From an uncultured virus (IMG/VR IMGVR_UViG_2731957961_000002) (Duplodnaviria > Heunggongvirae > Uroviricota > Caudoviricetes), in the IMG/VR virus record IMGVR_UViG_2731957961_000002: a DNA stretch of 64,000 bases, one strand, 5' to 3'. Each line of letters starts with the position of its first letter. The stretch's first letter is position 1. The notes under the pieces were generated by a model that did not search any database, was not told the DNA's origin, and was given only the letters and a program-made list of their open reading frames with translations. The position numbers were made by a program, and so were the translations under genes. Shown here in pieces: positions 1-64,000 of this stretch.

Positions 1-1155
1 TCACGAAATCACCTTGACCTCGGGCAGCAGCAGCAGCGACGAGTTGGCGGCGAACAGTTTCTCCATCGCCTGATCGGCGAGCTTGGCGCGGTCGCCGAGA
101 TAGTGCTGGTCGAGAATCTCCTGCACCGTCTTGAGGCTGTGCCCGGTGATCGAGGCGATCTCTGGAGCCGCGCAGCCGGCCAATGCGAGCAGCGTCACCG
201 ACGTGCCGCGCAGGTCGTGAAAATGCAGGTCGTTGTCCTCGCCGAACTCGGCCCCGATCTTGGCCGCCTTGCAGGCCTTGCCGAACGAGGTGCGGAAGCC
301 ATCCTCGGTCCAAGGCTGTCCGCGCGTGTTGAGCAGGATCGTTGCGACCTCGGTATTCTCCCAATCGACCCGCTGCAGCAACTGCCAGAGCTGCGTGCCC
401 GGCATCACCTTGATCCGGATCGCCGTGTGGTTCTTGGTGCCGCGCTTGCGTGGGATGTGGAGGTAGCCATCGCGGTAGGCGCTTTTGGGCAGCGACAGGC
501 ACTTGCCTTCGCGCAGGCCAGTGTAGAGGCCGAGCACCACGACGTCGCACACCTGGCTGGACGCCTTGGCGAACAGGCGCTCGAAATGCGGTGCGCGCCA
601 GAGCTTCTCGGTGCGGTCGCTCTCGTAGAGCCGGCCACCCTTCAGACACGGGTTGACTCGCAGCTTGCCGCGATCCGTCGCTACCGAGCAAATGCGCGCC
701 AGCACGGACCACGCCATATCAGCGGTGCGCTTTTTCTCGACGAGGCCGTCGCGCCATTTCTTGAAATCGCCGCGCACTTCTTCCGGCGTGTCCTTGATGG
801 GTTGGATCGGCAGCTTGCCGAACTCGGCCTCGATCATCTTGATGTAGCGGTTGTAATCCTTCTGTGTTCTCTTGCCGAGCGTCGTGTACTCGTCCGACTG
901 TTTGTAGAGCGCGATCAGATCGCGGAACGTGCCGGTGTTGGCATTGGCCTTGGCAAGCTTGGCGGCTTCGACGTTGGCGCACTCCTGAAAATAGGCCGCC
1001 ATGAATTCGGTCGAGCCTTCGGCGCCGGGCAGCACGCGCTTGGTGGCGCGGAAACTGATGTAGGTTTCGAACTCGCCGCTGGCGAGTTTTTGCTTGTCTC
1101 GCTTGAGACCCTTCAGCCGTTTAAGGCTGGTTACGCGACGCTCGTTCTTGGGCAC
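1..1155 (-). CDS. int: Tyrosine recombinase (phage integrase)
   Basis: Catalytic motifs TGLR, HFHDLRGT, TGHS and late HY. Confidence 0.95.
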   Translation of the reverse strand: MPKNERRVTSLKRLKGLKRDKQKLASGEFETYISFRATKRVLPGAEGSTEFMAAYFQECANVEAAKLAKANANTGTFRDLIALYKQSDEYTTLGKRTQKDYNRYIKMIEAEFGKLPIQPIKDTPEEVRGDFKKWRDGLVEKKRTADMAWSVLARICSVATDRGKLRVNPCLKGGRLYESDRTEKLWRAPHFERLFAKASSQVCDVVVLGLYTGLREGKCLSLPKSAYRDGYLHIPRKRGTKNHTAIRIKVMPGTQLWQLLQRVDWENTEVATILLNTRGQPWTEDGFRTSFGKACKAAKIGAEFGEDNDLHFHDLRGTSVTLLALAGCAAPEIASITGHSLKTVQEILDQHYLGDRAKLADQAMEKLFAANSSLLLLPEVKVIS

Positions 1156-1387
1156 GCTCCTGTCTCCATTTCTCCAGCGCGGTCATCGCTTCGGGCACTT
1201 CGCACACCAAGCCCGAGACCTTGTCTAGCGCGAGATCAATCGCCTTGCGGTCCCACCTGTGTGTGCCGGGTATCGGACCCGGAAGAATCCCGCGACGCAC
1301 CCAATCGTGGAACGTCGACAAGCTTCCGCACCCGGCGTAGACGGCAGCCTCTGATCTCGACAAGCCCCTCGGGGTCACCTGGTTCAT
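1121..1387 (-). CDS. Excisionase-like HTH protein
   Basis: LSRSEAAVY..STFHDWVRRGILPGPIPGTHRWDRKAID; overlaps int start. Confidence 0.85.
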   Translation of the reverse strand: MNQVTPRGLSRSEAAVYAGCGSLSTFHDWVRRGILPGPIPGTHRWDRKAIDLALDKVSGLVCEVPEAMTALEKWRQERAQERASRNQP

Positions 1388-1400
1388 ACTGCCTCTCTTG

Positions 1401-1429
1401 CCTTACGCTCCGTTACGTAGTATGTCAAG
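1401..1429 (-). promoter_or_regulatory. Putative sigma70 promoter of xis-int containing a KAYRKAMTACGTA site
   Basis: Minus strand TTGACA-17 nt-TAAGGC just upstream of the RBS and ATG at 1387. Confidence 0.5.
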
Positions 1430-1654
1430 CATATCAGCGTCGGCCTTCCGGCCTACGTCTTCCGGCTTACAAAAACTTTTGTGGATTCCACGCGGCCATT
1501 TCGTGCCGTCACGCACGATTTGCCAGTCGTGGCCGTCGCGGGCTTCCCCGATGATGACCCCGGTGAAGACCTTCGGCTTCCGGTCCGCATAGGGAATCGT
1601 GACCACCACGCGATCACCCTTCTTCAGAGCCGGATCGTAGGTTCGGTCAATCAT
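1403..1654 (-). CDS. Hypothetical phage protein (SH3/KOW-like start)
   Basis: Coupled ORF in leftward operon; LKKGDRVVV. Confidence 0.65.
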   Translation of the reverse strand: MIDRTYDPALKKGDRVVVTIPYADRKPKVFTGVIIGEARDGHDWQIVRDGTKWPRGIHKSFCKPEDVGRKADADMLDILRNGA

Positions 1655-2129
1655 GTCGTTCGGCCTTGAGCTTTTCGTATTCCTCGATCAGCCACACCAC
1701 TAGGTTGGCGCGATCCGGCAACACGAGATCGTTGCCGGGATGGGCCTCGCGCCAGCGAGCCACCGCGCGCATGTCGGCCTTCCATTGCAGGTCGAAGGTG
1801 AACTGCAGGCTCTCGGCGTGCTCCTTGGCCTCGGCCAATTCCTGGCGCAGTGCGCTGAGACGATCCGCCGGCAACAGTTCGAGCTTGAGATCCGCCAACT
1901 GCTGATCGTCGACCCGCTGCGTCGCCTTTTCGTAGAGATAATCCTGGCAGATCTCGACCAGCATCAGCGTCTGCCGAGCGGAGGTGACGATCTCGCAGAT
2001 CGGCTGGTGCCGCTCGGTGAACGCGACGATGTGGATGCCGCAGTTCGGGTCACCGCAGAAGGCAGCGTCGAAGTGATGGGCGCGCGGAGTCTCGGGTCCA
2101 GGACGCCAGTTATCGTCGCTTCTGGTCAT
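1647..2129 (-). CDS. Hypothetical phage protein
   Basis: Start MTRSDD with GGAGG RBS; operon context. Confidence 0.6.
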   Translation of the reverse strand: MTRSDDNWRPGPETPRAHHFDAAFCGDPNCGIHIVAFTERHQPICEIVTSARQTLMLVEICQDYLYEKATQRVDDQQLADLKLELLPADRLSALRQELAEAKEHAESLQFTFDLQWKADMRAVARWREAHPGNDLVLPDRANLVVWLIEEYEKLKAERHD

Positions 2130-2415
2130 CCGGCGCCTCCACAAAGAACTTGCACGCCTTCCATTCGGAAAAGACCGGCGGGCCATGCCGATGGGTGAGC
2201 CGGAGGAATTCGCGGCAGCCCATCGTCTTGACCTGCTTGCTCTCGATCAGCTGGGTGTGCGGGTTCACTTTGTCCCGACCCTTTCGATAATAACCGCGCC
2301 ATTTGCAGTCGCCGCACGTCTTTGATGGATCTCCGAGAGATCCAACAAAATGCGCCATGCCCGGCTTGACGTCATCGCGGTCGGGGACGCCGGGTAGTTT
2401 TGTCAGGTAGCCCAT
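2110..2415 (-). CDS. Hypothetical Cys-containing phage protein
   Basis: KTCGDC..C..ACKFF pattern; operon context. Confidence 0.65.
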   Translation of the reverse strand: MGYLTKLPGVPDRDDVKPGMAHFVGSLGDPSKTCGDCKWRGYYRKGRDKVNPHTQLIESKQVKTMGCREFLRLTHRHGPPVFSEWKACKFFVEAPDDQKRR

Positions 2416-2629
2416 GTGCTGCATCCCAAATCATGACCTGATAGCGATCCGGATCCAGGCCCATCCGTTCCACCGCGCGCCGCATCGGCTCAGATCCGCC
2501 GGGCATCATGCAGATGTCGCGCGCGGTCCAGCCGTAGATATCGACCAGAAACGCGACGCGACCATCGCGGTGCATGTCGCGAATGGGCATTTGGGTCTTG
2601 AGCCGATAGTCAACGGTCATGTTGCTCAC
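2372..2629 (-). CDS. Hypothetical phage protein
   Basis: GTGA overlap with upstream ORF. Confidence 0.5.
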   Translation of the reverse strand: MSNMTVDYRLKTQMPIRDMHRDGRVAFLVDIYGWTARDICMMPGGSEPMRRAVERMGLDPDRYQVMIWDAAHGLPDKTTRRPRPR

Positions 2630-2970
2630 CTGACGCGCTGTTGCTTGAACAGCGCCTCCATATCCTTCTTGGCCTCGGAGAAGCCGGCATGCAGCTCGCC
2701 CTCGATGGCGGCTCTGCCGACCATCAGCGCTGCCAGCATTTTCAAGTTTTCTTCGTTGAGCCGGCCAATCAGCTCATCGTTTTTCATCTCACCGACGATG
2801 GCGGCAAGCGCAGTCACGCCAGCCTGCACCAGCAATGGCATCCATGGTGCCGGCGCGATGTCGATGACGCGCCTCATTGTCGCTTCGATGTCGTCAGACA
2901 TCTTGAGCGTCAGATCGTAGATGATCTTGTCTTCGAGCGGTTGTGGTGCAGGATGCTGATGAACAATCAT
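2626..2970 (-). CDS. Hypothetical phage protein
   Basis: RBS and operon packing. Confidence 0.65.
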   Translation of the reverse strand: MIVHQHPAPQPLEDKIIYDLTLKMSDDIEATMRRVIDIAPAPWMPLLVQAGVTALAAIVGEMKNDELIGRLNEENLKMLAALMVGRAAIEGELHAGFSEAKKDMEALFKQQRVR

Positions 2971-2974
2971 CCGT

Positions 2975-3400
2975 CTATTCCTTTTCGATTCTGGATTTGA
3001 AGAACCTGGTGCTCTCCTCCAGTGCTTCGTTCTCTGTGATCATGCTGACGCGGACCCGCTTGGTCGGATCGGCGCCGCATGCCAGGAGCAGGGCGCGGCT
3101 GGTTGGTTCGAGGGCAGGGTGCTTGTGCGCGTTGGTTTTGACGGCGAACTTCCGGATGAACTCCCTGGCCTCGGGAATCTGCCAAAGCTCGCGCGGGTCT
3201 TCGTCGTAGCCGCCGAAATGCACCGTGATGGCGGTCGACGGTTGAACCTTCAGCGCCTGCCAGGACATGACGGCAGTCGCCAGCGCCTTGCGGCTCAGAT
3301 CGTCCGCGCTGCCAATCGAGAAAAACACCACGGTCCGTTCCAGATCCTGGAGCTTGCCGGAAACAATGCTGTCGTGCGTGGCGTATTCGATCCTGGCCAT
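2975..3400 (-). CDS. Hypothetical phage protein
   Basis: Start MARIEY coupled to upstream stop; GYDEDPRELWQIPEAREF. Confidence 0.65.
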   Translation of the reverse strand: MARIEYATHDSIVSGKLQDLERTVVFFSIGSADDLSRKALATAVMSWQALKVQPSTAITVHFGGYDEDPRELWQIPEAREFIRKFAVKTNAHKHPALEPTSRALLLACGADPTKRVRVSMITENEALEESTRFFKSRIEKE

Positions 3401-3564
3401 TAGACTTGCTCCTGGCGCAAATTGACTCGTCCCTTGTCGAGGTACGCCTGGCAAATCCGGCGCACCAATTCGGTCAGCTTGATCCTGTTCATGCGCGCCA
3501 ACAGTTCGAGCTGTTCGAAATCGTGGTCGTCAAAATGGGCGGCGATCTTGCGACGCGCCGTCAT
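3400..3564 (-). CDS. Ribbon-helix-helix-like DNA-binding protein
   Basis: 54 aa MTARRKIAAHFDDHDFEQLELLARMNRIKLTELVRRICQAYL fits the strand-helix-helix pattern. Confidence 0.6.
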   Translation of the reverse strand: MTARRKIAAHFDDHDFEQLELLARMNRIKLTELVRRICQAYLDKGRVNLRQEQV

Positions 3565-3944
3565 GGGTCTCTCCGCGGTCCGACCAGAATCGACGGGGAC
3601 ATCGGAAACTCCACGCCGATTGGCCTCCACAAGTGGAGACAGAAAGGGTGGCAATCGACGTATGATGCTTTCGGCGGATGAAACTCGACGACGCACTCGT
3701 CTTCCCGCCAGAACAGATCCTTGACGAAACACATCTCGGCCCAGTTCGGCGTCCGCCGTTCGGTCGACACCGAGACGTGCTCCCAGCGATATTCGAAGTC
3801 GAGCCCGCTGGAGATGATCTTCAACTCGGCGCCCTTCGGTCCCATCACAAAGAAGGCGCCGGCCGGGCCGTCCTGCATCGACGACCCCCAGGGGCCAGCG
3901 CGCAAGCGACCGTTTTCCAGAACGGAAGGCAATACGGGCCTCAT
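3561..3944 (-). CDS. Conserved hypothetical phage protein
   Basis: WEHVSVS..RTPNWAEMCFVKDLFW..HPFCLHLW, a recurrent phage family. Confidence 0.75.
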   Translation of the reverse strand: MRPVLPSVLENGRLRAGPWGSSMQDGPAGAFFVMGPKGAELKIISSGLDFEYRWEHVSVSTERRTPNWAEMCFVKDLFWREDECVVEFHPPKASYVDCHPFCLHLWRPIGVEFPMSPSILVGPRRDP

Positions 3945-4147
3945 ACCTTCTCCTCGACCTGGACAAACATCCATTCTTCGATGAAGCGCTGGATCGCCAG
4001 CGCGAGGTCGTGGCAATAGAGCTGATAGAGTTCAGGATCCCGGCAGCACGGTTCGTCCTGAAGGAAGTGTTCGGCCAGCGCGTAGCAGTTCGAATCGAAG
4101 CTCTGAGCCGGCTTCGGTCGGTCCGCCGTCGTCATATCGGTCGCCAT
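3941..4147 (-). CDS. Hypothetical phage protein
   Basis: FDSNCYALAEHFL; coupled ORF. Confidence 0.6.
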   Translation of the reverse strand: MATDMTTADRPKPAQSFDSNCYALAEHFLQDEPCCRDPELYQLYCHDLALAIQRFIEEWMFVQVEEKV

Positions 4148-4362
4148 TTCCTGTTGACGACGCGCTTGCCGATGAACCATTGGCCCGACGATCTCCGAAA
4201 CTCGGCTTCGAAGAAGGCTTTGACGTCGGTGCCCGTCGCCTTTTGGGTGGCGAAATCGAGCGGCTGTTGCACCATGTTCCGACAATTCTTGGCGTAAACC
4301 AGCGCCAATTGGTTCGGGTCGTTGGTGACGAGGGGTCTTTGAACCTTGACGATGTCGGTCAT
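4132..4362 (-). CDS. Hypothetical protein, paralog of 53502..53720
   Basis: IVKVQ..LALVY..GTDVKAFFEAE..W.IGKRV shared by both. Confidence 0.75.
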   Translation of the reverse strand: MTDIVKVQRPLVTNDPNQLALVYAKNCRNMVQQPLDFATQKATGTDVKAFFEAEFRRSSGQWFIGKRVVNRKWRPI

Positions 4363-4799
4363 GCCGACTCCTTCAGCCACTGCTTGCCATAGACGTGCAC
4401 GACGCGGGTGCCGATCTGCTGCAACACCACGCCTTCCTTGCCTTCCAGCGTCCGATAGTCGCCGATCACGACGCCATTGAATCCGTCGTGCGCGATTTCG
4501 TACCGGGTGTGCATGTGCCAGGGTGTTTCCCGCCCGTGGCCGCAGACCCGGCAGTCGCCCTGGGCCTGAAGATCCGGCATGTAGTAGTGCATCGAAACCG
4601 TGCCCGTGACGCGCTTGACGCGGCCATTGGCCTCCAGGGCGTCAATGAAGGTCCGCAGCGCGGATTCGTAGAAGTGCCGCGCTCGCGGATAATCGTCGTC
4701 AACGACAGCGGGCAGGGCGTTGAAGGTCTTGATCAGCGCCGCCAGGGTGTCGAATTCATCCGTCTGCGCTTGCAGCCGAGCGAGATCCAGGACTGTCAT
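4359..4799 (-). CDS. Hypothetical phage protein
   Basis: ATGA overlaps at both ends. Confidence 0.6.
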   Translation of the reverse strand: MTVLDLARLQAQTDEFDTLAALIKTFNALPAVVDDDYPRARHFYESALRTFIDALEANGRVKRVTGTVSMHYYMPDLQAQGDCRVCGHGRETPWHMHTRYEIAHDGFNGVVIGDYRTLEGKEGVVLQQIGTRVVHVYGKQWLKESA

Positions 4800-5227
4800 C
4801 GACGACACCTCCATCCGTACCGGCCGTCCTTGACCTTGCGCATGCCGTGACGCTGGCAAACGTCGCGCGGTTTCGCTTTTGGTCTTGCCCTTTCCTTGTC
4901 CGGGGTTTGCGCCATCACGCGCTTGGTCTTCACCGGCTGCGGCGCCAGGCTGCGCTCGGCCTCTACCGGCATCAGGATACGCTCGACCTTCACCGGTTGC
5001 GGTTCCGGCGCGAGCAGCGCGAGACGATCCTGCTTCTTGGCCGGCACCGACGCGACCGGCTGCCAACGGTCATCGAACAGATCCGGCGCGTAGCGCTGGA
5101 ATTGTGCCAACGCCGGCTTCACCGGCTTCGACTTCGCCGCCAGTACGGCCGCGAACATGCCGGAGAATGCCAGTGCGGCGGCGAGCGCGAGACTGATCGA
5201 CCATGGCGGGGGCTTGATCCAGATCAT
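4796..5227 (-). CDS. Hypothetical exported or membrane-anchored protein
   Basis: Hydrophobic N-terminus; basic C-terminal DVCQRHGMRKV..GWRCRR. Confidence 0.65.
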   Translation of the reverse strand: MIWIKPPPWSISLALAAALAFSGMFAAVLAAKSKPVKPALAQFQRYAPDLFDDRWQPVASVPAKKQDRLALLAPEPQPVKVERILMPVEAERSLAPQPVKTKRVMAQTPDKERARPKAKPRDVCQRHGMRKVKDGRYGWRCRR

Positions 5228-5307
5228 GACTCATCCCCACCGCATGTTCAGTTTCAGCTGCAGCCGCAAGGCATCGATAATGGCCTCGACTGTCATGACC
5301 ACTCCTG

Positions 5308-5622
5308 TCAGGCGGATCCGGATGTCGGCAGATTGCGTGCAGAGTATTCGACGATGAATCGGCGCAGCTCGGCGTCGATCTGGTCCATGCGCCGGAGGTC
5401 GGCGTCGGTCGGCTCGCTGCCGGGATCCAGCAGCCCGCCCGTGATGGAGTGGAAGACGTGCTGGGCGCCGGCAAAGAAAGCGTTGCGCATTTCTTCGAGC
5501 TGGATCCGCGGCGCGTCTTCGAGCTTGCAGGCAATGCGAAGGCCGACCCAGCCGGCTTCGATCAGAAGTCCTTCGTCGACCAGTCGCCTGGTCAGCGCTT
5601 CGAGATAAGCGCGATCAGCCAT
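5308..5622 (-). CDS. Hypothetical phage protein, first gene of leftward early operon
   Basis: GGAG RBS; EMRNAFFAGAQH motif. Confidence 0.7.
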   Translation of the reverse strand: MADRAYLEALTRRLVDEGLLIEAGWVGLRIACKLEDAPRIQLEEMRNAFFAGAQHVFHSITGGLLDPGSEPTDADLRRMDQIDAELRRFIVEYSARNLPTSGSA

Positions 5623-5694
5623 CCGCTTTCTCCCTTGGACAGGATCTTCTCAGCTAAAGAGATGGGCGATGAAGGCGCCGCTGATTGACCCATA

Positions 5695-5745
5695 CCAAAA
5701 TAATTTTGGACGGTCCAATAAAATTTTGGGTCAAAGGATTTTTGG
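5695..5745. promoter_or_regulatory. Three tandem operator-like palindromes (OL-like)
   Basis: CCAAAATAATTTTGG 5695-5709, CCAATAAAATTTTGG 5715-5729, TCAAAGGATTTTTGG 5731-5745. Confidence 0.75.
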
Positions 5746-5901
5746 AAGTGACAGCGATTCCGCTTGACCGCAACAAGGGCGGGCGTAGGCTATGGGTGTG
5801 AATGCAGGCGCAGGNCATCCCAGGCCGTCGCTATTTCACGCAATAAAAACCGAGAGGGATAACAATCNGGATGCACGTGAATACGACGGGGGAATACGCC
5901 A

Positions 5902-6144
5902 ATGAACTCACGGGTGACGTCGTTACGTCTACAGGCCTATGCATGCGTACCTGAATTTCCGCCAGACGCAGATAAGGAAGAACTACTGAAGTTACTTAGC
6001 GAGGAGGTTCAAAGAGTCAGAGACGGAAGGACGTCGACATTCTTCGCCGCCGAGTGGCATGGCTTCTCAGACGAAGACGTCTTGGTGATGCTCAACGAGC
6101 TGATCGACTTCGTGCAAAACTGCTTTTTTAGGGAACGCTCTTAG
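5902..6144 (+). CDS. Hypothetical protein convergent with repressor
   Basis: 80-aa ORF with GGGG RBS in immunity region. Confidence 0.45.
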   Translation: MNSRVTSLRLQAYACVPEFPPDADKEELLKLLSEEVQRVRDGRTSTFFAAEWHGFSDEDVLVMLNELIDFVQNCFFRERS

Positions 6145-6145
6145 T

Positions 6146-6450
6146 TCAGTACGCTGACGACTTTACGGAACGCTCTAGTTCAGAGAGCTGACGCCTTAGT
6201 GAGGCTGGAAGACGAGAAGTATTACCTTCGAATATGTAATCACTAGGGACTTGTCGCTTATCAATTTGAACGCGTTCTAAAATAAGCATCATGACTCTCA
6301 AAGTTACTGGAGAGCCTCTTTCAATATTGTTCCAACGATTTGGATGCATGTCTAATAGACGAGCGAACTCTGACTGNTCCAGCCACAAGTTTTCTTAGAG
6401 CGACGAGTCTTCGACGGATCGCTNTTTTTGTCATTGCTTGCTTCGGTCAT
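6146..6450 (-). CDS. XRE-family HTH repressor (CI-like, no peptidase domain)
   Basis: Removing the N placeholders at 6377 and 6424 gives a 100-aa ORF: AIRRRLVALRK..QSEFARLLDMHPNRWNNIERG; divergent from Cro-like gene. Confidence 0.8.
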
Positions 6451-6503
6451 AAACCGAAAATTGCATAGAACTAGAATTCTAGCAACGCCAAAAAGCTCCT
6501 TCT

Positions 6504-6615
6504 CCAAAAAATTTTGGAAAGTGGTGCTCTGTAATGTTCACAAAGTGACTTAAAGAGCGCTTATAAGACACCAAAAAAGTTTTGGAGGAAAGATGTTGCT
6601 CCAAAAAAATTTTGG
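6504..6615. promoter_or_regulatory. Three operator-like palindromes between repressor and Cro (OR-like)
   Basis: CCAAAAAATTTTGG 6504-6517, CCAAAAAAGTTTTGG 6571-6585, CCAAAAAAATTTTGG 6601-6615. Confidence 0.8.
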
Positions 6616-6647
6616 AATTAGGATGTCTCCCGCCTTGGGGAGACATC

Positions 6648-6929
6648 ATGAAAACTATCTCAAATGTCGCGGAAATTGTTGAGGTTTTGGGCGGCATCGA
6701 ACGGGTGGCCGCCCTGACCGAAGCCAAGGATCCGGCCGTTTGGAATTGGGTCTACGCCTTCGAAGCCTTCCCGGCGAACACCTACTTCGTCCTCATCGAA
6801 GCTCTCAAGCAACGCGGTTACACCGCACCTCCGCACCTGTGGAAGATGCGTGGCATTCGTTTGAGGAAGCGGGCGGCGGCTCGTTTGAAGAGGCGGACGG
6901 GCACTCGTTTGAAGAAGCGGGCGGCCTAA
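6648..6929 (+). CDS. Cro-like HTH regulator with basic repeated tail
   Basis: IVEVLGGIERVAALT..AVWNW..FPANTY; divergent from repressor. Confidence 0.8.
   Translation: MKTISNVAEIVEVLGGIERVAALTEAKDPAVWNWVYAFEAFPANTYFVLIEALKQRGYTAPPHLWKMRGIRLRKRAAARLKRRTGTRLKKRAA
6857..6927 (+). repeat. 3 x 24-bp imperfect tandem repeat in Cro 3' end
   Basis: TCGTTTGARGARGCGG units start at 6857, 6881, 6905. Confidence 0.8.
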
Positions 6930-7064
6930 GCTCGCAACCTTTCGTTGGTCACTTAAAGGAATTTTCCGCGGAGCTTGTCCCTCTCGCGTCGCGGAGAGGC
7001 CATCGGAAGGGGCGGCGCGCGTCCCTTTCGGTGGCGAACCTTAAGAACAATAAGGGAAGCTTTT

Positions 7065-7445
7065 ATGACAAAGGTCGCTCACCTCTCCGAAATTCCGTCG
7101 AACGGGTCTCTCGACCGTCACGCCGCGATCCTCGCCGACATTCAAAAGATGCGAGACGAACTCGTCTCGACCCACGATACGAATGACCAGCTTCGTGCGG
7201 ATCTTCATCGTGAGGAAGACCGCGTCGCCCTTCTTGTCCAGGAGCGCGACCGCTGGCGTACCGAAGCGCTGATCTTCCGTAGCCGTCTGATCGAACTCGC
7301 CACCGCAATGGCGAATATCGGCCTGCTCACACGGTCCGCCCAAGAGATCGTCCTTACCGTCAACGAGCTGAACAACGCCACCTCCAGCGAAGCGCTGGGC
7401 AAGCTGGAGGAGGCTTTCGAACAGGGAAACCACGCTGCGGCATAA
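7065..7445 (+). CDS. Hypothetical coiled-coil protein
   Basis: AAGGGA RBS; heptad-like composition. Confidence 0.7.
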   Translation: MTKVAHLSEIPSNGSLDRHAAILADIQKMRDELVSTHDTNDQLRADLHREEDRVALLVQERDRWRTEALIFRSRLIELATAMANIGLLTRSAQEIVLTVNELNNATSSEALGKLEEAFEQGNHAAA

Positions 7446-7456
7446 GGATCAGCTCC

Positions 7457-7765
7457 ATGAGCGATTTCGATCTCAACGAGTCCCGTAAAGGCCGCGACGA
7501 CGGCATGGCGCAGGTGATCGGACACAATCTGACCTTCGCGGATGAATTCGCCCAGGCCATCGACCGGCTGCCGCGTGGCTGGGTTGGGACCTGCGAGGAC
7601 ATTCGCAAGGACTGGCGCGGCACTCAGCCGGCGTCGCCGAATGCCTGGGGCGCGTGCTGGAACGCCGCCAAGCGGCGCGGCCAGCTGGTGCAGCTGCAAC
7701 AGCAGGTCGCCATGACCGCCAACAAGTCGCACGCGCGGAAAACGCATCTTCATCGCAGGGCGTGA
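7457..7765 (+). CDS. Hypothetical phage protein
   Basis: AAGGA RBS; PNAWGA motif. Confidence 0.7.
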   Translation: MSDFDLNESRKGRDDGMAQVIGHNLTFADEFAQAIDRLPRGWVGTCEDIRKDWRGTQPASPNAWGACWNAAKRRGQLVQLQQQVAMTANKSHARKTHLHRRA

Positions 7766-7797
7766 GGGAGCGCCGGCATTTCTGGAAGGGCTTCATC

Positions 7798-8361
7798 ATG
7801 ACCATCACCGACATCGTTGAAGCACGTGTTCGCCCGCATCGGCACCACAACTCGGAATCCGCACCTTGGTATACCAAGCAGGGCATGACCGACAGACTGG
7901 TTGCATTGCACCGGGACGGCCTCGGTTTCACCGCCATTGCCCGGATCCTCGCGGAGGAATTCCAGCTCAAGGTTACGAAGAACCAGGTTATCGGGAAGGC
8001 CCGGCGCCTGACCTTGCCGCCGCGTCGAGGACCGGACCTGCCGCGGCCGGCGAAGCCACGGAAAAGCCGGGCGAGGCCACACGCTCCGCTGCCGCGTCTC
8101 AGCAACGGCCGGTTCGGGCCGAAGCTCTCGGTGCCGTTGCCGGCGCCGGATGTTGTGTTGCAGCCGTTGTTGCCGGCGCTGGCGCTGCCTCGCCAGGACT
8201 GGCGGGTCGCGAACCTCCCGGTGCTTGCGCTCAAGCCGGGCGAGTGCCGCTTCCCGTTCGGTGATCCTCCTTTTCAGTTTTGCGGCCGGCCCCAGGTCGG
8301 AGGCTGCGCCTACTGCGCTGGACATCTCGCCATCGCTTTCCGTCCGCGGAGGGAGTGGTGA
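7798..8361 (+). CDS. gcrA: GcrA-family cell-cycle regulator homolog
   Basis: N-terminal HTH VTKNQVIGKARRL; C-terminal CRFPFGDP..FCG..YCAGH. Confidence 0.85.
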   Translation: MTITDIVEARVRPHRHHNSESAPWYTKQGMTDRLVALHRDGLGFTAIARILAEEFQLKVTKNQVIGKARRLTLPPRRGPDLPRPAKPRKSRARPHAPLPRLSNGRFGPKLSVPLPAPDVVLQPLLPALALPRQDWRVANLPVLALKPGECRFPFGDPPFQFCGRPQVGGCAYCAGHLAIAFRPRREW

Positions 8362-8672
8362 TGCCTGACCGTCATGTCATGCCGATGCGCCGCCGCGCCG
8401 AGACTTTCGGGATCCAATTCTGCGGCTTCGAGTACACCGTCACCGTCGGCTACTTCGAGACCGGCGCCGTCGGCGAAGCTTTCATTACTGGTGGGAAATC
8501 GGGGCAGGCCATCGAGGCGATTGCTCGGGACGCCGCCGTGCTTCTGAGCCTGGCGCTGCAGTTCGGGATGCCGCTCGAAATGATCCGGCATGCCATTACC
8601 AGGGATTCTCAGGGGCATCCGTCCAGCATTCTCGGCGCCGTCGTCGACCGGTTGATGGAGGCGGCGGCATGA
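8361..8672 (+). CDS. TSCPD-domain protein (class II RNR C-terminal-like)
   Basis: VTVGYF..GEAFI..KSG..ARDAAVLLSLALQFG. Confidence 0.75.
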   Translation: MPDRHVMPMRRRAETFGIQFCGFEYTVTVGYFETGAVGEAFITGGKSGQAIEAIARDAAVLLSLALQFGMPLEMIRHAITRDSQGHPSSILGAVVDRLMEAAA

Positions 8673-8980
8673 GCAAATACGCCCTCTGTTCCTGTTGCAA
8701 GCAACCGCTGCCGTCACTCAAGCGCGGCGGCGTGTATCTGCCGCCACGAAAGGCGCAGATCTTCGACACCATCGACCGCAACCCCGGCATCAGCGCGCTC
8801 GGCATTATCGCCAAATGTTACAATGGGAATGCGACGACCAACGCCGTGCGCGTTCACGTCGCGCAAATCAACTGTCTTCTGATGGAGAGCGGCGTCCGTA
8901 TCCGCATCAGCGGCGACGGCATCGACATGCGTGGATCGTACCGGATCGTTCGGCCGCAGGAAGGAAAGGTGGCGGCATGA
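8669..8980 (+). CDS. Zn-knuckle/winged-helix protein
   Basis: CSCCKQP; NAVRVHVAQIN resembles OmpR-type wHTH. Confidence 0.55.
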   Translation: MSKYALCSCCKQPLPSLKRGGVYLPPRKAQIFDTIDRNPGISALGIIAKCYNGNATTNAVRVHVAQINCLLMESGVRIRISGDGIDMRGSYRIVRPQEGKVAA

Positions 8981-9480
8981 TGACGTTCGCCAATGCACCA
9001 TGGACCGATGAAGAAGTCGTCAACCTGAACCGCTGGCAATCGGTCGGTTGGGTGCATGAATATACTTGCCCGAACGATCATTCCGGCTCGCGTGTCCTGG
9101 TCGCCGGCAGGAACGGCTGGTCGTGCCCGAGCTGCGTCTATACGCAGAACTGGGCGCATCCCGGCGCGCTGGAGGGACCGCCGCCGAATCCGTTCGAGAC
9201 GCACGCCAATCCGGCCTGGCTCAGCCTCATGCTGGAGCTGACGCGGGTCGTCTGCCTGACTCATCGTCGCTTCAACGCCGACGACGTCATGGATCTCTAT
9301 GATGCCATCGAGCACGCGCCGACGACGCCGGAGGCGCGGGCGATGGGGCCGGTCCTGCAGAAGGCGGCGAAGGCCGGCTACTGCAAGAAGACCAAGCTGA
9401 CCGAGAAGTCCCGCCGGAAGGGAAGCCGCGGCCGGTCGCTGACTATGTGGGAGTCTTTGATCTGCGAGGTGCGGCGATGA
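8977..9480 (+). CDS. Hypothetical phage protein
   Basis: HEYTC..CPSC..QNWAH N-terminal motif; coupled ORF. Confidence 0.65.
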   Translation: MMTFANAPWTDEEVVNLNRWQSVGWVHEYTCPNDHSGSRVLVAGRNGWSCPSCVYTQNWAHPGALEGPPPNPFETHANPAWLSLMLELTRVVCLTHRRFNADDVMDLYDAIEHAPTTPEARAMGPVLQKAAKAGYCKKTKLTEKSRRKGSRGRSLTMWESLICEVRR

Positions 9481-9875
9481 TCGCTTTTGCCTGCCGCGTC
9501 GATCATGACCCGCGCGAACCGAGCGAGCACAAGCTGCAGACTCAGGTGATCGACCTGATCGATATCGGCAAGACGCATCCGGACATCTTCGCCTTCGCGA
9601 TTCCGAACGCCGGCCGGCGCGGCTTCCAGACCGCCACCAAGATGAAGGCCGAGGGTCTGAGGGCCGGTGTCGCCGATGTCTGCGTCATGCTGCTGGAAGG
9701 CCGCACCGGATGGCTCGAACTGAAAAAGCGCAAGGGCGGCCGGCAGTCGGACGAACAAAAGGGATTCGAAGCCAGGTGCAAACGCCTGGGCCATCCGTAT
9801 GCGCTGGCGCGCACGCTGGATGAAGCCATCACCGCGCTGGTTCGCTGGGGCGTGCTGAAGCCAACCAATTTCTGA
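9477..9875 (+). CDS. VRR-NUC domain nuclease
   Basis: SEHKLQ..AIPNAG..KAEGLRAGVAD..WLELK..QSDEQ. Confidence 0.9.
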   Translation: MIAFACRVDHDPREPSEHKLQTQVIDLIDIGKTHPDIFAFAIPNAGRRGFQTATKMKAEGLRAGVADVCVMLLEGRTGWLELKKRKGGRQSDEQKGFEARCKRLGHPYALARTLDEAITALVRWGVLKPTNF

Positions 9876-9886
9876 GGGAGACAATC

Positions 9887-10465
9887 ATGCACCATGTGCC
9901 AGTAAAGCTCACGCCAGAGCAGGCCGCAATCCATCGCAAGGCGTACCTGAAGAATCTTCATTACAGCAAGCCGGGCGACGCCGACATCATTCGCACCTAC
10001 CGCCACATTGAGAAGGGCGGATTGGTGATCAAGGCGCTGGAGTCCATTGCGACGGCCGGCGTTGACGAGCTGGGCCTGCCGAAGCTCGCCATCGCTCGCG
10101 CCGATCAGAAGGTCTGTCATCTCAGCATGCACGGCAACGGCGGCGCCACGATGTCGCCGGGTGGCCGGACGCGTCGGAACTCGCGGCGCAGTCAAACGAG
10201 CTGGTTCGATTTCCCGGCGAAGACGTTCCCGGAGAAGTCTGGCTGGCGCAGCGCCGAGGCAATCGTGCCCCTGGTGCCGCTTAGTCTTCGGCCGAAGCGG
10301 GCGCTGGAGGCCTATCACATCCTGTTCGAGGCGGATTGGCGCAAGGCGCCGCCTATCGATCCGTTTTTGCTGAAGCGCCTGAGCACACACGCCGATTTGT
10401 GGTTGGTCGTTTGCGCTTGGGATTTGACCGAGGTCGAGCGCGCTGTGCTGGCGGGACGCGTCTGA
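9887..10465 (+). CDS. Hypothetical phage protein
   Basis: GAGGGAG RBS; DPFLLKRL..WDLTEVER. Confidence 0.7.
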   Translation: MHHVPVKLTPEQAAIHRKAYLKNLHYSKPGDADIIRTYRHIEKGGLVIKALESIATAGVDELGLPKLAIARADQKVCHLSMHGNGGATMSPGGRTRRNSRRSQTSWFDFPAKTFPEKSGWRSAEAIVPLVPLSLRPKRALEAYHILFEADWRKAPPIDPFLLKRLSTHADLWLVVCAWDLTEVERAVLAGRV

Positions 10466-10875
10466 TGGGCAAGGTCAAGCTTCTGCAGAGCGACAGTCAG
10501 GCGCCGATGAAGCCGTCGGCGCAGACGCAGAAGCTTGTCGATACCAACCGCCAGATGCGCCGGTATCGCGCCTGGAAGGGCGAGCAGTTCGAGCTGATCG
10601 CGCGTGGTGGATCCGGCGAGCAGTGGCGCGAGCTGCGCATGGTGTTGCGCCTGATGTCCTACGAGGAGATCGAGCTGCGCCTGGTCGAGCACATCAGGCA
10701 CCAGACCTGGCTGCTCGAAGCTGACGAGGAAACTCGCGCAGCGGCCTTGAGCCTGATCCATGGCGCCATCATCAAGCTTCGCATTCGCAACGGCTATGCG
10801 CCGCTCAACGACTCGCTGCCTGGCGAGCCGCCGACTGCATTCGAGCGCATCCGTGAACTCTTGCAAGTGACGTAA
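10465..10875 (+). CDS. Hypothetical phage protein
   Basis: TGATG coupling; GYAPLNDSLPGEPPTAF. Confidence 0.7.
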   Translation: MGKVKLLQSDSQAPMKPSAQTQKLVDTNRQMRRYRAWKGEQFELIARGGSGEQWRELRMVLRLMSYEEIELRLVEHIRHQTWLLEADEETRAAALSLIHGAIIKLRIRNGYAPLNDSLPGEPPTAFERIRELLQVT

Positions 10876-10891
10876 ACCCCGGAGCGCAAAC

Positions 10892-11746
10892 ATGGAACGC
10901 AGACTCAGGATTATTACGGCAGACGAGCGGATGGCGCAGGACAAGGGCGTCAAGGCCCTGATCATCGGGCCGGCCGGCGTCGGCAAGACGACGCTGCTGC
11001 GAACGCTGGATCCGAAGACGACGTTGTTTGTCGACCTGGAGGCCGGCGATCTCGCGGTGCGCGACTGGCCGGTCGCGACGCTGCAGCCGCGGACGTGGGA
11101 GGAGTGCCGGAATCTCGCGGCCTATCTCGGCGGTCCAAATCCATCGCTGCCACCTACCGCCTGTTACAGTCAGGCACACTACGACGCCATGGTCGAGGTG
11201 ATGGGGCCGGCCGACGCGATCAAGCAATACGAGACCTTCTTTATCGATTCCATCACGGTCGCGAGCAGGCTGTGCTTTCGCTGGGCCGAGCAGCAGCCCG
11301 AAAGCTTCAACGACAAGGGCAAGAAGAACCTGCTTGGCACCTACGGTCTGATGGGCCGCGAGATGATCGCCTGGCTGACGCATCTCCAGCACACGCGCGA
11401 CAAGAATGTTTTCTTCGTCGGGATCCTGGAGCTGGTACGCGACGACTACAACGTTTCATCGTGGGAGCCGCAAATCGAGGGCTCGAAGACCGGCAAGGAA
11501 TTGCCGGGCATCGTCGACGAGATCCTGACGATGCAGTTCATCAATTTCGGCGACGGCGACCTGGTCCGCGCGCTGGTCTGCACGCAACCGAACCCGTGGA
11601 AATTCCCGGCCAAGGATCGTTCCGGCAAGCTCGACCAGATCGAGGAGCCGCACCTTGGCAAGCTGATGGCCAAGATCGCCGCCGACAAGCCGCGGCATCC
11701 GGTCTCGCATGAACTCCCGCAACTCACCACCACCGAAGCAGCCTAA
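10892..11746 (+). CDS. AAA_24/Sak4-like recombination ATPase
   Basis: Walker A GPAGVGKT, FVDLEAG, Walker B FFIDSIT, PAKDRSG. Confidence 0.9.
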   Translation: MERRLRIITADERMAQDKGVKALIIGPAGVGKTTLLRTLDPKTTLFVDLEAGDLAVRDWPVATLQPRTWEECRNLAAYLGGPNPSLPPTACYSQAHYDAMVEVMGPADAIKQYETFFIDSITVASRLCFRWAEQQPESFNDKGKKNLLGTYGLMGREMIAWLTHLQHTRDKNVFFVGILELVRDDYNVSSWEPQIEGSKTGKELPGIVDEILTMQFINFGDGDLVRALVCTQPNPWKFPAKDRSGKLDQIEEPHLGKLMAKIAADKPRHPVSHELPQLTTTEAA

Positions 11747-11763
11747 TCAAAGGAGAACGAGAC

Positions 11764-12360
11764 ATGCCCATGGATTTCAACAACGCACCGGAGCAGCGCG
11801 ATTTCAGCGTGATGGATGACGGCACCATCGCCGTATGTCAGATCAACATTCGTCCCGGCAATGCCGGTGAGGGTGGCTGGCTCAAGCGCTCGAAGAACGG
11901 CGACAGCATGGGGCTCGATATCGAGTTCACTGTGGTGGGCGGCACCTATGACAAGCGGAAGTTCTGGTCGTTCTGGGTGCTGGAGGGTGTGACGGACGGC
12001 CATCAGAAGGCGGCCGACATTTCCGCCGGCCGAATCCGCGCCGTGCTGGAGAGCGCCCGCGGCGTTCGTCCGGACGATCAGAGCGACGAAGCCAAGGCCG
12101 CGCGCCGTCTCAACGACTTCAGCGAACTCGACGGCATCCGCTTCATCGGCAAGATCGGGATCGAGCGGGCCGAGGAGGGATCGCGCTACAAGGACAAGAA
12201 TGTTCTCGATGCCGCGATCACGCCCGACCGTACCGCCTGGACCAAGGTCGAGCAGAACCTGCGCAGCGCTACCGCGGTCGCGGCAATCGGCTCGACACTC
12301 GGCGGCGCACAGCCTGCGTTCGCCGGCAAGACTGAAAAGCCGAAGTGGGCCACCGGCTAG
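11764..12360 (+). CDS. Phage ssDNA-binding-like protein (DUF669-like)
   Basis: Follows Sak4; IEFTVVGGTYDKRKFW; C-terminal PKWA. Confidence 0.7.
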   Translation: MPMDFNNAPEQRDFSVMDDGTIAVCQINIRPGNAGEGGWLKRSKNGDSMGLDIEFTVVGGTYDKRKFWSFWVLEGVTDGHQKAADISAGRIRAVLESARGVRPDDQSDEAKAARRLNDFSELDGIRFIGKIGIERAEEGSRYKDKNVLDAAITPDRTAWTKVEQNLRSATAVAAIGSTLGGAQPAFAGKTEKPKWATG

Positions 12361-12370
12361 GAGCACGCCG

Positions 12371-12919
12371 ATGGCCGCGCCAGTTCAAAAGCTGCGCAAC
12401 GCCGAGGCGGAGTGGATGGCGAAAGCCACTCAGTCCGCCATCGACGCCATGCGCGACGTGATCTCCGAGCACGGCGTCAACAGCCGCGCGTCGGTCGGAT
12501 CGCTGTCGGACCTGGAGATGGGCTGGTTCGCCTGCGCGGCCATCTTCGGCTGGATCAAGACCAAGGCGGAGCATGCGGTCGCGGAAGGCGTCGGCTACGA
12601 CGAGAAAATCATGTTCATGCCGGATTATTTTCCGGAGCCGTGGGATGCCGGCGCGGTTGCTTCGATTCTGCCGGCGCTCGCAGATCTCAAGGGAATCCCT
12701 TGGCACAAGCCGATTGGCGAGTGGTCGAGCAAGGAAGTGATCCGTTTCACGTGGAACGCTTATTTCCTGATCGAACGCGCCATCCGCCATCGCGCTGAAG
12801 GCGCCGAAGGCAAGCTAACACAAGATTCGCAGGCGCGCACCGAGCGCGAAATGAGCACGCGGCATGGCGGACCGCTGATGTCGCGGAAGGAGATGGACGA
12901 TGTCGAACCTCCGTTCTGA
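12371..12919 (+). CDS. Hypothetical phage protein
   Basis: AGGAG RBS; acidic C-terminal DDVEPPF. Confidence 0.65.
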   Translation: MAAPVQKLRNAEAEWMAKATQSAIDAMRDVISEHGVNSRASVGSLSDLEMGWFACAAIFGWIKTKAEHAVAEGVGYDEKIMFMPDYFPEPWDAGAVASILPALADLKGIPWHKPIGEWSSKEVIRFTWNAYFLIERAIRHRAEGAEGKLTQDSQARTEREMSTRHGGPLMSRKEMDDVEPPF

Positions 12920-13100
12920 TGAACCACGGATCCGCGTCACACGCACGATTGTCTACGAAGGCCGCGAGAGCTGGGTGCGGCAGACGCTTGAACATTCGTT
13001 CATCGGTTCGAGCATCTTCGCCGTCGCCAGTGGACGCATCTTCGAGAGCGGAAGGATTGAGGAACCGCTGCCGGCGGAGGAGGACGACGACAATGCTTGA
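12900..13100 (+). CDS. Hypothetical protein
   Basis: Short overlapping ORF in operon. Confidence 0.45.
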   Translation: MSNLRSDEPRIRVTRTIVYEGRESWVRQTLEHSFIGSSIFAVASGRIFESGRIEEPLPAEEDDDNA

Positions 13101-13815
13101 CTTCAACCCACCGCTCTCGACCGAACTCAACAACGCGCTCAACGCCGTTCTGGATACGGCGGCACAGATCCGCGAGCGCGAGGAACAGCGCGACTATCTC
13201 GGCGCCTCGGCGATTGGCTCGGAATGTCTGCGCAAGGTGCAGTTTGACTGGATGCGCGACTCCGTGTTCCCGGCGCGCACGCGGCGGATCTTCGACCGCG
13301 GTCACGCGTCGGAGGAAAAGATCGCAGCGTCGTTCAAGCTCGCCGGCTTCGAGCTGGAGCGCGGCACGGCGCGATGCGAATATTCGACCGCCGACGGCTC
13401 GTTCAAAGGGCACTGCGACGGCATTCTGCACAACGGTCCCAGGATCGGCCTGAAGTTTCCCTGCCTCTGGGAGAACAAGTGCCTGGGATCCTCGGGCTGG
13501 AAGAAGATCGAGAAGTACGGGCTGCGCGCGTCGTACCCGGTCTATTACGACCAGTGCCAGCTTTACATGGCCTATCTCGGTCTCGACGAAAACCCGGCGC
13601 TGTTTACCGCGGAGAACGCCGACACCTGTCATCTGCTGGCGGTGTTGGTCGATTTCGACGCCGCAGCGGCGCAGGCGGCATCCGACAGGGCCGCGCACAT
13701 CATCCGCGCGACGCGTGCCGGTGAATTGCTGCCGCGCATCACCGAGAAGGGGCCGGACGATTGGCGCTGCAAGATGTGCTCGCACAGTCCGTATTGCTGG
13801 AGCCTGAACCATTAG
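13093..13815 (+). CDS. Cas4/YqaJ-like PD-(D/E)XK exonuclease
   Basis: YLGASAIGSEC, GHCDG, WENK, QCQLYM, CKMC..C. Confidence 0.85.
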   Translation: MLDFNPPLSTELNNALNAVLDTAAQIREREEQRDYLGASAIGSECLRKVQFDWMRDSVFPARTRRIFDRGHASEEKIAASFKLAGFELERGTARCEYSTADGSFKGHCDGILHNGPRIGLKFPCLWENKCLGSSGWKKIEKYGLRASYPVYYDQCQLYMAYLGLDENPALFTAENADTCHLLAVLVDFDAAAAQAASDRAAHIIRATRAGELLPRITEKGPDDWRCKMCSHSPYCWSLNH

Positions 13816-13830
13816 AGGTTAGGTATCGCT

Positions 13831-14277
13831 ATGGTCAGCGATGACGATATCAAGCGGCGGGACAAGCTGCTCGGCATGCTCAGCAGCAATTTCGACGGCG
13901 AGCGCGCGACGGCTAGTGCAATGCTGGCGAAAATGGCGGCATCCTACAAGATGACGATTCCCGAACTGTGCCAGGCCGGCGCCAAGCCGGCGAGTTCGTC
14001 GGGGCCACGTCCTGGTCCCGGTCCGTCGCCAGGACCGAAGCCGGGTCCGAAGGATCCGAACGCACTCGACAACGAGATGCTGATGATGCTGCGCAAGGTG
14101 ATCGATCATCATCTCGATTTGGTCACCGCGTGGGAGGAGGAGTTCCTGGAGAACGTCACGGATCGATATTACCGCGACGCCGATCTTTCGCCGAAGCAAA
14201 CCAGCGTCGCCATGCGGATCCTGGAGAAGGTGGCGTTGAACGCCGGCAAACCGCGCGATGGATTTAGACCGGTATAG
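13831..14277 (+). CDS. Hypothetical protein with Pro/Gly linker
   Basis: KLLGMLSSNFDGERA; (PGP)n linker; TAWEEEFL..LSPKQ. Confidence 0.7.
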   Translation: MVSDDDIKRRDKLLGMLSSNFDGERATASAMLAKMAASYKMTIPELCQAGAKPASSSGPRPGPGPSPGPKPGPKDPNALDNEMLMMLRKVIDHHLDLVTAWEEEFLENVTDRYYRDADLSPKQTSVAMRILEKVALNAGKPRDGFRPV

Positions 14278-14289
14278 GGATGACTGGCC

Positions 14290-16332
14290 GTGCTCGACTT
14301 CAACGACGCACCAAAGCAGGACGAATTGCGCGCGGAGAAACCCGCGCAGCCGCGTCGTGATGGCAAGGTCGACAAGACCGACATCAAGGAGCGGTTGAAC
14401 GCCGACGTGCGCGGCTTTGTGCAGTGGCTGTATTCCGGCCGCGCCTTTATGCACCGTACCGAGGCGCGGATCGGCAACATCCTGGGCGAGGCCGGCACGT
14501 CGCTCTGTATCGAGCTGGGCGGCGTCAACGCTGGCCAATGGTACGATCACGCCACCGATGAGGGTGGCGATATCATTTCGCTCTACCGCGGCTTTATGGG
14601 CTACAGCGGCATCTCCGAATTCGACCGCTCATTGCGCGAGATCGCCGCCGACTACTTCCACGATATCGTGCTGGACCAACCGGCCTGGACCGCGGCGCGA
14701 CGCACGACACCGAGCGAGAAAATCGCCGTCAACAAGGTCAAGTGGGGCGACAAGCCGCGCGAGGAGGAAGAAGTCCTCGGAGCGCCGATTGCAACGTTCC
14801 GCTACTACGATATCGACAACAACCTGATCGCCGCTGTCACGCGCTACGAACCGAAGACATTCAGGCCCTGGTGCTGGCGCACGGTCGACGGCGAAAAGAA
14901 ATGGATGATCGGCTCGCCGGCCGTCCGGCCGCTGTACCATCTTCCTCAAGTCGCCAAGGCCACCGAGATTGTCCTGGTCGAGGGCGAAGGCAAGGCCGAT
15001 GACCTGGCCAAGTTCGGCGTCGTCACGACGTCGATCATGGGCGGCGCCAACGCAGTCGACAAGACCAACTGGCTGCCGCTGTCGATGAAGAAGGTCTGCA
15101 TCTGGGCCGACAACGACGCCGCCGGTAGGGCCTTCGCGCAGGCCGCCATCGCCAAGCTCGCCCAGATCGGCTGCAAGATCTGGGTGGTGCCGGTGCCGGC
15201 GGACAAGCCGGAGAAGTGGGATTGCGCGGATTGCATCCGTGACGGCGGAGATCCCATGGCGATTTTGGCGAGCGCCGTGGAAATCAACGGCAAGCCCGAC
15301 GGGCCGCCGATCTTCGATTATCTCGACGTCAAGGGGATAAAGAGCAAGCCGGATCCGGTCTGGCTGATCGATGGCCTGATCAACGAAATGTCGCTCGGCT
15401 TCATCTATGGGCCGCCCGGCAGCCTGAAGACGTTCATCGCGCTCGGCATGGCGCTGAGCTTCGTTAGCGGCCAGCAGAAGTGGTGGGACCGCGACATCAA
15501 CCGCAACGGCGCCGTGATCTATCTGTGCCGGGAGGGCGTGGCCAGTCTCAAGTTTCGGATCATGGCGTGGGAGCAATTCCACGGCGCCGAGGCTGACGAT
15601 GCGCCGTTCTTCCTGATCGAGAGCAACATCAACTTCATGGCGGTCGCCGACATCAACATGTTGCTGGCAACCGTGAAGGCGATAGTCGACAAGATCAAGC
15701 AGCCGATAGCCGCCATCTTCGTCGACACCGTGAGCCGGGTACTGCCGGGCGCCAAGGAGAATGCCCAGGAAGACATGAGCCTGTTCGTCGCCGCCTGCGA
15801 CGCCGTCAAGCAGGCATTCGGCTGCGTCGTGATCGGCGTCCATCACAGCAACAAGGAAGGCGGCTTCCGCGGCTCGACCGTCATGCCGGGTGCTGGCGAC
15901 TTCCTGATCGAAACCCGGCGCGAACCCGGCGCGATGGAGGGCTCGATCTTCGCCGCCAAGATCAAGGATTCGGAGGACGGTTGGGAGCAGACCTTCCGCG
16001 CCGAGAAGATCGCCGTCAATCCAGCCAAGCTGTCCCTGGTCGTGGTGCCGGTGCCGGACCAGGGCAAGCGCGACGGCGTCGGCTGGCCGAGCCGGCAGGT
16101 CTGCAAGGACATCCTGACAGCCATCCAGAAGCAGTGGACGGACGGCAAGCCGTGGTGCTTCGCAGCGAACAGCTCGCGCAACGCGGTCAACAACATCATG
16201 CAACGGTGGAGCCTGAAGCGCGAGGTGGCGGCCGACATCCTGGCCACCTGGACCGCCAAGGGCATCATCGCCGAGGACATCCGCGACGTGCACAGCCACG
16301 TCAAAGGCTATCGAAAGCTGTTGGACATTTGA
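14290..16332 (+). CDS. Primase-helicase (TOPRIM + AAA_25/RepA-like)
   Basis: LVEGEGKAD, WADNDAAG, GPPGSLKT, IFVDT, GVHHSNK..RGS. Confidence 0.9.
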   Translation: MLDFNDAPKQDELRAEKPAQPRRDGKVDKTDIKERLNADVRGFVQWLYSGRAFMHRTEARIGNILGEAGTSLCIELGGVNAGQWYDHATDEGGDIISLYRGFMGYSGISEFDRSLREIAADYFHDIVLDQPAWTAARRTTPSEKIAVNKVKWGDKPREEEEVLGAPIATFRYYDIDNNLIAAVTRYEPKTFRPWCWRTVDGEKKWMIGSPAVRPLYHLPQVAKATEIVLVEGEGKADDLAKFGVVTTSIMGGANAVDKTNWLPLSMKKVCIWADNDAAGRAFAQAAIAKLAQIGCKIWVVPVPADKPEKWDCADCIRDGGDPMAILASAVEINGKPDGPPIFDYLDVKGIKSKPDPVWLIDGLINEMSLGFIYGPPGSLKTFIALGMALSFVSGQQKWWDRDINRNGAVIYLCREGVASLKFRIMAWEQFHGAEADDAPFFLIESNINFMAVADINMLLATVKAIVDKIKQPIAAIFVDTVSRVLPGAKENAQEDMSLFVAACDAVKQAFGCVVIGVHHSNKEGGFRGSTVMPGAGDFLIETRREPGAMEGSIFAAKIKDSEDGWEQTFRAEKIAVNPAKLSLVVVPVPDQGKRDGVGWPSRQVCKDILTAIQKQWTDGKPWCFAANSSRNAVNNIMQRWSLKREVAADILATWTAKGIIAEDIRDVHSHVKGYRKLLDI

Positions 16333-16338
16333 GGCTGG

Positions 16339-16545
16339 AACCCGGTGGTTCCGGGTTGAAAATGGGATTGGAACCGATGCGAAAGTGCCGAGGGCGGTCG
16401 CGCAAGTATCTGGGATCATTGGCGAAAGTAATTTGCGAAAGTGGCGAAAGCGCGGGATGGTTGTGCTGTAACCCATTGATTTCATTGACTGCGAAAGCGA
16501 AGGCGAAAGCCCCCTCCTACGGAGGGGGTTTGCGGCCGAAAGCCG
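16339..16545. repeat. Iteron-like GCGAAAG repeats with hairpin and IHF site (putative origin)
   Basis: GCGAAAG at 16379, 16422, 16435, 16444, 16491, 16503; IHF-consensus AATCAATGGGTTA on minus strand 16469-16481. Confidence 0.6.
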
Positions 16546-16594
16546 CGCACTCCTGTCTCACGTAGGCTTTGCAACTTAAGCGGGAGCGACGGAA

Positions 16595-16870
16595 ATGAGC
16601 ACAAATCGCAAGCCGCCGGACGAGCTGGCCGACGTCCGGGAGCGGATCAAGGAGCTGAAGGGTCGGGAGGAGGAGCTTCGAGATCTGCTGATCTCGGGCA
16701 AGGCCGATCTGGTCGGTGACGACTACGCGGCCAAGGTTTCGACGGTGACATCGGAACGGATCGACGGCAAGAAGCTCCGCCGGGATCTCGGGCACCAGTT
16801 CCTGGAGCCGTTCCTGGTCACGGTCGAGAGCACGGTGGTCAATGTCGAGCGCATGCGGGGGGAGGGTTGA
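16595..16870 (+). CDS. Hypothetical phage protein
   Basis: DELADVRERIKELK; GGAG RBS. Confidence 0.7.
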   Translation: MSTNRKPPDELADVRERIKELKGREEELRDLLISGKADLVGDDYAAKVSTVTSERIDGKKLRRDLGHQFLEPFLVTVESTVVNVERMRGEG

Positions 16871-17485
16871 ATGTCACGACGCAAGAGTCTGGCCCGGCGC
16901 GAACCCAGTGGCCGGCCGCAGCGGGTGCATCTGCATCGCGAGCTGCAACTGCCGCCGCCGTCCGAGGTGCGGCGATTGATGGATGCCGCGGTCGCGGGCA
17001 TGCGGCCGGCGGAGTGGGGCACGATGCTCGGGCGGCTGTATCTCGCCGGGCGTATCACCGAAACCCAGTTCGCGGCCGGGCGGCGCTGGAGTGCGCTGGT
17101 CGCGGAATATTCGCAGGCGTGCTGCGCGCCGCGGATGCCACAATCGGCGAAGCTCGAACCCGGCGGCGGCAACGCGGTCGATCCCGATAGCGCCAAGGGC
17201 GCCAGGGAAGCCCGCCGGCATGCGCGTATGGTCGAGAGCTTCGAGAGTGGCGCCGAAGCACTTCGACGCGCTGGGATGGCTTCTGTGCGCGTTGTCAGCG
17301 CCGTCTGCGAACAGGATCTGGCGCCGGCAGGTCAGGTCGAGATCGAGGCGCTGCGAACCGGACTGCAGACGCTGGCGGCAGCGTGGTCCGCGAAAGTGCG
17401 GAGGTCGAAACCCAGCATGATGAGACCCAGCAGCATGCCGAAACCCGGTGCAGCGAAACCCAAGGCCGAAACCCAGTGTGAATAG
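16871..17485 (+). CDS. Hypothetical protein at late-regulator position
   Basis: LGRLYLAGRITETQFAAGRRW; last gene of early operon. Confidence 0.6.
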   Translation: MSRRKSLARREPSGRPQRVHLHRELQLPPPSEVRRLMDAAVAGMRPAEWGTMLGRLYLAGRITETQFAAGRRWSALVAEYSQACCAPRMPQSAKLEPGGGNAVDPDSAKGAREARRHARMVESFESGAEALRRAGMASVRVVSAVCEQDLAPAGQVEIEALRTGLQTLAAAWSAKVRRSKPSMMRPSSMPKPGAAKPKAETQCE

Positions 17486-17714
17486 GGATGCGGAATCCCA
17501 CTGCCGAAACCCAGGCGAAACTTAGGGCGTGTACTTCAAATTCGCGATGTCCGCTTAAACACCAACAGCGGCGCCAAAGCCGACACGGACATCGACCAGG
17601 ATTGTGCAAATCTCATTTTTCTCTAGGACTTTATTGCTGTTTGGAGGGATAGATGGGACTCGGAGCATATTTGTGAGCGTCGGCGCAACTTAAGGCATCG
17701 TCGAGAGAACCCTA

Positions 17715-18523
17715 ATGACGTTATACCATTACACCACCGCCGCAGGCCTGCAGGGCATAATAGCAAGCAAATCGCTTTGGACCACCGACTACCGATTTCT
17801 GAATGACACTTCGGAGTTCCGGTACGGTTGGAAACTAGTGGTCGACGCGATGGACCGTCGCGAAGCAGAAATCAAAGAACGCTCATCGTTCGCCTGGCAG
17901 ACGATTGAGCTTTTTCTGCGAGATTTGGACAAGGCGTATGCGTTTATTGGTTCACTGACGTCGCAGAGTGATCTTCTTTCGCAATGGCGGGGCTACAATC
18001 GTGGACAAGGCTTTGCGATTGGCTTCAACGAGGACTGGCTCGAGCGAAACGCCGCTGTGCAACAATTCGATATTAGTCCTGTNACTCTACGACCCTCACG
18101 AGCAGCGAGGGGCCGCTGACAAAACGGTAGACCTCNCTCATCCGGGAGTTGGCGGATGCGGCCGAACCAGCAACTGAACTTGAAAAAATCAACACATGGC
18201 GGGTACACGCAGTGAAGACGGCTCTCAGCTTGAAGGATCGTCACTTTTCCGAAGAGCAAGAATCTCGGCTTGTCTGGGCTGGTCACACGTGGCCGGTAGC
18301 CCTGAAAACGCGAGTTTCACCGGCTGGACTTGTTCCATACCGAGCATTTCAGTTTAATTTGGCGAGAGCGAGAGGTGTACATCCTAATAACTTCGGAATT
18401 GAAGAGATAATCGTAGGTCCTGCACTCGGACAACAACAGGTCATAGCCGTAGAAGCGCTACTGGCGTCCCACAGCATGCGACTGGAGATTCATCGATCCG
18501 CGATTCCCTATGTCGCGGATTAG
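17715..18523 (+). CDS. DUF2971-family protein (putative defence)
   Basis: LYHYTT..FLND..DLLSQWRGY..GFAIGF..FSEEQESR..EEIIVGP; single 268-aa ORF once the Ns at 18083 and 18136 are removed. Confidence 0.8.
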
Positions 18524-18651
18524 CAATATGATGCAACATGAGCGCTCACAGGCAATTCGGCTGGGCGCCAAATGCCGACATTTGCGCAAATGGCCAGGGG
18601 CTTTTATCAGACACCAGATGCGATAACCTGATGATAGGGAGGACCAGCTAC

Positions 18652-18852
18652 ATGGCCTGGACAGTGACTAGCATTCAGCCCACTCAAATTCCAACCGGCG
18701 ACGTCATGCCGGGCTTCAACCTTCAGCAAGAAGGGCACTCGCCCACTGTTACCTTCGTTTTTGAGAACGAGCAGAAAGCAAGGGAAGGTCAACAGTTGTT
18801 GGACCAGCTACTCGATATGAGCGCAGCTATCGTTCACCTTGGTGCCCGTTAG
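18652..18852 (+). CDS. Hypothetical protein
   Basis: GGAGG RBS; 66 aa. Confidence 0.55.
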   Translation: MAWTVTSIQPTQIPTGDVMPGFNLQQEGHSPTVTFVFENEQKAREGQQLLDQLLDMSAAIVHLGAR

Positions 18853-18881
18853 GAAACGCCGCGTTCTATCGGGACAGTTCG

Positions 18882-19337
18882 ATGACGTTCACCAGCATCG
18901 CGTTCGGATTGGTTTCTGGCTTCGTCGGCTGGATGATAACGGAGTTTCTTGCCAAACCGTTCAGGAAAGGCATTGACCTGATAGCGGAGGCACAGTCGCT
19001 GACCATCGTCCACGCGAATGTGCAAGCTCGCTGTCGTGAAGTCGGAACGGCGGGCGATGGCCCCATAGAGCAGTTGCACATTCCCGAGGAAGCTGAACAG
19101 CGTCTGCAAACCGCAGAACGCAGCTTTCGAGAGCAAGGGGCGCGGCTACAAGCTTTCGCTCAAACGGACCGCTTCGCTGCACAAACACTAAAACTGTTCA
19201 GCATTGACATGCTCGCCGCCGGGGTCGCACTAGTCGCCATGTCGAACAGCATCGGCATTTACGGCGTCAATCGCAATCGCGCACGTACGAATCTTGAGGC
19301 CAAGCTGCGAGTCGGTGACTACAGAAAATCTCCCTAG
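18882..19337 (+). CDS. Hypothetical protein with N-terminal TM helix
   Basis: IAFGLVSGFVGWMITEF. Confidence 0.65.
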   Translation: MTFTSIAFGLVSGFVGWMITEFLAKPFRKGIDLIAEAQSLTIVHANVQARCREVGTAGDGPIEQLHIPEEAEQRLQTAERSFREQGARLQAFAQTDRFAAQTLKLFSIDMLAAGVALVAMSNSIGIYGVNRNRARTNLEAKLRVGDYRKSP

Positions 19338-19445
19338 TAGTCCAAGGTCGTGTTTTCTGAGTTGGCGCTTCCTGGCCGAACAAGCCAACGTTGCCGGCCC
19401 TGCTGCACCGAAAGCCAAGAGGCCGAAGAACCAAGGGAGGTCCGG

Positions 19446-20000
19446 ATGGATAACATCCTCGGCTGGCTAACAAAATACTCACCACCCGTTGTTCTGCTAC
19501 TTGCACTCGGCGGGATTTTTATTTTCGTATCCAAGCAGGTGACAGAAAACGCCATCTCGGCACAATTCGAGCAATACAAAAAGGAAGTCGAACTACGACT
19601 TCAAAGACGCTCTAACTTTGAGGAGCGCGTGCTTCTAGACCGCTATGTATTGGTCCGAGAAATTCACGCTAAAATTGCGACGGTGATGACGGACCTAAAC
19701 CGGGCAAAGTCAGGCACAGAAGTAAAAGGATTATTCCAAGGCACCGACATTGTACCTCTAACGACCGCCTTCGAGTTAATCGAGCAAAATCGCCATCTAA
19801 TCACCGAGCGCTTTCGAAAAATTCTGCGTGACCAAGCCGTGCTTGCGATGGAGTATGCCAACATCCAAGACACTGACGCCTTGAAGAGACATGTGTCTAA
19901 CTACCAGGAGCTAGACGCGACCTTTGATCGGGCCATGAACGAGGTTTTTGGCCTCGACAGGATCACTTGGGAAACTCGGGATCGAGTAGCGAAACCCTGA
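19446..20000 (+). CDS. Hypothetical protein with N-terminal TM helix and helical body
   Basis: GGAGG RBS; VVLLLALGGIFIFV; low GC. Confidence 0.7.
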   Translation: MDNILGWLTKYSPPVVLLLALGGIFIFVSKQVTENAISAQFEQYKKEVELRLQRRSNFEERVLLDRYVLVREIHAKIATVMTDLNRAKSGTEVKGLFQGTDIVPLTTAFELIEQNRHLITERFRKILRDQAVLAMEYANIQDTDALKRHVSNYQELDATFDRAMNEVFGLDRITWETRDRVAKP

Positions 20001-20084
20001 GACTTCAGCCAAGAACAGCAGAGAATTTCTGCTTAGACCCCCAGAGTCGCCATCTGCGCTACGCCCCTAGTACCTAAAACCCCA

Positions 20085-20582
20085 GTGCCGAAACCCAGCA
20101 TGAAACCCAGCGTGACCGAAACCCTGGCGCAGATCAAAGCGGCGCACTTCGTTGCCGGCATCGTGCTGCACGACGACGTCGTGGTCGAGACTGCGCCCAT
20201 CGTGCGGCAAATGCGGCGCTGGTCGCGCGATAAGGCTCGGGAGTATTGCCGCAAATGTGGTTGGGATATCCGCGTCGTGAGCCAAACCCAGGTCGAGCCG
20301 AAACCCAGCGCGGTAACGCCGGGGATCGTGCAGCATGCGGAATCGTTCGAGGTGATGCACGCCGACGGCCGGATCGAGTTCGTCTATTACGACGAGAATC
20401 CCGGCAGCCGCGCGGTCAATGGCCGGCTCAGCAAGCAGGCGGCGTTCGTCAGGGCACAGGAGATTTTGCGGGGCGGAAACCCAGAGCGAAACCCAAAGCC
20501 TCTGTCCAGCAGGCACGCAGCCGCCGCCACCCGCGCGTATCCTCACCTCGATTGTTGTAAGCGGAACACGGCGGTGCGATAA
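20085..20582 (+). CDS. Hypothetical phage protein (possible two-domain fusion; start may be 20112)
   Basis: AAHFVAGIV..APIVRQM..YC.KCGW followed by HAESFEV..YYDENPG. Confidence 0.55.
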   Translation: MPKPSMKPSVTETLAQIKAAHFVAGIVLHDDVVVETAPIVRQMRRWSRDKAREYCRKCGWDIRVVSQTQVEPKPSAVTPGIVQHAESFEVMHADGRIEFVYYDENPGSRAVNGRLSKQAAFVRAQEILRGGNPERNPKPLSSRHAAAATRAYPHLDCCKRNTAVR

Positions 20583-20656
20583 TGGGGCCGGATGGGGAGT
20601 ACCGCCCATGCACGCGCCGCACACCAGTTTGCAGCGGCTTGACAGGGCAGCCGGAT

Positions 20657-20929
20657 ATGATCCGGCCAACGAACGGGCCTTTGCAACCGCACCAGCACCA
20701 CGACGCCACGCTCGAACAGACCCCTACGCTCCTTCGTGAAGCCGAGGTCCAGCAGCCAGGATACCGCTTCCGCAGCTGCCGAGCTTCCCAAAGCTCCGCC
20801 GCTCAGCACGAGCGCGCGCACTGGTTTTGGCAGGTAATTGACCGAGATGACCGCGTGTTCAACGCCGTAGTCATCTCGGCTGGAGTCCTGACGGTCGTGT
20901 TGCTTGCCACAGTAATGTTTTTCCATTGA
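20657..20929 (+). CDS. Hypothetical protein with C-terminal TM helix
   Basis: VFNAVVISAGVLTVVLLATVMFF; followed by terminator. Confidence 0.4.
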   Translation: MIRPTNGPLQPHQHHDATLEQTPTLLREAEVQQPGYRFRSCRASQSSAAQHERAHWFWQVIDRDDRVFNAVVISAGVLTVVLLATVMFFH

Positions 20930-21013
20930 GGCCGCCAGCGATCCGGCCCTAAAGGTGTTGCGCACCTGTGCCCAACAGCACTACCATGCTCACATTCGAC
21001 TCCAAGGAAGCTG

Positions 21014-21046
21014 ACGGCCCCCGAGCCCCCGGGGGTCGTTTTTGTT
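21014..21046 (+). terminator. Rho-independent terminator
   Basis: ACGGCCCCCG..CGGGGGTCGT followed by T tract. Confidence 0.6.
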
Positions 21047-21181
21047 CCGGGAGTCCGGTACCGGACCGTCAAAGGTTCCGGATGGAACTAGCATCCAAGC
21101 ATCACCGCAGGATGGGCATTTACCGGTGATGAGAACGCTCGGTTGCGCTCCCGCCTTCCTCGAATGGAATGGAGCAGCGCC

Positions 21182-21382
21182 ATGCAGCAACGACGCCGTT
21201 TCAAACAGACCCAGTCACTCGAAGAACGTCTTGCCGATGAAGCCAAGCGCTTGCGGGAGCAAGCCGAATTGCTTCCGCCCGGGCCGCTACGCGATGCCGT
21301 CGAAAGGAAAGCGCGGCAGGCAGAGACGGACTCGCATGTGAGCGAGTGGTTGCGATCTCCGGGGCTACAGTCTCCCAGTTGA
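21182..21382 (+). CDS. Small helical-hairpin protein
   Basis: GGAG RBS; RRFKQTQSLEERLADEAKRLREQAELLPPG. Confidence 0.75.
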   Translation: MQQRRRFKQTQSLEERLADEAKRLREQAELLPPGPLRDAVERKARQAETDSHVSEWLRSPGLQSPS

Positions 21383-21456
21383 GCAATTGCGGGCCACTCA
21401 CGGCTGCCCCATCAGTTCAGCCCGGGCGCCGAATATGCCGAATGTTTGGAATTGAA

Positions 21457-21484
21457 ACCCGCCGCTAAGGCGGGTCTTTTGTTT
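21457..21484 (+). terminator. Rho-independent terminator
   Basis: ACCCGCC-GCTAA-GGCGGGT then CTTTTGTTT. Confidence 0.7.
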
Positions 21485-21485
21485 C

Positions 21486-21547
21486 CCAAAATATTTTTGG
21501 AGTTGCTGCCCGTTTGGACTTGATCTAGTACGGACTACGTACTAGAT
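21486..21547. promoter_or_regulatory. ardC upstream region carrying both operator types
   Basis: CCAAAATATTTTTGG 21486-21500 and ATCTAGTACG-GACTA-CGTACTAGAT 21523-21547. Confidence 0.7.
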
Positions 21548-21581
21548 ACCAGCCATCGAAACACAAACGAGAGTTAAACAG

Positions 21582-22484
21582 ATGGCAGTCAATCTTTACC
21601 AGAACGTGACGGCGCGAATTCTCGCCGAATTGGAAATCGGAACGGCGCCTTGGGTCAAGCCATGGTCCGCGACTCCCGGAAAGAACATTCCGCACAATGC
21701 CGCAACGGGCCGGCCTTACTCTGGCGCTAACGTTGTGCTGCTCTGGATGGCCGCGGGACGGTTCACGACTCCCAGGTACCTGACATTCAAACAGGCAAAG
21801 CAGCTAGGCGGAAACGTCCGCAAGGGCGAGCATGGCTTTACCATCTATTTCGTCAAGCCAATGGTAGGCAAGGCAAAGGACGGCGACGAGTCCGGAGTCG
21901 GCCGGACGTTTACCATGCTGCGCGCCTATACGGTTTTCAATGTCGACCAATGCGAAAACCTGCCGGAACGCGTAACGGTACCGGCGGAGATCAAGCCGCG
22001 CCACAATGACGAACGGGACGCAACCATTGATGAATTCATTGCCGCGATTGGCGCCGACTATCGGGACGGGCAAGGCGGAGATAGGGCATACTACAATCAC
22101 GGCGCCGACTTTGTGGCTATGCCGTCATTTGCCGCGTTCAATTCCGCGGCAAGCTACTACGCAACCGCGTTTCATGAGCTGGGACATTGGACCGGCCACA
22201 AGTCGCGGCTTGACCGGGAATTCGGCAAGCGGTTTGGAGATAAGGCCTATGCGGCGGAGGAGCTGGTCGCGGAATTGACTAGCGCCTTCCTTTGCGCGGA
22301 ATTCGACATTGACGGCGAGTTGCGTCATGCCGGCTATATCGAAAACTGGATCCAGCTGCTGAAAGACGACGCGCGGGCGTTCTTTACCGCGGCGAGTGCA
22401 GCACAGAAAGCCGCGGACCATATGCGCGGTCTGGCGCTTGCCGCGGCGGACGATAGCGCGGACGAAATGCCGTTAGCCGCATGA
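21582..22484 (+). CDS. ardC: ArdC-family ssDNA-binding antirestriction protein
   Basis: PWVKPW, NAATGRPYSGAN, VFNVDQ, zincin-like HELGHWTGH, YAAEELVAE. Confidence 0.92.
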   Translation: MAVNLYQNVTARILAELEIGTAPWVKPWSATPGKNIPHNAATGRPYSGANVVLLWMAAGRFTTPRYLTFKQAKQLGGNVRKGEHGFTIYFVKPMVGKAKDGDESGVGRTFTMLRAYTVFNVDQCENLPERVTVPAEIKPRHNDERDATIDEFIAAIGADYRDGQGGDRAYYNHGADFVAMPSFAAFNSAASYYATAFHELGHWTGHKSRLDREFGKRFGDKAYAAEELVAELTSAFLCAEFDIDGELRHAGYIENWIQLLKDDARAFFTAASAAQKAADHMRGLALAAADDSADEMPLAA

Positions 22485-22635
22485 CGCGCGCGGTGATCCT
22501 AGCGAGAGTGCGCTACGGAACGCGCGTTGGAAGGGCGCGAACGGCACGAACGGCACCGATGGCACGGGGGCTCAAATGGTTCGTGTCGGCGGGAAAGGTA
22601 GGAACTTCCGGTCAGCCAGAGCGTCAGTGATCGCT

Positions 22636-22824
22636 ATGAACAGCGACGAAGCCGATGCGGACAGGTTCCGCAGGCAAGCAATGGTATGCCGGCAAGAAGC
22701 GGAAAAAGCTGGCAGTCCAGAGGACGCGGCAAGCTGGCTACGACTTGCCGAGGATTTCGACGAGCGGGCGCAGCAACTGCACCGCGCCTTAGAGCGCCGG
22801 CTCGCAAACCTCAAACCTTCATAG
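22636..22824 (+). CDS. Small helical-hairpin protein
   Basis: RFRRQAMVCRQEAEKA..WLRLAEDFDERA; preceded by GGAAC-N16-CGTC. Confidence 0.7.
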   Translation: MNSDEADADRFRRQAMVCRQEAEKAGSPEDAASWLRLAEDFDERAQQLHRALERRLANLKPS

Positions 22825-22934
22825 ATGCCGGAGTCGCCCAAACCGGCGCATTTTTTTATGGGCGGTATGAGGGATTGCGCGCCTATCGTCTGGCCAAGGC
22901 TAGGCCCGGCTTCCAAAAATCCCTTGGAACCGGC

Positions 22935-23006
22935 TTGACAGGCGCAAAAATCCGCCGTCTGATAGGCATGCTGACAATAACCCGCCCTTGAGGCGGGTTT
23001 TTTGTT
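22935..23006 (+). promoter_or_regulatory. Putative promoter immediately followed by a terminator (pR'/tR'-like)
   Basis: TTGACA at 22935; AACCCGCC-CTTGA-GGCGGGTT plus T tract at 22979-23006. Confidence 0.45.
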
Positions 23007-23081
23007 GCGGCGAGGGGCACCGAAGCTCGGGCGTCAGATGGAGCAATCTCGATTTCACTTTCGACTTAGTGTCCGCGCGCG

Positions 23082-23279
23082 TTAAGGATAATCAGCTTCC
23101 GATAGTAGGGCGCGCTCCACTGCTTCTATCGCTGTTTGGAATTCCACAAACCGCAACATTGTGGCTTCATATGTGCCTCCTCGCTCGTAGGGCTTTGAGA
23201 GAAGCTCGGCGCATAGCCTACGCTCCTTGACCAGCTCGGCGAGCGCGTTCACCAGGTCTTTCTTAGCCGCCTCAGTCAT
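23082..23279 (-). CDS. Hypothetical protein
   Basis: GAGG RBS; 65 aa helical. Confidence 0.45.
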   Translation of the reverse strand: MTEAAKKDLVNALAELVKERRLCAELLSKPYERGGTYEATMLRFVEFQTAIEAVERALLSEADYP

Positions 23280-23751
23280 TGTGCGCCTCGTCGGTCAGAC
23301 GACCGCAGCCACCGCCTATGGCTATCCGCGCGAGCGCTGGCGATGAATAACAGCGGGTCCGAAGACCTTTGGCTATCCGCAACAGGCGCCGTTGTGAACG
23401 GCGGGCAATGGCTGCGCGGCATGAGAACGCTGGTCAGCAGAATTTAGTTCCCTGGGCCGGTTGGCGCGCTGCGTCAACACGTTGACTAGGGCGAATCCAT
23501 TCTTCAATCATGCTAGGAATCTTGTGGCAGTTGCCACTGATACGCGTTGCGGACGACGCTGATACGCTTTGCGTAATAGGGCGGGGACTCACCAAGGGGC
23601 CACCGAGGCGGCCCCGGCTGAGCGTCAGGGCCACCAATGCTTCCGGCTGGAGCGATTGGCGGCACAAACCGGAAGCTCGGAATCTACGCAGATCCCGCGT
23701 TCTTGTTCCTACCGTTCGATTCTCCCGTGATCATTCTAGGAATGTTTTGGC

Positions 23752-24207
23752 ATGCCATACGAGGCCTATCCCGGTTTGCCCGAGTCGTTTCAGCCGACTC
23801 CCGTCAATCCGAAACGCAATCCGAATCTAAACGGTAGGAAGCCGCCGGGCGCCGTTGCCAAGATTACGCGGGATCTGAAACACGGCATCATTGACGCGGC
23901 AGTGGCTTACGGAAGCGACGGCAACGGCAAAGGCGGATTGACCGGCTATCTGTTTTTCCTCGCCGGCAAACATCCCAAGGCGTTTGCCGGGCTGCTCGGC
24001 AAGATGCTTCCGTTACAGGTCAACGGATCAATTCAAAGCGTCGTCGGACAAATCAACGTCGTTTCCGTTCCGGTGGATCACTACCTAAGTCCGGACGACG
24101 TCCGGAAGCTTGCGCCAGCTCCGCCGGCTATCGATCACGAGTCGAGTGACGACGCGGCGCCGCCGTCGTCGGATCCTGGAGTCGCGCGAGACCTGGACGC
24201 GGCTTAA
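23752..24207 (+). CDS. Putative terminase small subunit
   Basis: NPNLNGRKPPGAVAKITRDLK..GLTGYL..PKAFAGLLGKMLPLQV, a family usually found upstream of PBSX terminases. Confidence 0.6.
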   Translation: MPYEAYPGLPESFQPTPVNPKRNPNLNGRKPPGAVAKITRDLKHGIIDAAVAYGSDGNGKGGLTGYLFFLAGKHPKAFAGLLGKMLPLQVNGSIQSVVGQINVVSVPVDHYLSPDDVRKLAPAPPAIDHESSDDAAPPSSDPGVARDLDAA

Positions 24208-24476
24208 CGCACCAACCTTTTGCAACGGCCAAGCCATTGATTGCGTGAGGTCCGCGCGCTGTTGCAAAAGTTTTAACTTTCGCACCATGGAAACGGCCGG
24301 GAATTCATCGGCGAAAAGCGCGACATTCCGCGGCTTTTCACGGCTATTCCGCCGGATAAGCCTGAATAAGACAACAATATCAATGGATTAAGAGGGGGAG
24401 GGGTTTCACCTCCGGTTCCGTTTTCGAGGCGGGCGGCCCCGCACCCACGATTTTCCTCCAAAACCGTACCGGTATC

Positions 24477-24776
24477 ATGATACGCATCGACTTGGTCGAG
24501 GAAATCGACCGCGCCGGCGACCACCGTCGTGGCATCTGGCACTGGCGCTGCGAGGCGCTGTCCGGTTTCTCCCGCCAGCCGCTCCTAGATGCCTGCCGCG
24601 AGCTGCAACGCATCGGCGCTAATCCCGCCGAGCGCGCAGGGCTATTCCGCGAAGGCAAGAACGTGCCGGATCTCTGGTGCCGGATCGATGTCGGTGCGCG
24701 CACCACCGTCGATGAAGCCGGCCCCTGGTTCGCAAAATTCAAACCGTTCGATCCGCAACTCCGGAATCGCGCCTGA
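24477..24776 (+). CDS. Hypothetical phage protein
   Basis: GFSRQPLLDACREL. Confidence 0.65.
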   Translation: MIRIDLVEEIDRAGDHRRGIWHWRCEALSGFSRQPLLDACRELQRIGANPAERAGLFREGKNVPDLWCRIDVGARTTVDEAGPWFAKFKPFDPQLRNRA

Positions 24777-24806
24777 GTTTTTTCCAAAATTCCTTTGGTG
24801 CAGTGC

Positions 24807-24835
24807 AAAAAGAAAACCCCGCCAAAAGCGGGGCT
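24807..24835 (-). terminator. Terminator of nuclease operon
   Basis: CCCCGC-CAAAA-GCGGGG hairpin with A tract on plus strand. Confidence 0.6.
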
Positions 24836-24839
24836 GAGC

Positions 24840-25226
24840 TTAGCGAGAACACCACGCGGCGAGCCGCTGGGCTTTGGCTTCCGGCCCCGGCACATAGGGC
24901 AGGGCGTAGCCCTCCTTGAGCAGGACGGCGCCGACATCGACCGTGCCAGCGTAAACGGTGGCGAGTGTCCGGCCGAAGCGGTCGACACCGTTAGGCGTGT
25001 AGGACACCTCGCCGCTCTTGAGCAGTTCGATCAGCCGGTTCTTGGCCGCCACACCAAGCTGGTACTCATTCTCGCAGCGCGAGCGAAAGGTTTCCGGCGT
25101 GTCGATGGAGATGATCCGGATCCGGACGTTGTCGATGTCCACTGTGTCGCCATCGATGACGGTTACGCCGGCCATCGCCGGAGTGAGCACCGCCAGGGTC
25201 GCTAAGGCTGCCAGGGCTACTCGCAT
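24840..25226 (-). CDS. Secreted thermonuclease (SNase family)
   Basis: Signal peptide; VIDGDT, RIISIDTPE, DRFGRTLA, LLKEGYA. Confidence 0.9.
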   Translation of the reverse strand: MRVALAALATLAVLTPAMAGVTVIDGDTVDIDNVRIRIISIDTPETFRSRCENEYQLGVAAKNRLIELLKSGEVSYTPNGVDRFGRTLATVYAGTVDVGAVLLKEGYALPYVPGPEAKAQRLAAWCSR

Positions 25227-25489
25227 GCGATGCCGTCATTGTCGCGGTCAAGATGACGGGCATAGCCGGGCTGGCCGGTCCGCATTCGGGAATAGCCGGC
25301 CGCGCGGGCATCCCGGCAGGTGCGGAAATGCAGGATCGCCGCGTCGGGCTCGGCCTTCCTCTCCGGAGGCGCAGCGTTGGCGGTGGCGCCGCCAGTAACC
25401 GGACCAGGGCTTGCCTTGATCTGACCCTGCGCCAGCGCTGGAATATAGAAAAGAACCGCCAGCGTTGCAGCGGTGACAAGAAGTTTCAT
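25217..25489 (-). CDS. Secreted Excalibur Ca-binding domain protein
   Basis: Signal peptide; FRTCRDARAAG..GQPGY..HLDRDNDGIACE. Confidence 0.9.
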   Translation of the reverse strand: MKLLVTAATLAVLFYIPALAQGQIKASPGPVTGGATANAAPPERKAEPDAAILHFRTCRDARAAGYSRMRTGQPGYARHLDRDNDGIACE

Positions 25490-25596
25490 TCGCAATTCCC
25501 TTTTGTTTAATAGGGTTCAATCCCTAGTACGTATTATGTCATAATTTGCAACTCAGCTCTTGCGAAATCCCGCCAGAAACTTGTGAGTAGGCCGAC

Positions 25597-25845
25597 ATGG
25601 TTACCACCGCGTCGAGGGCAATCCGCCGTGGCGCCGCCCAGCAGCAACGGATCATTACCGCTCACGGCGCCTGGCGCCGCGTGGTGTTCGCCGCCGAGTG
25701 CGATCCGCTCGGCAACTGCCCGGTCTGCGGCGTCGATTACGCCGAGTGTCCCTGTCCCGGCCCGACCATGGAGGAGGAGTTCGAGTACCGCGAGATGAAC
25801 GGCGTGCTGTGGGCGCGTGCGCGCCCCGCCGGCAAGCAGGCATGA
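25597..25845 (+). CDS. Small Cys-rich protein
   Basis: ECDPLGNCPVCGVDYAECPCPGP. Confidence 0.65.
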   Translation: MVTTASRAIRRGAAQQQRIITAHGAWRRVVFAAECDPLGNCPVCGVDYAECPCPGPTMEEEFEYREMNGVLWARARPAGKQA

Positions 25846-25925
25846 GCGGCGCCATGTACGCGGCGTTGATCCTGTTCCTGCTCGCGATATCGGTGCTCGC
25901 GATCACGCTGGCGTTTGCGCCATGA
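25842..25925 (+). CDS. 27-aa single-TM peptide
   Basis: MSGAMYAALILFLLAISVLAITLAFAP; ATGA overlaps at both ends. Confidence 0.55.
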   Translation: MSGAMYAALILFLLAISVLAITLAFAP

Positions 25926-26212
25926 AGTTTCGTCCTGCCGACGATCCGCGCCATACCGATGCGCCCGACTCGCATTTGGTCGACTGGGAAGACAACGCCG
26001 TCAGCAACACCTTCGCCTGGGCCTCGTACAAGTTCCTGCCGAGCTGGTGCGAGTCGCCGGAGCACTGGACCAGCCGGCTGACGCAGTACCTGTTCACCGA
26101 TTGCCCGTGCTGCCTGTTGTTTCGCGGGATTGCAGTCGGGGTCGTGCTGGGCCTTGCCTTCGGCACCGTCGCCAACCTCGCTGTTATCCTGACCGTGGTG
26201 GCGCTGCGATGA
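25922..26212 (+). CDS. Membrane protein with CPCC motif
   Basis: FTDCPCCLLFRG followed by hydrophobic C-terminus; coupled to terL. Confidence 0.65.
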   Translation: MKFRPADDPRHTDAPDSHLVDWEDNAVSNTFAWASYKFLPSWCESPEHWTSRLTQYLFTDCPCCLLFRGIAVGVVLGLAFGTVANLAVILTVVALR

Positions 26213-27648
26213 AGCCGCGGGGCAAGGCCAGCGCCAAAGCCAGTGCCAAGCCCAAACCGAAGCCCGAACCGGAGATCAAGGCTGCCAAAGCGAAGCTGAA
26301 GCCGCAGCGACCGCAGGACCGCTGGCGCCAGCCGAAGACGCTGCTCGATGTCGATCCGATCACCGAGCCGGCGGCGCCGTTCGTGCAGCCGCCGCCGCCC
26401 GAGGAGCCGCCGAAACGTGGTCTCACCATCGCGATGGGCGAGAAGTTTCAGCGCACGCTGTTCGCGCCGGCCCGGCACAAGGCGCTGCCCGGTGGCCGCG
26501 GATCCGGCAAGTCCTGGTCGGTCGCCACCTATCTGACGGTCCAGGCGCTGCAAAGCCGCAAGCGCATCGTCTGTTGCCGGCAGTTTCAGAATTCGATCCG
26601 CGACTCCTCGAAGGAGCTGGTCGAGAAGCGGATCCGGGATCTCGAACTGAACGATCAGTTCTCGGTCCAGGACCGCGTCATCGTCAACAAGGTGACGCAG
26701 TCCGATTTCCTGTTCATGGGCCTGGAGCGCAACATTGAAAGCATCCGGTCCCTGGAAGGCGCCGACATCGTCTGGATCGAGGAGGCCCGGACGATCAATG
26801 CCAAGTCGATGGAGATACTTCTTCCTACAGTCAGGAAAGCCGGCTCGGAATTGATCTGGACCTGGAATCCCGAGCTGCCGGATGACCCTGTTGATGCTTA
26901 CTTCCGTGGTCCGCAAGGACCACCACCAAGAAGCATCGTCACCTTCGTCGACTACCGCGACAATCCGTTCTTCCGCGACACCGAAATGGTCAACGAGATG
27001 GAGGTGCTGAAGGTTGGCAACCCGGCGCGCTACCGTCACGTCTGGCTCGGCGAGTACGACACCAAGCACGACAGCAAGGTGTTTCCCAACGCCCGCACCG
27101 GGCGGATCGAGGTCAATCCGGACACCATGCCGGCGCGCTACGGTCTGGACTTCGGTTTCGGTTCGGATCCGTCGTTCATCACCAAAGTGTTCATCAACGA
27201 GGACCGCAAGCAGATCTACATCGCCGCCGAGGCATCCGGCCGGGTCGCGATGGACGAGCTGCCGATGCTGGTGCGCGGCGTGATCGAGAGCGACAAGGAT
27301 CTGATCAAGGCGGACTCGAGCCAGCCCGGCACCATCGAATTTCTTCGCCGCCGCGGTCTCAACGTTACTGAGGCCAAGAAAGGACCGGGCAGCGTCAAGA
27401 GCGGCATCAATTTTCTGCAGAGCTACGACATCGTCATCGATCCCTCCTGCGAGCAGATGCGGGAGGAAGCGCGGCTCTACAGCTGGATGACCGACCGTCG
27501 CACCGGACAGATCCTATCCACGCCGGTCGATGCCAACAACCACGGATGGGACACCGTGCGCTACGCGCTGGAGGATTTCTCGCTCGACGGCGACGATCCG
27601 AGTGTCGATCCGCATGGCGGCGTCTTCCGGCTTTTCAAGCGCTGGTAA
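26209..27648 (+). CDS. terL: Terminase large subunit, PBSX family
   Basis: GGRGSGKS, CRQFQNSIRDS, WIEEA, TWNP, GLDFG, NHGWDTVRYA. Confidence 0.95.
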   Translation: MKPRGKASAKASAKPKPKPEPEIKAAKAKLKPQRPQDRWRQPKTLLDVDPITEPAAPFVQPPPPEEPPKRGLTIAMGEKFQRTLFAPARHKALPGGRGSGKSWSVATYLTVQALQSRKRIVCCRQFQNSIRDSSKELVEKRIRDLELNDQFSVQDRVIVNKVTQSDFLFMGLERNIESIRSLEGADIVWIEEARTINAKSMEILLPTVRKAGSELIWTWNPELPDDPVDAYFRGPQGPPPRSIVTFVDYRDNPFFRDTEMVNEMEVLKVGNPARYRHVWLGEYDTKHDSKVFPNARTGRIEVNPDTMPARYGLDFGFGSDPSFITKVFINEDRKQIYIAAEASGRVAMDELPMLVRGVIESDKDLIKADSSQPGTIEFLRRRGLNVTEAKKGPGSVKSGINFLQSYDIVIDPSCEQMREEARLYSWMTDRRTGQILSTPVDANNHGWDTVRYALEDFSLDGDDPSVDPHGGVFRLFKRW

Positions 27649-27671
27649 CCAACAGAAATCAGGAAAATCAA

Positions 27672-27875
27672 ATGGGATGTGGTTGCGGAAAATCATTCTC
27701 CAGCCGGGGCACACCGACGCCCGTGCGTGCTGGACACGCGCCGGCAACGACGATGGCGACCAACTATCGGCCGCAGCCGAACAGCAACACGACGCAGCAC
27801 GCGCCAAACCGTCAGGTAGTGCAGTCCGCCAGCCTGCAGCAGCGCCGTGCAACGAACAATCGGCGCCAGGTCTAG
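27672..27875 (+). CDS. Small basic protein with MGCGCG start
   Basis: AGGA RBS; lies between terL and portal. Confidence 0.7.
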   Translation: MGCGCGKSFSSRGTPTPVRAGHAPATTMATNYRPQPNSNTTQHAPNRQVVQSASLQQRRATNNRRQV

Positions 27876-27893
27876 CTACTGGATATCCACCTG

Positions 27894-29261
27894 ATGGCCC
27901 TGTTGGACATCTTCCGCAAGAAAGCGCCGGACCGTCCGGCCGCTGACGAACCGATCTCGCCTATCGTCATCATGGGCGGCCAGCAGGTGCGCTTCCTGTC
28001 CAATGCTGCCGTGGTGGCGGCCGATGTCGCGCAGCGCCAGAACCCGCAGCTCTATCGCATCACCAATTTCGTGGCGTCTTCCGTGCAGGCGGTGCCGTGG
28101 TTCTGCGAGGCGGATCCGGACGTGGTGGCCGCGGAGCGCGCCGGCAACGCCAAGATCAAGGCGATCAATGACCTGCTCAAATCCCCCAACGACACCTTCA
28201 CCCAGCAGCAATTCCGCTATTGGCTCGCTCTTAACCTCATGCTCTACGCCCGCGCTCACTTCAAGGTGGGTGTCGGATCGACCGGTTCGCCCAATGGCCT
28301 TTACCCTCTTGCTGCAAAATATGTCAAAGGCGTTCTCAACCAACGCGGAACGGTTGACGGCTACGAGTATGGCAGCGGATCGAACATGACCGCGCTGCCG
28401 TCGCGGCGCGTCGCCGAGAAGCGCGGCGGCAACATCGCTTACGGCGCCGAGATCTCGTTCCCCAGCCTCAGTGGCCTGGTCGAATACAACAGGGCGCCGG
28501 CCGCCATCGAAAGCATCGCGCAGCCGATTGCCATCATCAACGCGCTGATGCAACGCGCGCTCGACACCGCGAGCGGACATCCGAACGTCAAGTACGTCAT
28601 CACCGCCGAGAAGACGCTGACCAAGCAGCAGCGCGACGCGCTGGCGCAACACCTGGAGGAGGGCGGTCCCGGCGACGAGTATTCCGGCAGCGTGCTGTTC
28701 CTCTACAACACCACGATCAAGGTCGATAAGCTCGACAACAACCTCGCCGACATTCACAGCAAGATCCCGCTCGACGACATGACCCGGCAGATTGCCGGCG
28801 TCTATGGCGTGCCGATTGCGCTGCTCGGTCTCGGCAGTGCCGACAGCGCCAAATACGCATCGAACTACAACGAGTCTCGTCTGAGCTTCTGGCAGGACAC
28901 CATCGCGCCCTGTTACCTCAGTCCGATTGCTGCCGGCATGACCATGGCGATCTGTCCGCCCGGCGCGCGGATCTCGTTCGACCTCGACGCGATTCCGGCG
29001 CTGTGGGAAGGCCGTGCCAACCTCGGCTCGACGCTGTCACGCGTCAACTTCCTCACCACCAACGAGAAGCGCGACATCCTCGGCTACGAGCCGACCACGG
29101 AGATCCCGGCGGTGCTGTTGTCGTCGGGTACCGGGACCGCGAAGGACGTCAGCAACCCGGACGATTCCAAGCCGGCGCCGGACGATAAGCCGGACGACAA
29201 GCCAGACGATGAAGACACCAAGACCAGGATCGCTCCCCCGCCGATGCGGGTCGTCAATTAA
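27894..29261 (+). CDS. Portal protein
   Basis: LLKSPND, QIAGVYGVPIALLG, LTTNEKRDILGYEP. Confidence 0.92.
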   Translation: MALLDIFRKKAPDRPAADEPISPIVIMGGQQVRFLSNAAVVAADVAQRQNPQLYRITNFVASSVQAVPWFCEADPDVVAAERAGNAKIKAINDLLKSPNDTFTQQQFRYWLALNLMLYARAHFKVGVGSTGSPNGLYPLAAKYVKGVLNQRGTVDGYEYGSGSNMTALPSRRVAEKRGGNIAYGAEISFPSLSGLVEYNRAPAAIESIAQPIAIINALMQRALDTASGHPNVKYVITAEKTLTKQQRDALAQHLEEGGPGDEYSGSVLFLYNTTIKVDKLDNNLADIHSKIPLDDMTRQIAGVYGVPIALLGLGSADSAKYASNYNESRLSFWQDTIAPCYLSPIAAGMTMAICPPGARISFDLDAIPALWEGRANLGSTLSRVNFLTTNEKRDILGYEPTTEIPAVLLSSGTGTAKDVSNPDDSKPAPDDKPDDKPDDEDTKTRIAPPPMRVVN

Positions 29262-29288
29262 CGGGAGATCGCGAAGTGGAGGCCGACA

Positions 29289-30035
29289 ATGAGTGATCGC
29301 AAGCAGTGGAAGCCGGGGGACCGCCTGCAGTTCGACATGGCGTCCGCCGCCCATGCGGTCGAAGATGCGCCAGAAGGCTTCATCGCCGGCATCGCGTCGA
29401 CCCCGGCGACCGACCTGTACGGCCACAAGGTGCTGGCCGGCGCCTTCGACAAGTCGATCAAGAAGAAGGGCCTGTCCGGCCCGCGCGGCATCAAGCTGCT
29501 GGCGTTTCACGACTGGTCGAAACCGGCCGGCGTGATCAAGCGGCTGAAGACGGTCGATCAGGAACTGCGCCTGGAGGCGCAGCTGAACCTCAACGTCTCC
29601 TACGTCAAGGATCTCTACGAGGCTTCACGGCAGAATGGCGGCCTGAATTTTTCGGTCGGCTTCGTGCTGGAGGAATTCGAGTACGTCGATGAGAAGGACG
29701 CGGAAGACGACGAGTACCTGATCATCAAGCAGGGCGACCTGATGGAAGTGTCCGTCGTCGTCTTCCCGGCTCAGCTTGAAGCCGAAATGACCTTCATCAA
29801 GCATGTCGATACGATGGCCGAGTTCGAGAAGGCGCTTGTCGCCGATGGACTCTGCCGGAGTAGGGCAGAAGCGCACCGGTACGCCCTGTTTGCGAAGACC
29901 AATGTGCATCTGCTCCAAGGCAAGCAGCCGCCCTTGGCGCCTCCTGCCGAACAGCCCGACCGTCCCTTGCTGGATGTTCAGATGTTGAAGGCCTGTCACG
30001 ACCTCGCGACCCGCGCCAACCGTGCGCTCCGGTAG
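29289..30035 (+). CDS. HK97-family prohead protease
   Basis: GAFDKS, LLAFHD, FSVGF, LMEVSVVVFPA. Confidence 0.92.
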   Translation: MSDRKQWKPGDRLQFDMASAAHAVEDAPEGFIAGIASTPATDLYGHKVLAGAFDKSIKKKGLSGPRGIKLLAFHDWSKPAGVIKRLKTVDQELRLEAQLNLNVSYVKDLYEASRQNGGLNFSVGFVLEEFEYVDEKDAEDDEYLIIKQGDLMEVSVVVFPAQLEAEMTFIKHVDTMAEFEKALVADGLCRSRAEAHRYALFAKTNVHLLQGKQPPLAPPAEQPDRPLLDVQMLKACHDLATRANRALR

Positions 30036-30080
30036 CGACAGAGGTCATTCCCACCAAACATTCCCGAAGGAAATCTCACC

Positions 30081-31499
30081 ATGAACACCCACATCCGCAA
30101 GGGTGTCTTCCTGACCAAGGAAGCCCCGGCCGACAAGGCGGCTGCCGATGCCGCACTCGAAGTGCTGACCAAGGAACTCGGCGATATCGTCACCGCGCTG
30201 GAAACCAACCGTAAGGAGACCGACGCGCACTACACCGAGCTGTCCAACCACTACAAGGGCATGAAGGCCGACAACGAGGCGACCCGTGCCGAAGTCGCCA
30301 AGCATGCGGCGGAGTACGCCCAACTGGTCACCCAGCAGCAGGCGTTGCAGCAGGCGCTCGATCAGGTCAAAAAGGAGATCGATGTCCCGCTGCTGCGCAG
30401 CGGCGGCGACCTCAAGGACAACGACACCAAGGCGGCCATCGAGCTGCAGCGCCGCGCCTACCTGTTCAAGGGTGGCGACAATGACGACTTCGTGCCCGAC
30501 ATGGAGAACCTGGTCAACGCCGCGCATTACCGCTCGGCGGTGCGCAAGCTGATGAAAGTCGGCATCGAGAGCAAGGCCAAGATCGTCCGCACCTTCGACG
30601 AATATGAGCGCAAGGCGTTCGATGCGGCGAGCCTCGACTCCGCGATGTTCTCGCCGGAGATGCTCGGCATCGAGGTCAACTGCATCGTCGAGTGTGCGGA
30701 GCTGCTCGATCTCTACGGCAGCGTGACGGTCGGCAAATCGACCTTCATGTATCCCCAGGTGATGAATTACGGCGCCATCGGCAAGTACGACTGCGACGCC
30801 AAGTGCGACGCTGAATACGGTCCGGAAGGCAATGTTCAGTTCAAGAACGGCGCGGTGTCGGACTTCCGCGGCGTGTTCTGCCTGCAGCGCAAGGTGCTCG
30901 CGGAGGCCAACTATCCGTTGCTCGACTTCATGTATAACGCGGCTTCGCGGTCGTATCGCATCAACCGCAACCGCGCGCTGATGGTCGGCGATGGCATCAA
31001 CGAGCCGCTCGGCTGGTTGTCGTCGGACTGCTTCACCAAGCTGAAGACCGGCGGTACCACGTTCAACCACATCGACTTCCGGCTGTTCTTCGCTTCGGCG
31101 CCGGTCGAGTATGGCGCGGTGACCGCGGTGATGCACCAGAACATGTTCGCCTATCTGGCGGCCATGGTCGATGCCAACGGGCGCTTCATCTTCGGCGACG
31201 GTCTGATGACCTACTCGCCGGACGATGTCCGCGAGCGGATCCGGATCTCGAACTGCCTGCCGGATGCCACCGCGGGTCTGACCAAGGGCAGCGCGGCCAA
31301 CCCGTTCACCACGGGCGACTTCCTGGTCGCGGTCGGCTCATGGGCGCAGGCCTACTACTTGGTCAACAAGCGCGGCTTGTGGATCGAGCAGTGGGAGGGC
31401 CAGTCCTCGGCCTGGTGCGTCAAGTACCAGTTCGGCGCCGAAGACGGCGGCTTCACCGGCTGCTGCCCCGCGGCGCGCATCCTGACGGTCGGCCCGTAA
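30081..31499 (+). CDS. Major capsid protein (HK97 fold, Cys-rich)
   Basis: Coiled-coil delta domain; GDGINEPLG; 10 Cys counted. Confidence 0.9.
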   Translation: MNTHIRKGVFLTKEAPADKAAADAALEVLTKELGDIVTALETNRKETDAHYTELSNHYKGMKADNEATRAEVAKHAAEYAQLVTQQQALQQALDQVKKEIDVPLLRSGGDLKDNDTKAAIELQRRAYLFKGGDNDDFVPDMENLVNAAHYRSAVRKLMKVGIESKAKIVRTFDEYERKAFDAASLDSAMFSPEMLGIEVNCIVECAELLDLYGSVTVGKSTFMYPQVMNYGAIGKYDCDAKCDAEYGPEGNVQFKNGAVSDFRGVFCLQRKVLAEANYPLLDFMYNAASRSYRINRNRALMVGDGINEPLGWLSSDCFTKLKTGGTTFNHIDFRLFFASAPVEYGAVTAVMHQNMFAYLAAMVDANGRFIFGDGLMTYSPDDVRERIRISNCLPDATAGLTKGSAANPFTTGDFLVAVGSWAQAYYLVNKRGLWIEQWEGQSSAWCVKYQFGAEDGGFTGCCPAARILTVGP

Positions 31500-31533
31500 G
31501 ACCGACAGCCCTCACACATCACAGGAGACAACC

Positions 31534-31935
31534 ATGAACATCAACACTGCGACCCAGCATCAGGGGGTGATCGCGTGGGATGGCGCTGCCAGCTATCCCA
31601 TCGACATCCGCCAGCACGTAAGCTTCTCCTTCACCTTCAAGGCCACGGCCGATCTTCCGGTCGATGCGGTGTTTCATGTGCAGGCCGCGCCGCCCAACTC
31701 AGCCGACCCCTGCACGCCCGGCGCCTTTGTCGACGTGCCGGAGGTGCTGACCTGCGTGGCGCCGTATGGCGCGGCCGGGGCCACCCAGTCCGGCTTCACC
31801 ATTCCGGCCGGCACCAAGAAAGGCTCGATCTGCACGGCGACTTTGCCGTGCAGGCCGGACGCCTTCATTCAATTGGTGGCGACTGCTGGTGGCGCCGCTG
31901 TCGAGGCAGTGGCTGTTCTGTCCGGCCCGCGGTGA
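31534..31935 (+). CDS. Minor capsid/decoration protein
   Basis: Directly follows MCP; beta-rich with several Cys. Confidence 0.65.
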   Translation: MNINTATQHQGVIAWDGAASYPIDIRQHVSFSFTFKATADLPVDAVFHVQAAPPNSADPCTPGAFVDVPEVLTCVAPYGAAGATQSGFTIPAGTKKGSICTATLPCRPDAFIQLVATAGGAAVEAVAVLSGPR

Positions 31936-32339
31936 GAGTAGCCGTCGGTCGAGCGATCAGGGTTGGCCCTGGCGACCAGGTCGTCGTTCGGGGCCAGCTC
32001 GCAGCCGCCAAACTCGGGCGGCTGTATGTGTTCGCGTGTGAGCGGGGCAACGATCATTTCTCGCCCTACGTTCCCGACATGTCATCTCTGGTCGGGTCCG
32101 AGCCGAAGCTGCTCTCGACCATGGCGCTGCGGCTCACTGAAGATCGTCCCGAGCGTGAGATCAGTTTCGTCTCCGACATAGACGGCTTCGTTCGCATCAT
32201 GCAGGAAGTCGACACGGCAAAGGATCCGCGCGCCAAGGTCAAGCTGACGCGAACGATCTGCCCGGATCTGCCATGGCCCGAGCGCATGCTTCGCCTGATC
32301 ACAGGAATACTGACATGGCCGACGTTGAAGCTCTCGTAA
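31932..32339 (+). CDS. Hypothetical head-region protein
   Basis: GTGA coupling. Confidence 0.55.
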   Translation: MRVAVGRAIRVGPGDQVVVRGQLAAAKLGRLYVFACERGNDHFSPYVPDMSSLVGSEPKLLSTMALRLTEDRPEREISFVSDIDGFVRIMQEVDTAKDPRAKVKLTRTICPDLPWPERMLRLITGILTWPTLKLS

Positions 32340-32713
32340 TCGGCGACAACAAGCGACCGGAAACCGCTGACGGGCGTGTCGGCTGCGTGATGCTGGTCGC
32401 CAGCGGTCAGAGCGTCGACGACCAGGGCAACGCCATCAAATTCTTCGATTACCGGCCGGGCTTCTTCCAGGACATCATCCAGGTCCGCTGGGACAAGGAC
32501 ACCATGCACGTGGTGCTGCCGGTGCAGGTTTCGGACTATCTGCTGCGCAATGGCTATGCGCGAGCCATGACTGCGCAGGAAGCGCAGAGCTACAACGCGC
32601 AACTATCGGCTGAGCCGACGGCGGCAACGCCCGCGGTTGAGCCGCCCACTGTCGTCGACGAACCGGAAGCCGACGCGGAAAGACCGCGCCGCAAACAGAG
32701 GAAGGGAGATTGA
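32315..32713 (+). CDS. Hypothetical head-region protein
   Basis: AGGA RBS. Confidence 0.65.
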   Translation: MADVEALVIGDNKRPETADGRVGCVMLVASGQSVDDQGNAIKFFDYRPGFFQDIIQVRWDKDTMHVVLPVQVSDYLLRNGYARAMTAQEAQSYNAQLSAEPTAATPAVEPPTVVDEPEADAERPRRKQRKGD

Positions 32714-32714
32714 G

Positions 32715-32813
32715 ATGATCACGGTCAGGTGCTCGAACGCTTGCACGCCGAACAACGCGACGGCGCTCGCGACGCCGCCATGCTTCCAGTGTCCGGCCGC
32801 GGCCGCCCCCTAG
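32715..32813 (+). CDS. 32-aa Cys-rich capsid-linker-like peptide (not in ORF track)
   Basis: MITVRCSNACTPNNATALATPPCFQCPAAAAP with AAGGGAG RBS. Confidence 0.7.
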   Translation: MITVRCSNACTPNNATALATPPCFQCPAAAAP

Positions 32814-32839
32814 CCCCGCCGCGGTTGATGCTGGGTGAA

Positions 32840-32877
32840 GGCCCGGAGGTCGCAAACCTGCTCCGGGCTCTTTCTTT
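32840..32877 (+). terminator. Terminator-like hairpin after head genes
   Basis: GCCCGGAG..CTCCGGGC followed by TCTTTCTTT. Confidence 0.5.
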
Positions 32878-32895
32878 AGACGGAGGATCGCAGCC

Positions 32896-33606
32896 ATGAT
32901 GCATTTCAACATCGATGACTTTCAGCCGATCAATAACGGCTGCCAGAAGTGCTGCTGCGAGAAGCTGTCGCTGGAGCCGGGAACGACCAGCAAGGTCAGC
33001 GTCGGTTATGCGACCTGGGCGATTCCGATTGGCCAGCTGCATTGTCTGCCGCAATTCTCGCTGGAGCAGATGAATACCTGTCCGGTGCCGGCCAGTGGCA
33101 ACATGCCGCCGCGGCCCAACGACAACATGATCCGGTTCGATACGCCCGTCGATACCGAACTTGCCGACGATCTAAACGGCGAGGTCACAGATCCCGAAGG
33201 CGATGCTCTGACGTTCAAGCTGCTGTCGCTGTACGGTCCGCAGCATGGCAAGCTGATACTCGATCCCGGCGGCACGTTCACCTATACGCCGAACAGCGGC
33301 TATAAGGGCGGCGAGCGGTTTTTTGTATCGGTCGCCGACGGCGTCAATTCGCCGGTCGTGATGGAAGTCTTCATCGGCGTCGGTGTCGCATCCGCGGATG
33401 CCGACGTAACCCCGCATGTCTCGATTGATCAGGCCGGCGTCGTCGTCGATCAGCGATATTTCACCGCCGCCTTTCCGATCAAGGTTTCGCCGGCCGCGCA
33501 GCTTTGCGAGGTGTGGCGGCTCACGGTGCTGCAGGGCGCGCTCGATTGCGACTGTACCTGCTATTCGCGCACCGACTGTTTCGACATCGGGATCGGCAAA
33601 TGCTGA
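32896..33606 (+). CDS. Ig/cadherin-like Cys-rich virion protein (collar-sheath-like)
   Basis: DPEGDALTF..PQHGKL..GTFTYTPNSGYKG; GCQKCCC and DCDCTC. Confidence 0.75.
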   Translation: MMHFNIDDFQPINNGCQKCCCEKLSLEPGTTSKVSVGYATWAIPIGQLHCLPQFSLEQMNTCPVPASGNMPPRPNDNMIRFDTPVDTELADDLNGEVTDPEGDALTFKLLSLYGPQHGKLILDPGGTFTYTPNSGYKGGERFFVSVADGVNSPVVMEVFIGVGVASADADVTPHVSIDQAGVVVDQRYFTAAFPIKVSPAAQLCEVWRLTVLQGALDCDCTCYSRTDCFDIGIGKC

Positions 33607-34307
33607 CGGCCACGACCGGCGAACGGCATTACGACCCGAGGCAGCCACCGTTCGAACCGGATCGGCTGGAGAGGTTCGAGTGGCACAAGGGCCTGTCCCT
33701 CGACATGATCCGCCTGCACACCAAGACCGATGACGTGCCAGGGGTGACCGACGAGCAGTTGGAGCTGTATCGGGCGTCCTCGATTGAGGCTGCCGAGTTC
33801 TATACCGGCATGCTGCTGGCCGGGCAGCGTACCGTGGTTGAGCCGGTCCAGGGTCCGCCCTCGCGGCCCGGAAAGCTGACCTACAGGATGCGGCTGCGCT
33901 ACCCGGTCGCCGACGGCATGGTCTACCTCTATGGCGGCAGCCATCCCGCCGACAACGTCGTGTTCCAGGTGCCGCCCAACACGCGCTCGATCCGGGTGCC
34001 GATCCGCAGCGGTCTGATTGACCTAACGAACTGCTGCGATCCCTGTGCCTCGCACGCGCTCAACCGCGGCATGATGGTGGCCTACAAGGCCGGTTTCCGC
34101 TGCATGGAGGACGTGCCGGCGGGCATCGTCGTCGGTTGCCTGCAATACATCGCCTGGATCATCGAACACCCCGGTGACGAGCTGATGACCCAGCGCAACC
34201 GCAAGGACAATTCGACCAAGATCGGCGGCGTGTCCGGCTCGAACAACATCGCCATGGTTTCCGGCGCGCTGGAATCCTGGCGCCTCTACGACAGCGAAGC
34301 GATCTGA
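33600..34307 (+). CDS. Head-tail connector (neck 1)
   Basis: AAEFYTG..YKAGF..VPAGI..QYIAW; position. Confidence 0.75.
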   Translation: MLTATTGERHYDPRQPPFEPDRLERFEWHKGLSLDMIRLHTKTDDVPGVTDEQLELYRASSIEAAEFYTGMLLAGQRTVVEPVQGPPSRPGKLTYRMRLRYPVADGMVYLYGGSHPADNVVFQVPPNTRSIRVPIRSGLIDLTNCCDPCASHALNRGMMVAYKAGFRCMEDVPAGIVVGCLQYIAWIIEHPGDELMTQRNRKDNSTKIGGVSGSNNIAMVSGALESWRLYDSEAI

Positions 34308-34723
34308 TGCCGCTCGACACCAAGATCTCCGACCTGCGCAACCGGATCTCGCTCTGCACCATGCAGGATGTGGTCGAGGAGGGCGGTGTCATGACCTTGG
34401 CGCGCATCGAAATCGCCACCGTGTGGGCCGCGATCTACGCGCAGCCGCACCTGCCATCGTTCATTTCGCCCTACGGCTACGCCATCAAGGAGAATGCCGA
34501 CCGCCGGACCCATCTGATCACGGTGCGCTACAAGGTCGATCTCGACCTCACTTCGGCGGCCTGGGTCTACGAGGTCCGGCGCAAGTCGCCGCCGCGCTGG
34601 TACAAGGTGCTCGGCTTCTACGACAACGAGAACTGGATCGTGATGCATTGCCATCTGGTCCAACGCTCGGAGCGCGCGACGCCGCCGCAAAGCAAGCTGG
34701 CGGCGGAAGTCTCCCGGATCTGA
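34307..34723 (+). CDS. Head closure/neck 2 protein
   Basis: DLRNRISL..ATVWAAI..THLITVRY. Confidence 0.8.
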   Translation: MPLDTKISDLRNRISLCTMQDVVEEGGVMTLARIEIATVWAAIYAQPHLPSFISPYGYAIKENADRRTHLITVRYKVDLDLTSAAWVYEVRRKSPPRWYKVLGFYDNENWIVMHCHLVQRSERATPPQSKLAAEVSRI

Positions 34724-34726
34724 GCC

Positions 34727-35089
34727 GTGAACATCCAGTTCTCGTTCGTGCCGTGGCGACCGTTTTATGCCCGCAAGAACGACGCCGAAATCAAGAGTTG
34801 GCTGCAGCGCGTGGCGAAGGCGTCGGAAGCCGCCTTCAAGGGCGGCATGGGCAATTATCCGCCGGCATCGGCGCCGGGCGCCTGGCCCAACATCCGGACC
34901 GGCAATCTGCGCGGCTCGATCCGTACCGTGGTGACCAACGATTCCATGACCATCGGCAGCAACATGCATTACTCGCGCTGGCTACGGGAGGGCACTTCAA
35001 AGATGGTCCGCCGCAAGATGAGCGATAACGCGCTGAAGGCCGGCATGAGCGCCGGCCGGCTCGGACACTGGGTCGAGTGGTCGCGGTGA
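34727..35089 (+). CDS. HK97 gp10-like tail-completion protein
   Basis: ASAPGAWP..RTGNLRGSI..LREGTSKM. Confidence 0.75.
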   Translation: MNIQFSFVPWRPFYARKNDAEIKSWLQRVAKASEAAFKGGMGNYPPASAPGAWPNIRTGNLRGSIRTVVTNDSMTIGSNMHYSRWLREGTSKMVRRKMSDNALKAGMSAGRLGHWVEWSR

Positions 35090-35094
35090 CACCA

Positions 35095-35685
35095 ATGGAC
35101 GCGCGAACGCCCGCCCAGGAAAAGCGGTTTCTGCCGGCGGCGGCCGAAGCCATTGCGCAATGGTTCTATCCCGAGCTGGAGAATCCGAACGGTCCGCCGC
35201 GCTCGGTCGCGGTCAGCGACATCGACATCACCAAGGAAAACATCCCGACCTTGCCGCTGGTGCTGGTGGCATTCACGCAATCGCTCGGTCATCAGCTGAT
35301 GCGCAGCTCCAGTTCGGAATTCGAGATCACCGATACCTTCGTGGTCGAGTTCTGGATGCCGCCGCAGCGGGTTCAGCACAAGAACAAGGATACGCCGTAC
35401 TGGAATTATTATCCCTATGAGTACATCCGCGACACGCTGATCGCCGGCTTCGTCAATTGGGAAGGCCCACGCGGCGAGCGCGTCGCCTATCGTGGCCTTC
35501 ATGTCGAGGCGGATCCGCTGGCGGCACGATTGACCTTCACCTTCGTGGCCACGTTCCAGTGGTGTGTCGACAGCCTCGATATGGGCACCCCGTTCGATGT
35601 CGGTTTCAGGCTGTGTACGCCGGCCAGCTGTATCCCTGACTGCACTGAGGAGCAGGAGGTCGACGAATGTCAGCCGTGTCCGTGA
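35095..35685 (+). CDS. Tail terminator-like protein
   Basis: Position before sheath; Cys-rich C-terminus. Confidence 0.6.
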   Translation: MDARTPAQEKRFLPAAAEAIAQWFYPELENPNGPPRSVAVSDIDITKENIPTLPLVLVAFTQSLGHQLMRSSSSEFEITDTFVVEFWMPPQRVQHKNKDTPYWNYYPYEYIRDTLIAGFVNWEGPRGERVAYRGLHVEADPLAARLTFTFVATFQWCVDSLDMGTPFDVGFRLCTPASCIPDCTEEQEVDECQPCP

Positions 35686-35717
35686 GTTTTTCCACCCCGA
35701 CGAAAAGGAGGCCCGCG

Positions 35718-35924
35718 ATGGCCATGATCTACGTGCGAGCCCGCCCTGGTCGGCGGGCATTTTTCGAAGGTCGCGTGATTCCCGAAGACAAGTTCATTCC
35801 GGTGACCGACACGCCGTACATCCGGCGGCTGGTCGACCATTGGGGCGACCTTGAGGTGGAGGGCGATGCCAAGTCATCGCGCCGCTCGGCTTCGCGGTCG
35901 ACGTCGTCAACCTCCACCGAATAA
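35718..35924 (+). CDS. DUF2635/Mu gp38-like protein
   Basis: VRARPGR..VTDTPYIRRL..GDL directly before sheath. Confidence 0.7.
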   Translation: MAMIYVRARPGRRAFFEGRVIPEDKFIPVTDTPYIRRLVDHWGDLEVEGDAKSSRRSASRSTSSTSTE

Positions 35925-35952
35925 CCATCGGTCGATAAAGGAGTAAACCACA

Positions 35953-37473
35953 ATGTCAATTGATAGCCTGCGGTCCGGCGCCATCCGGATTTGCTTCGAT
36001 GCTTCGCTGAACGCCTACCCCCATAAGTGCCGCATCCTGCTCGAAGGCCAGATGCTCGACGACGGCACGGCAGCGGATGGCGAGCTGATCCAGATCCCGT
36101 CGCTGCGCGATGTGGATGAGTTGTTCGGAGCGGGGTCGGTGATTGCCGAAGGACTCAAGGTCGGATTCGGCTGTTGCCCGAACAATGCCCTGGAGTTCTT
36201 TGCGTTGCCGCACAAGGATTTGTCGGTGGGCGCAACGACCAAGGCGGTCTATACGCTGACCTTCACCGGGCCAGCGACCTCCGACGGCCGGGCCGATTTG
36301 TTCATGGGTGACGGTCGCTGGAATACCTCGACCCGCATCACCGAGGGAATGACGGCAGACGAGATCGCGGCAGCTGTCACGCAGTCCATCAATCTGGAGG
36401 CCGGTTTCCCGTTCGATGCGGTGGCGGCTCTCGGCGTCATCACGCTGACGGCAAAGAACGCCGGCACGGTCGGCAACTGCCTCAATCCGATCTACAACTG
36501 GCATCAGCGCCGCGACTATGCGCCGGAGGGCGTGTCGGTAGAGGCCCTCCAGACCATCGTCGGCGCTTCTAGCGCGGCATGGGCACCGCCGGACTATGCG
36601 GCCATTCTTGGCGAGTGCTGCTATTGCTGCATCGGCATGCTCTATGACGATCCGAAGTGCCAGGACGCGATGATCGCCTACATCGCCACCGCCTGGTCCT
36701 GCGACAAGCCGCAGTGCTTCGGTCACGGCTACACGTATAACACCGGCTCGCTGGGGCAGATCCTTTCCACCGACACCAACTCGGCTGAAGCCAGCCGGCT
36801 GGCGCAGTGCTGCGAGGATCCGATTCTCGGCTATCTCAAGGTCGCAGCCTATACAGCGCTGTCGTGCTGCTCGGCGGTCGACAATCCGGAGATGTCGATC
36901 CAGGGTCCGAACTTCGGCGTACTGTCGTGCCTGCGTCAGCCAGAATCGTGTTTCCAGTGCTTCACCTTCGAGGAGCAGCAGCTGCTGGAGTCCACCGGGT
37001 TTGTTGTCACCGTGCCATTGCAGGGCGGCACGGGTGCGATGACCCAGCCGATGATCGTCAACGACATCACCAACAATCGTTACGACGAGAACGGCCGGGT
37101 CAATGCCACGTGGTGGAACGTCAACAGCCGCAGGCTTGCTGCGGCCACGGCGGACGCCGCGGCGATTGCGCTGAACCAGGTGGTCGGCCTTGGCCTGTTC
37201 ACCAAGAACACCACGATCCCGGCCGGCATTCGCGGGACCAACCCGAAGCTTATCCTCGGCATGTTCCGTGCCTGGGCCAAGGCGAATATCGGCATCCTGT
37301 TCTCTGAGTTCGAGAACATCGATCAGGACATCCAGCTCAAGACCGACTTTGAGGTGGCGCCGAAGTGCCAGGGCATCCCCGGCAAGCTCTGGATCGACTT
37401 CGTCTATCGGCCGCCGGTCCGCATCACCAACATCATCATCAACGCGCAGCCGGCAATGCTCAGCAACTGCTGA
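35953..37473 (+). CDS. Tail sheath protein (Mu gpL-like, Cys-rich)
   Basis: ELFGAGS, ITLTAKNAGTVGN; 21 Cys counted including CCYCC. Confidence 0.9.
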   Translation: MSIDSLRSGAIRICFDASLNAYPHKCRILLEGQMLDDGTAADGELIQIPSLRDVDELFGAGSVIAEGLKVGFGCCPNNALEFFALPHKDLSVGATTKAVYTLTFTGPATSDGRADLFMGDGRWNTSTRITEGMTADEIAAAVTQSINLEAGFPFDAVAALGVITLTAKNAGTVGNCLNPIYNWHQRRDYAPEGVSVEALQTIVGASSAAWAPPDYAAILGECCYCCIGMLYDDPKCQDAMIAYIATAWSCDKPQCFGHGYTYNTGSLGQILSTDTNSAEASRLAQCCEDPILGYLKVAAYTALSCCSAVDNPEMSIQGPNFGVLSCLRQPESCFQCFTFEEQQLLESTGFVVTVPLQGGTGAMTQPMIVNDITNNRYDENGRVNATWWNVNSRRLAAATADAAAIALNQVVGLGLFTKNTTIPAGIRGTNPKLILGMFRAWAKANIGILFSEFENIDQDIQLKTDFEVAPKCQGIPGKLWIDFVYRPPVRITNIIINAQPAMLSNC

Positions 37474-37512
37474 GCCGGCCGCCCTCAATCACCTTATCGA
37501 GGAGTGACGCAC

Positions 37513-37650
37513 ATGTATGGCGATCCAGAACTTCCCGGAAATGAACCGACACCAGCACCGCCTCCGGCGCCAGAGCCGGTCAAGGAGCCGGAGCCGAAGG
37601 AGGATCCGCCCAAGGAGGGCGAGAACGGCGACAAGGGCGAGGATGCCTGA
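37513..37650 (+). CDS. 45-aa Pro/Glu-rich peptide between sheath and tube (not in ORF track)
   Basis: GAGGAG RBS; MYGDPELPGNEPTPAPPPAPEPVKEPEPKEDPPKEGENGDKGEDA. Confidence 0.55.
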   Translation: MYGDPELPGNEPTPAPPPAPEPVKEPEPKEDPPKEGENGDKGEDA

Positions 37651-37682
37651 CCACCCCCAGGAGGAGAAAGGAGTAATTCGAT

Positions 37683-38129
37683 ATGACCTGCACCAATCAA
37701 GTCGGGGTGAAGAACATCCTTCTCACCTTCAGGGATTGCGACACCGACGCGGTCTACGGTCCGATTGCGCACAAGCTGGCGACCGAGGATCTGCCGACGT
37801 GGCGGCTCTGTCCCTACAACAACGATCCGCTGCCGCACGGCTATGTCAAACGGCAGCCGACCAATCCCGAGCTGGAGATCAACGTCATCCGGGATCTTCG
37901 CATCCCTCTTGCGATGTATCAGGGCTGCAGCGACGTCTCGATCCAGGTCGAGTATTACAACGGCCTGGTCTATAGCGCCGTGCAGGGCACCGGGACGGGC
38001 GATGACAAGTCCGACACCCATGAGGTGACCATGACTATCTCGTTCCGAGAGATCGACGAGATGTTGCCGAACGGCACGCTGGAGAGTACGCCGAATCCGA
38101 TCACGCCGACATTCGCGGTGGCGGCGTAG
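37683..38129 (+). CDS. Tail tube protein
   Basis: 148 aa after sheath; AAGGAG RBS. Confidence 0.8.
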   Translation: MTCTNQVGVKNILLTFRDCDTDAVYGPIAHKLATEDLPTWRLCPYNNDPLPHGYVKRQPTNPELEINVIRDLRIPLAMYQGCSDVSIQVEYYNGLVYSAVQGTGTGDDKSDTHEVTMTISFREIDEMLPNGTLESTPNPITPTFAVAA

Positions 38130-38139
38130 AGGAGTCGAC

Positions 38140-38772
38140 ATGGCCGATAAATCTCTGAATGGGGCCAAGCTGGAGAAGATTCCGATTCACTTCCAGCTTG
38201 GTGACAATCTGATCGACGGGGCAGTAGTCCGCCCGCTGACGTTTCAAGGCTTCGTCGATTGCATCATCGAAGCGCAGGCGATGAAGCAGCCGACATCATT
38301 CGATGCGCGCATGCGACGGGTCAGGATGATCCGGCAGGTCGCCTACCATATCAACGGCACTGTCGTCCCGATGTCGATGGAAGACGTGCTGAAACTGCCG
38401 ATCCCCGACACGCGGAAAATCTCGGCCAAGCTGGATGACAACGAAGGCAAGGCCGGCAAGATCATTCGCGACGGTGACGGCATCGATCAAGCCATCACCT
38501 ACGAGCTGGGGACGCCGATTCCGGTTGGTGCGGGCAAGGAGCCGATCCGCGAACTGGAATTCCATGCCAGCACCTATGGCGATATCGAGGACGTGATGGC
38601 GGCCGACAATCCGATGGCACAGACCGCCAAGCTGATCGAGACAGTAGCGAAGCCGCTCGGCTCGACGCTGATGCAATTGCCGTCATGGGCGATCAATCAG
38701 ATCTCGGTCGCGGATGGCATCACCATCTCGAAGGATATCCTGCCGCGTTTTCTCGGGTCGCCGGACGAGTAG
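38140..38772 (+). CDS. Tail assembly chaperone
   Basis: Between tube and tape measure; ELGTPI..ELEF..TYGDI. Confidence 0.75.
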   Translation: MADKSLNGAKLEKIPIHFQLGDNLIDGAVVRPLTFQGFVDCIIEAQAMKQPTSFDARMRRVRMIRQVAYHINGTVVPMSMEDVLKLPIPDTRKISAKLDDNEGKAGKIIRDGDGIDQAITYELGTPIPVGAGKEPIRELEFHASTYGDIEDVMAADNPMAQTAKLIETVAKPLGSTLMQLPSWAINQISVADGITISKDILPRFLGSPDE

Positions 38773-38927
38773 CCGAAGTTGTCGAGCAATACCGCTATTA
38801 CTCGGCATCGGCTGGCGACGTTCGCCCATTAAGCATTCGGCTGTTGACCTTTCGCATCAATAATTTTCACAAGGTGCACAAGGCGGAAACGCGCAATCGC
38901 ATTCTTCTGGCGGGTGGGAAAGCCTAA
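38748..38927 (+). CDS. Putative -1 frameshift extension of tail assembly chaperone
   Basis: Open -1 frame without its own RBS fills the gap to the tape measure; CGT TTT CTC near chaperone end. Confidence 0.55.
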   Translation, partial: FSRVAGRVAEVVEQYRYYSASAGDVRPLSIRLLTFRINNFHKVHKAETRNRILLAGGKA

Positions 38928-38933
38928 TCAGAC

Positions 38934-41681
38934 ATGGTGTCATTCGTCGAACAAGCCACACTGAAGGTCAACGACCAAAGCTCTGCCGAGATCAAGAGGA
39001 TCAACGCCGCGCTGAAATCCTTGTTCAAGACGGCTGACAAGCTGAAAGGCGCGACGGCCAACCTTCAGATCAAGACCAAGGGCCTGGCCCAGGCCACGAC
39101 AATGGTCGGCAAGCTGGCGAAGGACGCCAAGGCTTTGCAGTCCAGCGTCGGCTCGATCAGGGTCAACCTGAACACCACGCAGGCGCAGGCACAACTGGCC
39201 CGGCTTCGGGCGCAGGCGCAGCAGCCGATCCGGATGCCGCCGCCGCTTCCAGGCGGAGGTGGTCGCGGTGGTGGCTTCGGTGGCGGTATGTTCGGGACCG
39301 GGGGCTACCGACGCCGCGGCTTTGCCGGTGCGGCGCTCAGTGGTGCCGCTTTAGGCTTCGGCATTCCGATTGGCGGCCTGACGGCGGGATTCGCCGCGGT
39401 CGAAGTCGCTGCGCGTGCAGCGGCGGAAGCCCTGTCGGCCGTTGCGACAGCCGGCATCAAACGGGATCGTACCAGCCTACAGGGCGCCGCCCTGGCGACC
39501 GAGGCACAGCGGCAGCAGCTGAAGGTATCACAAGAGGCTCGGCAGAAGGCGAACGTTCCGTTCGGGATGACGCGGGATGAAAGCGAGCGGCTTGTCTATT
39601 CGTTGCTCGGCGATATCCCCGGCGTGGCGAAAAGAGGCGAGACGCAGGCCAAAGCCGACGAACGGCAGATGGGCGCCGCGATCAGGGTTGTTGACGAGTT
39701 GCAGAAGGAGTTTGTTCCGAGACTGTTCGCGATTCGGCCGGGCACGACGCGAGAGGAGAACCTGGAGGGGCTGAACCAGATCATCAAGGCTATGAATCTG
39801 GCATCGCCTGACCTGATCGATGCCGCCGGTAACCTGACCCAAAGCGCCCGGCGCGTGCTAAGTGCTGCGCAGACGGCGATGATCCTCGATCCGGAGTTGC
39901 AGCCGAACCAGATCAAGACCGCCTTGGCGAATCTGAAGACCGCAGCTTACTCGATGAGCGAGGACGCCCTGACGCGGACGCTGCTGAACGTCGGCGCACG
40001 CGGCATGCGCGCCGCCAATGAGGCCTATATGGCCCAGATGGTATCGACCGGTACCATCGACGTGAAGAAGGTCAACAATGCGCTGGTCGAGATGGGCCTG
40101 CTGCAAGGTGCCCGACGCAACAAGCAAAAGAACGTCGAGGCCGGAACAGGGAAAGCGACGGACGAAGCGACGCTCTACAGCGATCCAGCAAAGTGGTACC
40201 GGGAAAACGTCGTCCCGGTCATGAACGATGCGGTCGCCAAGACCAAGGAGGCTCAGAAGCGTGTAGCCGAGGCCAGGGCTGCGGGGAAAAGCGCGGAGGA
40301 GATCGCAGAGGCCGCGCTGCCGACCGATCAGGAAGTTACGGCGTTCGTTCACAAGAAATTTGCTGGCGCGTCGAGATCGGCGCGGCAAGGCATCATCGAC
40401 CTTCTGATGGCGGACAAGCAGCAGACCGCTGCGATTGAGTACGGTAAGCGTCGGCGGGGAGAGCCGATTGATCCAATGATTGAGAAGTCTGCGGCGGCGC
40501 AGTGGGAGCGGGTCAAGACCGCACTGACCGACCGGATGGATCAGCTCGGCGAGGCGGCGGTGCGGTCGCTGGATCTGGCCAATGTACTCAAGCAGGTCGA
40601 GGCCGCGATTCGGGATCCATACGGCAAGGAAGCGACGAGCCTTTACGAAGGTGCCGGTCGCAAGGCGCTGCAGGCCGGGCTGACGATGGATCCGCTCAAC
40701 ATTTCGGCGAAGCTGCTCAGTGCTGCCGGCATCGATCTGCAGGCTGCCGCGAAGTCGATGCTGTCCGGACTCGCTGACTATTTTGGAATTGGCCAGGGTG
40801 GCGCGACGCCACCGACCGATGCGATGGGCACTCCGCTCCCCGGAGCGCCGGAAGATCAACGCAGTCAGACCGAGCAGGCCATTCAAGAAGCGGCCAACGC
40901 GGTCGAGCAGAACGCCAAGCAACAAACTGCGACGCAAGGCGCAATAGAGAACGTCAGGAAGCAAGCCGAAGAAGTGCAGCGGAGCATCGACAGTACCGCC
41001 GATCCCCAACTGAAGGCGGCACTGCAGGCCACACTGGCCGCGCAGCTCGATTACATCAAATCTGCACAGGCCCGCCTGGAACAGCTGCAAAAGACCAGCG
41101 AGGAACTCAAGGCCAAGTCTGCGGCAGCCTATGCTGCAGATGCCGCAGCGAAGGCGACAGCGGATAAGGCGGCGGCAACGGCGGCGACAACGACCGCGCC
41201 GGAAGTGATCGATGAAACCGTCAAGGCGGTCTTGCACAAGGTCAAGCTCGGCCTCGGCAAGGACGTGCCGCCGGAATCGCGGATGCGGATGAAGGAAGTG
41301 CCGCTGCCGATGGCGCGGCCGGCCGCGGCCGATATGCCCGAGATGCCGACCGACCTGGGGCCGACCGTCGATGCGTTGAAGGAAGCGGCGAACAGCACCA
41401 ACCAGTCCGGCGAGAAGTTCGCGTCCTCGGTAAGCGGCCTCGGTACCGCCAGCAGCAGCTTTGCGACCGCGTTCGATACCGGCGCCGTCAAGCTCGCCAG
41501 TGCCGGCAAGACCGCCGTCGCCGACATGGAAAGCGGCGCTGGCGCCGTCGGCCGGCTGATCGCAGCGGCGTTTGTTGCCGGCGCCTCCGGCCTCAAGATC
41601 GGCGTCGATACGTCGGGCGTCGTCCAGGCTAAGGCGGGCGTCGATCAGGGTAGCCAAAAAGCATCCGCAATGGCGGCATGA
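38934..41681 (+). CDS. Tape measure protein
   Basis: 915 aa, Ala/Gln-rich helical, no Cys. Confidence 0.85.
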   Translation: MVSFVEQATLKVNDQSSAEIKRINAALKSLFKTADKLKGATANLQIKTKGLAQATTMVGKLAKDAKALQSSVGSIRVNLNTTQAQAQLARLRAQAQQPIRMPPPLPGGGGRGGGFGGGMFGTGGYRRRGFAGAALSGAALGFGIPIGGLTAGFAAVEVAARAAAEALSAVATAGIKRDRTSLQGAALATEAQRQQLKVSQEARQKANVPFGMTRDESERLVYSLLGDIPGVAKRGETQAKADERQMGAAIRVVDELQKEFVPRLFAIRPGTTREENLEGLNQIIKAMNLASPDLIDAAGNLTQSARRVLSAAQTAMILDPELQPNQIKTALANLKTAAYSMSEDALTRTLLNVGARGMRAANEAYMAQMVSTGTIDVKKVNNALVEMGLLQGARRNKQKNVEAGTGKATDEATLYSDPAKWYRENVVPVMNDAVAKTKEAQKRVAEARAAGKSAEEIAEAALPTDQEVTAFVHKKFAGASRSARQGIIDLLMADKQQTAAIEYGKRRRGEPIDPMIEKSAAAQWERVKTALTDRMDQLGEAAVRSLDLANVLKQVEAAIRDPYGKEATSLYEGAGRKALQAGLTMDPLNISAKLLSAAGIDLQAAAKSMLSGLADYFGIGQGGATPPTDAMGTPLPGAPEDQRSQTEQAIQEAANAVEQNAKQQTATQGAIENVRKQAEEVQRSIDSTADPQLKAALQATLAAQLDYIKSAQARLEQLQKTSEELKAKSAAAYAADAAAKATADKAAATAATTTAPEVIDETVKAVLHKVKLGLGKDVPPESRMRMKEVPLPMARPAAADMPEMPTDLGPTVDALKEAANSTNQSGEKFASSVSGLGTASSSFATAFDTGAVKLASAGKTAVADMESGAGAVGRLIAAAFVAGASGLKIGVDTSGVVQAKAGVDQGSQKASAMAA

Positions 41682-41690
41682 GGCGATTGA

Positions 41691-42881
41691 ATGTCGCGAC
41701 GAAACTGTGCCATCGGCAAGGACTACGTCCAGGCCGCTTTCAAGGGCGTGCAATTCTACTGCACCGAAGCCGACGTCGAGGGCGGCCGGCGCGGCGCCGA
41801 AGGCGAGTTTCCGTTTGGCGAAGAAACCGCTTATGCCGATCTCGGTCGCAAGATCCGGGTCTACCATCTCACCGCCTGTTTCCGCGAGGACGATCACGTT
41901 TCGGATTCGCAGGCGCTGTTCATGGCCTGCGAGTCGCCAGGGCCAGGCATCCTGGTGCATCCGACCCGCGGCACCGTCATGGTGGCGTGCCGGTCAGCCA
42001 AGATCTCCGACAAGATCGAGGAGGAGGCCGGGGAGACCTATGCCGAGCTGGAGTTCGTCGAAGCCAATTCGGTTACCGGCTTCGCTGGCGTCCTGTTCGG
42101 GATCATCTCGACCGCGCTGAACTCGACCTCGCAGACCTCGTTCCTGCGCGACTATCATCCGACGCAGGTCTCGCAGCCCTGGCGAACCGATGTGATCAAC
42201 ACCGCGCAGCGGCTGGTCGACGTCACCTACAGGGCGGCGGTGCAGACCTTCACGGCGGAGTCCACGGCCCAGGACTGGCGCGACATCCTCAAGCTGGAGG
42301 AAGTCGCCACCGACGATGGGCTGGCCGCCAACGGCGTCAACGTCGACCGCGCGCTGTCCAATGGCTTCGTCACCATCGCCGAGAACATCGAAGATCCCGT
42401 CACCGAATTCCGGGTGATGCGTGCACTGGCCAATCAGGCTTCCGGTTCCTCGGTTCTCCCTGCTGGAGTTGCCATCGACGGTGAGGAGGCCGTACTGAGC
42501 CGGCACCGAGTCCTCGCCGCCATCGGCATGGCCGAGGCGGCGATGGCTCGGATTTATTCCTACGTCGATGAGGCGCTGGCGGCCATGGATGCCGTGCTTG
42601 CGGTGCTCGACGATGAGGCCAAGTCGGCCTACGCCAACTGCGACAACGGGCTGTTCCTGGAGCTGCGCAAGTACGCCACGCAGTTCACCGAGATGATGAA
42701 CAACCTGGCGTACCGGCTGCCGCCATTGATTGCCGTCGACTTCGGCGGTGGAGTGCATCCGCTTGTGGCGGCTTATGCGATCTACAACGACGCCAAGCGT
42801 CATCGTGAGCTGGAGACCCGCAACCAGGTCGACGCTAACGGCAGGTTTGCGCCGGTCGTGGTGGGTTATGCACCAACATGA
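41691..42881 (+). CDS. Mu gp43-like DNA circulation/tube-initiator protein
   Basis: AAFKGVQF..GGRR..EFPF..DLGRK..GILVHPTRG. Confidence 0.85.
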   Translation: MSRRNCAIGKDYVQAAFKGVQFYCTEADVEGGRRGAEGEFPFGEETAYADLGRKIRVYHLTACFREDDHVSDSQALFMACESPGPGILVHPTRGTVMVACRSAKISDKIEEEAGETYAELEFVEANSVTGFAGVLFGIISTALNSTSQTSFLRDYHPTQVSQPWRTDVINTAQRLVDVTYRAAVQTFTAESTAQDWRDILKLEEVATDDGLAANGVNVDRALSNGFVTIAENIEDPVTEFRVMRALANQASGSSVLPAGVAIDGEEAVLSRHRVLAAIGMAEAAMARIYSYVDEALAAMDAVLAVLDDEAKSAYANCDNGLFLELRKYATQFTEMMNNLAYRLPPLIAVDFGGGVHPLVAAYAIYNDAKRHRELETRNQVDANGRFAPVVVGYAPT

Positions 42882-44206
42882 AGCCGGTTGTCATTATCGT
42901 CGGTGGTTCAGCGCTGGAGAACTGGACCGAAATGACCTTGCAGCGAAGCAAGGATGAGCTGACCGGATCTCTCACAGTTTCGATCTTTGCCGGCGCCATG
43001 CCGCCGACACCGATCAACCGGTCGGCGATGGCGGGTGCCCAGATCCAGGTCTACATCGCCGGTCAGCTGGCGTTCACCGGCACGGTCGACAAGCGCACGG
43101 GGACCGGGGACAAGAAAGGCAAGGAAGGTACCGACGACAATCAGGAGACTCACGGCGAGTCTTCGATGTCGGTGTCGATTGGACCGAATGAATACACCGT
43201 CAAGCTGACGGCGCGCGGCAAGACCAAGCGACTGATCGATTCATCGCATCAGCACCCCACGACGAACATGCTCAAGCCAACCACCAAGAAGGTGGTCGAG
43301 AAGCTGATCGAGCCATGGAAGACGCAGCTCGAATGGAAGGGGGAGGACATCAAGCTGGATAAGGTGCGTTTCCGCGATGGCGCACGTGTCGTGGACGAGC
43401 TTCACCGGGTCGCGATGGAGAACTGCTACTTTATGTATGAGACCCGCGATGGGAAGCTGCGAGTTACTGACGGTGTTGGTTCTGATTCTGGCGGCGGCGG
43501 CGATCCTCTCATACTGGGGCAGAACATTCTGAGTTTTTCGGCCGAGCAGTCCGAGGACGAAGCCAAGTCGAAGATCAAGGTCAAGGGCCAACGCACCGAG
43601 AAAGACAAATGGGGCGAGGAGGCGCTGCTGAAGACCTTCAAGGAGGTGAAGGACTCCTGGGTCAAGGATTTTGTACCGCTGACGGTCCAGCACTACGGCG
43701 ATGCCGATGATAAGACGCTTGAACGTCGGGCTCGGTTCGAAGCCAACAAGCACAGCGCCGAAAGTAAGAAGATCACCATTGAGGTGTTCCACGTTCAGAC
43801 GCCGTCGGGGCAGCCGTGGGACATCGGCAATACGCATTATGTCGAGGTGCCGCCGGAAGGCATCTTTGACGTGTTCGAGTGCACCGAACTGACCTACACG
43901 GTCGACGCCGACAAGACGCTGAAGACAACGCTGGTGTTGTCGCCGCCGCCATCGGGCGGGGCCGGCGTAGGCGGTGGCGGGTTCGGTCTCGGCAGCCTGC
44001 CGATGACCATGGGTAACGCCAGGCGCAGCCAGGCCAAAGTCACCCTTACCGCGGGCGAGTACCCGGCACCGTGGTCGCCGCCGATGCTGGCGGAGCTGCC
44101 GCTGATGACGCTGGTCGAGGCCTTGGCCAAGCCGCAGCCCGAGGAAGACAAGAAAGAAAAGTCGCCGCCGATGACCCTGCCACCCTGGTTCGGAGAAATC
44201 GTATGA
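42878..44206 (+). CDS. Mu gp44-like baseplate hub
   Basis: LIDSS, LILGQNILS, QPWDIG. Confidence 0.85.
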   Translation: MKPVVIIVGGSALENWTEMTLQRSKDELTGSLTVSIFAGAMPPTPINRSAMAGAQIQVYIAGQLAFTGTVDKRTGTGDKKGKEGTDDNQETHGESSMSVSIGPNEYTVKLTARGKTKRLIDSSHQHPTTNMLKPTTKKVVEKLIEPWKTQLEWKGEDIKLDKVRFRDGARVVDELHRVAMENCYFMYETRDGKLRVTDGVGSDSGGGGDPLILGQNILSFSAEQSEDEAKSKIKVKGQRTEKDKWGEEALLKTFKEVKDSWVKDFVPLTVQHYGDADDKTLERRARFEANKHSAESKKITIEVFHVQTPSGQPWDIGNTHYVEVPPEGIFDVFECTELTYTVDADKTLKTTLVLSPPPSGGAGVGGGGFGLGSLPMTMGNARRSQAKVTLTAGEYPAPWSPPMLAELPLMTLVEALAKPQPEEDKKEKSPPMTLPPWFGEIV

Positions 44207-44805
44207 GCTACACGCGCTTTCGCGAGCGATCCCGTGACGTGCAAGACGGCCTGGAGCGCCATGTCTGGGGCAAGCAGAAATACACGGGCAAAGGCTCGAT
44301 CATCAAGGTGCGCGGGACCGACACCGAGGACCAGGAAGCTGCGGTTCTCGTCATTGGCGGCGTGTCGTTCAACGTCAAGGAGAAGTTCAACACTGAGGTG
44401 ATGCTGCTGGCGTCATCATCCGACACCAATCTCAAGATGGCGCTTCTGACCATCCCAAAGGACAAGCAGCGACGCTGGATGGAGGGTGACGGCGGCGTGC
44501 AGCACCCGACCGATGGCGATTTTGCGCTCGATTTCTCCGACAAGCTCGCACACCTGACCAAGAACAAGTTCGGTGTCGGCGAGGATGGTGAGTTCGAAGT
44601 CCGCGGCAAGGAGGGCTATTTCCGCGTCAAGAAACTGATTGTCGACGGCGAACTGATCGTCAACACGCGTGTCAAGACGCCGGAAGTGGTATCGGGCAGC
44701 GAGAAGCCGCCGAAGTTCGAGGGCAACAAGCAAGCCGAGATCGAGAAGGACGATGAGGGCGGCGCCGGTGGCGCTGGTACCGCGCAGCTCACCATGGATT
44801 TCTGA
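44203..44805 (+). CDS. Baseplate central spike (gp45-like)
   Basis: Position after hub; beta-rich C-terminus. Confidence 0.6.
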   Translation: MSYTRFRERSRDVQDGLERHVWGKQKYTGKGSIIKVRGTDTEDQEAAVLVIGGVSFNVKEKFNTEVMLLASSSDTNLKMALLTIPKDKQRRWMEGDGGVQHPTDGDFALDFSDKLAHLTKNKFGVGEDGEFEVRGKEGYFRVKKLIVDGELIVNTRVKTPEVVSGSEKPPKFEGNKQAEIEKDDEGGAGGAGTAQLTMDF

Positions 44806-44807
44806 CC

Positions 44808-45359
44808 ATGGCGGTCAGCGATCCCTGCCTTGATCAGAACGCCGGTCGGCGCCGGATCTTCTGGACTACGCGTGCCAGCGCATGCGGCAGCTATGTCATG
44901 TGCGGCGTCGAATGTGAGATTCGCGGTCTCGAATACCAGGAAGTCGAGGAGCCGGAAGGCGGGCGCACGATCCGGAATGACGAGTGGCTTCGCGGCCTGA
45001 TCCTGAACATTCTCAACACACGGGCGCGGACCGACCTGCGTTGCCCGACGCCGGCAGCGGTGTATGGTCACTGGTCGGAATCCTTCCGCAAGGACGGACT
45101 CTACATTGGATCTCGGGTGTGGAACGTGGCGGCCAAGCCTTACGTGCGGGTCGCTGACGCAGTCAAGGCGATCAAGGCCGCCGTCGTTGCCGACATGGCG
45201 AAGCTGACGGTCATGAATCTGGCCGATAGCGTTGAAGTGGAGGCCGATTATCGCGGGCGCAATCGAGTTGATGTCGTCATCACCGCGGTCACGCGAAAGG
45301 CCAGTCACGTTCTCAACCTGTCCGGCACCTATTCCTCAGATAGCTGGGTCTGGCAGTGA
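44808..45359 (+). CDS. Mu gp46-like baseplate wedge/sheath initiator
   Basis: GHWSESF..IGSRVW. Confidence 0.75.
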   Translation: MAVSDPCLDQNAGRRRIFWTTRASACGSYVMCGVECEIRGLEYQEVEEPEGGRTIRNDEWLRGLILNILNTRARTDLRCPTPAAVYGHWSESFRKDGLYIGSRVWNVAAKPYVRVADAVKAIKAAVVADMAKLTVMNLADSVEVEADYRGRNRVDVVITAVTRKASHVLNLSGTYSSDSWVWQ

Positions 45360-45371
45360 CGGGTTGATTCA

Positions 45372-46586
45372 ATGTCATGCATCATCTTGCGACCAGATCC
45401 GAAGGCGCTGTTTGATCAGCTGCAGTCGATGTTTTCGTCGACCGTACTCGGCGGCGGGGTTGTGGTTCCCGAGTCGAATGAATGGTACGTCCTGGCAAAC
45501 GACTACGCGATGGCCGAGCAGTTCTATGCCATCGCCGACCAGATGTGGCGGGAGGCGGATCCGGCGCTCGCCTGCTGCGACAATCTCTACAAGATGGCGG
45601 CGCAGCATGGGGTCTTTCCGCGGCCGGCGTCGCATGCGGAGGGCTATGCCAAGCTGACGGGAACGCCGGGCACTCCGGTGCCGTCGTCGCTGGAGATCTC
45701 GACCAGCCAAGGCATCTATGTGTCGGTCGGGACCGTGCCGCTGACGATCCCGGATTCAGGCGAGATCATCATTCGGGTCCGCGCGCTGACTCCCGGACCG
45801 GAATTCAATTCTGCCGGCACGGTCACGACGGGCACGCTGACGACATCCGCGCCGGGCATCAGCGACGATGTCGAGATCTGTGGCCGGCAGTTCTGCGGCG
45901 GCGCGGCGGCTGAGACCTGCGAACAGTTTCGCAAGCGCTACCTGGAGCGACTGGCCTACCAGCCGCGAGCAACGATGGCCTGGATCAAGCAGAAGCTGCT
46001 GGAGTTTCCGTGCGCGACCCGCGTCTGCGTTCGTGAGGGCGCCTGCTGCCGCTGCACGCCGGAATGCACCGACTGCGCCGATTGCGGCTGCAAGAACTGC
46101 GGCACCAGGATGGAGTTCTACGTGCTGTTCAATCGCGTGTTTCCGTGCGGGATCCCGCCGCAGAACGTCGTCGCCGATATCCAGACCTGGCTGTTCGGTG
46201 AGCATCAAGGTTACGGCGAGGGTCAAGTCGAAATGGGCGTGTGCGGGCAGATCTACGCGCCCAAGCCGCTGATGGTGAATGTCTATATCGATATCGTCGG
46301 CTGCCCATCATCCTCGCAGAAGCAGATCATCAGCGATCAGGTGCGGGCGTTGTTCGAGCGGATCTGTCCGTCGGTGCCGCTCCGAACGCGGCAAGTCGAA
46401 CTGATCGTATCGTCCGTCGTCGGGGCAGAGGTCAACGTCGCTGTACGGTTTGAAGTGCTGCCACCGGTCGACAACAGCATGGTGTTTCAAGCGGCATGCG
46501 GCGACCTTGAACCGGAATGCGATTACTTGCCGTGCTTGAACACGATTTCGTTCACCGGGCCTGACATCAGGGGTGCGCAGTGCTGA
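45372..46586 (+). CDS. Baseplate J/gp47-like wedge protein (Cys-rich)
   Basis: GGAAAETCEQFRKRYL; CCRCTPECTDCADCGCKNC insert. Confidence 0.9.
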   Translation: MSCIILRPDPKALFDQLQSMFSSTVLGGGVVVPESNEWYVLANDYAMAEQFYAIADQMWREADPALACCDNLYKMAAQHGVFPRPASHAEGYAKLTGTPGTPVPSSLEISTSQGIYVSVGTVPLTIPDSGEIIIRVRALTPGPEFNSAGTVTTGTLTTSAPGISDDVEICGRQFCGGAAAETCEQFRKRYLERLAYQPRATMAWIKQKLLEFPCATRVCVREGACCRCTPECTDCADCGCKNCGTRMEFYVLFNRVFPCGIPPQNVVADIQTWLFGEHQGYGEGQVEMGVCGQIYAPKPLMVNVYIDIVGCPSSSQKQIISDQVRALFERICPSVPLRTRQVELIVSSVVGAEVNVAVRFEVLPPVDNSMVFQAACGDLEPECDYLPCLNTISFTGPDIRGAQC

Positions 46587-47560
46587 GCGCCGATGGCTGT
46601 GTCGACGTCCTGGTCCCGGACGACGTCAGCTGTTGCCCGCCGCCGCTGTGCGGCAATGACCTTTGCTGCACGTTCGTGGCCTTTTTTCAGCTGCTGCCAT
46701 CGGGACCGTTGTGGGATTACTGGAAACAGGCGGCGATCAGCTATTTCCAGCGTTCTGACGACCCGGCGGAGTGTCCGCTGCTCAACGACCCGCAATGCCC
46801 GTCGCTGATCCTGCATGCGATCTATACCGTGCTCAAGCTGCGCGGCGTCGTGCACGGCGCGCTGTGGCCGGCGCTGCGCGAGAGCAATCCGTACACCGCG
46901 GTGACGACGCTGGATTATCACCTGGAGCGGCTGCAGTGGGAAAATTGCTACGCCTCACAGTGCCGCTCGATGGCGCTTGGCCCGCTGTCGCCGCTGGAGG
47001 TGATGGGCGTCTGCGGGCCGGTCTATTGTGAGCCGCCGTTTCCGCCCGAGCTGGTGGCGGCACTCAAGCGTGGTATCGCGATCTCGCTGACTCGCGCCAA
47101 CATGGGCGTGATCAAGAACCTGTGCGGCATCAACTGGGTGATTGAACCGCTCGGCGCCGAGATCATGCCGATCTATGCTTCCCCGTTGCCGGATCCGTGT
47201 CCGCCGGATCCGCCGCCGGAAGGCTGTGAGCCCAACCCGCCGGAAGACGTCGACCTGACGTGCCTGGAGACAGACTGCGATCCATTCGATTGTGAGTCGG
47301 CGAAGCAATTCTATCTCTGTCAGTCGCGCGATTGGCTGCAGGGTGTCGGCACGGGCGATGTCTGCGAAAGCAACGTACCGATCCGTGTTCCGGCGTGGTT
47401 TGAGTGGCCTTGCTACACCGACAAGGTCGCGGGCATGCCCGACATCATCTGGCCTGGTGTGCTCGCGGCCGAGTGCATCATTCGCTCGCTGCTGCCGTGT
47501 TCTGGCGCCGGCATCACCATCACCCGCTGCTGTGAAATCGGAGAGGAAGCCCCATCATGA
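46580..47560 (+). CDS. gp48/DUF2313-like wedge protein (Cys-rich)
   Basis: FQLLPSGPLWD; ESNPYTA. Confidence 0.75.
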   Translation: MLSADGCVDVLVPDDVSCCPPPLCGNDLCCTFVAFFQLLPSGPLWDYWKQAAISYFQRSDDPAECPLLNDPQCPSLILHAIYTVLKLRGVVHGALWPALRESNPYTAVTTLDYHLERLQWENCYASQCRSMALGPLSPLEVMGVCGPVYCEPPFPPELVAALKRGIAISLTRANMGVIKNLCGINWVIEPLGAEIMPIYASPLPDPCPPDPPPEGCEPNPPEDVDLTCLETDCDPFDCESAKQFYLCQSRDWLQGVGTGDVCESNVPIRVPAWFEWPCYTDKVAGMPDIIWPGVLAAECIIRSLLPCSGAGITITRCCEIGEEAPS

Positions 47561-48057
47561 GCGGCGTGTTTCCTGATGAAGTAACCGGCGGCGTCATCAT
47601 CCGCGACGATCTCGGCAATCCGACTAACCCGCCTGATGTCCAGAACGCCTACACGCCAGCCCCCGGTTTCGTGACCAGCTGCGAGATGACGGCGAGTCCG
47701 TCCAACTGCAACGGACGGATCACGCCGGCCCAGATCAACGCCATCGTCTCCGAGCTGGTCGCGTTGGCCGAGTGCCTCGATCCGGACGGTCCGTGGAATT
47801 GCACCGCCGTCACCAACCTCTGCGCCGCGTTCACGGCGTGGTCGGCGACGCATGGCGGCCTGCACGTCGGCGAGGATCCGCCGGATCCGGTGCTCAACCC
47901 GTTCTGGTACGAGAGCGACACCGGAATCCTCTACGTCTTTTTCGACGACACGTGGGTGCAGGCCAACGGCGCGGTGGCCGATCAGGTCTCGATCATCGGT
48001 ACCGGCGTCGCCGGCCGGCCGCTGCAGGTCGGCGTGATCGATAGCGGGGTGTACTGA
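47557..48057 (+). CDS. Baseplate/fibre adaptor protein
   Basis: QINAIVSEL..NLCAA anchor; FWYESDTGILYV..WVQ module. Confidence 0.6.
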   Translation: MSGVFPDEVTGGVIIRDDLGNPTNPPDVQNAYTPAPGFVTSCEMTASPSNCNGRITPAQINAIVSELVALAECLDPDGPWNCTAVTNLCAAFTAWSATHGGLHVGEDPPDPVLNPFWYESDTGILYVFFDDTWVQANGAVADQVSIIGTGVAGRPLQVGVIDSGVY

Positions 48058-48058
48058 A

Positions 48059-49747
48059 ATGGCAGCGATTGACTTCCCGGCCGCACCGGCCCCCGGCGAC
48101 GAGCACACCCAGAACGGCATCACCTACACGTGGACCGGCTCGGCGTGGGTGATCAACGAATTCCCGGCGCTGCCGCTGCCCGCGCCTGTCATGCAGCAGA
48201 AGCGCACCTCGACCAACAACAACCCGCCAACGGGGCTGCTGCCGGGTCAGCTCGCGGTCGAGATGGGCACGCCGCTGCGGCTGTGGGTCGGCGTGCCGAC
48301 CGGCCTCGATCCTAGCGGCAAGAAGTTGCTGGCCGATTCTGGTCTCGACCCGTATGTGAACATCACGGGCGACACGATGACCGGTGACCTTGTCATCCAG
48401 AAAGTCACGCCCGGTGTCGCCCTCGACAAACCGGCTTCCGGCTCGATGTCGGTGGTCACCGGCAAGATGGCTGGCAATCTGCGCTGGCTGGTCGCATATG
48501 GCAACGCCACGGCGGAAGCTGGCGGCAACACTGGCTCGGATTTCGAGGTCGCACGCTACACCGATGCGGGCGCTTACATCGATAGCCCGTTGGTCATCAA
48601 GCGCGACACTGGTCTCGCGGTAGTCAAGGGACCACCAACGGAAGCCGGAGGCATTGCCACCAAAGCCTACGTCGATGCGGCCGGCGTTGGCGCGGTGCCA
48701 ATGTATACGCGCGGCCACGAAAACATCTTCATCAACGGCGACATGAGCGTGTCGCAGGAACTTGGTGATCTGAGCACCGGCAACATCGTCAGCACCGGGG
48801 CCAAGTACGCCTGCGATCTGTGGTGGATCAACCAGCAAAACGCGAGTGCGGGCGTCGTGGCCGGACAGCGGTTCGGCGTGCCCTATGGCGGCCCCAGCGC
48901 GAACATTCCGCTGGCGCTCCGGATCAATTGCAATCTGGCTGGCAACTGGAACGCTACCGCGACCGATTTCATGGTCTTTCTCCAGTTCATCGAAGGCAAC
49001 CGCATGGCCAAATTGAACTACGGCTCGGGTGCCCCGATCACCAGCACCATCTCGTTCTGGGCGCGAGCATCGGTGGCCGGCACCGGCACCTTCTCGATAC
49101 GCAATTCGGCGATTACCCGTTGCTTCCTGCATGACTTCACCATCGCGGCTCCGAATGTCTGGCAATACTTCTCGTTCGTGGTGCCCGGTTGCATCGATGC
49201 CGTGTGGAACATGAATGCTCTTCTCGGGGCTTATGCCGCTTGGTGCTTCGGAGCCGGAACCAACTTCAGGCATGTGACGCAGGATGCGTGGATCGACGTC
49301 TCCAGCATCGGGCAGAAGTTCGCCAGCAACGCCATCTCAAATTTCTTCGGCACCGTCAACAACACCGTCGATATCACCGGGTTGATGTGGCTGCCCGGCG
49401 ATACGCCGCCGACCGCCGCGCAGAATGTGCTGATGTTCAAGGGTCCCGCGCACGAGATGCCTTTGGTGCAGCGTTATTTCCGGCAGCACAAGTGGAGCGT
49501 CGAGGGATACACCAACGGGGCTCAAACTCGCGTCACCTGCAATCACGGCATTATCCAGATGCGACAAGCACCAACTGTCACGCGAGTGACCACCGGCACG
49601 CACGCCAACATTCGCGGCGGTGATCCGACCACCTTTGTGTCGTGCTCCGGCGTTGATGCCGCCAGCATCGTAACGAATATCGAAAGCAATGCGGCTGGCT
49701 ATACGCAGGCGAATGGCTTTGTCGATAATCTGAGTGCGAGGTACTGA
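48059..49747 (+). CDS. Tail fibre protein
   Basis: FPAAP..YTWTG.AW, GDTMTGDL, ATKAYVD, NIFINGDM.VSQ, LVQRYF. Confidence 0.85.
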   Translation: MAAIDFPAAPAPGDEHTQNGITYTWTGSAWVINEFPALPLPAPVMQQKRTSTNNNPPTGLLPGQLAVEMGTPLRLWVGVPTGLDPSGKKLLADSGLDPYVNITGDTMTGDLVIQKVTPGVALDKPASGSMSVVTGKMAGNLRWLVAYGNATAEAGGNTGSDFEVARYTDAGAYIDSPLVIKRDTGLAVVKGPPTEAGGIATKAYVDAAGVGAVPMYTRGHENIFINGDMSVSQELGDLSTGNIVSTGAKYACDLWWINQQNASAGVVAGQRFGVPYGGPSANIPLALRINCNLAGNWNATATDFMVFLQFIEGNRMAKLNYGSGAPITSTISFWARASVAGTGTFSIRNSAITRCFLHDFTIAAPNVWQYFSFVVPGCIDAVWNMNALLGAYAAWCFGAGTNFRHVTQDAWIDVSSIGQKFASNAISNFFGTVNNTVDITGLMWLPGDTPPTAAQNVLMFKGPAHEMPLVQRYFRQHKWSVEGYTNGAQTRVTCNHGIIQMRQAPTVTRVTTGTHANIRGGDPTTFVSCSGVDAASIVTNIESNAAGYTQANGFVDNLSARY

Positions 49748-49749
49748 GC

Positions 49750-50205
49750 ATGGCCGATTACCGCTTGCGTAACCTCAATGGTCTGGCCTACGTGCAGCAT
49801 GTGCCGACCACCACCCTCATTCCACTGTTCGTGCCCGATTACGACGTGCGCGAGTTTGTGGAGTATCAGGCGTGGCTGGCGGCGGGCAATACGCCTGATC
49901 CCGACTTTCCCAGCCTCGATCCGACCGTGCCGCCCGTTCTCGACAGGCGGCAATTCTGGATGCGACTCGCCCTGATGGGCAAGATCAACGAACAGGCCGC
50001 CATGAACGCCATGGAAGGTGACATTCCCGATGTCATCGAGACGTTCATCCTGACGCTGTCGGCCGGTGATCAGTTCATGGCCCGGATGTTTTTCAAGGGG
50101 GATCGATTCGAGCGCGTGCACGCCTTGCAGGCGCATACCAAAGCGGGTCTCGCGTTCAACGACGCGCAGCTCGATCAGTTCTTCCGCGATGCATTTCTTC
50201 TGTAA
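49750..50205 (+). CDS. Tail fibre-associated/assembly protein
   Basis: EYQAWLAAGNTP; RRQF..AL..QLDQFF. Confidence 0.7.
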   Translation: MADYRLRNLNGLAYVQHVPTTTLIPLFVPDYDVREFVEYQAWLAAGNTPDPDFPSLDPTVPPVLDRRQFWMRLALMGKINEQAAMNAMEGDIPDVIETFILTLSAGDQFMARMFFKGDRFERVHALQAHTKAGLAFNDAQLDQFFRDAFLL

Positions 50206-50220
50206 GGGAGGCCGTAGGCC

Positions 50221-51591
50221 ATGACTGGCATGTTTCCTTCTAGCGGCGTCCCGGCCACGGATGCCCACAACACCATCCTCGACCCCAACACCGTCAACTG
50301 CGATGATCTCTGGTACTCGACGACGCGGTGCCAGCCGCGCTTCGACCCGGCGGCTGCCAATGCCACGCTGTCGGAACTGATCAATCTGGTCAACTGCGCC
50401 GGCATTCCCTATGACTGCACCAAGTTCGACAACCTCTGTCGCGCGGTCAGGTACCTCACCAAGATGTACTGCGCGCCGCTGACCGGCGGACCGGCGGCCT
50501 ATGGTGCCGTGTTTGACCCGCCGCTGCTGGAGCTGCCGGACGATTGCTGCACACATTTCACGGTGATACCGAACGTCGAGAACAACGGCGCGGTGACCAT
50601 CAATCTGCACCCGGTGCTGCGCAACGATCTGCAAGAGTTGCGGCCGGGCGACTTCACCGCCGGCATTCCCATCGAGCTGATCTGGTGTAACGGCAAGTTC
50701 GTCGTGCCGTACATGGTCCGGTCGCAGACTCCGGTCGAATTCAAGGGCCAGCTCGACTACTGGGTCCGCCCCGACGGCAGCGATGCGACCGGCGATGGCA
50801 CCGCCAACTCGCCGAGCAAGGCGTTCCGCACCATCAACTACGCTTTCCAGACCGCGATGAGCCGTTACGTTCGGTCGCCGGAAATGATCCTCAACATCCG
50901 GCTCGGCATCCCCGGCGACTACGAGGGTGCGCGCATCTACAAGTTTCCCGGCATCATCAACATCATCGGCGACATCGTCGCTCCGGCCGGCTATCGCATT
51001 CACTGCTCGACCGGGGCCGATGGTGGCGTCTGCATCTTCGCCGAAGGCTCCACGGTCCACACGCGCGGCGTCAACCTGATCCTCGATGCGCAGAGTACCC
51101 TGACCGGCACCGGGCCGATTGGCGTCTTTGCCTATCGCAATGCGGTCATGAGTTTCAGCCACGGCCGCGCTGAGCTGAACATCAACGGCCACGCCATCTC
51201 CTCCGGGTTCTTCGAGAGTGGTGGCGGCGTGCTGCACATCTCCGAGGGCAGCGTGGTGGTCGATGGCAAGGGCCGCCAAATCGCCCATGGCATGGGCTCA
51301 CAGGCCAATGCGGGCTTCACCGGCTGCACTGGCGCGGTGACGCCCAACCAGCTGACCATCACGTGGATCAACTGCAACTTCATCGTTGCAGCGTATTGGG
51401 CCTACGCGCTGGCCGGTGTCGGCGTCTCCAACGACGTCATCTCAGGCGTCCCCGTGGTGACCGTGGTCGATAGCGGTTGCGTGGGTCCGGAGTACAACGC
51501 CACCGTCAACGCCTTCGTCTACGGTGGCGGCAAGGTCATCCCCGGTGCCACCGCTGGCTCGGTCGGCAGCGGCGGCGTCTTCCAACCCTGA
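50221..51591 (+). CDS. Tail spike/second receptor-binding protein
   Basis: N-terminal NATLSELIN..NLCRAV anchor; YWVRPDGSD..G..AFRTI followed by beta-helix-like body. Confidence 0.75.
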   Translation: MTGMFPSSGVPATDAHNTILDPNTVNCDDLWYSTTRCQPRFDPAAANATLSELINLVNCAGIPYDCTKFDNLCRAVRYLTKMYCAPLTGGPAAYGAVFDPPLLELPDDCCTHFTVIPNVENNGAVTINLHPVLRNDLQELRPGDFTAGIPIELIWCNGKFVVPYMVRSQTPVEFKGQLDYWVRPDGSDATGDGTANSPSKAFRTINYAFQTAMSRYVRSPEMILNIRLGIPGDYEGARIYKFPGIINIIGDIVAPAGYRIHCSTGADGGVCIFAEGSTVHTRGVNLILDAQSTLTGTGPIGVFAYRNAVMSFSHGRAELNINGHAISSGFFESGGGVLHISEGSVVVDGKGRQIAHGMGSQANAGFTGCTGAVTPNQLTITWINCNFIVAAYWAYALAGVGVSNDVISGVPVVTVVDSGCVGPEYNATVNAFVYGGGKVIPGATAGSVGSGGVFQP

Positions 51592-51603
51592 CAGGAGAAC
51601 AAC

Positions 51604-51813
51604 ATGGCGAGAGTACCCTACGCGCAATTGCTCGCGGAGTTCGGCGACGCGCCGAACGCGCGGATACTGGCCGCCGCCAAGTACGGCTCGGAGGCGCAAT
51701 ATTTCGAGCGCGAGCGCGAGGGCGAGCGCAATTTTCACCTCAACGGCGTGCTCAACAGTCCGGCGTGGAACGGCGGCGGTGCAGACACCGTCGATCCGAT
51801 CTCGGATCATTGA
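51604..51813 (+). CDS. Hypothetical protein
   Basis: AGGAG RBS; coupled to next ORF. Confidence 0.6.
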   Translation: MARVPYAQLLAEFGDAPNARILAAAKYGSEAQYFEREREGERNFHLNGVLNSPAWNGGGADTVDPISDH

Positions 51814-52157
51814 TGCGTGTTCTTGTCTGCGGCAGCCGGAATTATCGCGACCGCAATCACGTGTTTCGCGCGCTCGACATGCGCCACGCATCATCGCCAA
51901 TCGCGGTGATCCTGCACGGCGGTGCGACCGGGGCGGACGCGATGGCGGCGGAATGGGCCAGCGAGAACGCCGTGGAAGCGCTCGAATACCTGGCTGACTG
52001 GAAGAAGCTCGGGCCACATGCCGGCCCGAAGCGCAACGCCGACATGATCAAGTACGGCCAGCCGGATCTGGTGATTGCATTCCCCGGCAACTCCGGAACA
52101 GAGGACATGGTCGACAAGGCCGAGCGCGCCGGCATCGAGGTCGAACGGATTGATTGA
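51813..52157 (+). CDS. SLOG-family (DUF2493/YspA-like) protein
   Basis: RVLVCGSR, LHGGATGAD, AGPKRN, FPG..GT..M. Confidence 0.85.
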   Translation: MRVLVCGSRNYRDRNHVFRALDMRHASSPIAVILHGGATGADAMAAEWASENAVEALEYLADWKKLGPHAGPKRNADMIKYGQPDLVIAFPGNSGTEDMVDKAERAGIEVERID

Positions 52158-52169
52158 AGGGAGTGAGCC

Positions 52170-52292
52170 ATGATCGTTTTGCAGTGTCGCGGTCCGTGCG
52201 TCGTCAATGCAGCTGTCCCGCTCCCGGATCCGCCGCCGGTCTGGACACCACCGGCCGCATTGGCTGCGCAGCGACAAACCAAGAGCAAGTAG
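52170..52292 (+). CDS. 40-aa peptide with CxxxC N-terminus, similar to 32715..32813 (not in ORF track)
   Basis: AAGGGAG RBS; MIVLQCRGPCVVNAAVPLPDPPPVWTPPAALAAQRQTKSK. Confidence 0.6.
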   Translation: MIVLQCRGPCVVNAAVPLPDPPPVWTPPAALAAQRQTKSK

Positions 52293-52523
52293 GTGATCTC
52301 CGCAACCATCATCCTGGCATTGCTGCATGCACCGAACGGTCACGACATTCACGTCAATCCGCGTGAAGTGACCAGTATGCATGCGGCAATTCCTGGCAAG
52401 AAGAACGAACTTGTCACTGAGGGTGTGCGTTGCGTGATCAATCTGACCGACGGCAGATTCGTCAGCGTGGTGGAGACCTGCGACGAAGTCAGCCGCCTGT
52501 TTCAAACCAAGAGGCCGCCATGA
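52293..52523 (+). CDS. FlbD-like small protein
   Basis: NG..IHVNP..I.LTDGRFVSVVETCDEV. Confidence 0.6.
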   Translation: MISATIILALLHAPNGHDIHVNPREVTSMHAAIPGKKNELVTEGVRCVINLTDGRFVSVVETCDEVSRLFQTKRPP

Positions 52524-53268
52524 ACAGCGTTCCGATCTGCATCGATGTTAGCCACCACCAAGGCGTTATCGACGGCCGACTGTCGCGGCGTCAGGCGTGC
52601 GCGGCATGATCCACAAATGCAGCGAAGGCTCATCCTACACCGATCCCATGCGCGCCGAGAACTGCAGCGCCGCCCTCGCGGCCGGTCTCGGGATCTCGAC
52701 GTATCACTGGCTATCGCCTGGCTCAGATCCGCGCGACCAGATGGAGTTTTACCTGGAGCTGCTTGAGCCTCAGAATGGCGAGAGAGTTGTTGTCGACTAC
52801 GAGGAAGATGGATGCCAGCTTTCCGATCTGAAGGCCGCAATCGCTGCGATCCTCGACATCAATGATACGCTCCGCGTAACCGTCTATTCCGGTCATCTCA
52901 TCAAGGAACAATTGAGTGGCCGTGACGACTACTTGGCGGAGAATTGTGATCTCTGGTTGGCGCAGTACACGTCAGGCACGCCGACGTGGGAGACCGCAAC
53001 GTGGCCGGAATGGGCATTGTGGCAGTATAGCGAGACCGGCGTTATCCCCGGCATCGACGATGCCTATGTTGATCTCAATAACTTCAATGGCGACGAGGAA
53101 GCCTTCCTGGCCTGGATCAATCCGGCCGGCGAGGAGCCGACACCGGTACCGCCGCCGATCACACGAGCGGTTACGGTCGACATCGAGGCGCCACCCGGCG
53201 TCCAGGTGTCGGTCAACGGCACGACGATGTCCTATACACATCGAGCCCTACGAGCGAGTCTTAAATAA
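52520..53268 (+). pseudogene. GH25 endolysin with 1-bp frameshift (real lesion or sequencing error)
   Basis: IDVSHHQG in one frame; HKCSEG, VDYEE, LWLAQY, LWQYS, VDLN in another; a T after 52573 restores ID-W-PTV. Confidence 0.8.
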
Positions 53269-53501
53269 TGAATACCCTGGTCTGCTAGGCAAAGGGTCTT
53301 TGGAGGTTGAAGACCTGAAACAACATGAAAACGACCTGACCGAACTGCACGGCCAATTGGACGATTTTGCTTGGAAAATGGGCGGGCGGCGCGCCGAGAA
53401 AAAGACCGGCCAGACGTGAGATGATTGCACCTTGAGCGGGCGGCGGGGGGCTCCGGGGATAACCGGCGGTCGCTATCCGGCCGACGCAGGATCGACGCTA
53501 G

Positions 53502-53720
53502 TCACCAGTCTCGATCATTCACGCGTTTGCCGATTTTCCAACAACCAGCCATGGACAGGTACTCGGCCTCGAAAAACGCCTTGACGTCGGTACCCATCGC
53601 ATCCTGCGTGGTGTCATCGAGCTGTTGATGCACCAGCCATTTGCGATCCTTGTCGTAGACCAATGCCAGCGCTTCCGGGTCGCTGCTCGCGAGCGTGGTC
53701 TGGACCTTCACGATTTCCAT
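53502..53720 (-). CDS. Hypothetical protein, paralog of 4132..4362
   Basis: EIVKVQ..LALVYD..GTDVKAFFEAE..WKIGKRV. Confidence 0.75.
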   Translation of the reverse strand: MEIVKVQTTLASSDPEALALVYDKDRKWLVHQQLDDTTQDAMGTDVKAFFEAEYLSMAGCWKIGKRVNDRDW

Positions 53721-53946
53721 TTGGCGTACCTTCACGGTCCCGCCACACAATGCTGATGCCCGACGTCGGTTCCAAAGCGCTCGTGGCAGAGTCCGGTTAC
53801 GGGCCATTAAAAAACGGCCCCTGGAGCGCAGGGACCGGTCAGTTGGGGGGAATCTCCATTTTTAGCTTAGGAGCAATATGCCGCAATGGACCGGCGGCAC
53901 AGACCCGCAACCCATCGAAGAGGGCATCGTTCCTAAGGCTCCAACG

Positions 53947-53981
53947 AAAAAAAACGGCCCCCACGGGGATCGGGGGCCGTC
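53947..53981 (-). terminator. Terminator downstream of csbD
   Basis: A7-CGGCCCCC..GGGGGCCGT on plus strand. Confidence 0.7.
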
Positions 53982-54067
53982 GGTTCACAGAGTTTGCATG
54001 AGTGTGGTGCCGCTTCCACACGACACAGACGACCAACGTGTTCAGGGCCGGATCGTTCCTAGCGAAA

Positions 54068-54271
54068 TCACCAGCCTTGCCTGCCGTACCAGTCGTTGAT
54101 TTCCTTTTGCGCTCGGTCCTTGGCATAGCCGTAGCGCTCCTGCAGACGCCCCTCAAGCTGTTCACGCTTACCGTCGATGACATCAAGGTCGTCGTCGGTT
54201 AGCTTGCCCCACTGCTCCTTGACCTTGCCTTTCATCTGCTTCCAGTTACCTTCGACGCGGTTCCAGTCCAT
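54068..54271 (-). CDS. csbD: CsbD/YjbJ-family general stress protein
   Basis: MDWNRVEGNWKQMKGKVKEQWGKLTDDDLDVIDGKREQLEGRLQERYG. Confidence 0.95.
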   Translation of the reverse strand: MDWNRVEGNWKQMKGKVKEQWGKLTDDDLDVIDGKREQLEGRLQERYGYAKDRAQKEINDWYGRQGW

Positions 54272-54301
54272 GATGAAGCCTCCAATTTTGATATTGGATT
54301 T

Positions 54302-54327
54302 AACGTCTTGAACGGGGCGCGCGTTCC
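54302..54327 (-). promoter_or_regulatory. sigma-EcfG-type promoter of csbD
   Basis: GGAAC-N17-CGTT on minus strand. Confidence 0.75.
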
Positions 54328-54374
54328 TCGACGACACCCAAGCCGCTAGAGGTGGTCGGTCGTAGGTCAAAGCT

Positions 54375-54566
54375 CTAACTAAGATCGGGCTTAAAGCCCG
54401 CAGGCATTGCGGGGACGTCGTCCGGATCGGTGGCATTGACCTTGTTGCAGGCGGGGCACGGCGCGCCAGCGCCGCCACAACCGCAGGCCCGTTCCCCCAA
54501 GAACGGCCGATCAAGATGGTTCTCGCAAACCCACCGCGTGTTGTCGCATCTGGGGCAGTACTTCAC
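54375..54566 (-). CDS. Small Cys-rich (Zn-finger-like) protein
   Basis: CPRCDNTRWVCENH..CGCGGAGAPCPACN; GGAGG RBS. Confidence 0.7.
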   Translation of the reverse strand: MKYCPRCDNTRWVCENHLDRPFLGERACGCGGAGAPCPACNKVNATDPDDVPAMPAGFKPDLS

Positions 54567-54601
54567 GATATGCGTCCTCCAGGAAACCAATGTCGGAGGA
54601 T

Positions 54602-54805
54602 TCATTGTGTTCCGGGGTCTTGCTGCCGATCTAGCGCTGCTTTGCCCAGCCACTCAGCACAACGGTCAGCTAGCTTCTCGTATTCCTCGGCGACCCGAAG
54701 CATTCGACGCGATTCGCGGGGGTCGTAGCGCAATTGCTTCGCCTTCATGCGGGTCGCCTTTGCGCGATCTCGCCAGTACTTCGGTTGTTTGATCGGGTCA
54801 TCCAT
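54602..54805 (-). CDS. Small helical-hairpin protein
   Basis: YWRDRAKATRMKA..MLRVAEEYEKLADR. Confidence 0.7.
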   Translation of the reverse strand: MDDPIKQPKYWRDRAKATRMKAKQLRYDPRESRRMLRVAEEYEKLADRCAEWLGKAALDRQQDPGTQ

Positions 54806-54992
54806 GCAGCAAGTACTGCAACTTGCGAACCCATCGCTCCCAAACATTTGTGAAGCGGTCGGGAAAAATATGCAAGTTGGCGTTCCGAAAACCGGTAGGC
54901 AGCCGTATAATACCGCTGTACGGCAATATGTGTTTTAGTTGCTATAGACGGTTGTAGTCGGGAACTTGTGGCAAACAAGCCAATTACGAAGG

Positions 54993-55070
54993 NNNNNNNN
55001 NNNNNNNNNNNNNNNNNNNNNNNNNNNNNNNNNNNNNNNNNNNNNNNNNNNNNNNNNNNNNNNNNNNNNN
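54993..55070. other. Assembly gap (N run)
   Basis: 78 consecutive N. Confidence 1.
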
Positions 55071-55171
55071 NATTTTTCTCACCTTGAATTTGATGCAGGT
55101 CAATGCAGAAAGCCACGCTATGATCTCAATAGATCTCCCGTCCTACAGAGAGAAAGCGGAGGTCTATACGG

Positions 55172-55366
55172 GTGGATCATTTCGCCAACGCAAACGAACT
55201 TAGAAAACGAGCGGAAGAATTTCGACGAACGGCAGAAACCATCACCGAGCACCACACCAGAGCCAGCTTCCTGGAATTGGCGCGCTCCTATGATGCGTTA
55301 GCTTACGCGGAGGAGGCGGCGGGAAAGGCCTTAGACCTGGCACGACGCCGGAGCCAAGAGAACTAG
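55172..55366 (+). CDS. Small helical-hairpin protein
   Basis: LRKRAEEFRRTAE..FLELARSYDALA; GGAGG RBS. Confidence 0.7.
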   Translation: MDHFANANELRKRAEEFRRTAETITEHHTRASFLELARSYDALAYAEEAAGKALDLARRRSQEN

Positions 55367-55430
55367 CTGATCCAACTTTTGGAGTAGTGCCGCATCAGGT
55401 GCATGCACTTAGCCCCAAACGAAGCGCCCC

Positions 55431-55598
55431 TCACGTCTTCGCAGCTTCCTTGCTGATAGCGGAAATCGAATTTCCGGTCTTGCGCACGATGGCGGCCAGC
55501 TCAACGTTCGATAGCTTGAGACGCCGACGCAAAACCTTGACCTGCACCTTGCTGTTCATATCCAAAGAATTACGAAAGTACGGCCTTCGCTTGATCAT
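55431..55598 (-). CDS. DUF3606-like small protein
   Basis: LDMNSKVQVKVLRRRLKLSNVELAAIVRKTGNSISAI. Confidence 0.55.
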   Translation of the reverse strand: MIKRRPYFRNSLDMNSKVQVKVLRRRLKLSNVELAAIVRKTGNSISAISKEAAKT

Positions 55599-55850
55599 GA
55601 TGCTCTCGCAATGATGGGAGCGACGCAACCGCCCTTGGCTGCTCGCAAGATTCCGTCTCTGGCAGCCAAACTGACTCAACCAGCTTATTGTTCCTAAGTC
55701 CGCGCGATGGCGGCGACTAACTTTTGTTGTAGCGAGAGGTGGCCACCCGGTGCTGTCGTTCGACGTGGCCCTCTCCAAGGGCTGCCTCCAAGGGCTCCGG
55801 CTCCACGTCCCCTCCGTCCCCCGTCTGCGGAGCCGGGGCTTTTGGTGCGC

Positions 55851-56114
55851 TCACCGAGAATCGACCCACATCATGAACCAATGCGTGCGCCGGTCCGGCG
55901 CCTGGTTGCACGGATTTGGCGTCGGAGATCCCATCTTGAGCTTCGATTTGTCGATTGATTCCCACCGCCCCGGAAACTGCGTTGCAGCGAAATCCTCGAT
56001 CTCGACTTTCACCATGCTGTTCGGCGCACAGATCGAACAGGTGAAGCCGCCGAGCGCGGCGAACACCACAGACTCGTCGCCTCCATGTGCTGGAGAGTCA
56101 TGGCTGATCGTCAT
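55851..56114 (-). CDS. Hypothetical protein
   Basis: CSICAP..PNPCNQ.P..THW. Confidence 0.6.
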   Translation of the reverse strand: MTISHDSPAHGGDESVVFAALGGFTCSICAPNSMVKVEIEDFAATQFPGRWESIDKSKLKMGSPTPNPCNQAPDRRTHWFMMWVDSR

Positions 56115-56548
56115 GATGATAGCGGTGGTTCGAGTTCAACAACGTTGACAGCGTGGTGGCCTGGTTCGAATTCTTCCATCCAGATCCGATGTGGTCGCCG
56201 CAATGGCCAACCGGTGAAGCCGAAGGCTCCCAGCACCGTCGTCAGCACCTCCAGCCCCGGCACCTTGCCGCGGTTGGCCGATGAGATCGACAGGTGCCGG
56301 AACAGGCCATCGGGTTGCTGTTCAAACGAGAGCGCGACCCGATAAGTGCCAAGGGCGAGATGTTGCGACGGATATTGCCGCCGTACCGCTTCAACACCCG
56401 ATGCGCGTTCGCCGAGATCCAGGCTGTTGGTATCCGATTTGTCCGCGATTGATTCCAGCGCTTTCCAGGGGATTGGGTTCTGCCGGGCCTTCTCGACCGC
56501 TTCTGCGATCTGGGCCTCCTCGTCCGGACGGATCACAAGAACACTCAT
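56111..56548 (-). CDS. Hypothetical protein
   Basis: SFEQQPDGLFRHLSISS; GGAG RBS. Confidence 0.7.
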   Translation of the reverse strand: MSVLVIRPDEEAQIAEAVEKARQNPIPWKALESIADKSDTNSLDLGERASGVEAVRRQYPSQHLALGTYRVALSFEQQPDGLFRHLSISSANRGKVPGLEVLTTVLGAFGFTGWPLRRPHRIWMEEFEPGHHAVNVVELEPPLSS

Positions 56549-56566
56549 ATACAACGTCTCCAACTG

Positions 56567-57130
56567 TTACGGCGTAACGGCCATCCTGGCTGGTGCACCC
56601 ATGGCTTCCATTAGGTCGGTCAGCGAATGCTGCTGCTCTTGTTTCACGTTGCAGGCGTTCGAATTCAGTTCGTGCCATTGATCGTCCGGCGCCATCTGCG
56701 GCGGAATGATCGTGATCGCTTCGAGTGCGGTGCCGTAGCGCACCAGCCCGACGATGCCCTCGTCGCTACGCCGCGACAGGTAGGCACGCAGATGCGGGTC
56801 GCGGTGGGCATCGGGATGCTTCGGGTCGCACCAGATTTGTACGACCTGAATGTGCTGCTGGTAGCCGTCGCCGTCGTTTTGCAGCGTGATGTAATCCGGC
56901 ATGAGGTCGATGACATAATGCGAGCGATCCGGCCGCGAGAGATCCGCTGCGTCGTCGTTGACGAGCCAGCGGCAATTCCAGATCGCGCATTCGGGCGGCA
57001 TGCCAGCGCGGTGATACAAAGCGCAGCCCTTGCCGAACTTCTGATGTCGGCAGCGCTCGCCAGCCTTCTTCCGCAGCGGCGGCACCGGCAGCAGCTTGCA
57101 GCAAAGCTGGCAATCACCGCATTGCCTCAC
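56567..57130 (-). CDS. YkgJ-like Cys-cluster protein
   Basis: CGDCQLCCK..C.H..GCALY..ECAIWNCRW. Confidence 0.75.
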   Translation of the reverse strand: MRQCGDCQLCCKLLPVPPLRKKAGERCRHQKFGKGCALYHRAGMPPECAIWNCRWLVNDDAADLSRPDRSHYVIDLMPDYITLQNDGDGYQQHIQVVQIWCDPKHPDAHRDPHLRAYLSRRSDEGIVGLVRYGTALEAITIIPPQMAPDDQWHELNSNACNVKQEQQHSLTDLMEAMGAPARMAVTP

Positions 57131-57486
57131 CGGAAGTATCCCTCAATCGACTCCATGATTTTCACTCGCTCGGCTTTCGGCATTGCCAGTCGCGCCTCAA
57201 CTTCCTCGATCTCGACCTTGCGTTTGCCCCAAGCGGCAAACGTCTTGGGCGTGCACGAGCCATCCTTCACGCCAATAAATGGGATATACTCCACGGTCTC
57301 GGGATCGATGTCGCGCCAGCTAACTGACCAGTCGTGGGCGACAAGCACTTCCCGGATGCGAGCCCATTTTCCGCCGATGTAGTAGCAGCCAGTTTTGATA
57401 TCGGATCGTCTCAATTGTTCGTTCCTTGTCTCATCATGCACACGTTGACCGTCAGCGTCGCACCAATGTTCGCGCCAGGGCGACAA
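57127..57486 (-). CDS. Hypothetical protein
   Basis: Coupled ORF in leftward operon. Confidence 0.45.
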   Translation of the reverse strand: MSPWREHWCDADGQRVHDETRNEQLRRSDIKTGCYYIGGKWARIREVLVAHDWSVSWRDIDPETVEYIPFIGVKDGSCTPKTFAAWGKRKVEIEEVEARLAMPKAERVKIMESIEGYFR

Positions 57487-57922
57487 TGCCGCGAATATGT
57501 TCCGATGGAAGTCGCATCATGGCCTCCACGACATCGAGTCCATCCTTGGTTGCGAGGAAGGCAGTGATCTTCGATGGCTGTCGCGATTTGCCACTGCCAA
57601 TGTCATCAATGAAGTGGGACATATCGGTATCCAGCAGATGAGCGATCTGCTGTAACCGCGAAGCACCAACGCGATTGACACCCTTCTCGTACTTCTGGAC
57701 CTGCTGGAAGCTCACGCCGAGCTTGTCACCAAGCTCAGCTTGACTCATCTTCATTTCCATTCGACGCGCCCGAATACGCTGGCCTAGCGTGGTGTCGACT
57801 GGTGTCGTGCCGCGCTGATGTCGTAACGTCGGTTTCTTTTTTGCGGCGTTGCCCATGGTTCTCTTCCCGCTTGCTCTTGCGTGGCTTGTGGTGGCCGTTC
57901 GTTTTGCATTCTTCCCCGTCAT
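57452..57922 (-). CDS. XRE-family HTH regulator
   Basis: GQRIRARR..SQAELGDKLGVSFQQVQKYEKGVNRVGASRL. Confidence 0.9.
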   Translation of the reverse strand: MTGKNAKRTATTSHARASGKRTMGNAAKKKPTLRHQRGTTPVDTTLGQRIRARRMEMKMSQAELGDKLGVSFQQVQKYEKGVNRVGASRLQQIAHLLDTDMSHFIDDIGSGKSRQPSKITAFLATKDGLDVVEAMMRLPSEHIRGIVALARTLVRR

Positions 57923-58638
57923 GGGGCTGCGATCCGGTGGCGATGACCGTTGGTGCCTTTTGCTTTTTTCACCACCTTTGCCTTGTGCGCCGCGCGACCG
58001 CGCGGCTTCTTTGGGCGAGGCTCGACCGCGTTTAGTTTCGCCTGCCCTTGGTAGACGGTCAGTTCGCCTAGCCGCGCAAGGTAGTCCAGCTTCAGCTTGA
58101 TCTGCTTGGGCGATAGCCCGGTGTCGCGCGCCAGCGCCGACAACGAAACCCATCGATCAAGGGACAGGTACTCCTTGATCTTCACGCTGCGGGAGCTGGG
58201 CGGCTCCGGCTTTGGCGGTGGCGGGACGACCTGCGCCGCGACCGTGTCGCGCAATGAGCCGACCACCTTGGCGACCCGCGTCATCAATGCCGTGAGGTCC
58301 GCCACTTCGCCACGCAGGGCGGACACCTGATCGGGGAGCGGCACCACCTCTTGCGGCAGGTTCAGCGCCTTGGCCAATTCGGGGTGCTTCTTTGGCTTCG
58401 TCTCCTGCTTCAGCGCCACGTTGTCGGCGCGTAACAGTCTGCGCACTTCGGCCCGCAGATTCATCCGAGCGCGCCAGTCGCTGCCTGTCTTGGAGGTGAT
58501 GACGCGCCTGAGTTCTTTCTCGGGGACGACGCGCCAAGCGATTTCGATGTGCCCGCCGTTGGTGTGGGTGATTTGCGGCTTTATGCCGTGCTGCTTCAGT
58601 TCAGCTGTCGCGATTTCAGTTAGCTCTGAATGATGCAT
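57919..58638 (-). CDS. Hypothetical protein with C-terminal HTH-like segment
   Basis: NGGHIEI..KTGSDWRA; LSALARDTGLS. Confidence 0.65.
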   Translation of the reverse strand: MHHSELTEIATAELKQHGIKPQITHTNGGHIEIAWRVVPEKELRRVITSKTGSDWRARMNLRAEVRRLLRADNVALKQETKPKKHPELAKALNLPQEVVPLPDQVSALRGEVADLTALMTRVAKVVGSLRDTVAAQVVPPPPKPEPPSSRSVKIKEYLSLDRWVSLSALARDTGLSPKQIKLKLDYLARLGELTVYQGQAKLNAVEPRPKKPRGRAAHKAKVVKKAKGTNGHRHRIAAP

Positions 58639-58774
58639 TGTCCCGCTTTTTCCCTAATTGAACTTGCGGACCATCGGGCCATCGCCGTCGCATGTCCTTC
58701 TTGTTTACTCCCGGTGGTTGCGTTGACCGCAGGTAGTGCAAGCTAATTAACGCGCCGACGGTTGTACAGTGGCT

Positions 58775-58805
58775 TGCAAAAATTTTTGGGAACAAAAGTT
58801 TTTGG
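58775..58805. promoter_or_regulatory. Two operator-like sites upstream of the right-arm leftward operon
   Basis: GCAAAAATTTTTGG 58776-58789 and ACAAAAGTTTTTGG 58792-58805. Confidence 0.55.
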
Positions 58806-59104
58806 GAATCCAATTTGGTGCGCGATGCGCTGTTATTACGCAGTCAAGTGCCCCAAGTGGCAATAGACGAATGGTGTATCGGGATTTTGTGGCATCGGCC
58901 ATCTTTGTTGCCGAATGCTCGGTGGATCGACTGAGGCACTATCGTGGCAAACTGCCGAATTGCGACGGTTCAACCAAGAGAAGCGCGGCGCGATGCAATG
59001 CGCTCAGAGAATTCCAGCGCTGCAATTTTTGTCTGATTGTTTGTGCGTCTTTTTCCCGATACAGGCGCTAGCAGAATGGAATCGATGATGCGTAAGTTCC
59101 CGAC

Positions 59105-60067
59105 GTGCCTGTTACCGTAAAACGCGCCACAGTTTCTGATTTCGAAGTGCTACGTGATGCGGTGCAGGATTCGCCCGTGAACATCATGCAGCTTGATCGT
59201 GGCAAGATGGGCGGAAGCTTGCTGCACCTGGCGTTTGACTCGGAGGTCGGGGTCTCGACTGGTGAGTTCACGCGTGGCATTCGCACCACCGGCAGCTTGA
59301 GCGATCATCGATGGGGAATCGGCACGGTGCTCACCGCGCCGGCATTGATGAATCAGGTCGAGATCTCGCCGGGCGAAATCATGATCATCCGGCCCAACAC
59401 AGAACTCTATACGCGCTTTTCCGGTGCCAATGGTTATGCGACGGTCTTCATCACGCCGGAGGAGCTGCGTGCGTATCCCGGCGCAGAAGAGGCGGTGGTG
59501 TTGCGACAGTCCAGCGCCGTGCTGCCCGCCGATCCTGTGATCGCTGCCCACAGAGTCCAGACGTTCCAGTGGTTGTTGGCGCAAATCAGCGCGGAAAGCC
59601 AGACGATGTCTGCCGGCGCTGCAGACTTTTTCAGGAGCGCCCTTCTGGATCTGATGATCCGGCCGGTGTTCGAGCGTGTCGACTATCGAAAGCCGAGAAT
59701 GCAGCAATCAACAGCGATGCTGGTGCGAGCAGTTGAACAATACCTCAATGATGTTAGCGACCGGCCCGTTCACAACTCCGAGCTGGCCAACAGGTTCGGC
59801 ATGGATCTGCGAAGCCTGCAGCGCGCCTTCAAGGACGAGATGGGCATGGGCCTGATCGCGTATCAGCGGCAGAAGCGGTTACATGACGTGCATACGAGGC
59901 TACGGTTTGGCGACGGTCTGGCGCTCAGCGAAATGGACACCGACCTGCTCATCAAGGACATCGCAAAGGAGCACGGCTTTATCCATTACCCCAGGTTCAC
60001 GCACCAGTATCAGCAGCTGTTCAGCGAGAAGCCGTCTCACACCATGCGGCGTGGTCGACGGTCCTAA
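59105..60067 (+). CDS. AraC-family regulator (EutR-like)
   Basis: ELANRFGMDLRSLQRAFK..GMG..RL..IA.EHGF.H..RF..QY.QLF.EKPS. Confidence 0.9.
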   Translation: MPVTVKRATVSDFEVLRDAVQDSPVNIMQLDRGKMGGSLLHLAFDSEVGVSTGEFTRGIRTTGSLSDHRWGIGTVLTAPALMNQVEISPGEIMIIRPNTELYTRFSGANGYATVFITPEELRAYPGAEEAVVLRQSSAVLPADPVIAAHRVQTFQWLLAQISAESQTMSAGAADFFRSALLDLMIRPVFERVDYRKPRMQQSTAMLVRAVEQYLNDVSDRPVHNSELANRFGMDLRSLQRAFKDEMGMGLIAYQRQKRLHDVHTRLRFGDGLALSEMDTDLLIKDIAKEHGFIHYPRFTHQYQQLFSEKPSHTMRRGRRS

Positions 60068-60183
60068 TGCTTGATGGTCGGGGTCGGCAGCAGACCAACC
60101 ATGCCACCTTCGAACGCACCGCCGGCCGAATGCAACATTCTGTCTACATTCCTGATAAATCTCGTTTCACGGATAGCCTTTGT

Positions 60184-60960
60184 TCAGAATGGAAGGATGT
60201 CGGGCGGGAACCCCTCATAACTCCAATCGAAGCCAAAAAAATTGCGTGGCAGTAATTCGATCAGGGCACGAGCCCCGTGTTTGGCAATCTCAAGGTTCAG
60301 AATATGGATCACGTCGACGCCGGCTCTCCGTAACAGACGGTCGCGACGAATGTCTCTCGCGTAGCCCGCGGGCTCAGCACCGTCGATTTCAACAGCAATC
60401 AATTGCTCTCCGTTCCAAAAGCCGTAATCGACACGAAAATTATTGTCTGGTTGGTAGGACTTCGTTTCTGCCAAAGGATCTTGAACATACAGTTGCAGTT
60501 CGGGGATGGGCAGTAGCGCGCGCCAAATGTCATTCTTTTTGGGCCGCGGGTGAAGCCAATCAAAGGGGATTTCGAGGTCCCTGGTGACATGGAAGGATCC
60601 GTCCTCATCGCTGGCATACGATGATAACGCTTTCAGCGTTGCAAAATACAAATCCAAGAACTGCTCTTCCGATGTCGTCATGTTCGGGTTCAGAGATTTG
60701 AGAACACTGCACATGTGACCGAGCATTGTCTGGTCATTGTCGTCGTATTTGGCGGTGTTCGGCCATTCTCGGACATGCATATCGAAGTCTCCAAGGCAAA
60801 TCGGCCGGCGTTTTGCCTTGTTAATGAAAATAACTGGTACGTCGGTCGAAAAATAAAGACCGTCCGCGGAGACTGCCGACAGTGCAATCCTTTGCAGATC
60901 GCTCTTCACCGCCCGCCCGTAAGGCAGAATCAAATAGTCTGGCACATGCAAGATCGACAT
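60184..60960 (-). CDS. DUF559/Vsr-like endonuclease domain protein
   Basis: FRVDY..IAVEIDG..DIRRDRLLRRAGVDVIHI; lower GC. Confidence 0.7.
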   Translation of the reverse strand: MSILHVPDYLILPYGRAVKSDLQRIALSAVSADGLYFSTDVPVIFINKAKRRPICLGDFDMHVREWPNTAKYDDNDQTMLGHMCSVLKSLNPNMTTSEEQFLDLYFATLKALSSYASDEDGSFHVTRDLEIPFDWLHPRPKKNDIWRALLPIPELQLYVQDPLAETKSYQPDNNFRVDYGFWNGEQLIAVEIDGAEPAGYARDIRRDRLLRRAGVDVIHILNLEIAKHGARALIELLPRNFFGFDWSYEGFPPDILPF

Positions 60961-61054
60961 TGCTGCTCTTTCATACGAATCGGGAGCCTGCACGGTGACA
61001 CAGTTCAGTGTCCACCGCATCAGAGGTGCAGAACGGGCGCGTTATATGCGGTCG

Positions 61055-61360
61055 CTATTTTGGGAGTGTCATGGCAACTGCACGAACGAGTGGCACCACA
61101 TTCATGGCCACGTCCTTCGGATAGCCAGCTTTCATAAGGAGGACGGGGATCATTGAGACGACGTGTAAGCCTTGCCCTTGGTATCTTGCGTTGCTCATGA
61201 AGATCGCATGGATTCTAGTCGGATCGGGCGCTGGCGACGTTGTTAAATACTCGCAGATCTCTGCCGCACACTTTCTATTATGAGGGTCGGAGTTTCGTCG
61301 GCCATTAATGATCAAGTATGCGACAACAACTACTACGACGAGACCAATTGTTATTTCCAT
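61055..61360 (-). CDS. Hypothetical protein with N-terminal TM helix
   Basis: ITIGLVVVVVVAYLII; lower GC. Confidence 0.65.
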   Translation of the reverse strand: MEITIGLVVVVVVAYLIINGRRNSDPHNRKCAAEICEYLTTSPAPDPTRIHAIFMSNARYQGQGLHVVSMIPVLLMKAGYPKDVAMNVVPLVRAVAMTLPK

Positions 61361-61558
61361 TTCCTTCCCCCAAAAAATTGCCCCTCACACCATTAGCATC
61401 TACGGTCAGAATGGCCCACAGACACGCGCGGACCCCGTGGAAGGGGGCTGGATGGAGAGTTTTCTTCGCGCCATCAAATGGTTACATACTCCAACAAATT
61501 GCCGAGCGTCGTTCGGCGCCTTGGCCGCAGTTACTCGACGAAGTTGATCTGGCTCATG

Positions 61559-62119
61559 TCAGGCCGTCGCGGTCGCCCGGTCGGCAAGCCGGGAAATGGT
61601 GGAATGAGCTACATTGTAGGAGCGGGCGATCACGCGGGTCGCTTCGCCCGCCGCCAGTCGCGCCAATGCTTCGCGCTGCTGATGGGCCGACAGTTTCGAG
61701 CTGCGACCGAGATGCCGGCCTTCGGCCTTGGCCCGCGCCCGGCCGTCGCTGGTACGCTGCAAAATCAGCGACCGCTCAAATTCGGCGATGCCGGCGAGCA
61801 CCGTCATCATCAGCCGGCCGTGCGGCGTCGTGGTATCGGCCCAGCTGTCGCCCAGCGACTTGAAGCCGGCTTCGGCCTTGCCGATCTGGTCGACGATCCG
61901 CAGCAGGTCCAGAGTGCTTCTAGCCAGACGGTCCAGTTTGGCCACCACGACGACGTCGCCGGGCCGCAGCTTGGCCAGCAGTCGCTCCAGCTCACGGCGC
62001 TGCTTCACGCCGGAAACCTTCTCGCTGTAAAGCTTGTCGACGCCGAAGGCGTTCAGCGCCTGCTCCTGCGTGGCCAGCGTCTGGCCCGTGGTGGAAACGC
62101 GCGCATATCCATAGATCAT
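61559..62119 (-). CDS. Serine recombinase (resolvase/invertase family)
   Basis: YGYARVST, KLDRLARS, AEFERSLI..GR..A, C-terminal HTH. Confidence 0.95.
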   Translation of the reverse strand: MIYGYARVSTTGQTLATQEQALNAFGVDKLYSEKVSGVKQRRELERLLAKLRPGDVVVVAKLDRLARSTLDLLRIVDQIGKAEAGFKSLGDSWADTTTPHGRLMMTVLAGIAEFERSLILQRTSDGRARAKAEGRHLGRSSKLSAHQQREALARLAAGEATRVIARSYNVAHSTISRLADRATATA

Positions 62120-62176
62120 TGAAGTCTCTCGGGGTTGTTGGTCGGCAGTATGTAATACGTACTGCAGCTCAGTTCG

Positions 62177-62413
62177 TCAACCCCGGATTTGCTCGCCGTC
62201 CTGAAAAATAAACAGGATCTCCGTCGCGGTGTGCACGGTGAAGCGGCTTTCGTCATTGAACGAGCGCATTTGCGCCCATTCCTCAGCGTGGTTCTTCTTG
62301 GCGAATGCCGCCGCAATGCGGTGATCGCGGCGGACGATGAACGGCAGGTTGGCGACGACGTCATCCACCGGAACCAGCTCGGTGGATTCCTTCGTGATGA
62401 TGTTGAGGGGCAC
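62177..62413 (-). CDS. Hypothetical protein
   Basis: AGGAG RBS; operon context. Confidence 0.55.
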   Translation of the reverse strand: MPLNIITKESTELVPVDDVVANLPFIVRRDHRIAAAFAKKNHAEEWAQMRSFNDESRFTVHTATEILFIFQDGEQIRG

Positions 62414-62414
62414 G

Positions 62415-62699
62415 TTATCTCCTAATCAGCAGCGCGTTGATGATCCTCGCAATTACAAACATCGTGCGCGGGAAGCGCTGGCCCAGCCAGAACAGGCCGA
62501 CGAAGACCGCCACCAGGGTGCTGATGATGATGAACGGCCACTTCAGCCAGTACCAGATCAACGCCGTGACGATCAGGAACGCGCAGGTGTGCCAGCTTTT
62601 CAGGCCCGAGGGCGCGATGACCGCGGTGGCGGCCGGCGCCGCCCTCCGTGGCTTGCTGGCGCGGGGCTTATCGGCCGGCATGGGGACGAGCCGAGACAT
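62415..62699 (-). CDS. Hypothetical membrane protein
   Basis: Two to three hydrophobic segments with basic C-terminus. Confidence 0.65.
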   Translation of the reverse strand: MSRLVPMPADKPRASKPRRAAPAATAVIAPSGLKSWHTCAFLIVTALIWYWLKWPFIIISTLVAVFVGLFWLGQRFPRTMFVIARIINALLIRR

Positions 62700-62701
62700 C
62701 G

Positions 62702-63001
62702 TTATGCCGTGGCGATCTTCGGACCGGGCTGGATCTTGGCCTGGATCTCCTTGCCGTTCTCCTCGCGGGCCAATGCCAGCTCGTAGGCATTCTTCATATT
62801 GAGCCAGTGTTCGGGCGTTGTTCGGAAATAGCGCGCCAGACGCAGTGCGGTGTCGGCGGTGATTGACCTGGAGCCATTGATGATCGAGCTGATGCGGTTC
62901 GGTGGGACGTCCAGTGCGCGCGCCAGAGCGTTGGCGGATAGCCCCAACGGCTTCATATACTCCTTGGCCAGGATCTCGCCGGGGTGGCTATTGTTCGACA
63001 C
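62702..63001 (-). CDS. higA: HigA/VapI-family antitoxin-like regulator (orphan)
   Basis: HPGEIL..LA.AL.VP.NRIS.I..G.RSITADTALRLARYF.TTPE.WLN. Confidence 0.9.
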   Translation of the reverse strand: MSNNSHPGEILAKEYMKPLGLSANALARALDVPPNRISSIINGSRSITADTALRLARYFRTTPEHWLNMKNAYELALAREENGKEIQAKIQPGPKIATA

Positions 63002-63034
63002 GATTGATTCTCCGATTGAAATGCAGTGCCGCTT

Positions 63035-63064
63035 TTAATACTTCATACGTACTACGTAAGTCAA
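63035..63064 (-). promoter_or_regulatory. higA promoter with palindromic operator
   Basis: Minus strand TTGACT-N18-TATTAA enclosing TACG-TAGTA-CGTA. Confidence 0.65.
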
Positions 63065-63343
63065 GGTAAACACATAACGAATCCGCCATGCCACAATGTC
63101 TGGACATGAAAATCATTTCGATGATCGCCCATGAGGCCATCTTGACTAGGAGCATGCCGGCCTTGTTGCTTGGGATCTTGGATTCTTGGAGGGGCAGCAA
63201 ATGGAGTCGTTCAAGAAGATACTGATGGCTATCGCGCTGTCAGGGCCGAACGTGGGCTTTGGTTACTTTGTCGAGTGGTCCCACATGCCGGGCGTGCCGG
63301 TATTCGTCTCGGACTGGAAAGTTCAACGTGCGAACTGACGGCC

Positions 63344-63556
63344 CTAATGCTGCTTCGCACTTGGCGATGGGATCGGCCGGTCGCCGAGCTTGTAGAAGGT
63401 TTGGCTTGGCGGTTGCCACGTATCGGGATCTAGGACGTGACTCAAGGCTTGCACCGCACCGAACAGCGCGAAGCGATCTTCATCCTTGAGCCTGTCATCG
63501 GCGATCATGGCTTTGATTTCGCTGAGTTCGGTGATGATGGCGTCGCGGTCGATCAT
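63344..63556 (-). CDS. Hypothetical protein
   Basis: 70-aa ORF; ALFGAVQALSHVLDP. Confidence 0.55.
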   Translation of the reverse strand: MIDRDAIITELSEIKAMIADDRLKDEDRFALFGAVQALSHVLDPDTWQPPSQTFYKLGDRPIPSPSAKQH

Positions 63557-63585
63557 TGGCTTACCAATCGCAATGTGAGTACGGC

Positions 63586-63930
63586 TTAGAGCAAGCGCAA
63601 CGTTAGCTGCCGATCAGATCCGGCATGGCGGTCGATGAAGTCTTCCAGCACGGCTGGGACCAGCCGATCCTCCAGGCTGAGCCGGCGCAACACTTCTTGG
63701 GCGACCGAGTGGGAAGCGTCTTCCGAGCGACCGGTCTCGGGGTTGAACATGATGACGCGCACGGGATCTGAGTGTTGGCCGCTCAAGAGGTCGCTGACGG
63801 TCGTCTCGTAATTGGCGTGGTCGAGATCGGTTTCAACGAAGGCCTGCCCGAGAGCGCCAAAGTCATTGATGACGATATAGTAATCTTCTGGGGCACCTGG
63901 AATGATCGACGGCATCTCACGCATACGCAA
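63586..63930 (-). CDS. Conserved hypothetical prophage protein (start uncertain)
   Basis: YIVINDFG.LG.AFVETD..DLLSGQ..PVRV..FN..GRSEDAS. Confidence 0.75.
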   Translation of the reverse strand: MRMREMPSIIPGAPEDYYIVINDFGALGQAFVETDLDHANYETTVSDLLSGQHSDPVRVIMFNPETGRSEDASHSVAQEVLRRLSLEDRLVPAVLEDFIDRHAGSDRQLTLRLL

Positions 63931-64000
63931 CTCCCGCCACGGACCCAGAAGCCTATTCCGGATCCAAACTATTTTGGACTCGCATTTTTTGCATGACGGC

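Follow-up and report, generated by a model that had tools for sequence, protein, structure and literature searches.

Relationship to described phages

The Agrobacterium phages Milano, 7-7-1 and OLIVR4 belong to the genus Schmittlotzvirus. The disulfide bonds mapped in the Milano virion are mostly inter-subunit (PMC10811340, PMC10491603). Among them, the sheath bond C47-C182 is the one that Milano must break for contraction. In line with the original prediction, which took these relatives to be lytic, 7-7-1 is termed a lytic flagellotropic phage in PMC12796354, and no integrase is annotated in the Milano record.

The window analyzed here, a stretch of 64,000 nucleotides from an uncultured virus (IMG/VR IMGVR_UViG_2731957961_000002), shares with the Milano group the gene set and order from the CPCC protein and terL through the Mu-like baseplate (gp25-gp30), together with the N-terminal anchor of the STF, and its per-protein Cys profile is nearly identical to that of Milano, including a tape measure devoid of Cys in both. 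In contrast, Milano possesses a DNA polymerase, a helicase, a primase and approximately 90 small genes, none of which is in common, whereas the present phage is integrated, having an integrase, an excisionase-like gene and tRNA att sites, lacks the sheath C47-C182 pair, and probably resides in Bradyrhizobium instead of Agrobacterium. Judged by sequence comparison, the phage is not close kin of Milano, the virion module alone being in common at 26-50% amino-acid identity, and its genes for integration, immunity, replication and recombination are unrelated to those of Milano and belong to another, temperate type.

The closest isolated phages were the Synechococcus phages Yong-L2-223 (OM868081) and Ssp-JY38 (PP438428), for which a cyanobacterium is the reported host. 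Their virion module is syntenic with that of the present phage (sheath, 58.7% identity; major capsid protein, 64.9%; tube, 61.8%) and is similarly rich in Cys (sheath, 20; BW2, 21; BW3, 25-27 according to the start chosen; tape measure, 0), with Cys at 56 of the 66 Milano disulfide positions and with C47 and C182 again absent. They have no annotated integrase and carry DNA polymerase I, sliding clamp and queuosine-pathway genes; a literature search for Yong-L2-223 found no paper naming the phage. A closer relative in sequence was the IMG/VR viral contig G802 (locus L018; 74,997 bp, complete with a 127-bp terminal repeat). Its colinearity with the present phage extends over the left operon, the replication and virion genes and a portion of the right arm, and the two have the same Cys profile (sheath, 79% identity; major capsid protein, 76%; terL, 80%). 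G802 encodes its own tyrosine integrase; its integrase, excisionase-like gene and immunity region are non-homologous to those found here, and no tRNA-Lys fragment was detected in it, so that its attachment site and immunity are presumably different. Temperate Mu-like, SfV-like and ST64B-like myophages have the Mu-type baseplate genes in common (DNA_circ_N, gp44-like hub, gp46 and baseplate J). Their sheaths are distant homologues (26-29% identity) with mostly 0-5 Cys in the representative library, as opposed to 16-24 in the Cys-rich clade, and no homologues of the collar or cement protein were detected in them.

Prophage boundaries and host

The proposal that this is an integrating member of the Milano architecture was borne out. 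A tyrosine integrase of 384 aa (1..1155, minus strand; Pfam PF00589, E 1.8e-9; phrog_1 integrase, 3.7e-31) adjoins a tRNA-Lys(CTT) at -413..-338, just outside the window. An exact 48-nt direct repeat, with copies at contig positions 34395 and 109293, was found at -385..-338 (attL) and again 74.9 kb away at ~74,513-74,560, outside the window (attR). Based on the integrase at the tRNA, the repeat and the colinear complete G802 contig, the prophage was delimited to -385 to ~74,560, namely ~74.9 kb from att to att, most of which falls within the window. These observations supported that the element is a prophage integrated by a tyrosine integrase at the 3' end of tRNA-Lys(CTT); the span 30081..51591 first assigned to it corresponds to the virion module and not to the whole ~75-kb prophage.

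The closest sheaths (75-88% identity) carry Bradyrhizobium names, those at 80-88% lying on contigs of 8.9-9.7 Mb. Judged by the names of these homologues, the host, a soil bacterium, is probably Bradyrhizobium, in agreement with the different host family suggested originally.

Virion module

The genes from Milano gp4 to gp30 were mirrored gene by gene at 25817-47560, with 26-50% identity, all on the plus strand. Directly upstream of terL, a small protein carrying a conserved TDCPCC motif ahead of a hydrophobic helix (25919..26212) has homologues at the equivalent position in Milano (gp4), Yong-L2-223 and G802; searches of Pfam and Atlas gave no lead on it. It is followed by the terminase large subunit (26209..27648; PF04466, 9.8e-32; 42% to Milano gp6 and 80% to G802), the portal (27894-29261; PF04860; 38% to gp7), the prohead protease (29289-30035; PF04586; 46% to gp8), the major capsid protein (30081..31499; 472 aa, 10 Cys; PDB 8fwg, Milano gp9, 1.7e-153; 9hz8, 7-7-1, 8.1e-155) and the minor capsid (cement) protein (31534..31935; 4 Cys; 34% to gp10). 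Just upstream of the collar gene, a 32-aa ORF (32715..32813), which is present in G802 as well, was assigned by motif (C-x3-C ... PPCFxC) and position as linking-protein (LP2/gp128)-like, the motif matching Milano gp128 as well as the N-terminal end of gp16; for LP1 (gp16) of Milano itself, the search gave no homologue in this phage. The collar protein (32896..33606; 236 aa, 12 Cys; Big_9 domain) is a gp13 homologue (PDB 8fwc, 3.4e-27; 9rkt, 3.8e-32).

Comparison with Pfam and Milano further identified neck 1 (33600-34307), neck 2 (34307-34723), a gp17-like tail completion protein (34727-35089) and the tail terminator (35077-35685; 6 Cys). The tail sheath (35953..37473; 506 aa, 21 Cys; PDB 8fop and 8fwm, Milano gp20, 8.6e-147; 9hz7, 1.7e-141) and the tail tube (37683..38129; 4 Cys; 47% to gp21) precede a tail assembly chaperone whose ORF is overlapped by a frameshift extension (38140..38927, extension 38685-38927; PF10109, weak); both ORFs have homologues in Yong-L2-223, and a frameshifted chaperone is annotated in the Milano record. 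The tape measure (38934..41681; 915 aa, 0 Cys) was assigned by position and partial similarity to those of Milano, Yong-L2-223 and G802. In the baseplate, the centerpiece (41691-42881; 6 Cys; 40% to gp25), hub (42878-44206; 2 Cys; 47% to gp26) and central spike (44203-44805; 200 aa, 0 Cys; 33% to gp27), a region in which PF07157, PF22255 and PF21683 were matched, are followed by three Milano-type wedge proteins, the small BW1 (44808-45359; 5 Cys), BW2/baseplate J (45372-46586; 404 aa, 24 Cys; PDB 8fqc gp29, 1.8e-104) and BW3 (46580-47560; 326 aa, 25 Cys; 8fqc gp30, 6e-51). The sheath, capsid, collar and wedge proteins thus matched PDB chains of Milano and 7-7-1 at E values of 1e-27 to 1e-155. 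By this strong homology and synteny, the module for head, neck, collar, tail and baseplate is an orthologue of that of Milano and 7-7-1 and colinear with it, as had been supposed.

Cysteine content and conservation of the Milano disulfide positions

The Cys counts and motifs originally given for the major capsid protein, sheath, collar, baseplate J, wedge, terminator, tape measure and spike were all reproduced from the translations, including ECCYCC, QCCED and SCCS in the sheath, CQKCCC and DCDCTC in the collar protein, and the run CCRCTPECTDCADCGCKNC in baseplate J (BW2). The 25 ORFs of the virion module contain 159 Cys in 7535 aa (2.11%, against a background of 0.84% over the 3903 ORFs of the genome that are 200 aa or longer), an enrichment that exceeds chance. 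BW3 (7.7% Cys) ranked above all 3903 ORFs, while baseplate J, the collar and the sheath fell within the top 0.03%, 0.05% and 0.18%, respectively. The tape measure was without Cys in all four relatives examined (the window, Milano, Yong-L2-223 and G802); as 53 of the 781 ORFs of the genome that reach 500 aa lack Cys altogether, a long Cys-free protein is not rare by itself. The proposed division into Cys-rich outer parts and Cys-free ejected parts was only partly right: it held for the tape measure and spike, but among the inner or leaving components the tail tube, with 4 Cys, and the baseplate centerpiece, with 6, retain conserved disulfide Cys.

When the published disulfide Cys of Milano (Table 1 of PMC10811340; Table 2 and text of PMC10491603) were aligned with the present proteins, 58 of 66 matched a Cys, as did 85 of all 103 Milano Cys in 15 aligned proteins. 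Since the mapped bonds are mostly inter-subunit, this agrees with the expectation that the Cys lie at subunit interfaces. Conservation was complete for all Milano Cys of the major capsid protein (10/10) and the collar (7/7), and for the disulfide Cys of the cement protein (4/4), the tube (C3, C19, C43 and C82), BW2 (8/8) and BW3 (7/7). Also kept were C136 and C117 of neck 1, C156 of the terminator, C5 and C318 of the centerpiece, four of six in BW1, the Cys38 equivalent in the STF N-terminal anchor, and C14, C244, C216, C327, C467 and C501 of the sheath. The eight lost positions were sheath C47 and C182, neck 1 C120, BW1 C29 and C41, and STF C102, C127 and C144; conversely, nine Cys of the present sheath have no aligned Milano Cys.

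Cys-rich sheaths were found to form a large, mostly uncultured clade. Among 51 diverse members, each of the four Cys that form the two bonds kept by Milano after contraction was present in 47-50. C47 and C182 were confined to Milano and one other sequence and occurred together. The presence and absence of Cys co-varied pairwise, recovering the C467-C501 pair mapped by MS in Milano, with no co-variation in two control pairs; the sign tests, each with fewer than six independent pairs, were individually non-significant.

Early, receptor-binding and right-arm genes

Next to the integrase lies a small excisionase-like regulator, weakly assigned (1121..1387, minus strand; phrog_66, excisionase and transcriptional regulator, E 4.2e-5), followed by an early leftward operon of small ORFs (1403..5622, minus strand), including a DUF7694 protein (3561-4016), which runs parallel to G802 positions 25191-29944 in gene order (56-76% identity). 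The CI/Cro pair of the original prediction would correspond to a candidate immunity switch at 6146..6929 consisting of a leftward HTH ORF (6146-6388) and a rightward Cro/YdaS-like ORF (6582-6929), with no pair above threshold (HTH_31, E 0.017; HTH_3, E 0.031; YdaS_toxin, 22.1 bits against a cut-off of 30); the assignment as CI/Cro is accordingly weak. This divergent, low-GC region has no counterpart in G802 and contains single Ns at 5815, 5868, 6377 and 6424, one of them within the leftward HTH ORF.

The replication and recombination module (7654..17485, plus strand), assigned by Pfam and PHROG profiles and colinear with G802, encodes a GcrA-like protein (7654-8361), a nuclease (9447-9875), a Sak4-like annealing protein (10892-11746), a Cas4-domain exonuclease (12919-13815) and a primase/helicase (14290-16332). 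None of its proteins matched Milano at E <= 1e-5, and three weakly matched Yong-L2-223 (22-32% identity). An ArdC-like anti-restriction protein follows (21582..22484, plus strand; PF08401, PF18818; phrog_7245, 4.6e-91).

The receptor-binding region (47557..51591, plus strand) comprises fibre 1 (47557-48057), fibre or spike 2 (48059-49747), a possible chaperone (49750-50205) and an STF-like fibre with 14 Cys (50221-51591). Resemblance to Milano gp31 was limited to the N-terminal anchors (residues 2-78, E 6.7e-6), and the distal parts gave no match to Milano; flagellotropism is therefore not to be assumed. Downstream, a YspA/SLOG-domain protein (within ORF 51477-52157, plus strand; PF10686, 1.1e-21) and a GH25 endolysin (52597-53268, plus strand; PF01183, 8e-21; phrog_291 endolysin) were found, and no holin or spanin was identified in this phage. 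The accessory right arm (53300..64000, running on to attR outside the window), annotated with Pfam and PHROG profiles, carries CsbD and AraC genes, an HTH_3 regulator (within 57452-58153), a DNA invertase (61559-62119), an HTH antitoxin-like protein (62702-63001) and, at ~68.9-69.8 kb, an IS1-family transposase that could be a mark of decay.

Proposed nature of the element and alternative explanations

Taken together, the element is very probably a ~74.9-kb tRNA-Lys(CTT) prophage, probably of Bradyrhizobium, with a Milano-orthologous virion that would be covalently crosslinked as in Milano, given the 58 conserved disulfide Cys, and with other genes of temperate type. In such a particle, the capsid protein would be linked to the cement protein and then to the linking peptide, the collar rings would be bonded to neck 1 and the sheath, and the tube would be held by ring-to-ring bonds. 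C14-C250 and C222-C333 (window numbering) would make a sheath mesh, and a wedge network would have the fibres bolted onto it. The tape measure and central spike have no cysteine. As the sheath C47-C182 bond is absent, a redox lock on contraction, if any, would be confined to the baseplate, for example to the conserved centerpiece C317-BW2 C3 bond. The disulfides would stabilize the particle and might gate infection, and the prophage would be inducible. An integrated phage with matching particle genes and nearly all the bonding cysteines suggests that the Cys-bolted Milano build extends beyond the lytic phages of Agrobacterium.

Alternatively, the prophage might be cryptic and non-inducible, the Milano-like genes being inherited cargo in a strain that makes no crosslinked virions. 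The sub-threshold repressor/Cro candidates and the transposase and mixed accessory genes of the right arm are compatible with this, and the integrase, the sole PF00589 integrase on a contig with five further tRNA-Lys fragment copies, suggests an old, reshuffled hotspot. We nevertheless consider this unlikely, because every virion ORF is open with a length near that of its G802 counterpart, the packaging, replication and integrase ORFs examined are likewise open, the virion, packaging and replication ORFs have nearly full-length G802 matches, the att repeat is exact across 48 nt, and GC3 is high across ORFs throughout. Less probable still is that the prophage stops after the endolysin at ~53.3 kb, the next 21 kb being an older, independent island at this tRNA that has lost its own left att copy. 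The lower GC of the arm (56.7% against 61.2% in the core), its host-like or mobile genes (CsbD, AraC, IS1 and PIN), the lack of G802 matches at 64.2-74.5 kb and a masked 79-nt N-run in the putative boundary zone (54993-55071) point that way. Yet at least six genes at 55.7-64.2 kb have homologues in G802, where they occupy the equivalent arm between the fibre genes and the integrase, among them those at 55.75-57.13, 61.56-62.12, 62.70-63.00 and 63.59-64.21 kb; moreover, the 74,997 bp of G802 fit the att-to-att distance, and no att-like repeat of at least 11 nt was found at 50,000-64,000.

With regard to the crosslinked virion, it is highly improbable that the cysteines serve mainly for metal binding or intrachain folding. 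Closely spaced CxC/CxxC runs, of which that in baseplate J is an example, do resemble metal-binding motifs, and virions are assembled in the reducing cytoplasm, which also speaks for such roles. Against them, the conserved positions are disulfides in the cryo-EM and MS maps of Milano, the papers on Milano and 7-7-1 report disulfides in the same proteins, and the Cys were gained and lost in pairs.

Virion proteins and gene order of the prophage

Profile searches with Pfam and PHROGs identified a terminase, a portal, an S78 protease, an HK97-type capsid, and head completion and tail completion proteins, together with a sheath, a tube, a chaperone, and a Mu-type baseplate (DNA_circ_N, gp44-like hub, gp46, and baseplate J). 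In a comparison with solved structures (phmmer against PDB chains), the sheath (35953-37473) matched gp20 of Agrobacterium phage Milano (8fop, 8fwm; E 8.6e-147) and 9hz7 (E 1.7e-141), the major capsid protein (MCP; 30081-31499) matched 9hz8 (E 8.1e-155) and Milano gp9 (8fwg; E 1.7e-153), and the collar-like protein (32896-33606) matched 9rkt (E 3.8e-32) and Milano gp13 (8fwc; E 3.4e-27). According to the available text of PMC12796354, the 9HZ and 9RK entries are those of phage 7-7-1. The baseplate wedge proteins BW2 (baseplate J; 45372-46586) and BW3 (46580-47560) were related to Milano gp29 (E 1.8e-104) and gp30 (E 6e-51), respectively, and the N-terminal 78 residues of the last fibre to the Milano fibre protein STF, gp31 (E 6.7e-6).

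As revealed by gene-by-gene blastp, the segment 25817-47560 was colinear with Milano gp4-gp30 at 26-50% identity, with gp31 being matched at the fibre N-terminus. A 32-aa ORF (32715-32813) carrying the C-x3-C...PPCFxC signature of the Milano linking peptide gp128 (LP2) was found directly upstream of the collar gene, the same place as that of gp128 in Milano, and no homologue of the linking protein gp16 (LP1) was found in the window. The Milano-type architecture proposed in the original prediction was hence borne out by orthologous and colinear head, neck, collar, tail, and baseplate genes. In Milano, 15 nt lie between the genes for the sheath and the tube, against a gap of about 210 nt (37474-37682) in the window. 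Milano likeness in the fibres was confined to their N-terminal anchors: no Milano chain in the PDB was matched by fibre 2, and no significant match to Milano TSP gp124, garland gp125, or gp127 was detected in the window (best, gp124 at E 0.017), which gives no support for placing it among the flagellotropic phages. Outside the virion module, only two ORFs matched Milano at E ≤ 1e-5, namely an HTH_3 regulator (E 4.5e-13; 57452-58153, minus strand) sharing 40% identity with Milano gp85 over 77 aa and a SLOG protein in ORF 51477-52157 resembling Milano gp57. Phage genera are delimited by genome-wide nucleotide identity in ICTV practice. As judged from these comparisons, the virion architecture is grouped with that of Milano, and the phage itself, with virion proteins 26-50% identical, is placed outside the Milano genus Schmittlotzvirus (Milano, 7-7-1, and OLIVR4).

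Cysteine content of the virion proteins

ORF translation reproduced all of the Cys counts and motifs that had been claimed. The MCP was shown to contain 10 Cys residues, the sheath 21 (with CCYCC, QCCED, and SCCS), the collar-like protein 12 (CQKCCC and DCDCTC), baseplate J 24 (including the motif CCRCTPECTDCADCGCKNC), the terminator (35077-35685) six, and BW3, the wedge protein following baseplate J, 25. The 915-aa tape measure (38934-41681) and the central spike (44203-44805) contained none. Cys accounted for 2.11% of the residues in 25 virion-module ORFs (159/7535), against 0.84% in the host genome background (3903 ORFs of at least 200 aa), and the wedge protein with 7.7% Cys topped all of the genome ORFs (3903/3903). 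Long Cys-free proteins are not rare by themselves (53 of 781 genome ORFs of at least 500 aa); the tape measure lacked Cys in each of the four related phages that were compared. The absence of Cys from the tape measure and spike, consistent across relatives, would fit parts that leave the particle. The claimed division into Cys-rich outer parts and Cys-free ejected parts held for these two proteins but was only partly right, because the tube and the centerpiece carry conserved bonded Cys residues.

Conservation of the disulfide positions

To locate these residues relative to the known disulfides, we aligned each Milano protein with its counterparts in the window and in the Synechococcus phage Yong-L2-223, using the disulfide lists of PMC10811340 (Table 1) and PMC10491603 (Table 2 and text) together with the MS-mapped sheath bond C467-C501. 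As many as 58 of the 66 distinct Milano disulfide Cys residues were aligned to Cys in the window, and 56 of 66 in Yong-L2-223; when all Milano Cys residues were counted, 85/103 were aligned to Cys over 15 proteins with overall identities of 21-50%. Conservation was complete in the tube (4/4), MCP (9/9), cement protein (4/4), collar (7/7), BW2 (8/8), BW3 (7/7), centerpiece (2/2), and terminator (1/1), and partial in the sheath (6/8), BW1 (4/6), neck 1 (2/3), and STF (4/7). In the gp13-type beta-rich collar, which has an N-terminal Cys cluster and C-terminal Cys residues, C19, C22, C23, C24, C211, C221, and C229 were all aligned to Cys. The sheath positions lost were C47 and C182, replaced by Q47 and R186 in the window and also missing in Yong-L2-223. 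In the available text of the Milano paper, C47-C182 is described as the one bond found broken once the sheath has contracted, its release being required for contraction.

Covariation of cysteine pairs in the sheath family

When 50%-identity representatives were searched exhaustively, 1008 relatives of the sheath passed E ≤ 1e-3, of which 50 also passed E ≤ 1e-30. Every full-length representative out to about E 1e-25 possessed 5-19 Cys residues and most of the more distant ones 0-5, while each of 118 full-length close relatives had 16-24. We aligned 51 diverse Cys-rich sheaths, with positions expressed in window numbering. The two bonds that persist after contraction in Milano were nearly invariant, with C14 being present in 49 and C250 in 47 of the 51 sheaths, and C222 and C333 in 50 each. 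C47 and C182 co-occurred, Milano and a single representative being the only sheaths to have them.

The presence and absence of the variable Cys residues sorted into pairs. Expressed as sheaths having both, the first only, the second only, or neither, the counts were 34/0/0/17 for 75-306, 23/0/0/28 for 286-336, 34/0/1/16 for 226-305, 40/1/0/10 for 223-255, 20/2/0/29 for 74-225, 7/3/0/41 for 176-287, and 34/2/1/14 for 472-506, the last of which corresponds to the MS-mapped C467-C501 of Milano. On a tree computed with the Cys columns left out, paired changes numbered nine each for 75-306, seven and eight for 226-305, and six each for 223-255, and two control pairs mostly changed separately; a sign test for each pair singly fell short of significance owing to too few independent pairs. 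We infer from this pattern that the co-varying Cys residues are predicted disulfide partners.

Integration and extent of the prophage

The window begins at the stop codon of an open ORF for a 384-aa tyrosine integrase (1-1155, minus strand; PF00589, phrog_1), and a tRNA-Lys(CTT) gene is situated 338-413 nt ahead of the window start. On the host contig carrying the window, the last 48 nt of this tRNA were found to be repeated exactly at contig positions 34395 and 109293, the latter corresponding to window coordinates of about 74,513-74,516, and they delimit an element of about 74.9 kb. An attR inside the window was rejected, since the matching repeat lies outside it; no repeat of at least 14 nt or at least 11 nt joined the tRNA/integrase end to 50,000-64,000 of the window. 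The claim of an integrated temperate phage was thus substantiated by a tyrosine integrase at one end and 48-nt att-like repeats at tRNA-Lys(CTT). Five further copies of the 3' terminal 42-48 nt of the tRNA lie downstream of the intact gene, four of them exact and the fifth with one mismatch, at window coordinates of about 74,513-74,516, 98,363, 108,839, 149,414, and 187,985. These fragments delimit segments of about 75, 24, 10.5, 40.6, and 38.6 kb and resemble elements arrayed in tandem at a single tRNA. The prophage integrase was the only PF00589 gene on the 303-kb contig in the Pfam search, and tblastn found no paralogue of it there.

The whole att-bounded 74.9 kb is taken as the prophage, because colinearity with the viral contig G802 extends to several genes at 55.7-64.2 kb of the window. 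A tailocin or a gene transfer agent was rejected as an alternative, with terminase, portal, capsid, replication, and integration genes all being present. The genes for terL, portal, protease, capsid, neck, tail, baseplate, fibres, and endolysin were present and open; no small terminase, holin, or spanins were identified in the annotated gene set. The element is an integrated, apparently intact temperate myophage.

At the left end, the integrase is followed by an excisionase-like ORF, a leftward early operon (1403-5622, minus strand), and a low-GC divergent region (6146-6929) with weak HTH and YdaS-like ORFs (6146-6388, minus strand, and 6582-6929, plus strand), whose matches were sub-threshold; this region, which contains N positions, is the candidate site of a repressor/Cro-type immunity switch. 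A rightward operon then encodes a GcrA-like protein, a Sak4-like annealing protein, a Cas4-domain exonuclease, a primase/helicase, and ArdC, and is followed by the virion module, the SLOG protein, and a GH25 endolysin (52597-53268). The lower-GC right arm carries regulators, a DNA invertase, and an antitoxin-like HTH protein, with an IS1-family transposase and a PIN protein lying beyond the window. The invertase (61559-62119, minus strand) and the HTH antitoxin-like protein (62702-63001, minus strand), the latter adjoining a 94-aa ORF (62415-62699), both have homologues in the accessory arm of G802. Single Ns occur at 5815, 5868, 6377, 6424, 18083, and 18136, in pairs 47-53 nt apart, four of them in the putative immunity region, and a 79-nt N run lies at 54993-55071 in the right arm.

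Relatives, host, and distribution

A scan of viral contigs yielded 85 sheath relatives. Among five near-complete contigs of 69.6-75.0 kb, one encoded a tyrosine integrase and one a family-A DNA polymerase. The integrase-bearing contig, G802 (74,997 bp, with a 127-bp terminal repeat), was colinear with the window over the left operon, the genes for replication, the virion module, and several further genes lying at 55.7-64.2 kb, whereas its integrase, excisionase-like gene, and immunity region were non-homologous and it lacked the tRNA-Lys fragment. Swaps of integrase and immunity genes are usual between relatives differing in immunity and attachment sites.

The closest sheaths (75-88% identity) were labelled Bradyrhizobium, three of them being on contigs of 8.9-9.7 Mb and one close sheath being found in Bradyrhizobium sp. 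Leo170; the host genome amounts to 8.8 Mb with 62.5% GC. Going by the names of these sheath homologues, the host is probably Bradyrhizobium. Bradyrhizobium belongs to a family other than that of Agrobacterium, and the predicted difference in host family is likewise probable. Among species representatives, one of 400 further genomes from the genus carried the sheath and none of 400 sampled across the class did, and integrated copies are therefore uncommon among the searched genomes; a pattern-based scan of species genomes returned three loci only. A sheath copy of 44% identity inside a 577-kb contig of a metagenome-assembled genome labelled Bartonella may be a second integrated relative, and a homologue of 49% identity on a 76-kb contig binned as Candidatus Saccharibacteria may belong to a mis-binned phage genome. 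Among public sequencing runs, a single soil metagenome was retrieved, matching 8% of the sampled words, and no RNA run was listed.

Only six isolated-phage records covered at least 80% of the sheath: two Synechococcus phages (58.7% identity), Milano (49.2%), OLIVR4 (49.0%), and 7-7-1 (47.0%, two records). The closest isolated relatives are thus OM868081.1 (Yong-L2-223) and PP438428.1 (Ssp-JY38), both with a recorded Synechococcus host. Yong-L2-223 (58.6% GC) has the same Cys-rich virion proteins as the window. No papers mentioning it were found in the literature, and the disulfide-type architecture of these two phages appears to be unremarked.

Proposed working and significance

After induction, the particle would be assembled as that of Milano, with a decorated capsid of the HK97 fold, a neck encircled by a 15-fold collar, and a flexible sheath-tube tail on a Mu-like baseplate. 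The conserved Cys pairs would crosslink it covalently, conferring mechanical and thermal robustness, and infection would require the release of baseplate bonds, for example that between the conserved C317 of the centerpiece and C3 of BW2. Sheath contraction should need no reduction of the sheath itself, because the C47-C182 lock is absent. Relative to Milano, the covalent build appears to be the same, and what would be new is the temperate backbone, the loss of one functionally important bond, several additional predicted bonds, and, probably, the host family.

In the available text of the Milano structure papers (PMC10811340, PMC10491603), the disulfide network and collar are tied to the Agrobacterium host, a correlation with that host being suggested for the network, and term counts there gave nothing for prophage, for lysogeny, or for temperate relatives. 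The accessible literature, supplements aside, likewise yielded neither a temperate Milano-like phage nor one in Bradyrhizobium. Because the same Cys network was found in a prophage of probable Bradyrhizobium, two Synechococcus phages, and dozens of viral contigs, the architecture is regarded as a clade trait and not a host-specific oddity. A broader joint reading, which we offer tentatively and consider rather doubtful as a whole, is that the crosslinked virion is ancestral to a large clade of myophages from soil and water, mostly uncultured, that switches between temperate and virulent backbones. The core mesh (sheath C14-C250 and C222-C333, tube rings, and wedge network) would then be universal, the C47-C182 lock a late addition of the Agrobacterium lineage, and phages such as the present one would gate infection by baseplate disulfides alone.

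A lysogen would be a genetically tractable source of particles, in that Cys residues could be mutated in the prophage and particles then induced, and the natural loss of C47-C182 with the other tail bonds largely kept offers a ready comparison of redox control in the sheath or the baseplate. With respect to the ecology of rhizobia, Bradyrhizobium gains a temperate myophage type of 75 kb, none having been described in the literature accessible to us.

A conserved CPCC mini-protein

A small protein (25919-26212, plus strand) with an invariant TDCPCC followed by a hydrophobic helix was encoded directly upstream of terL in all four genomes compared, namely the window, Milano (gp4), Yong-L2-223, and G802. 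Neither this protein nor the LP2-like peptide matched a Pfam family, and both gave no lead in the Atlas (scores ≤0.83, TM ≤0.42). Its inheritance alongside the Cys-rich virion module makes the TDCPCC protein a candidate redox factor; speculatively, this membrane mini-protein could be the phage's own thiol-oxidising factor, letting particles assembled in the cytoplasm gain their bonds.
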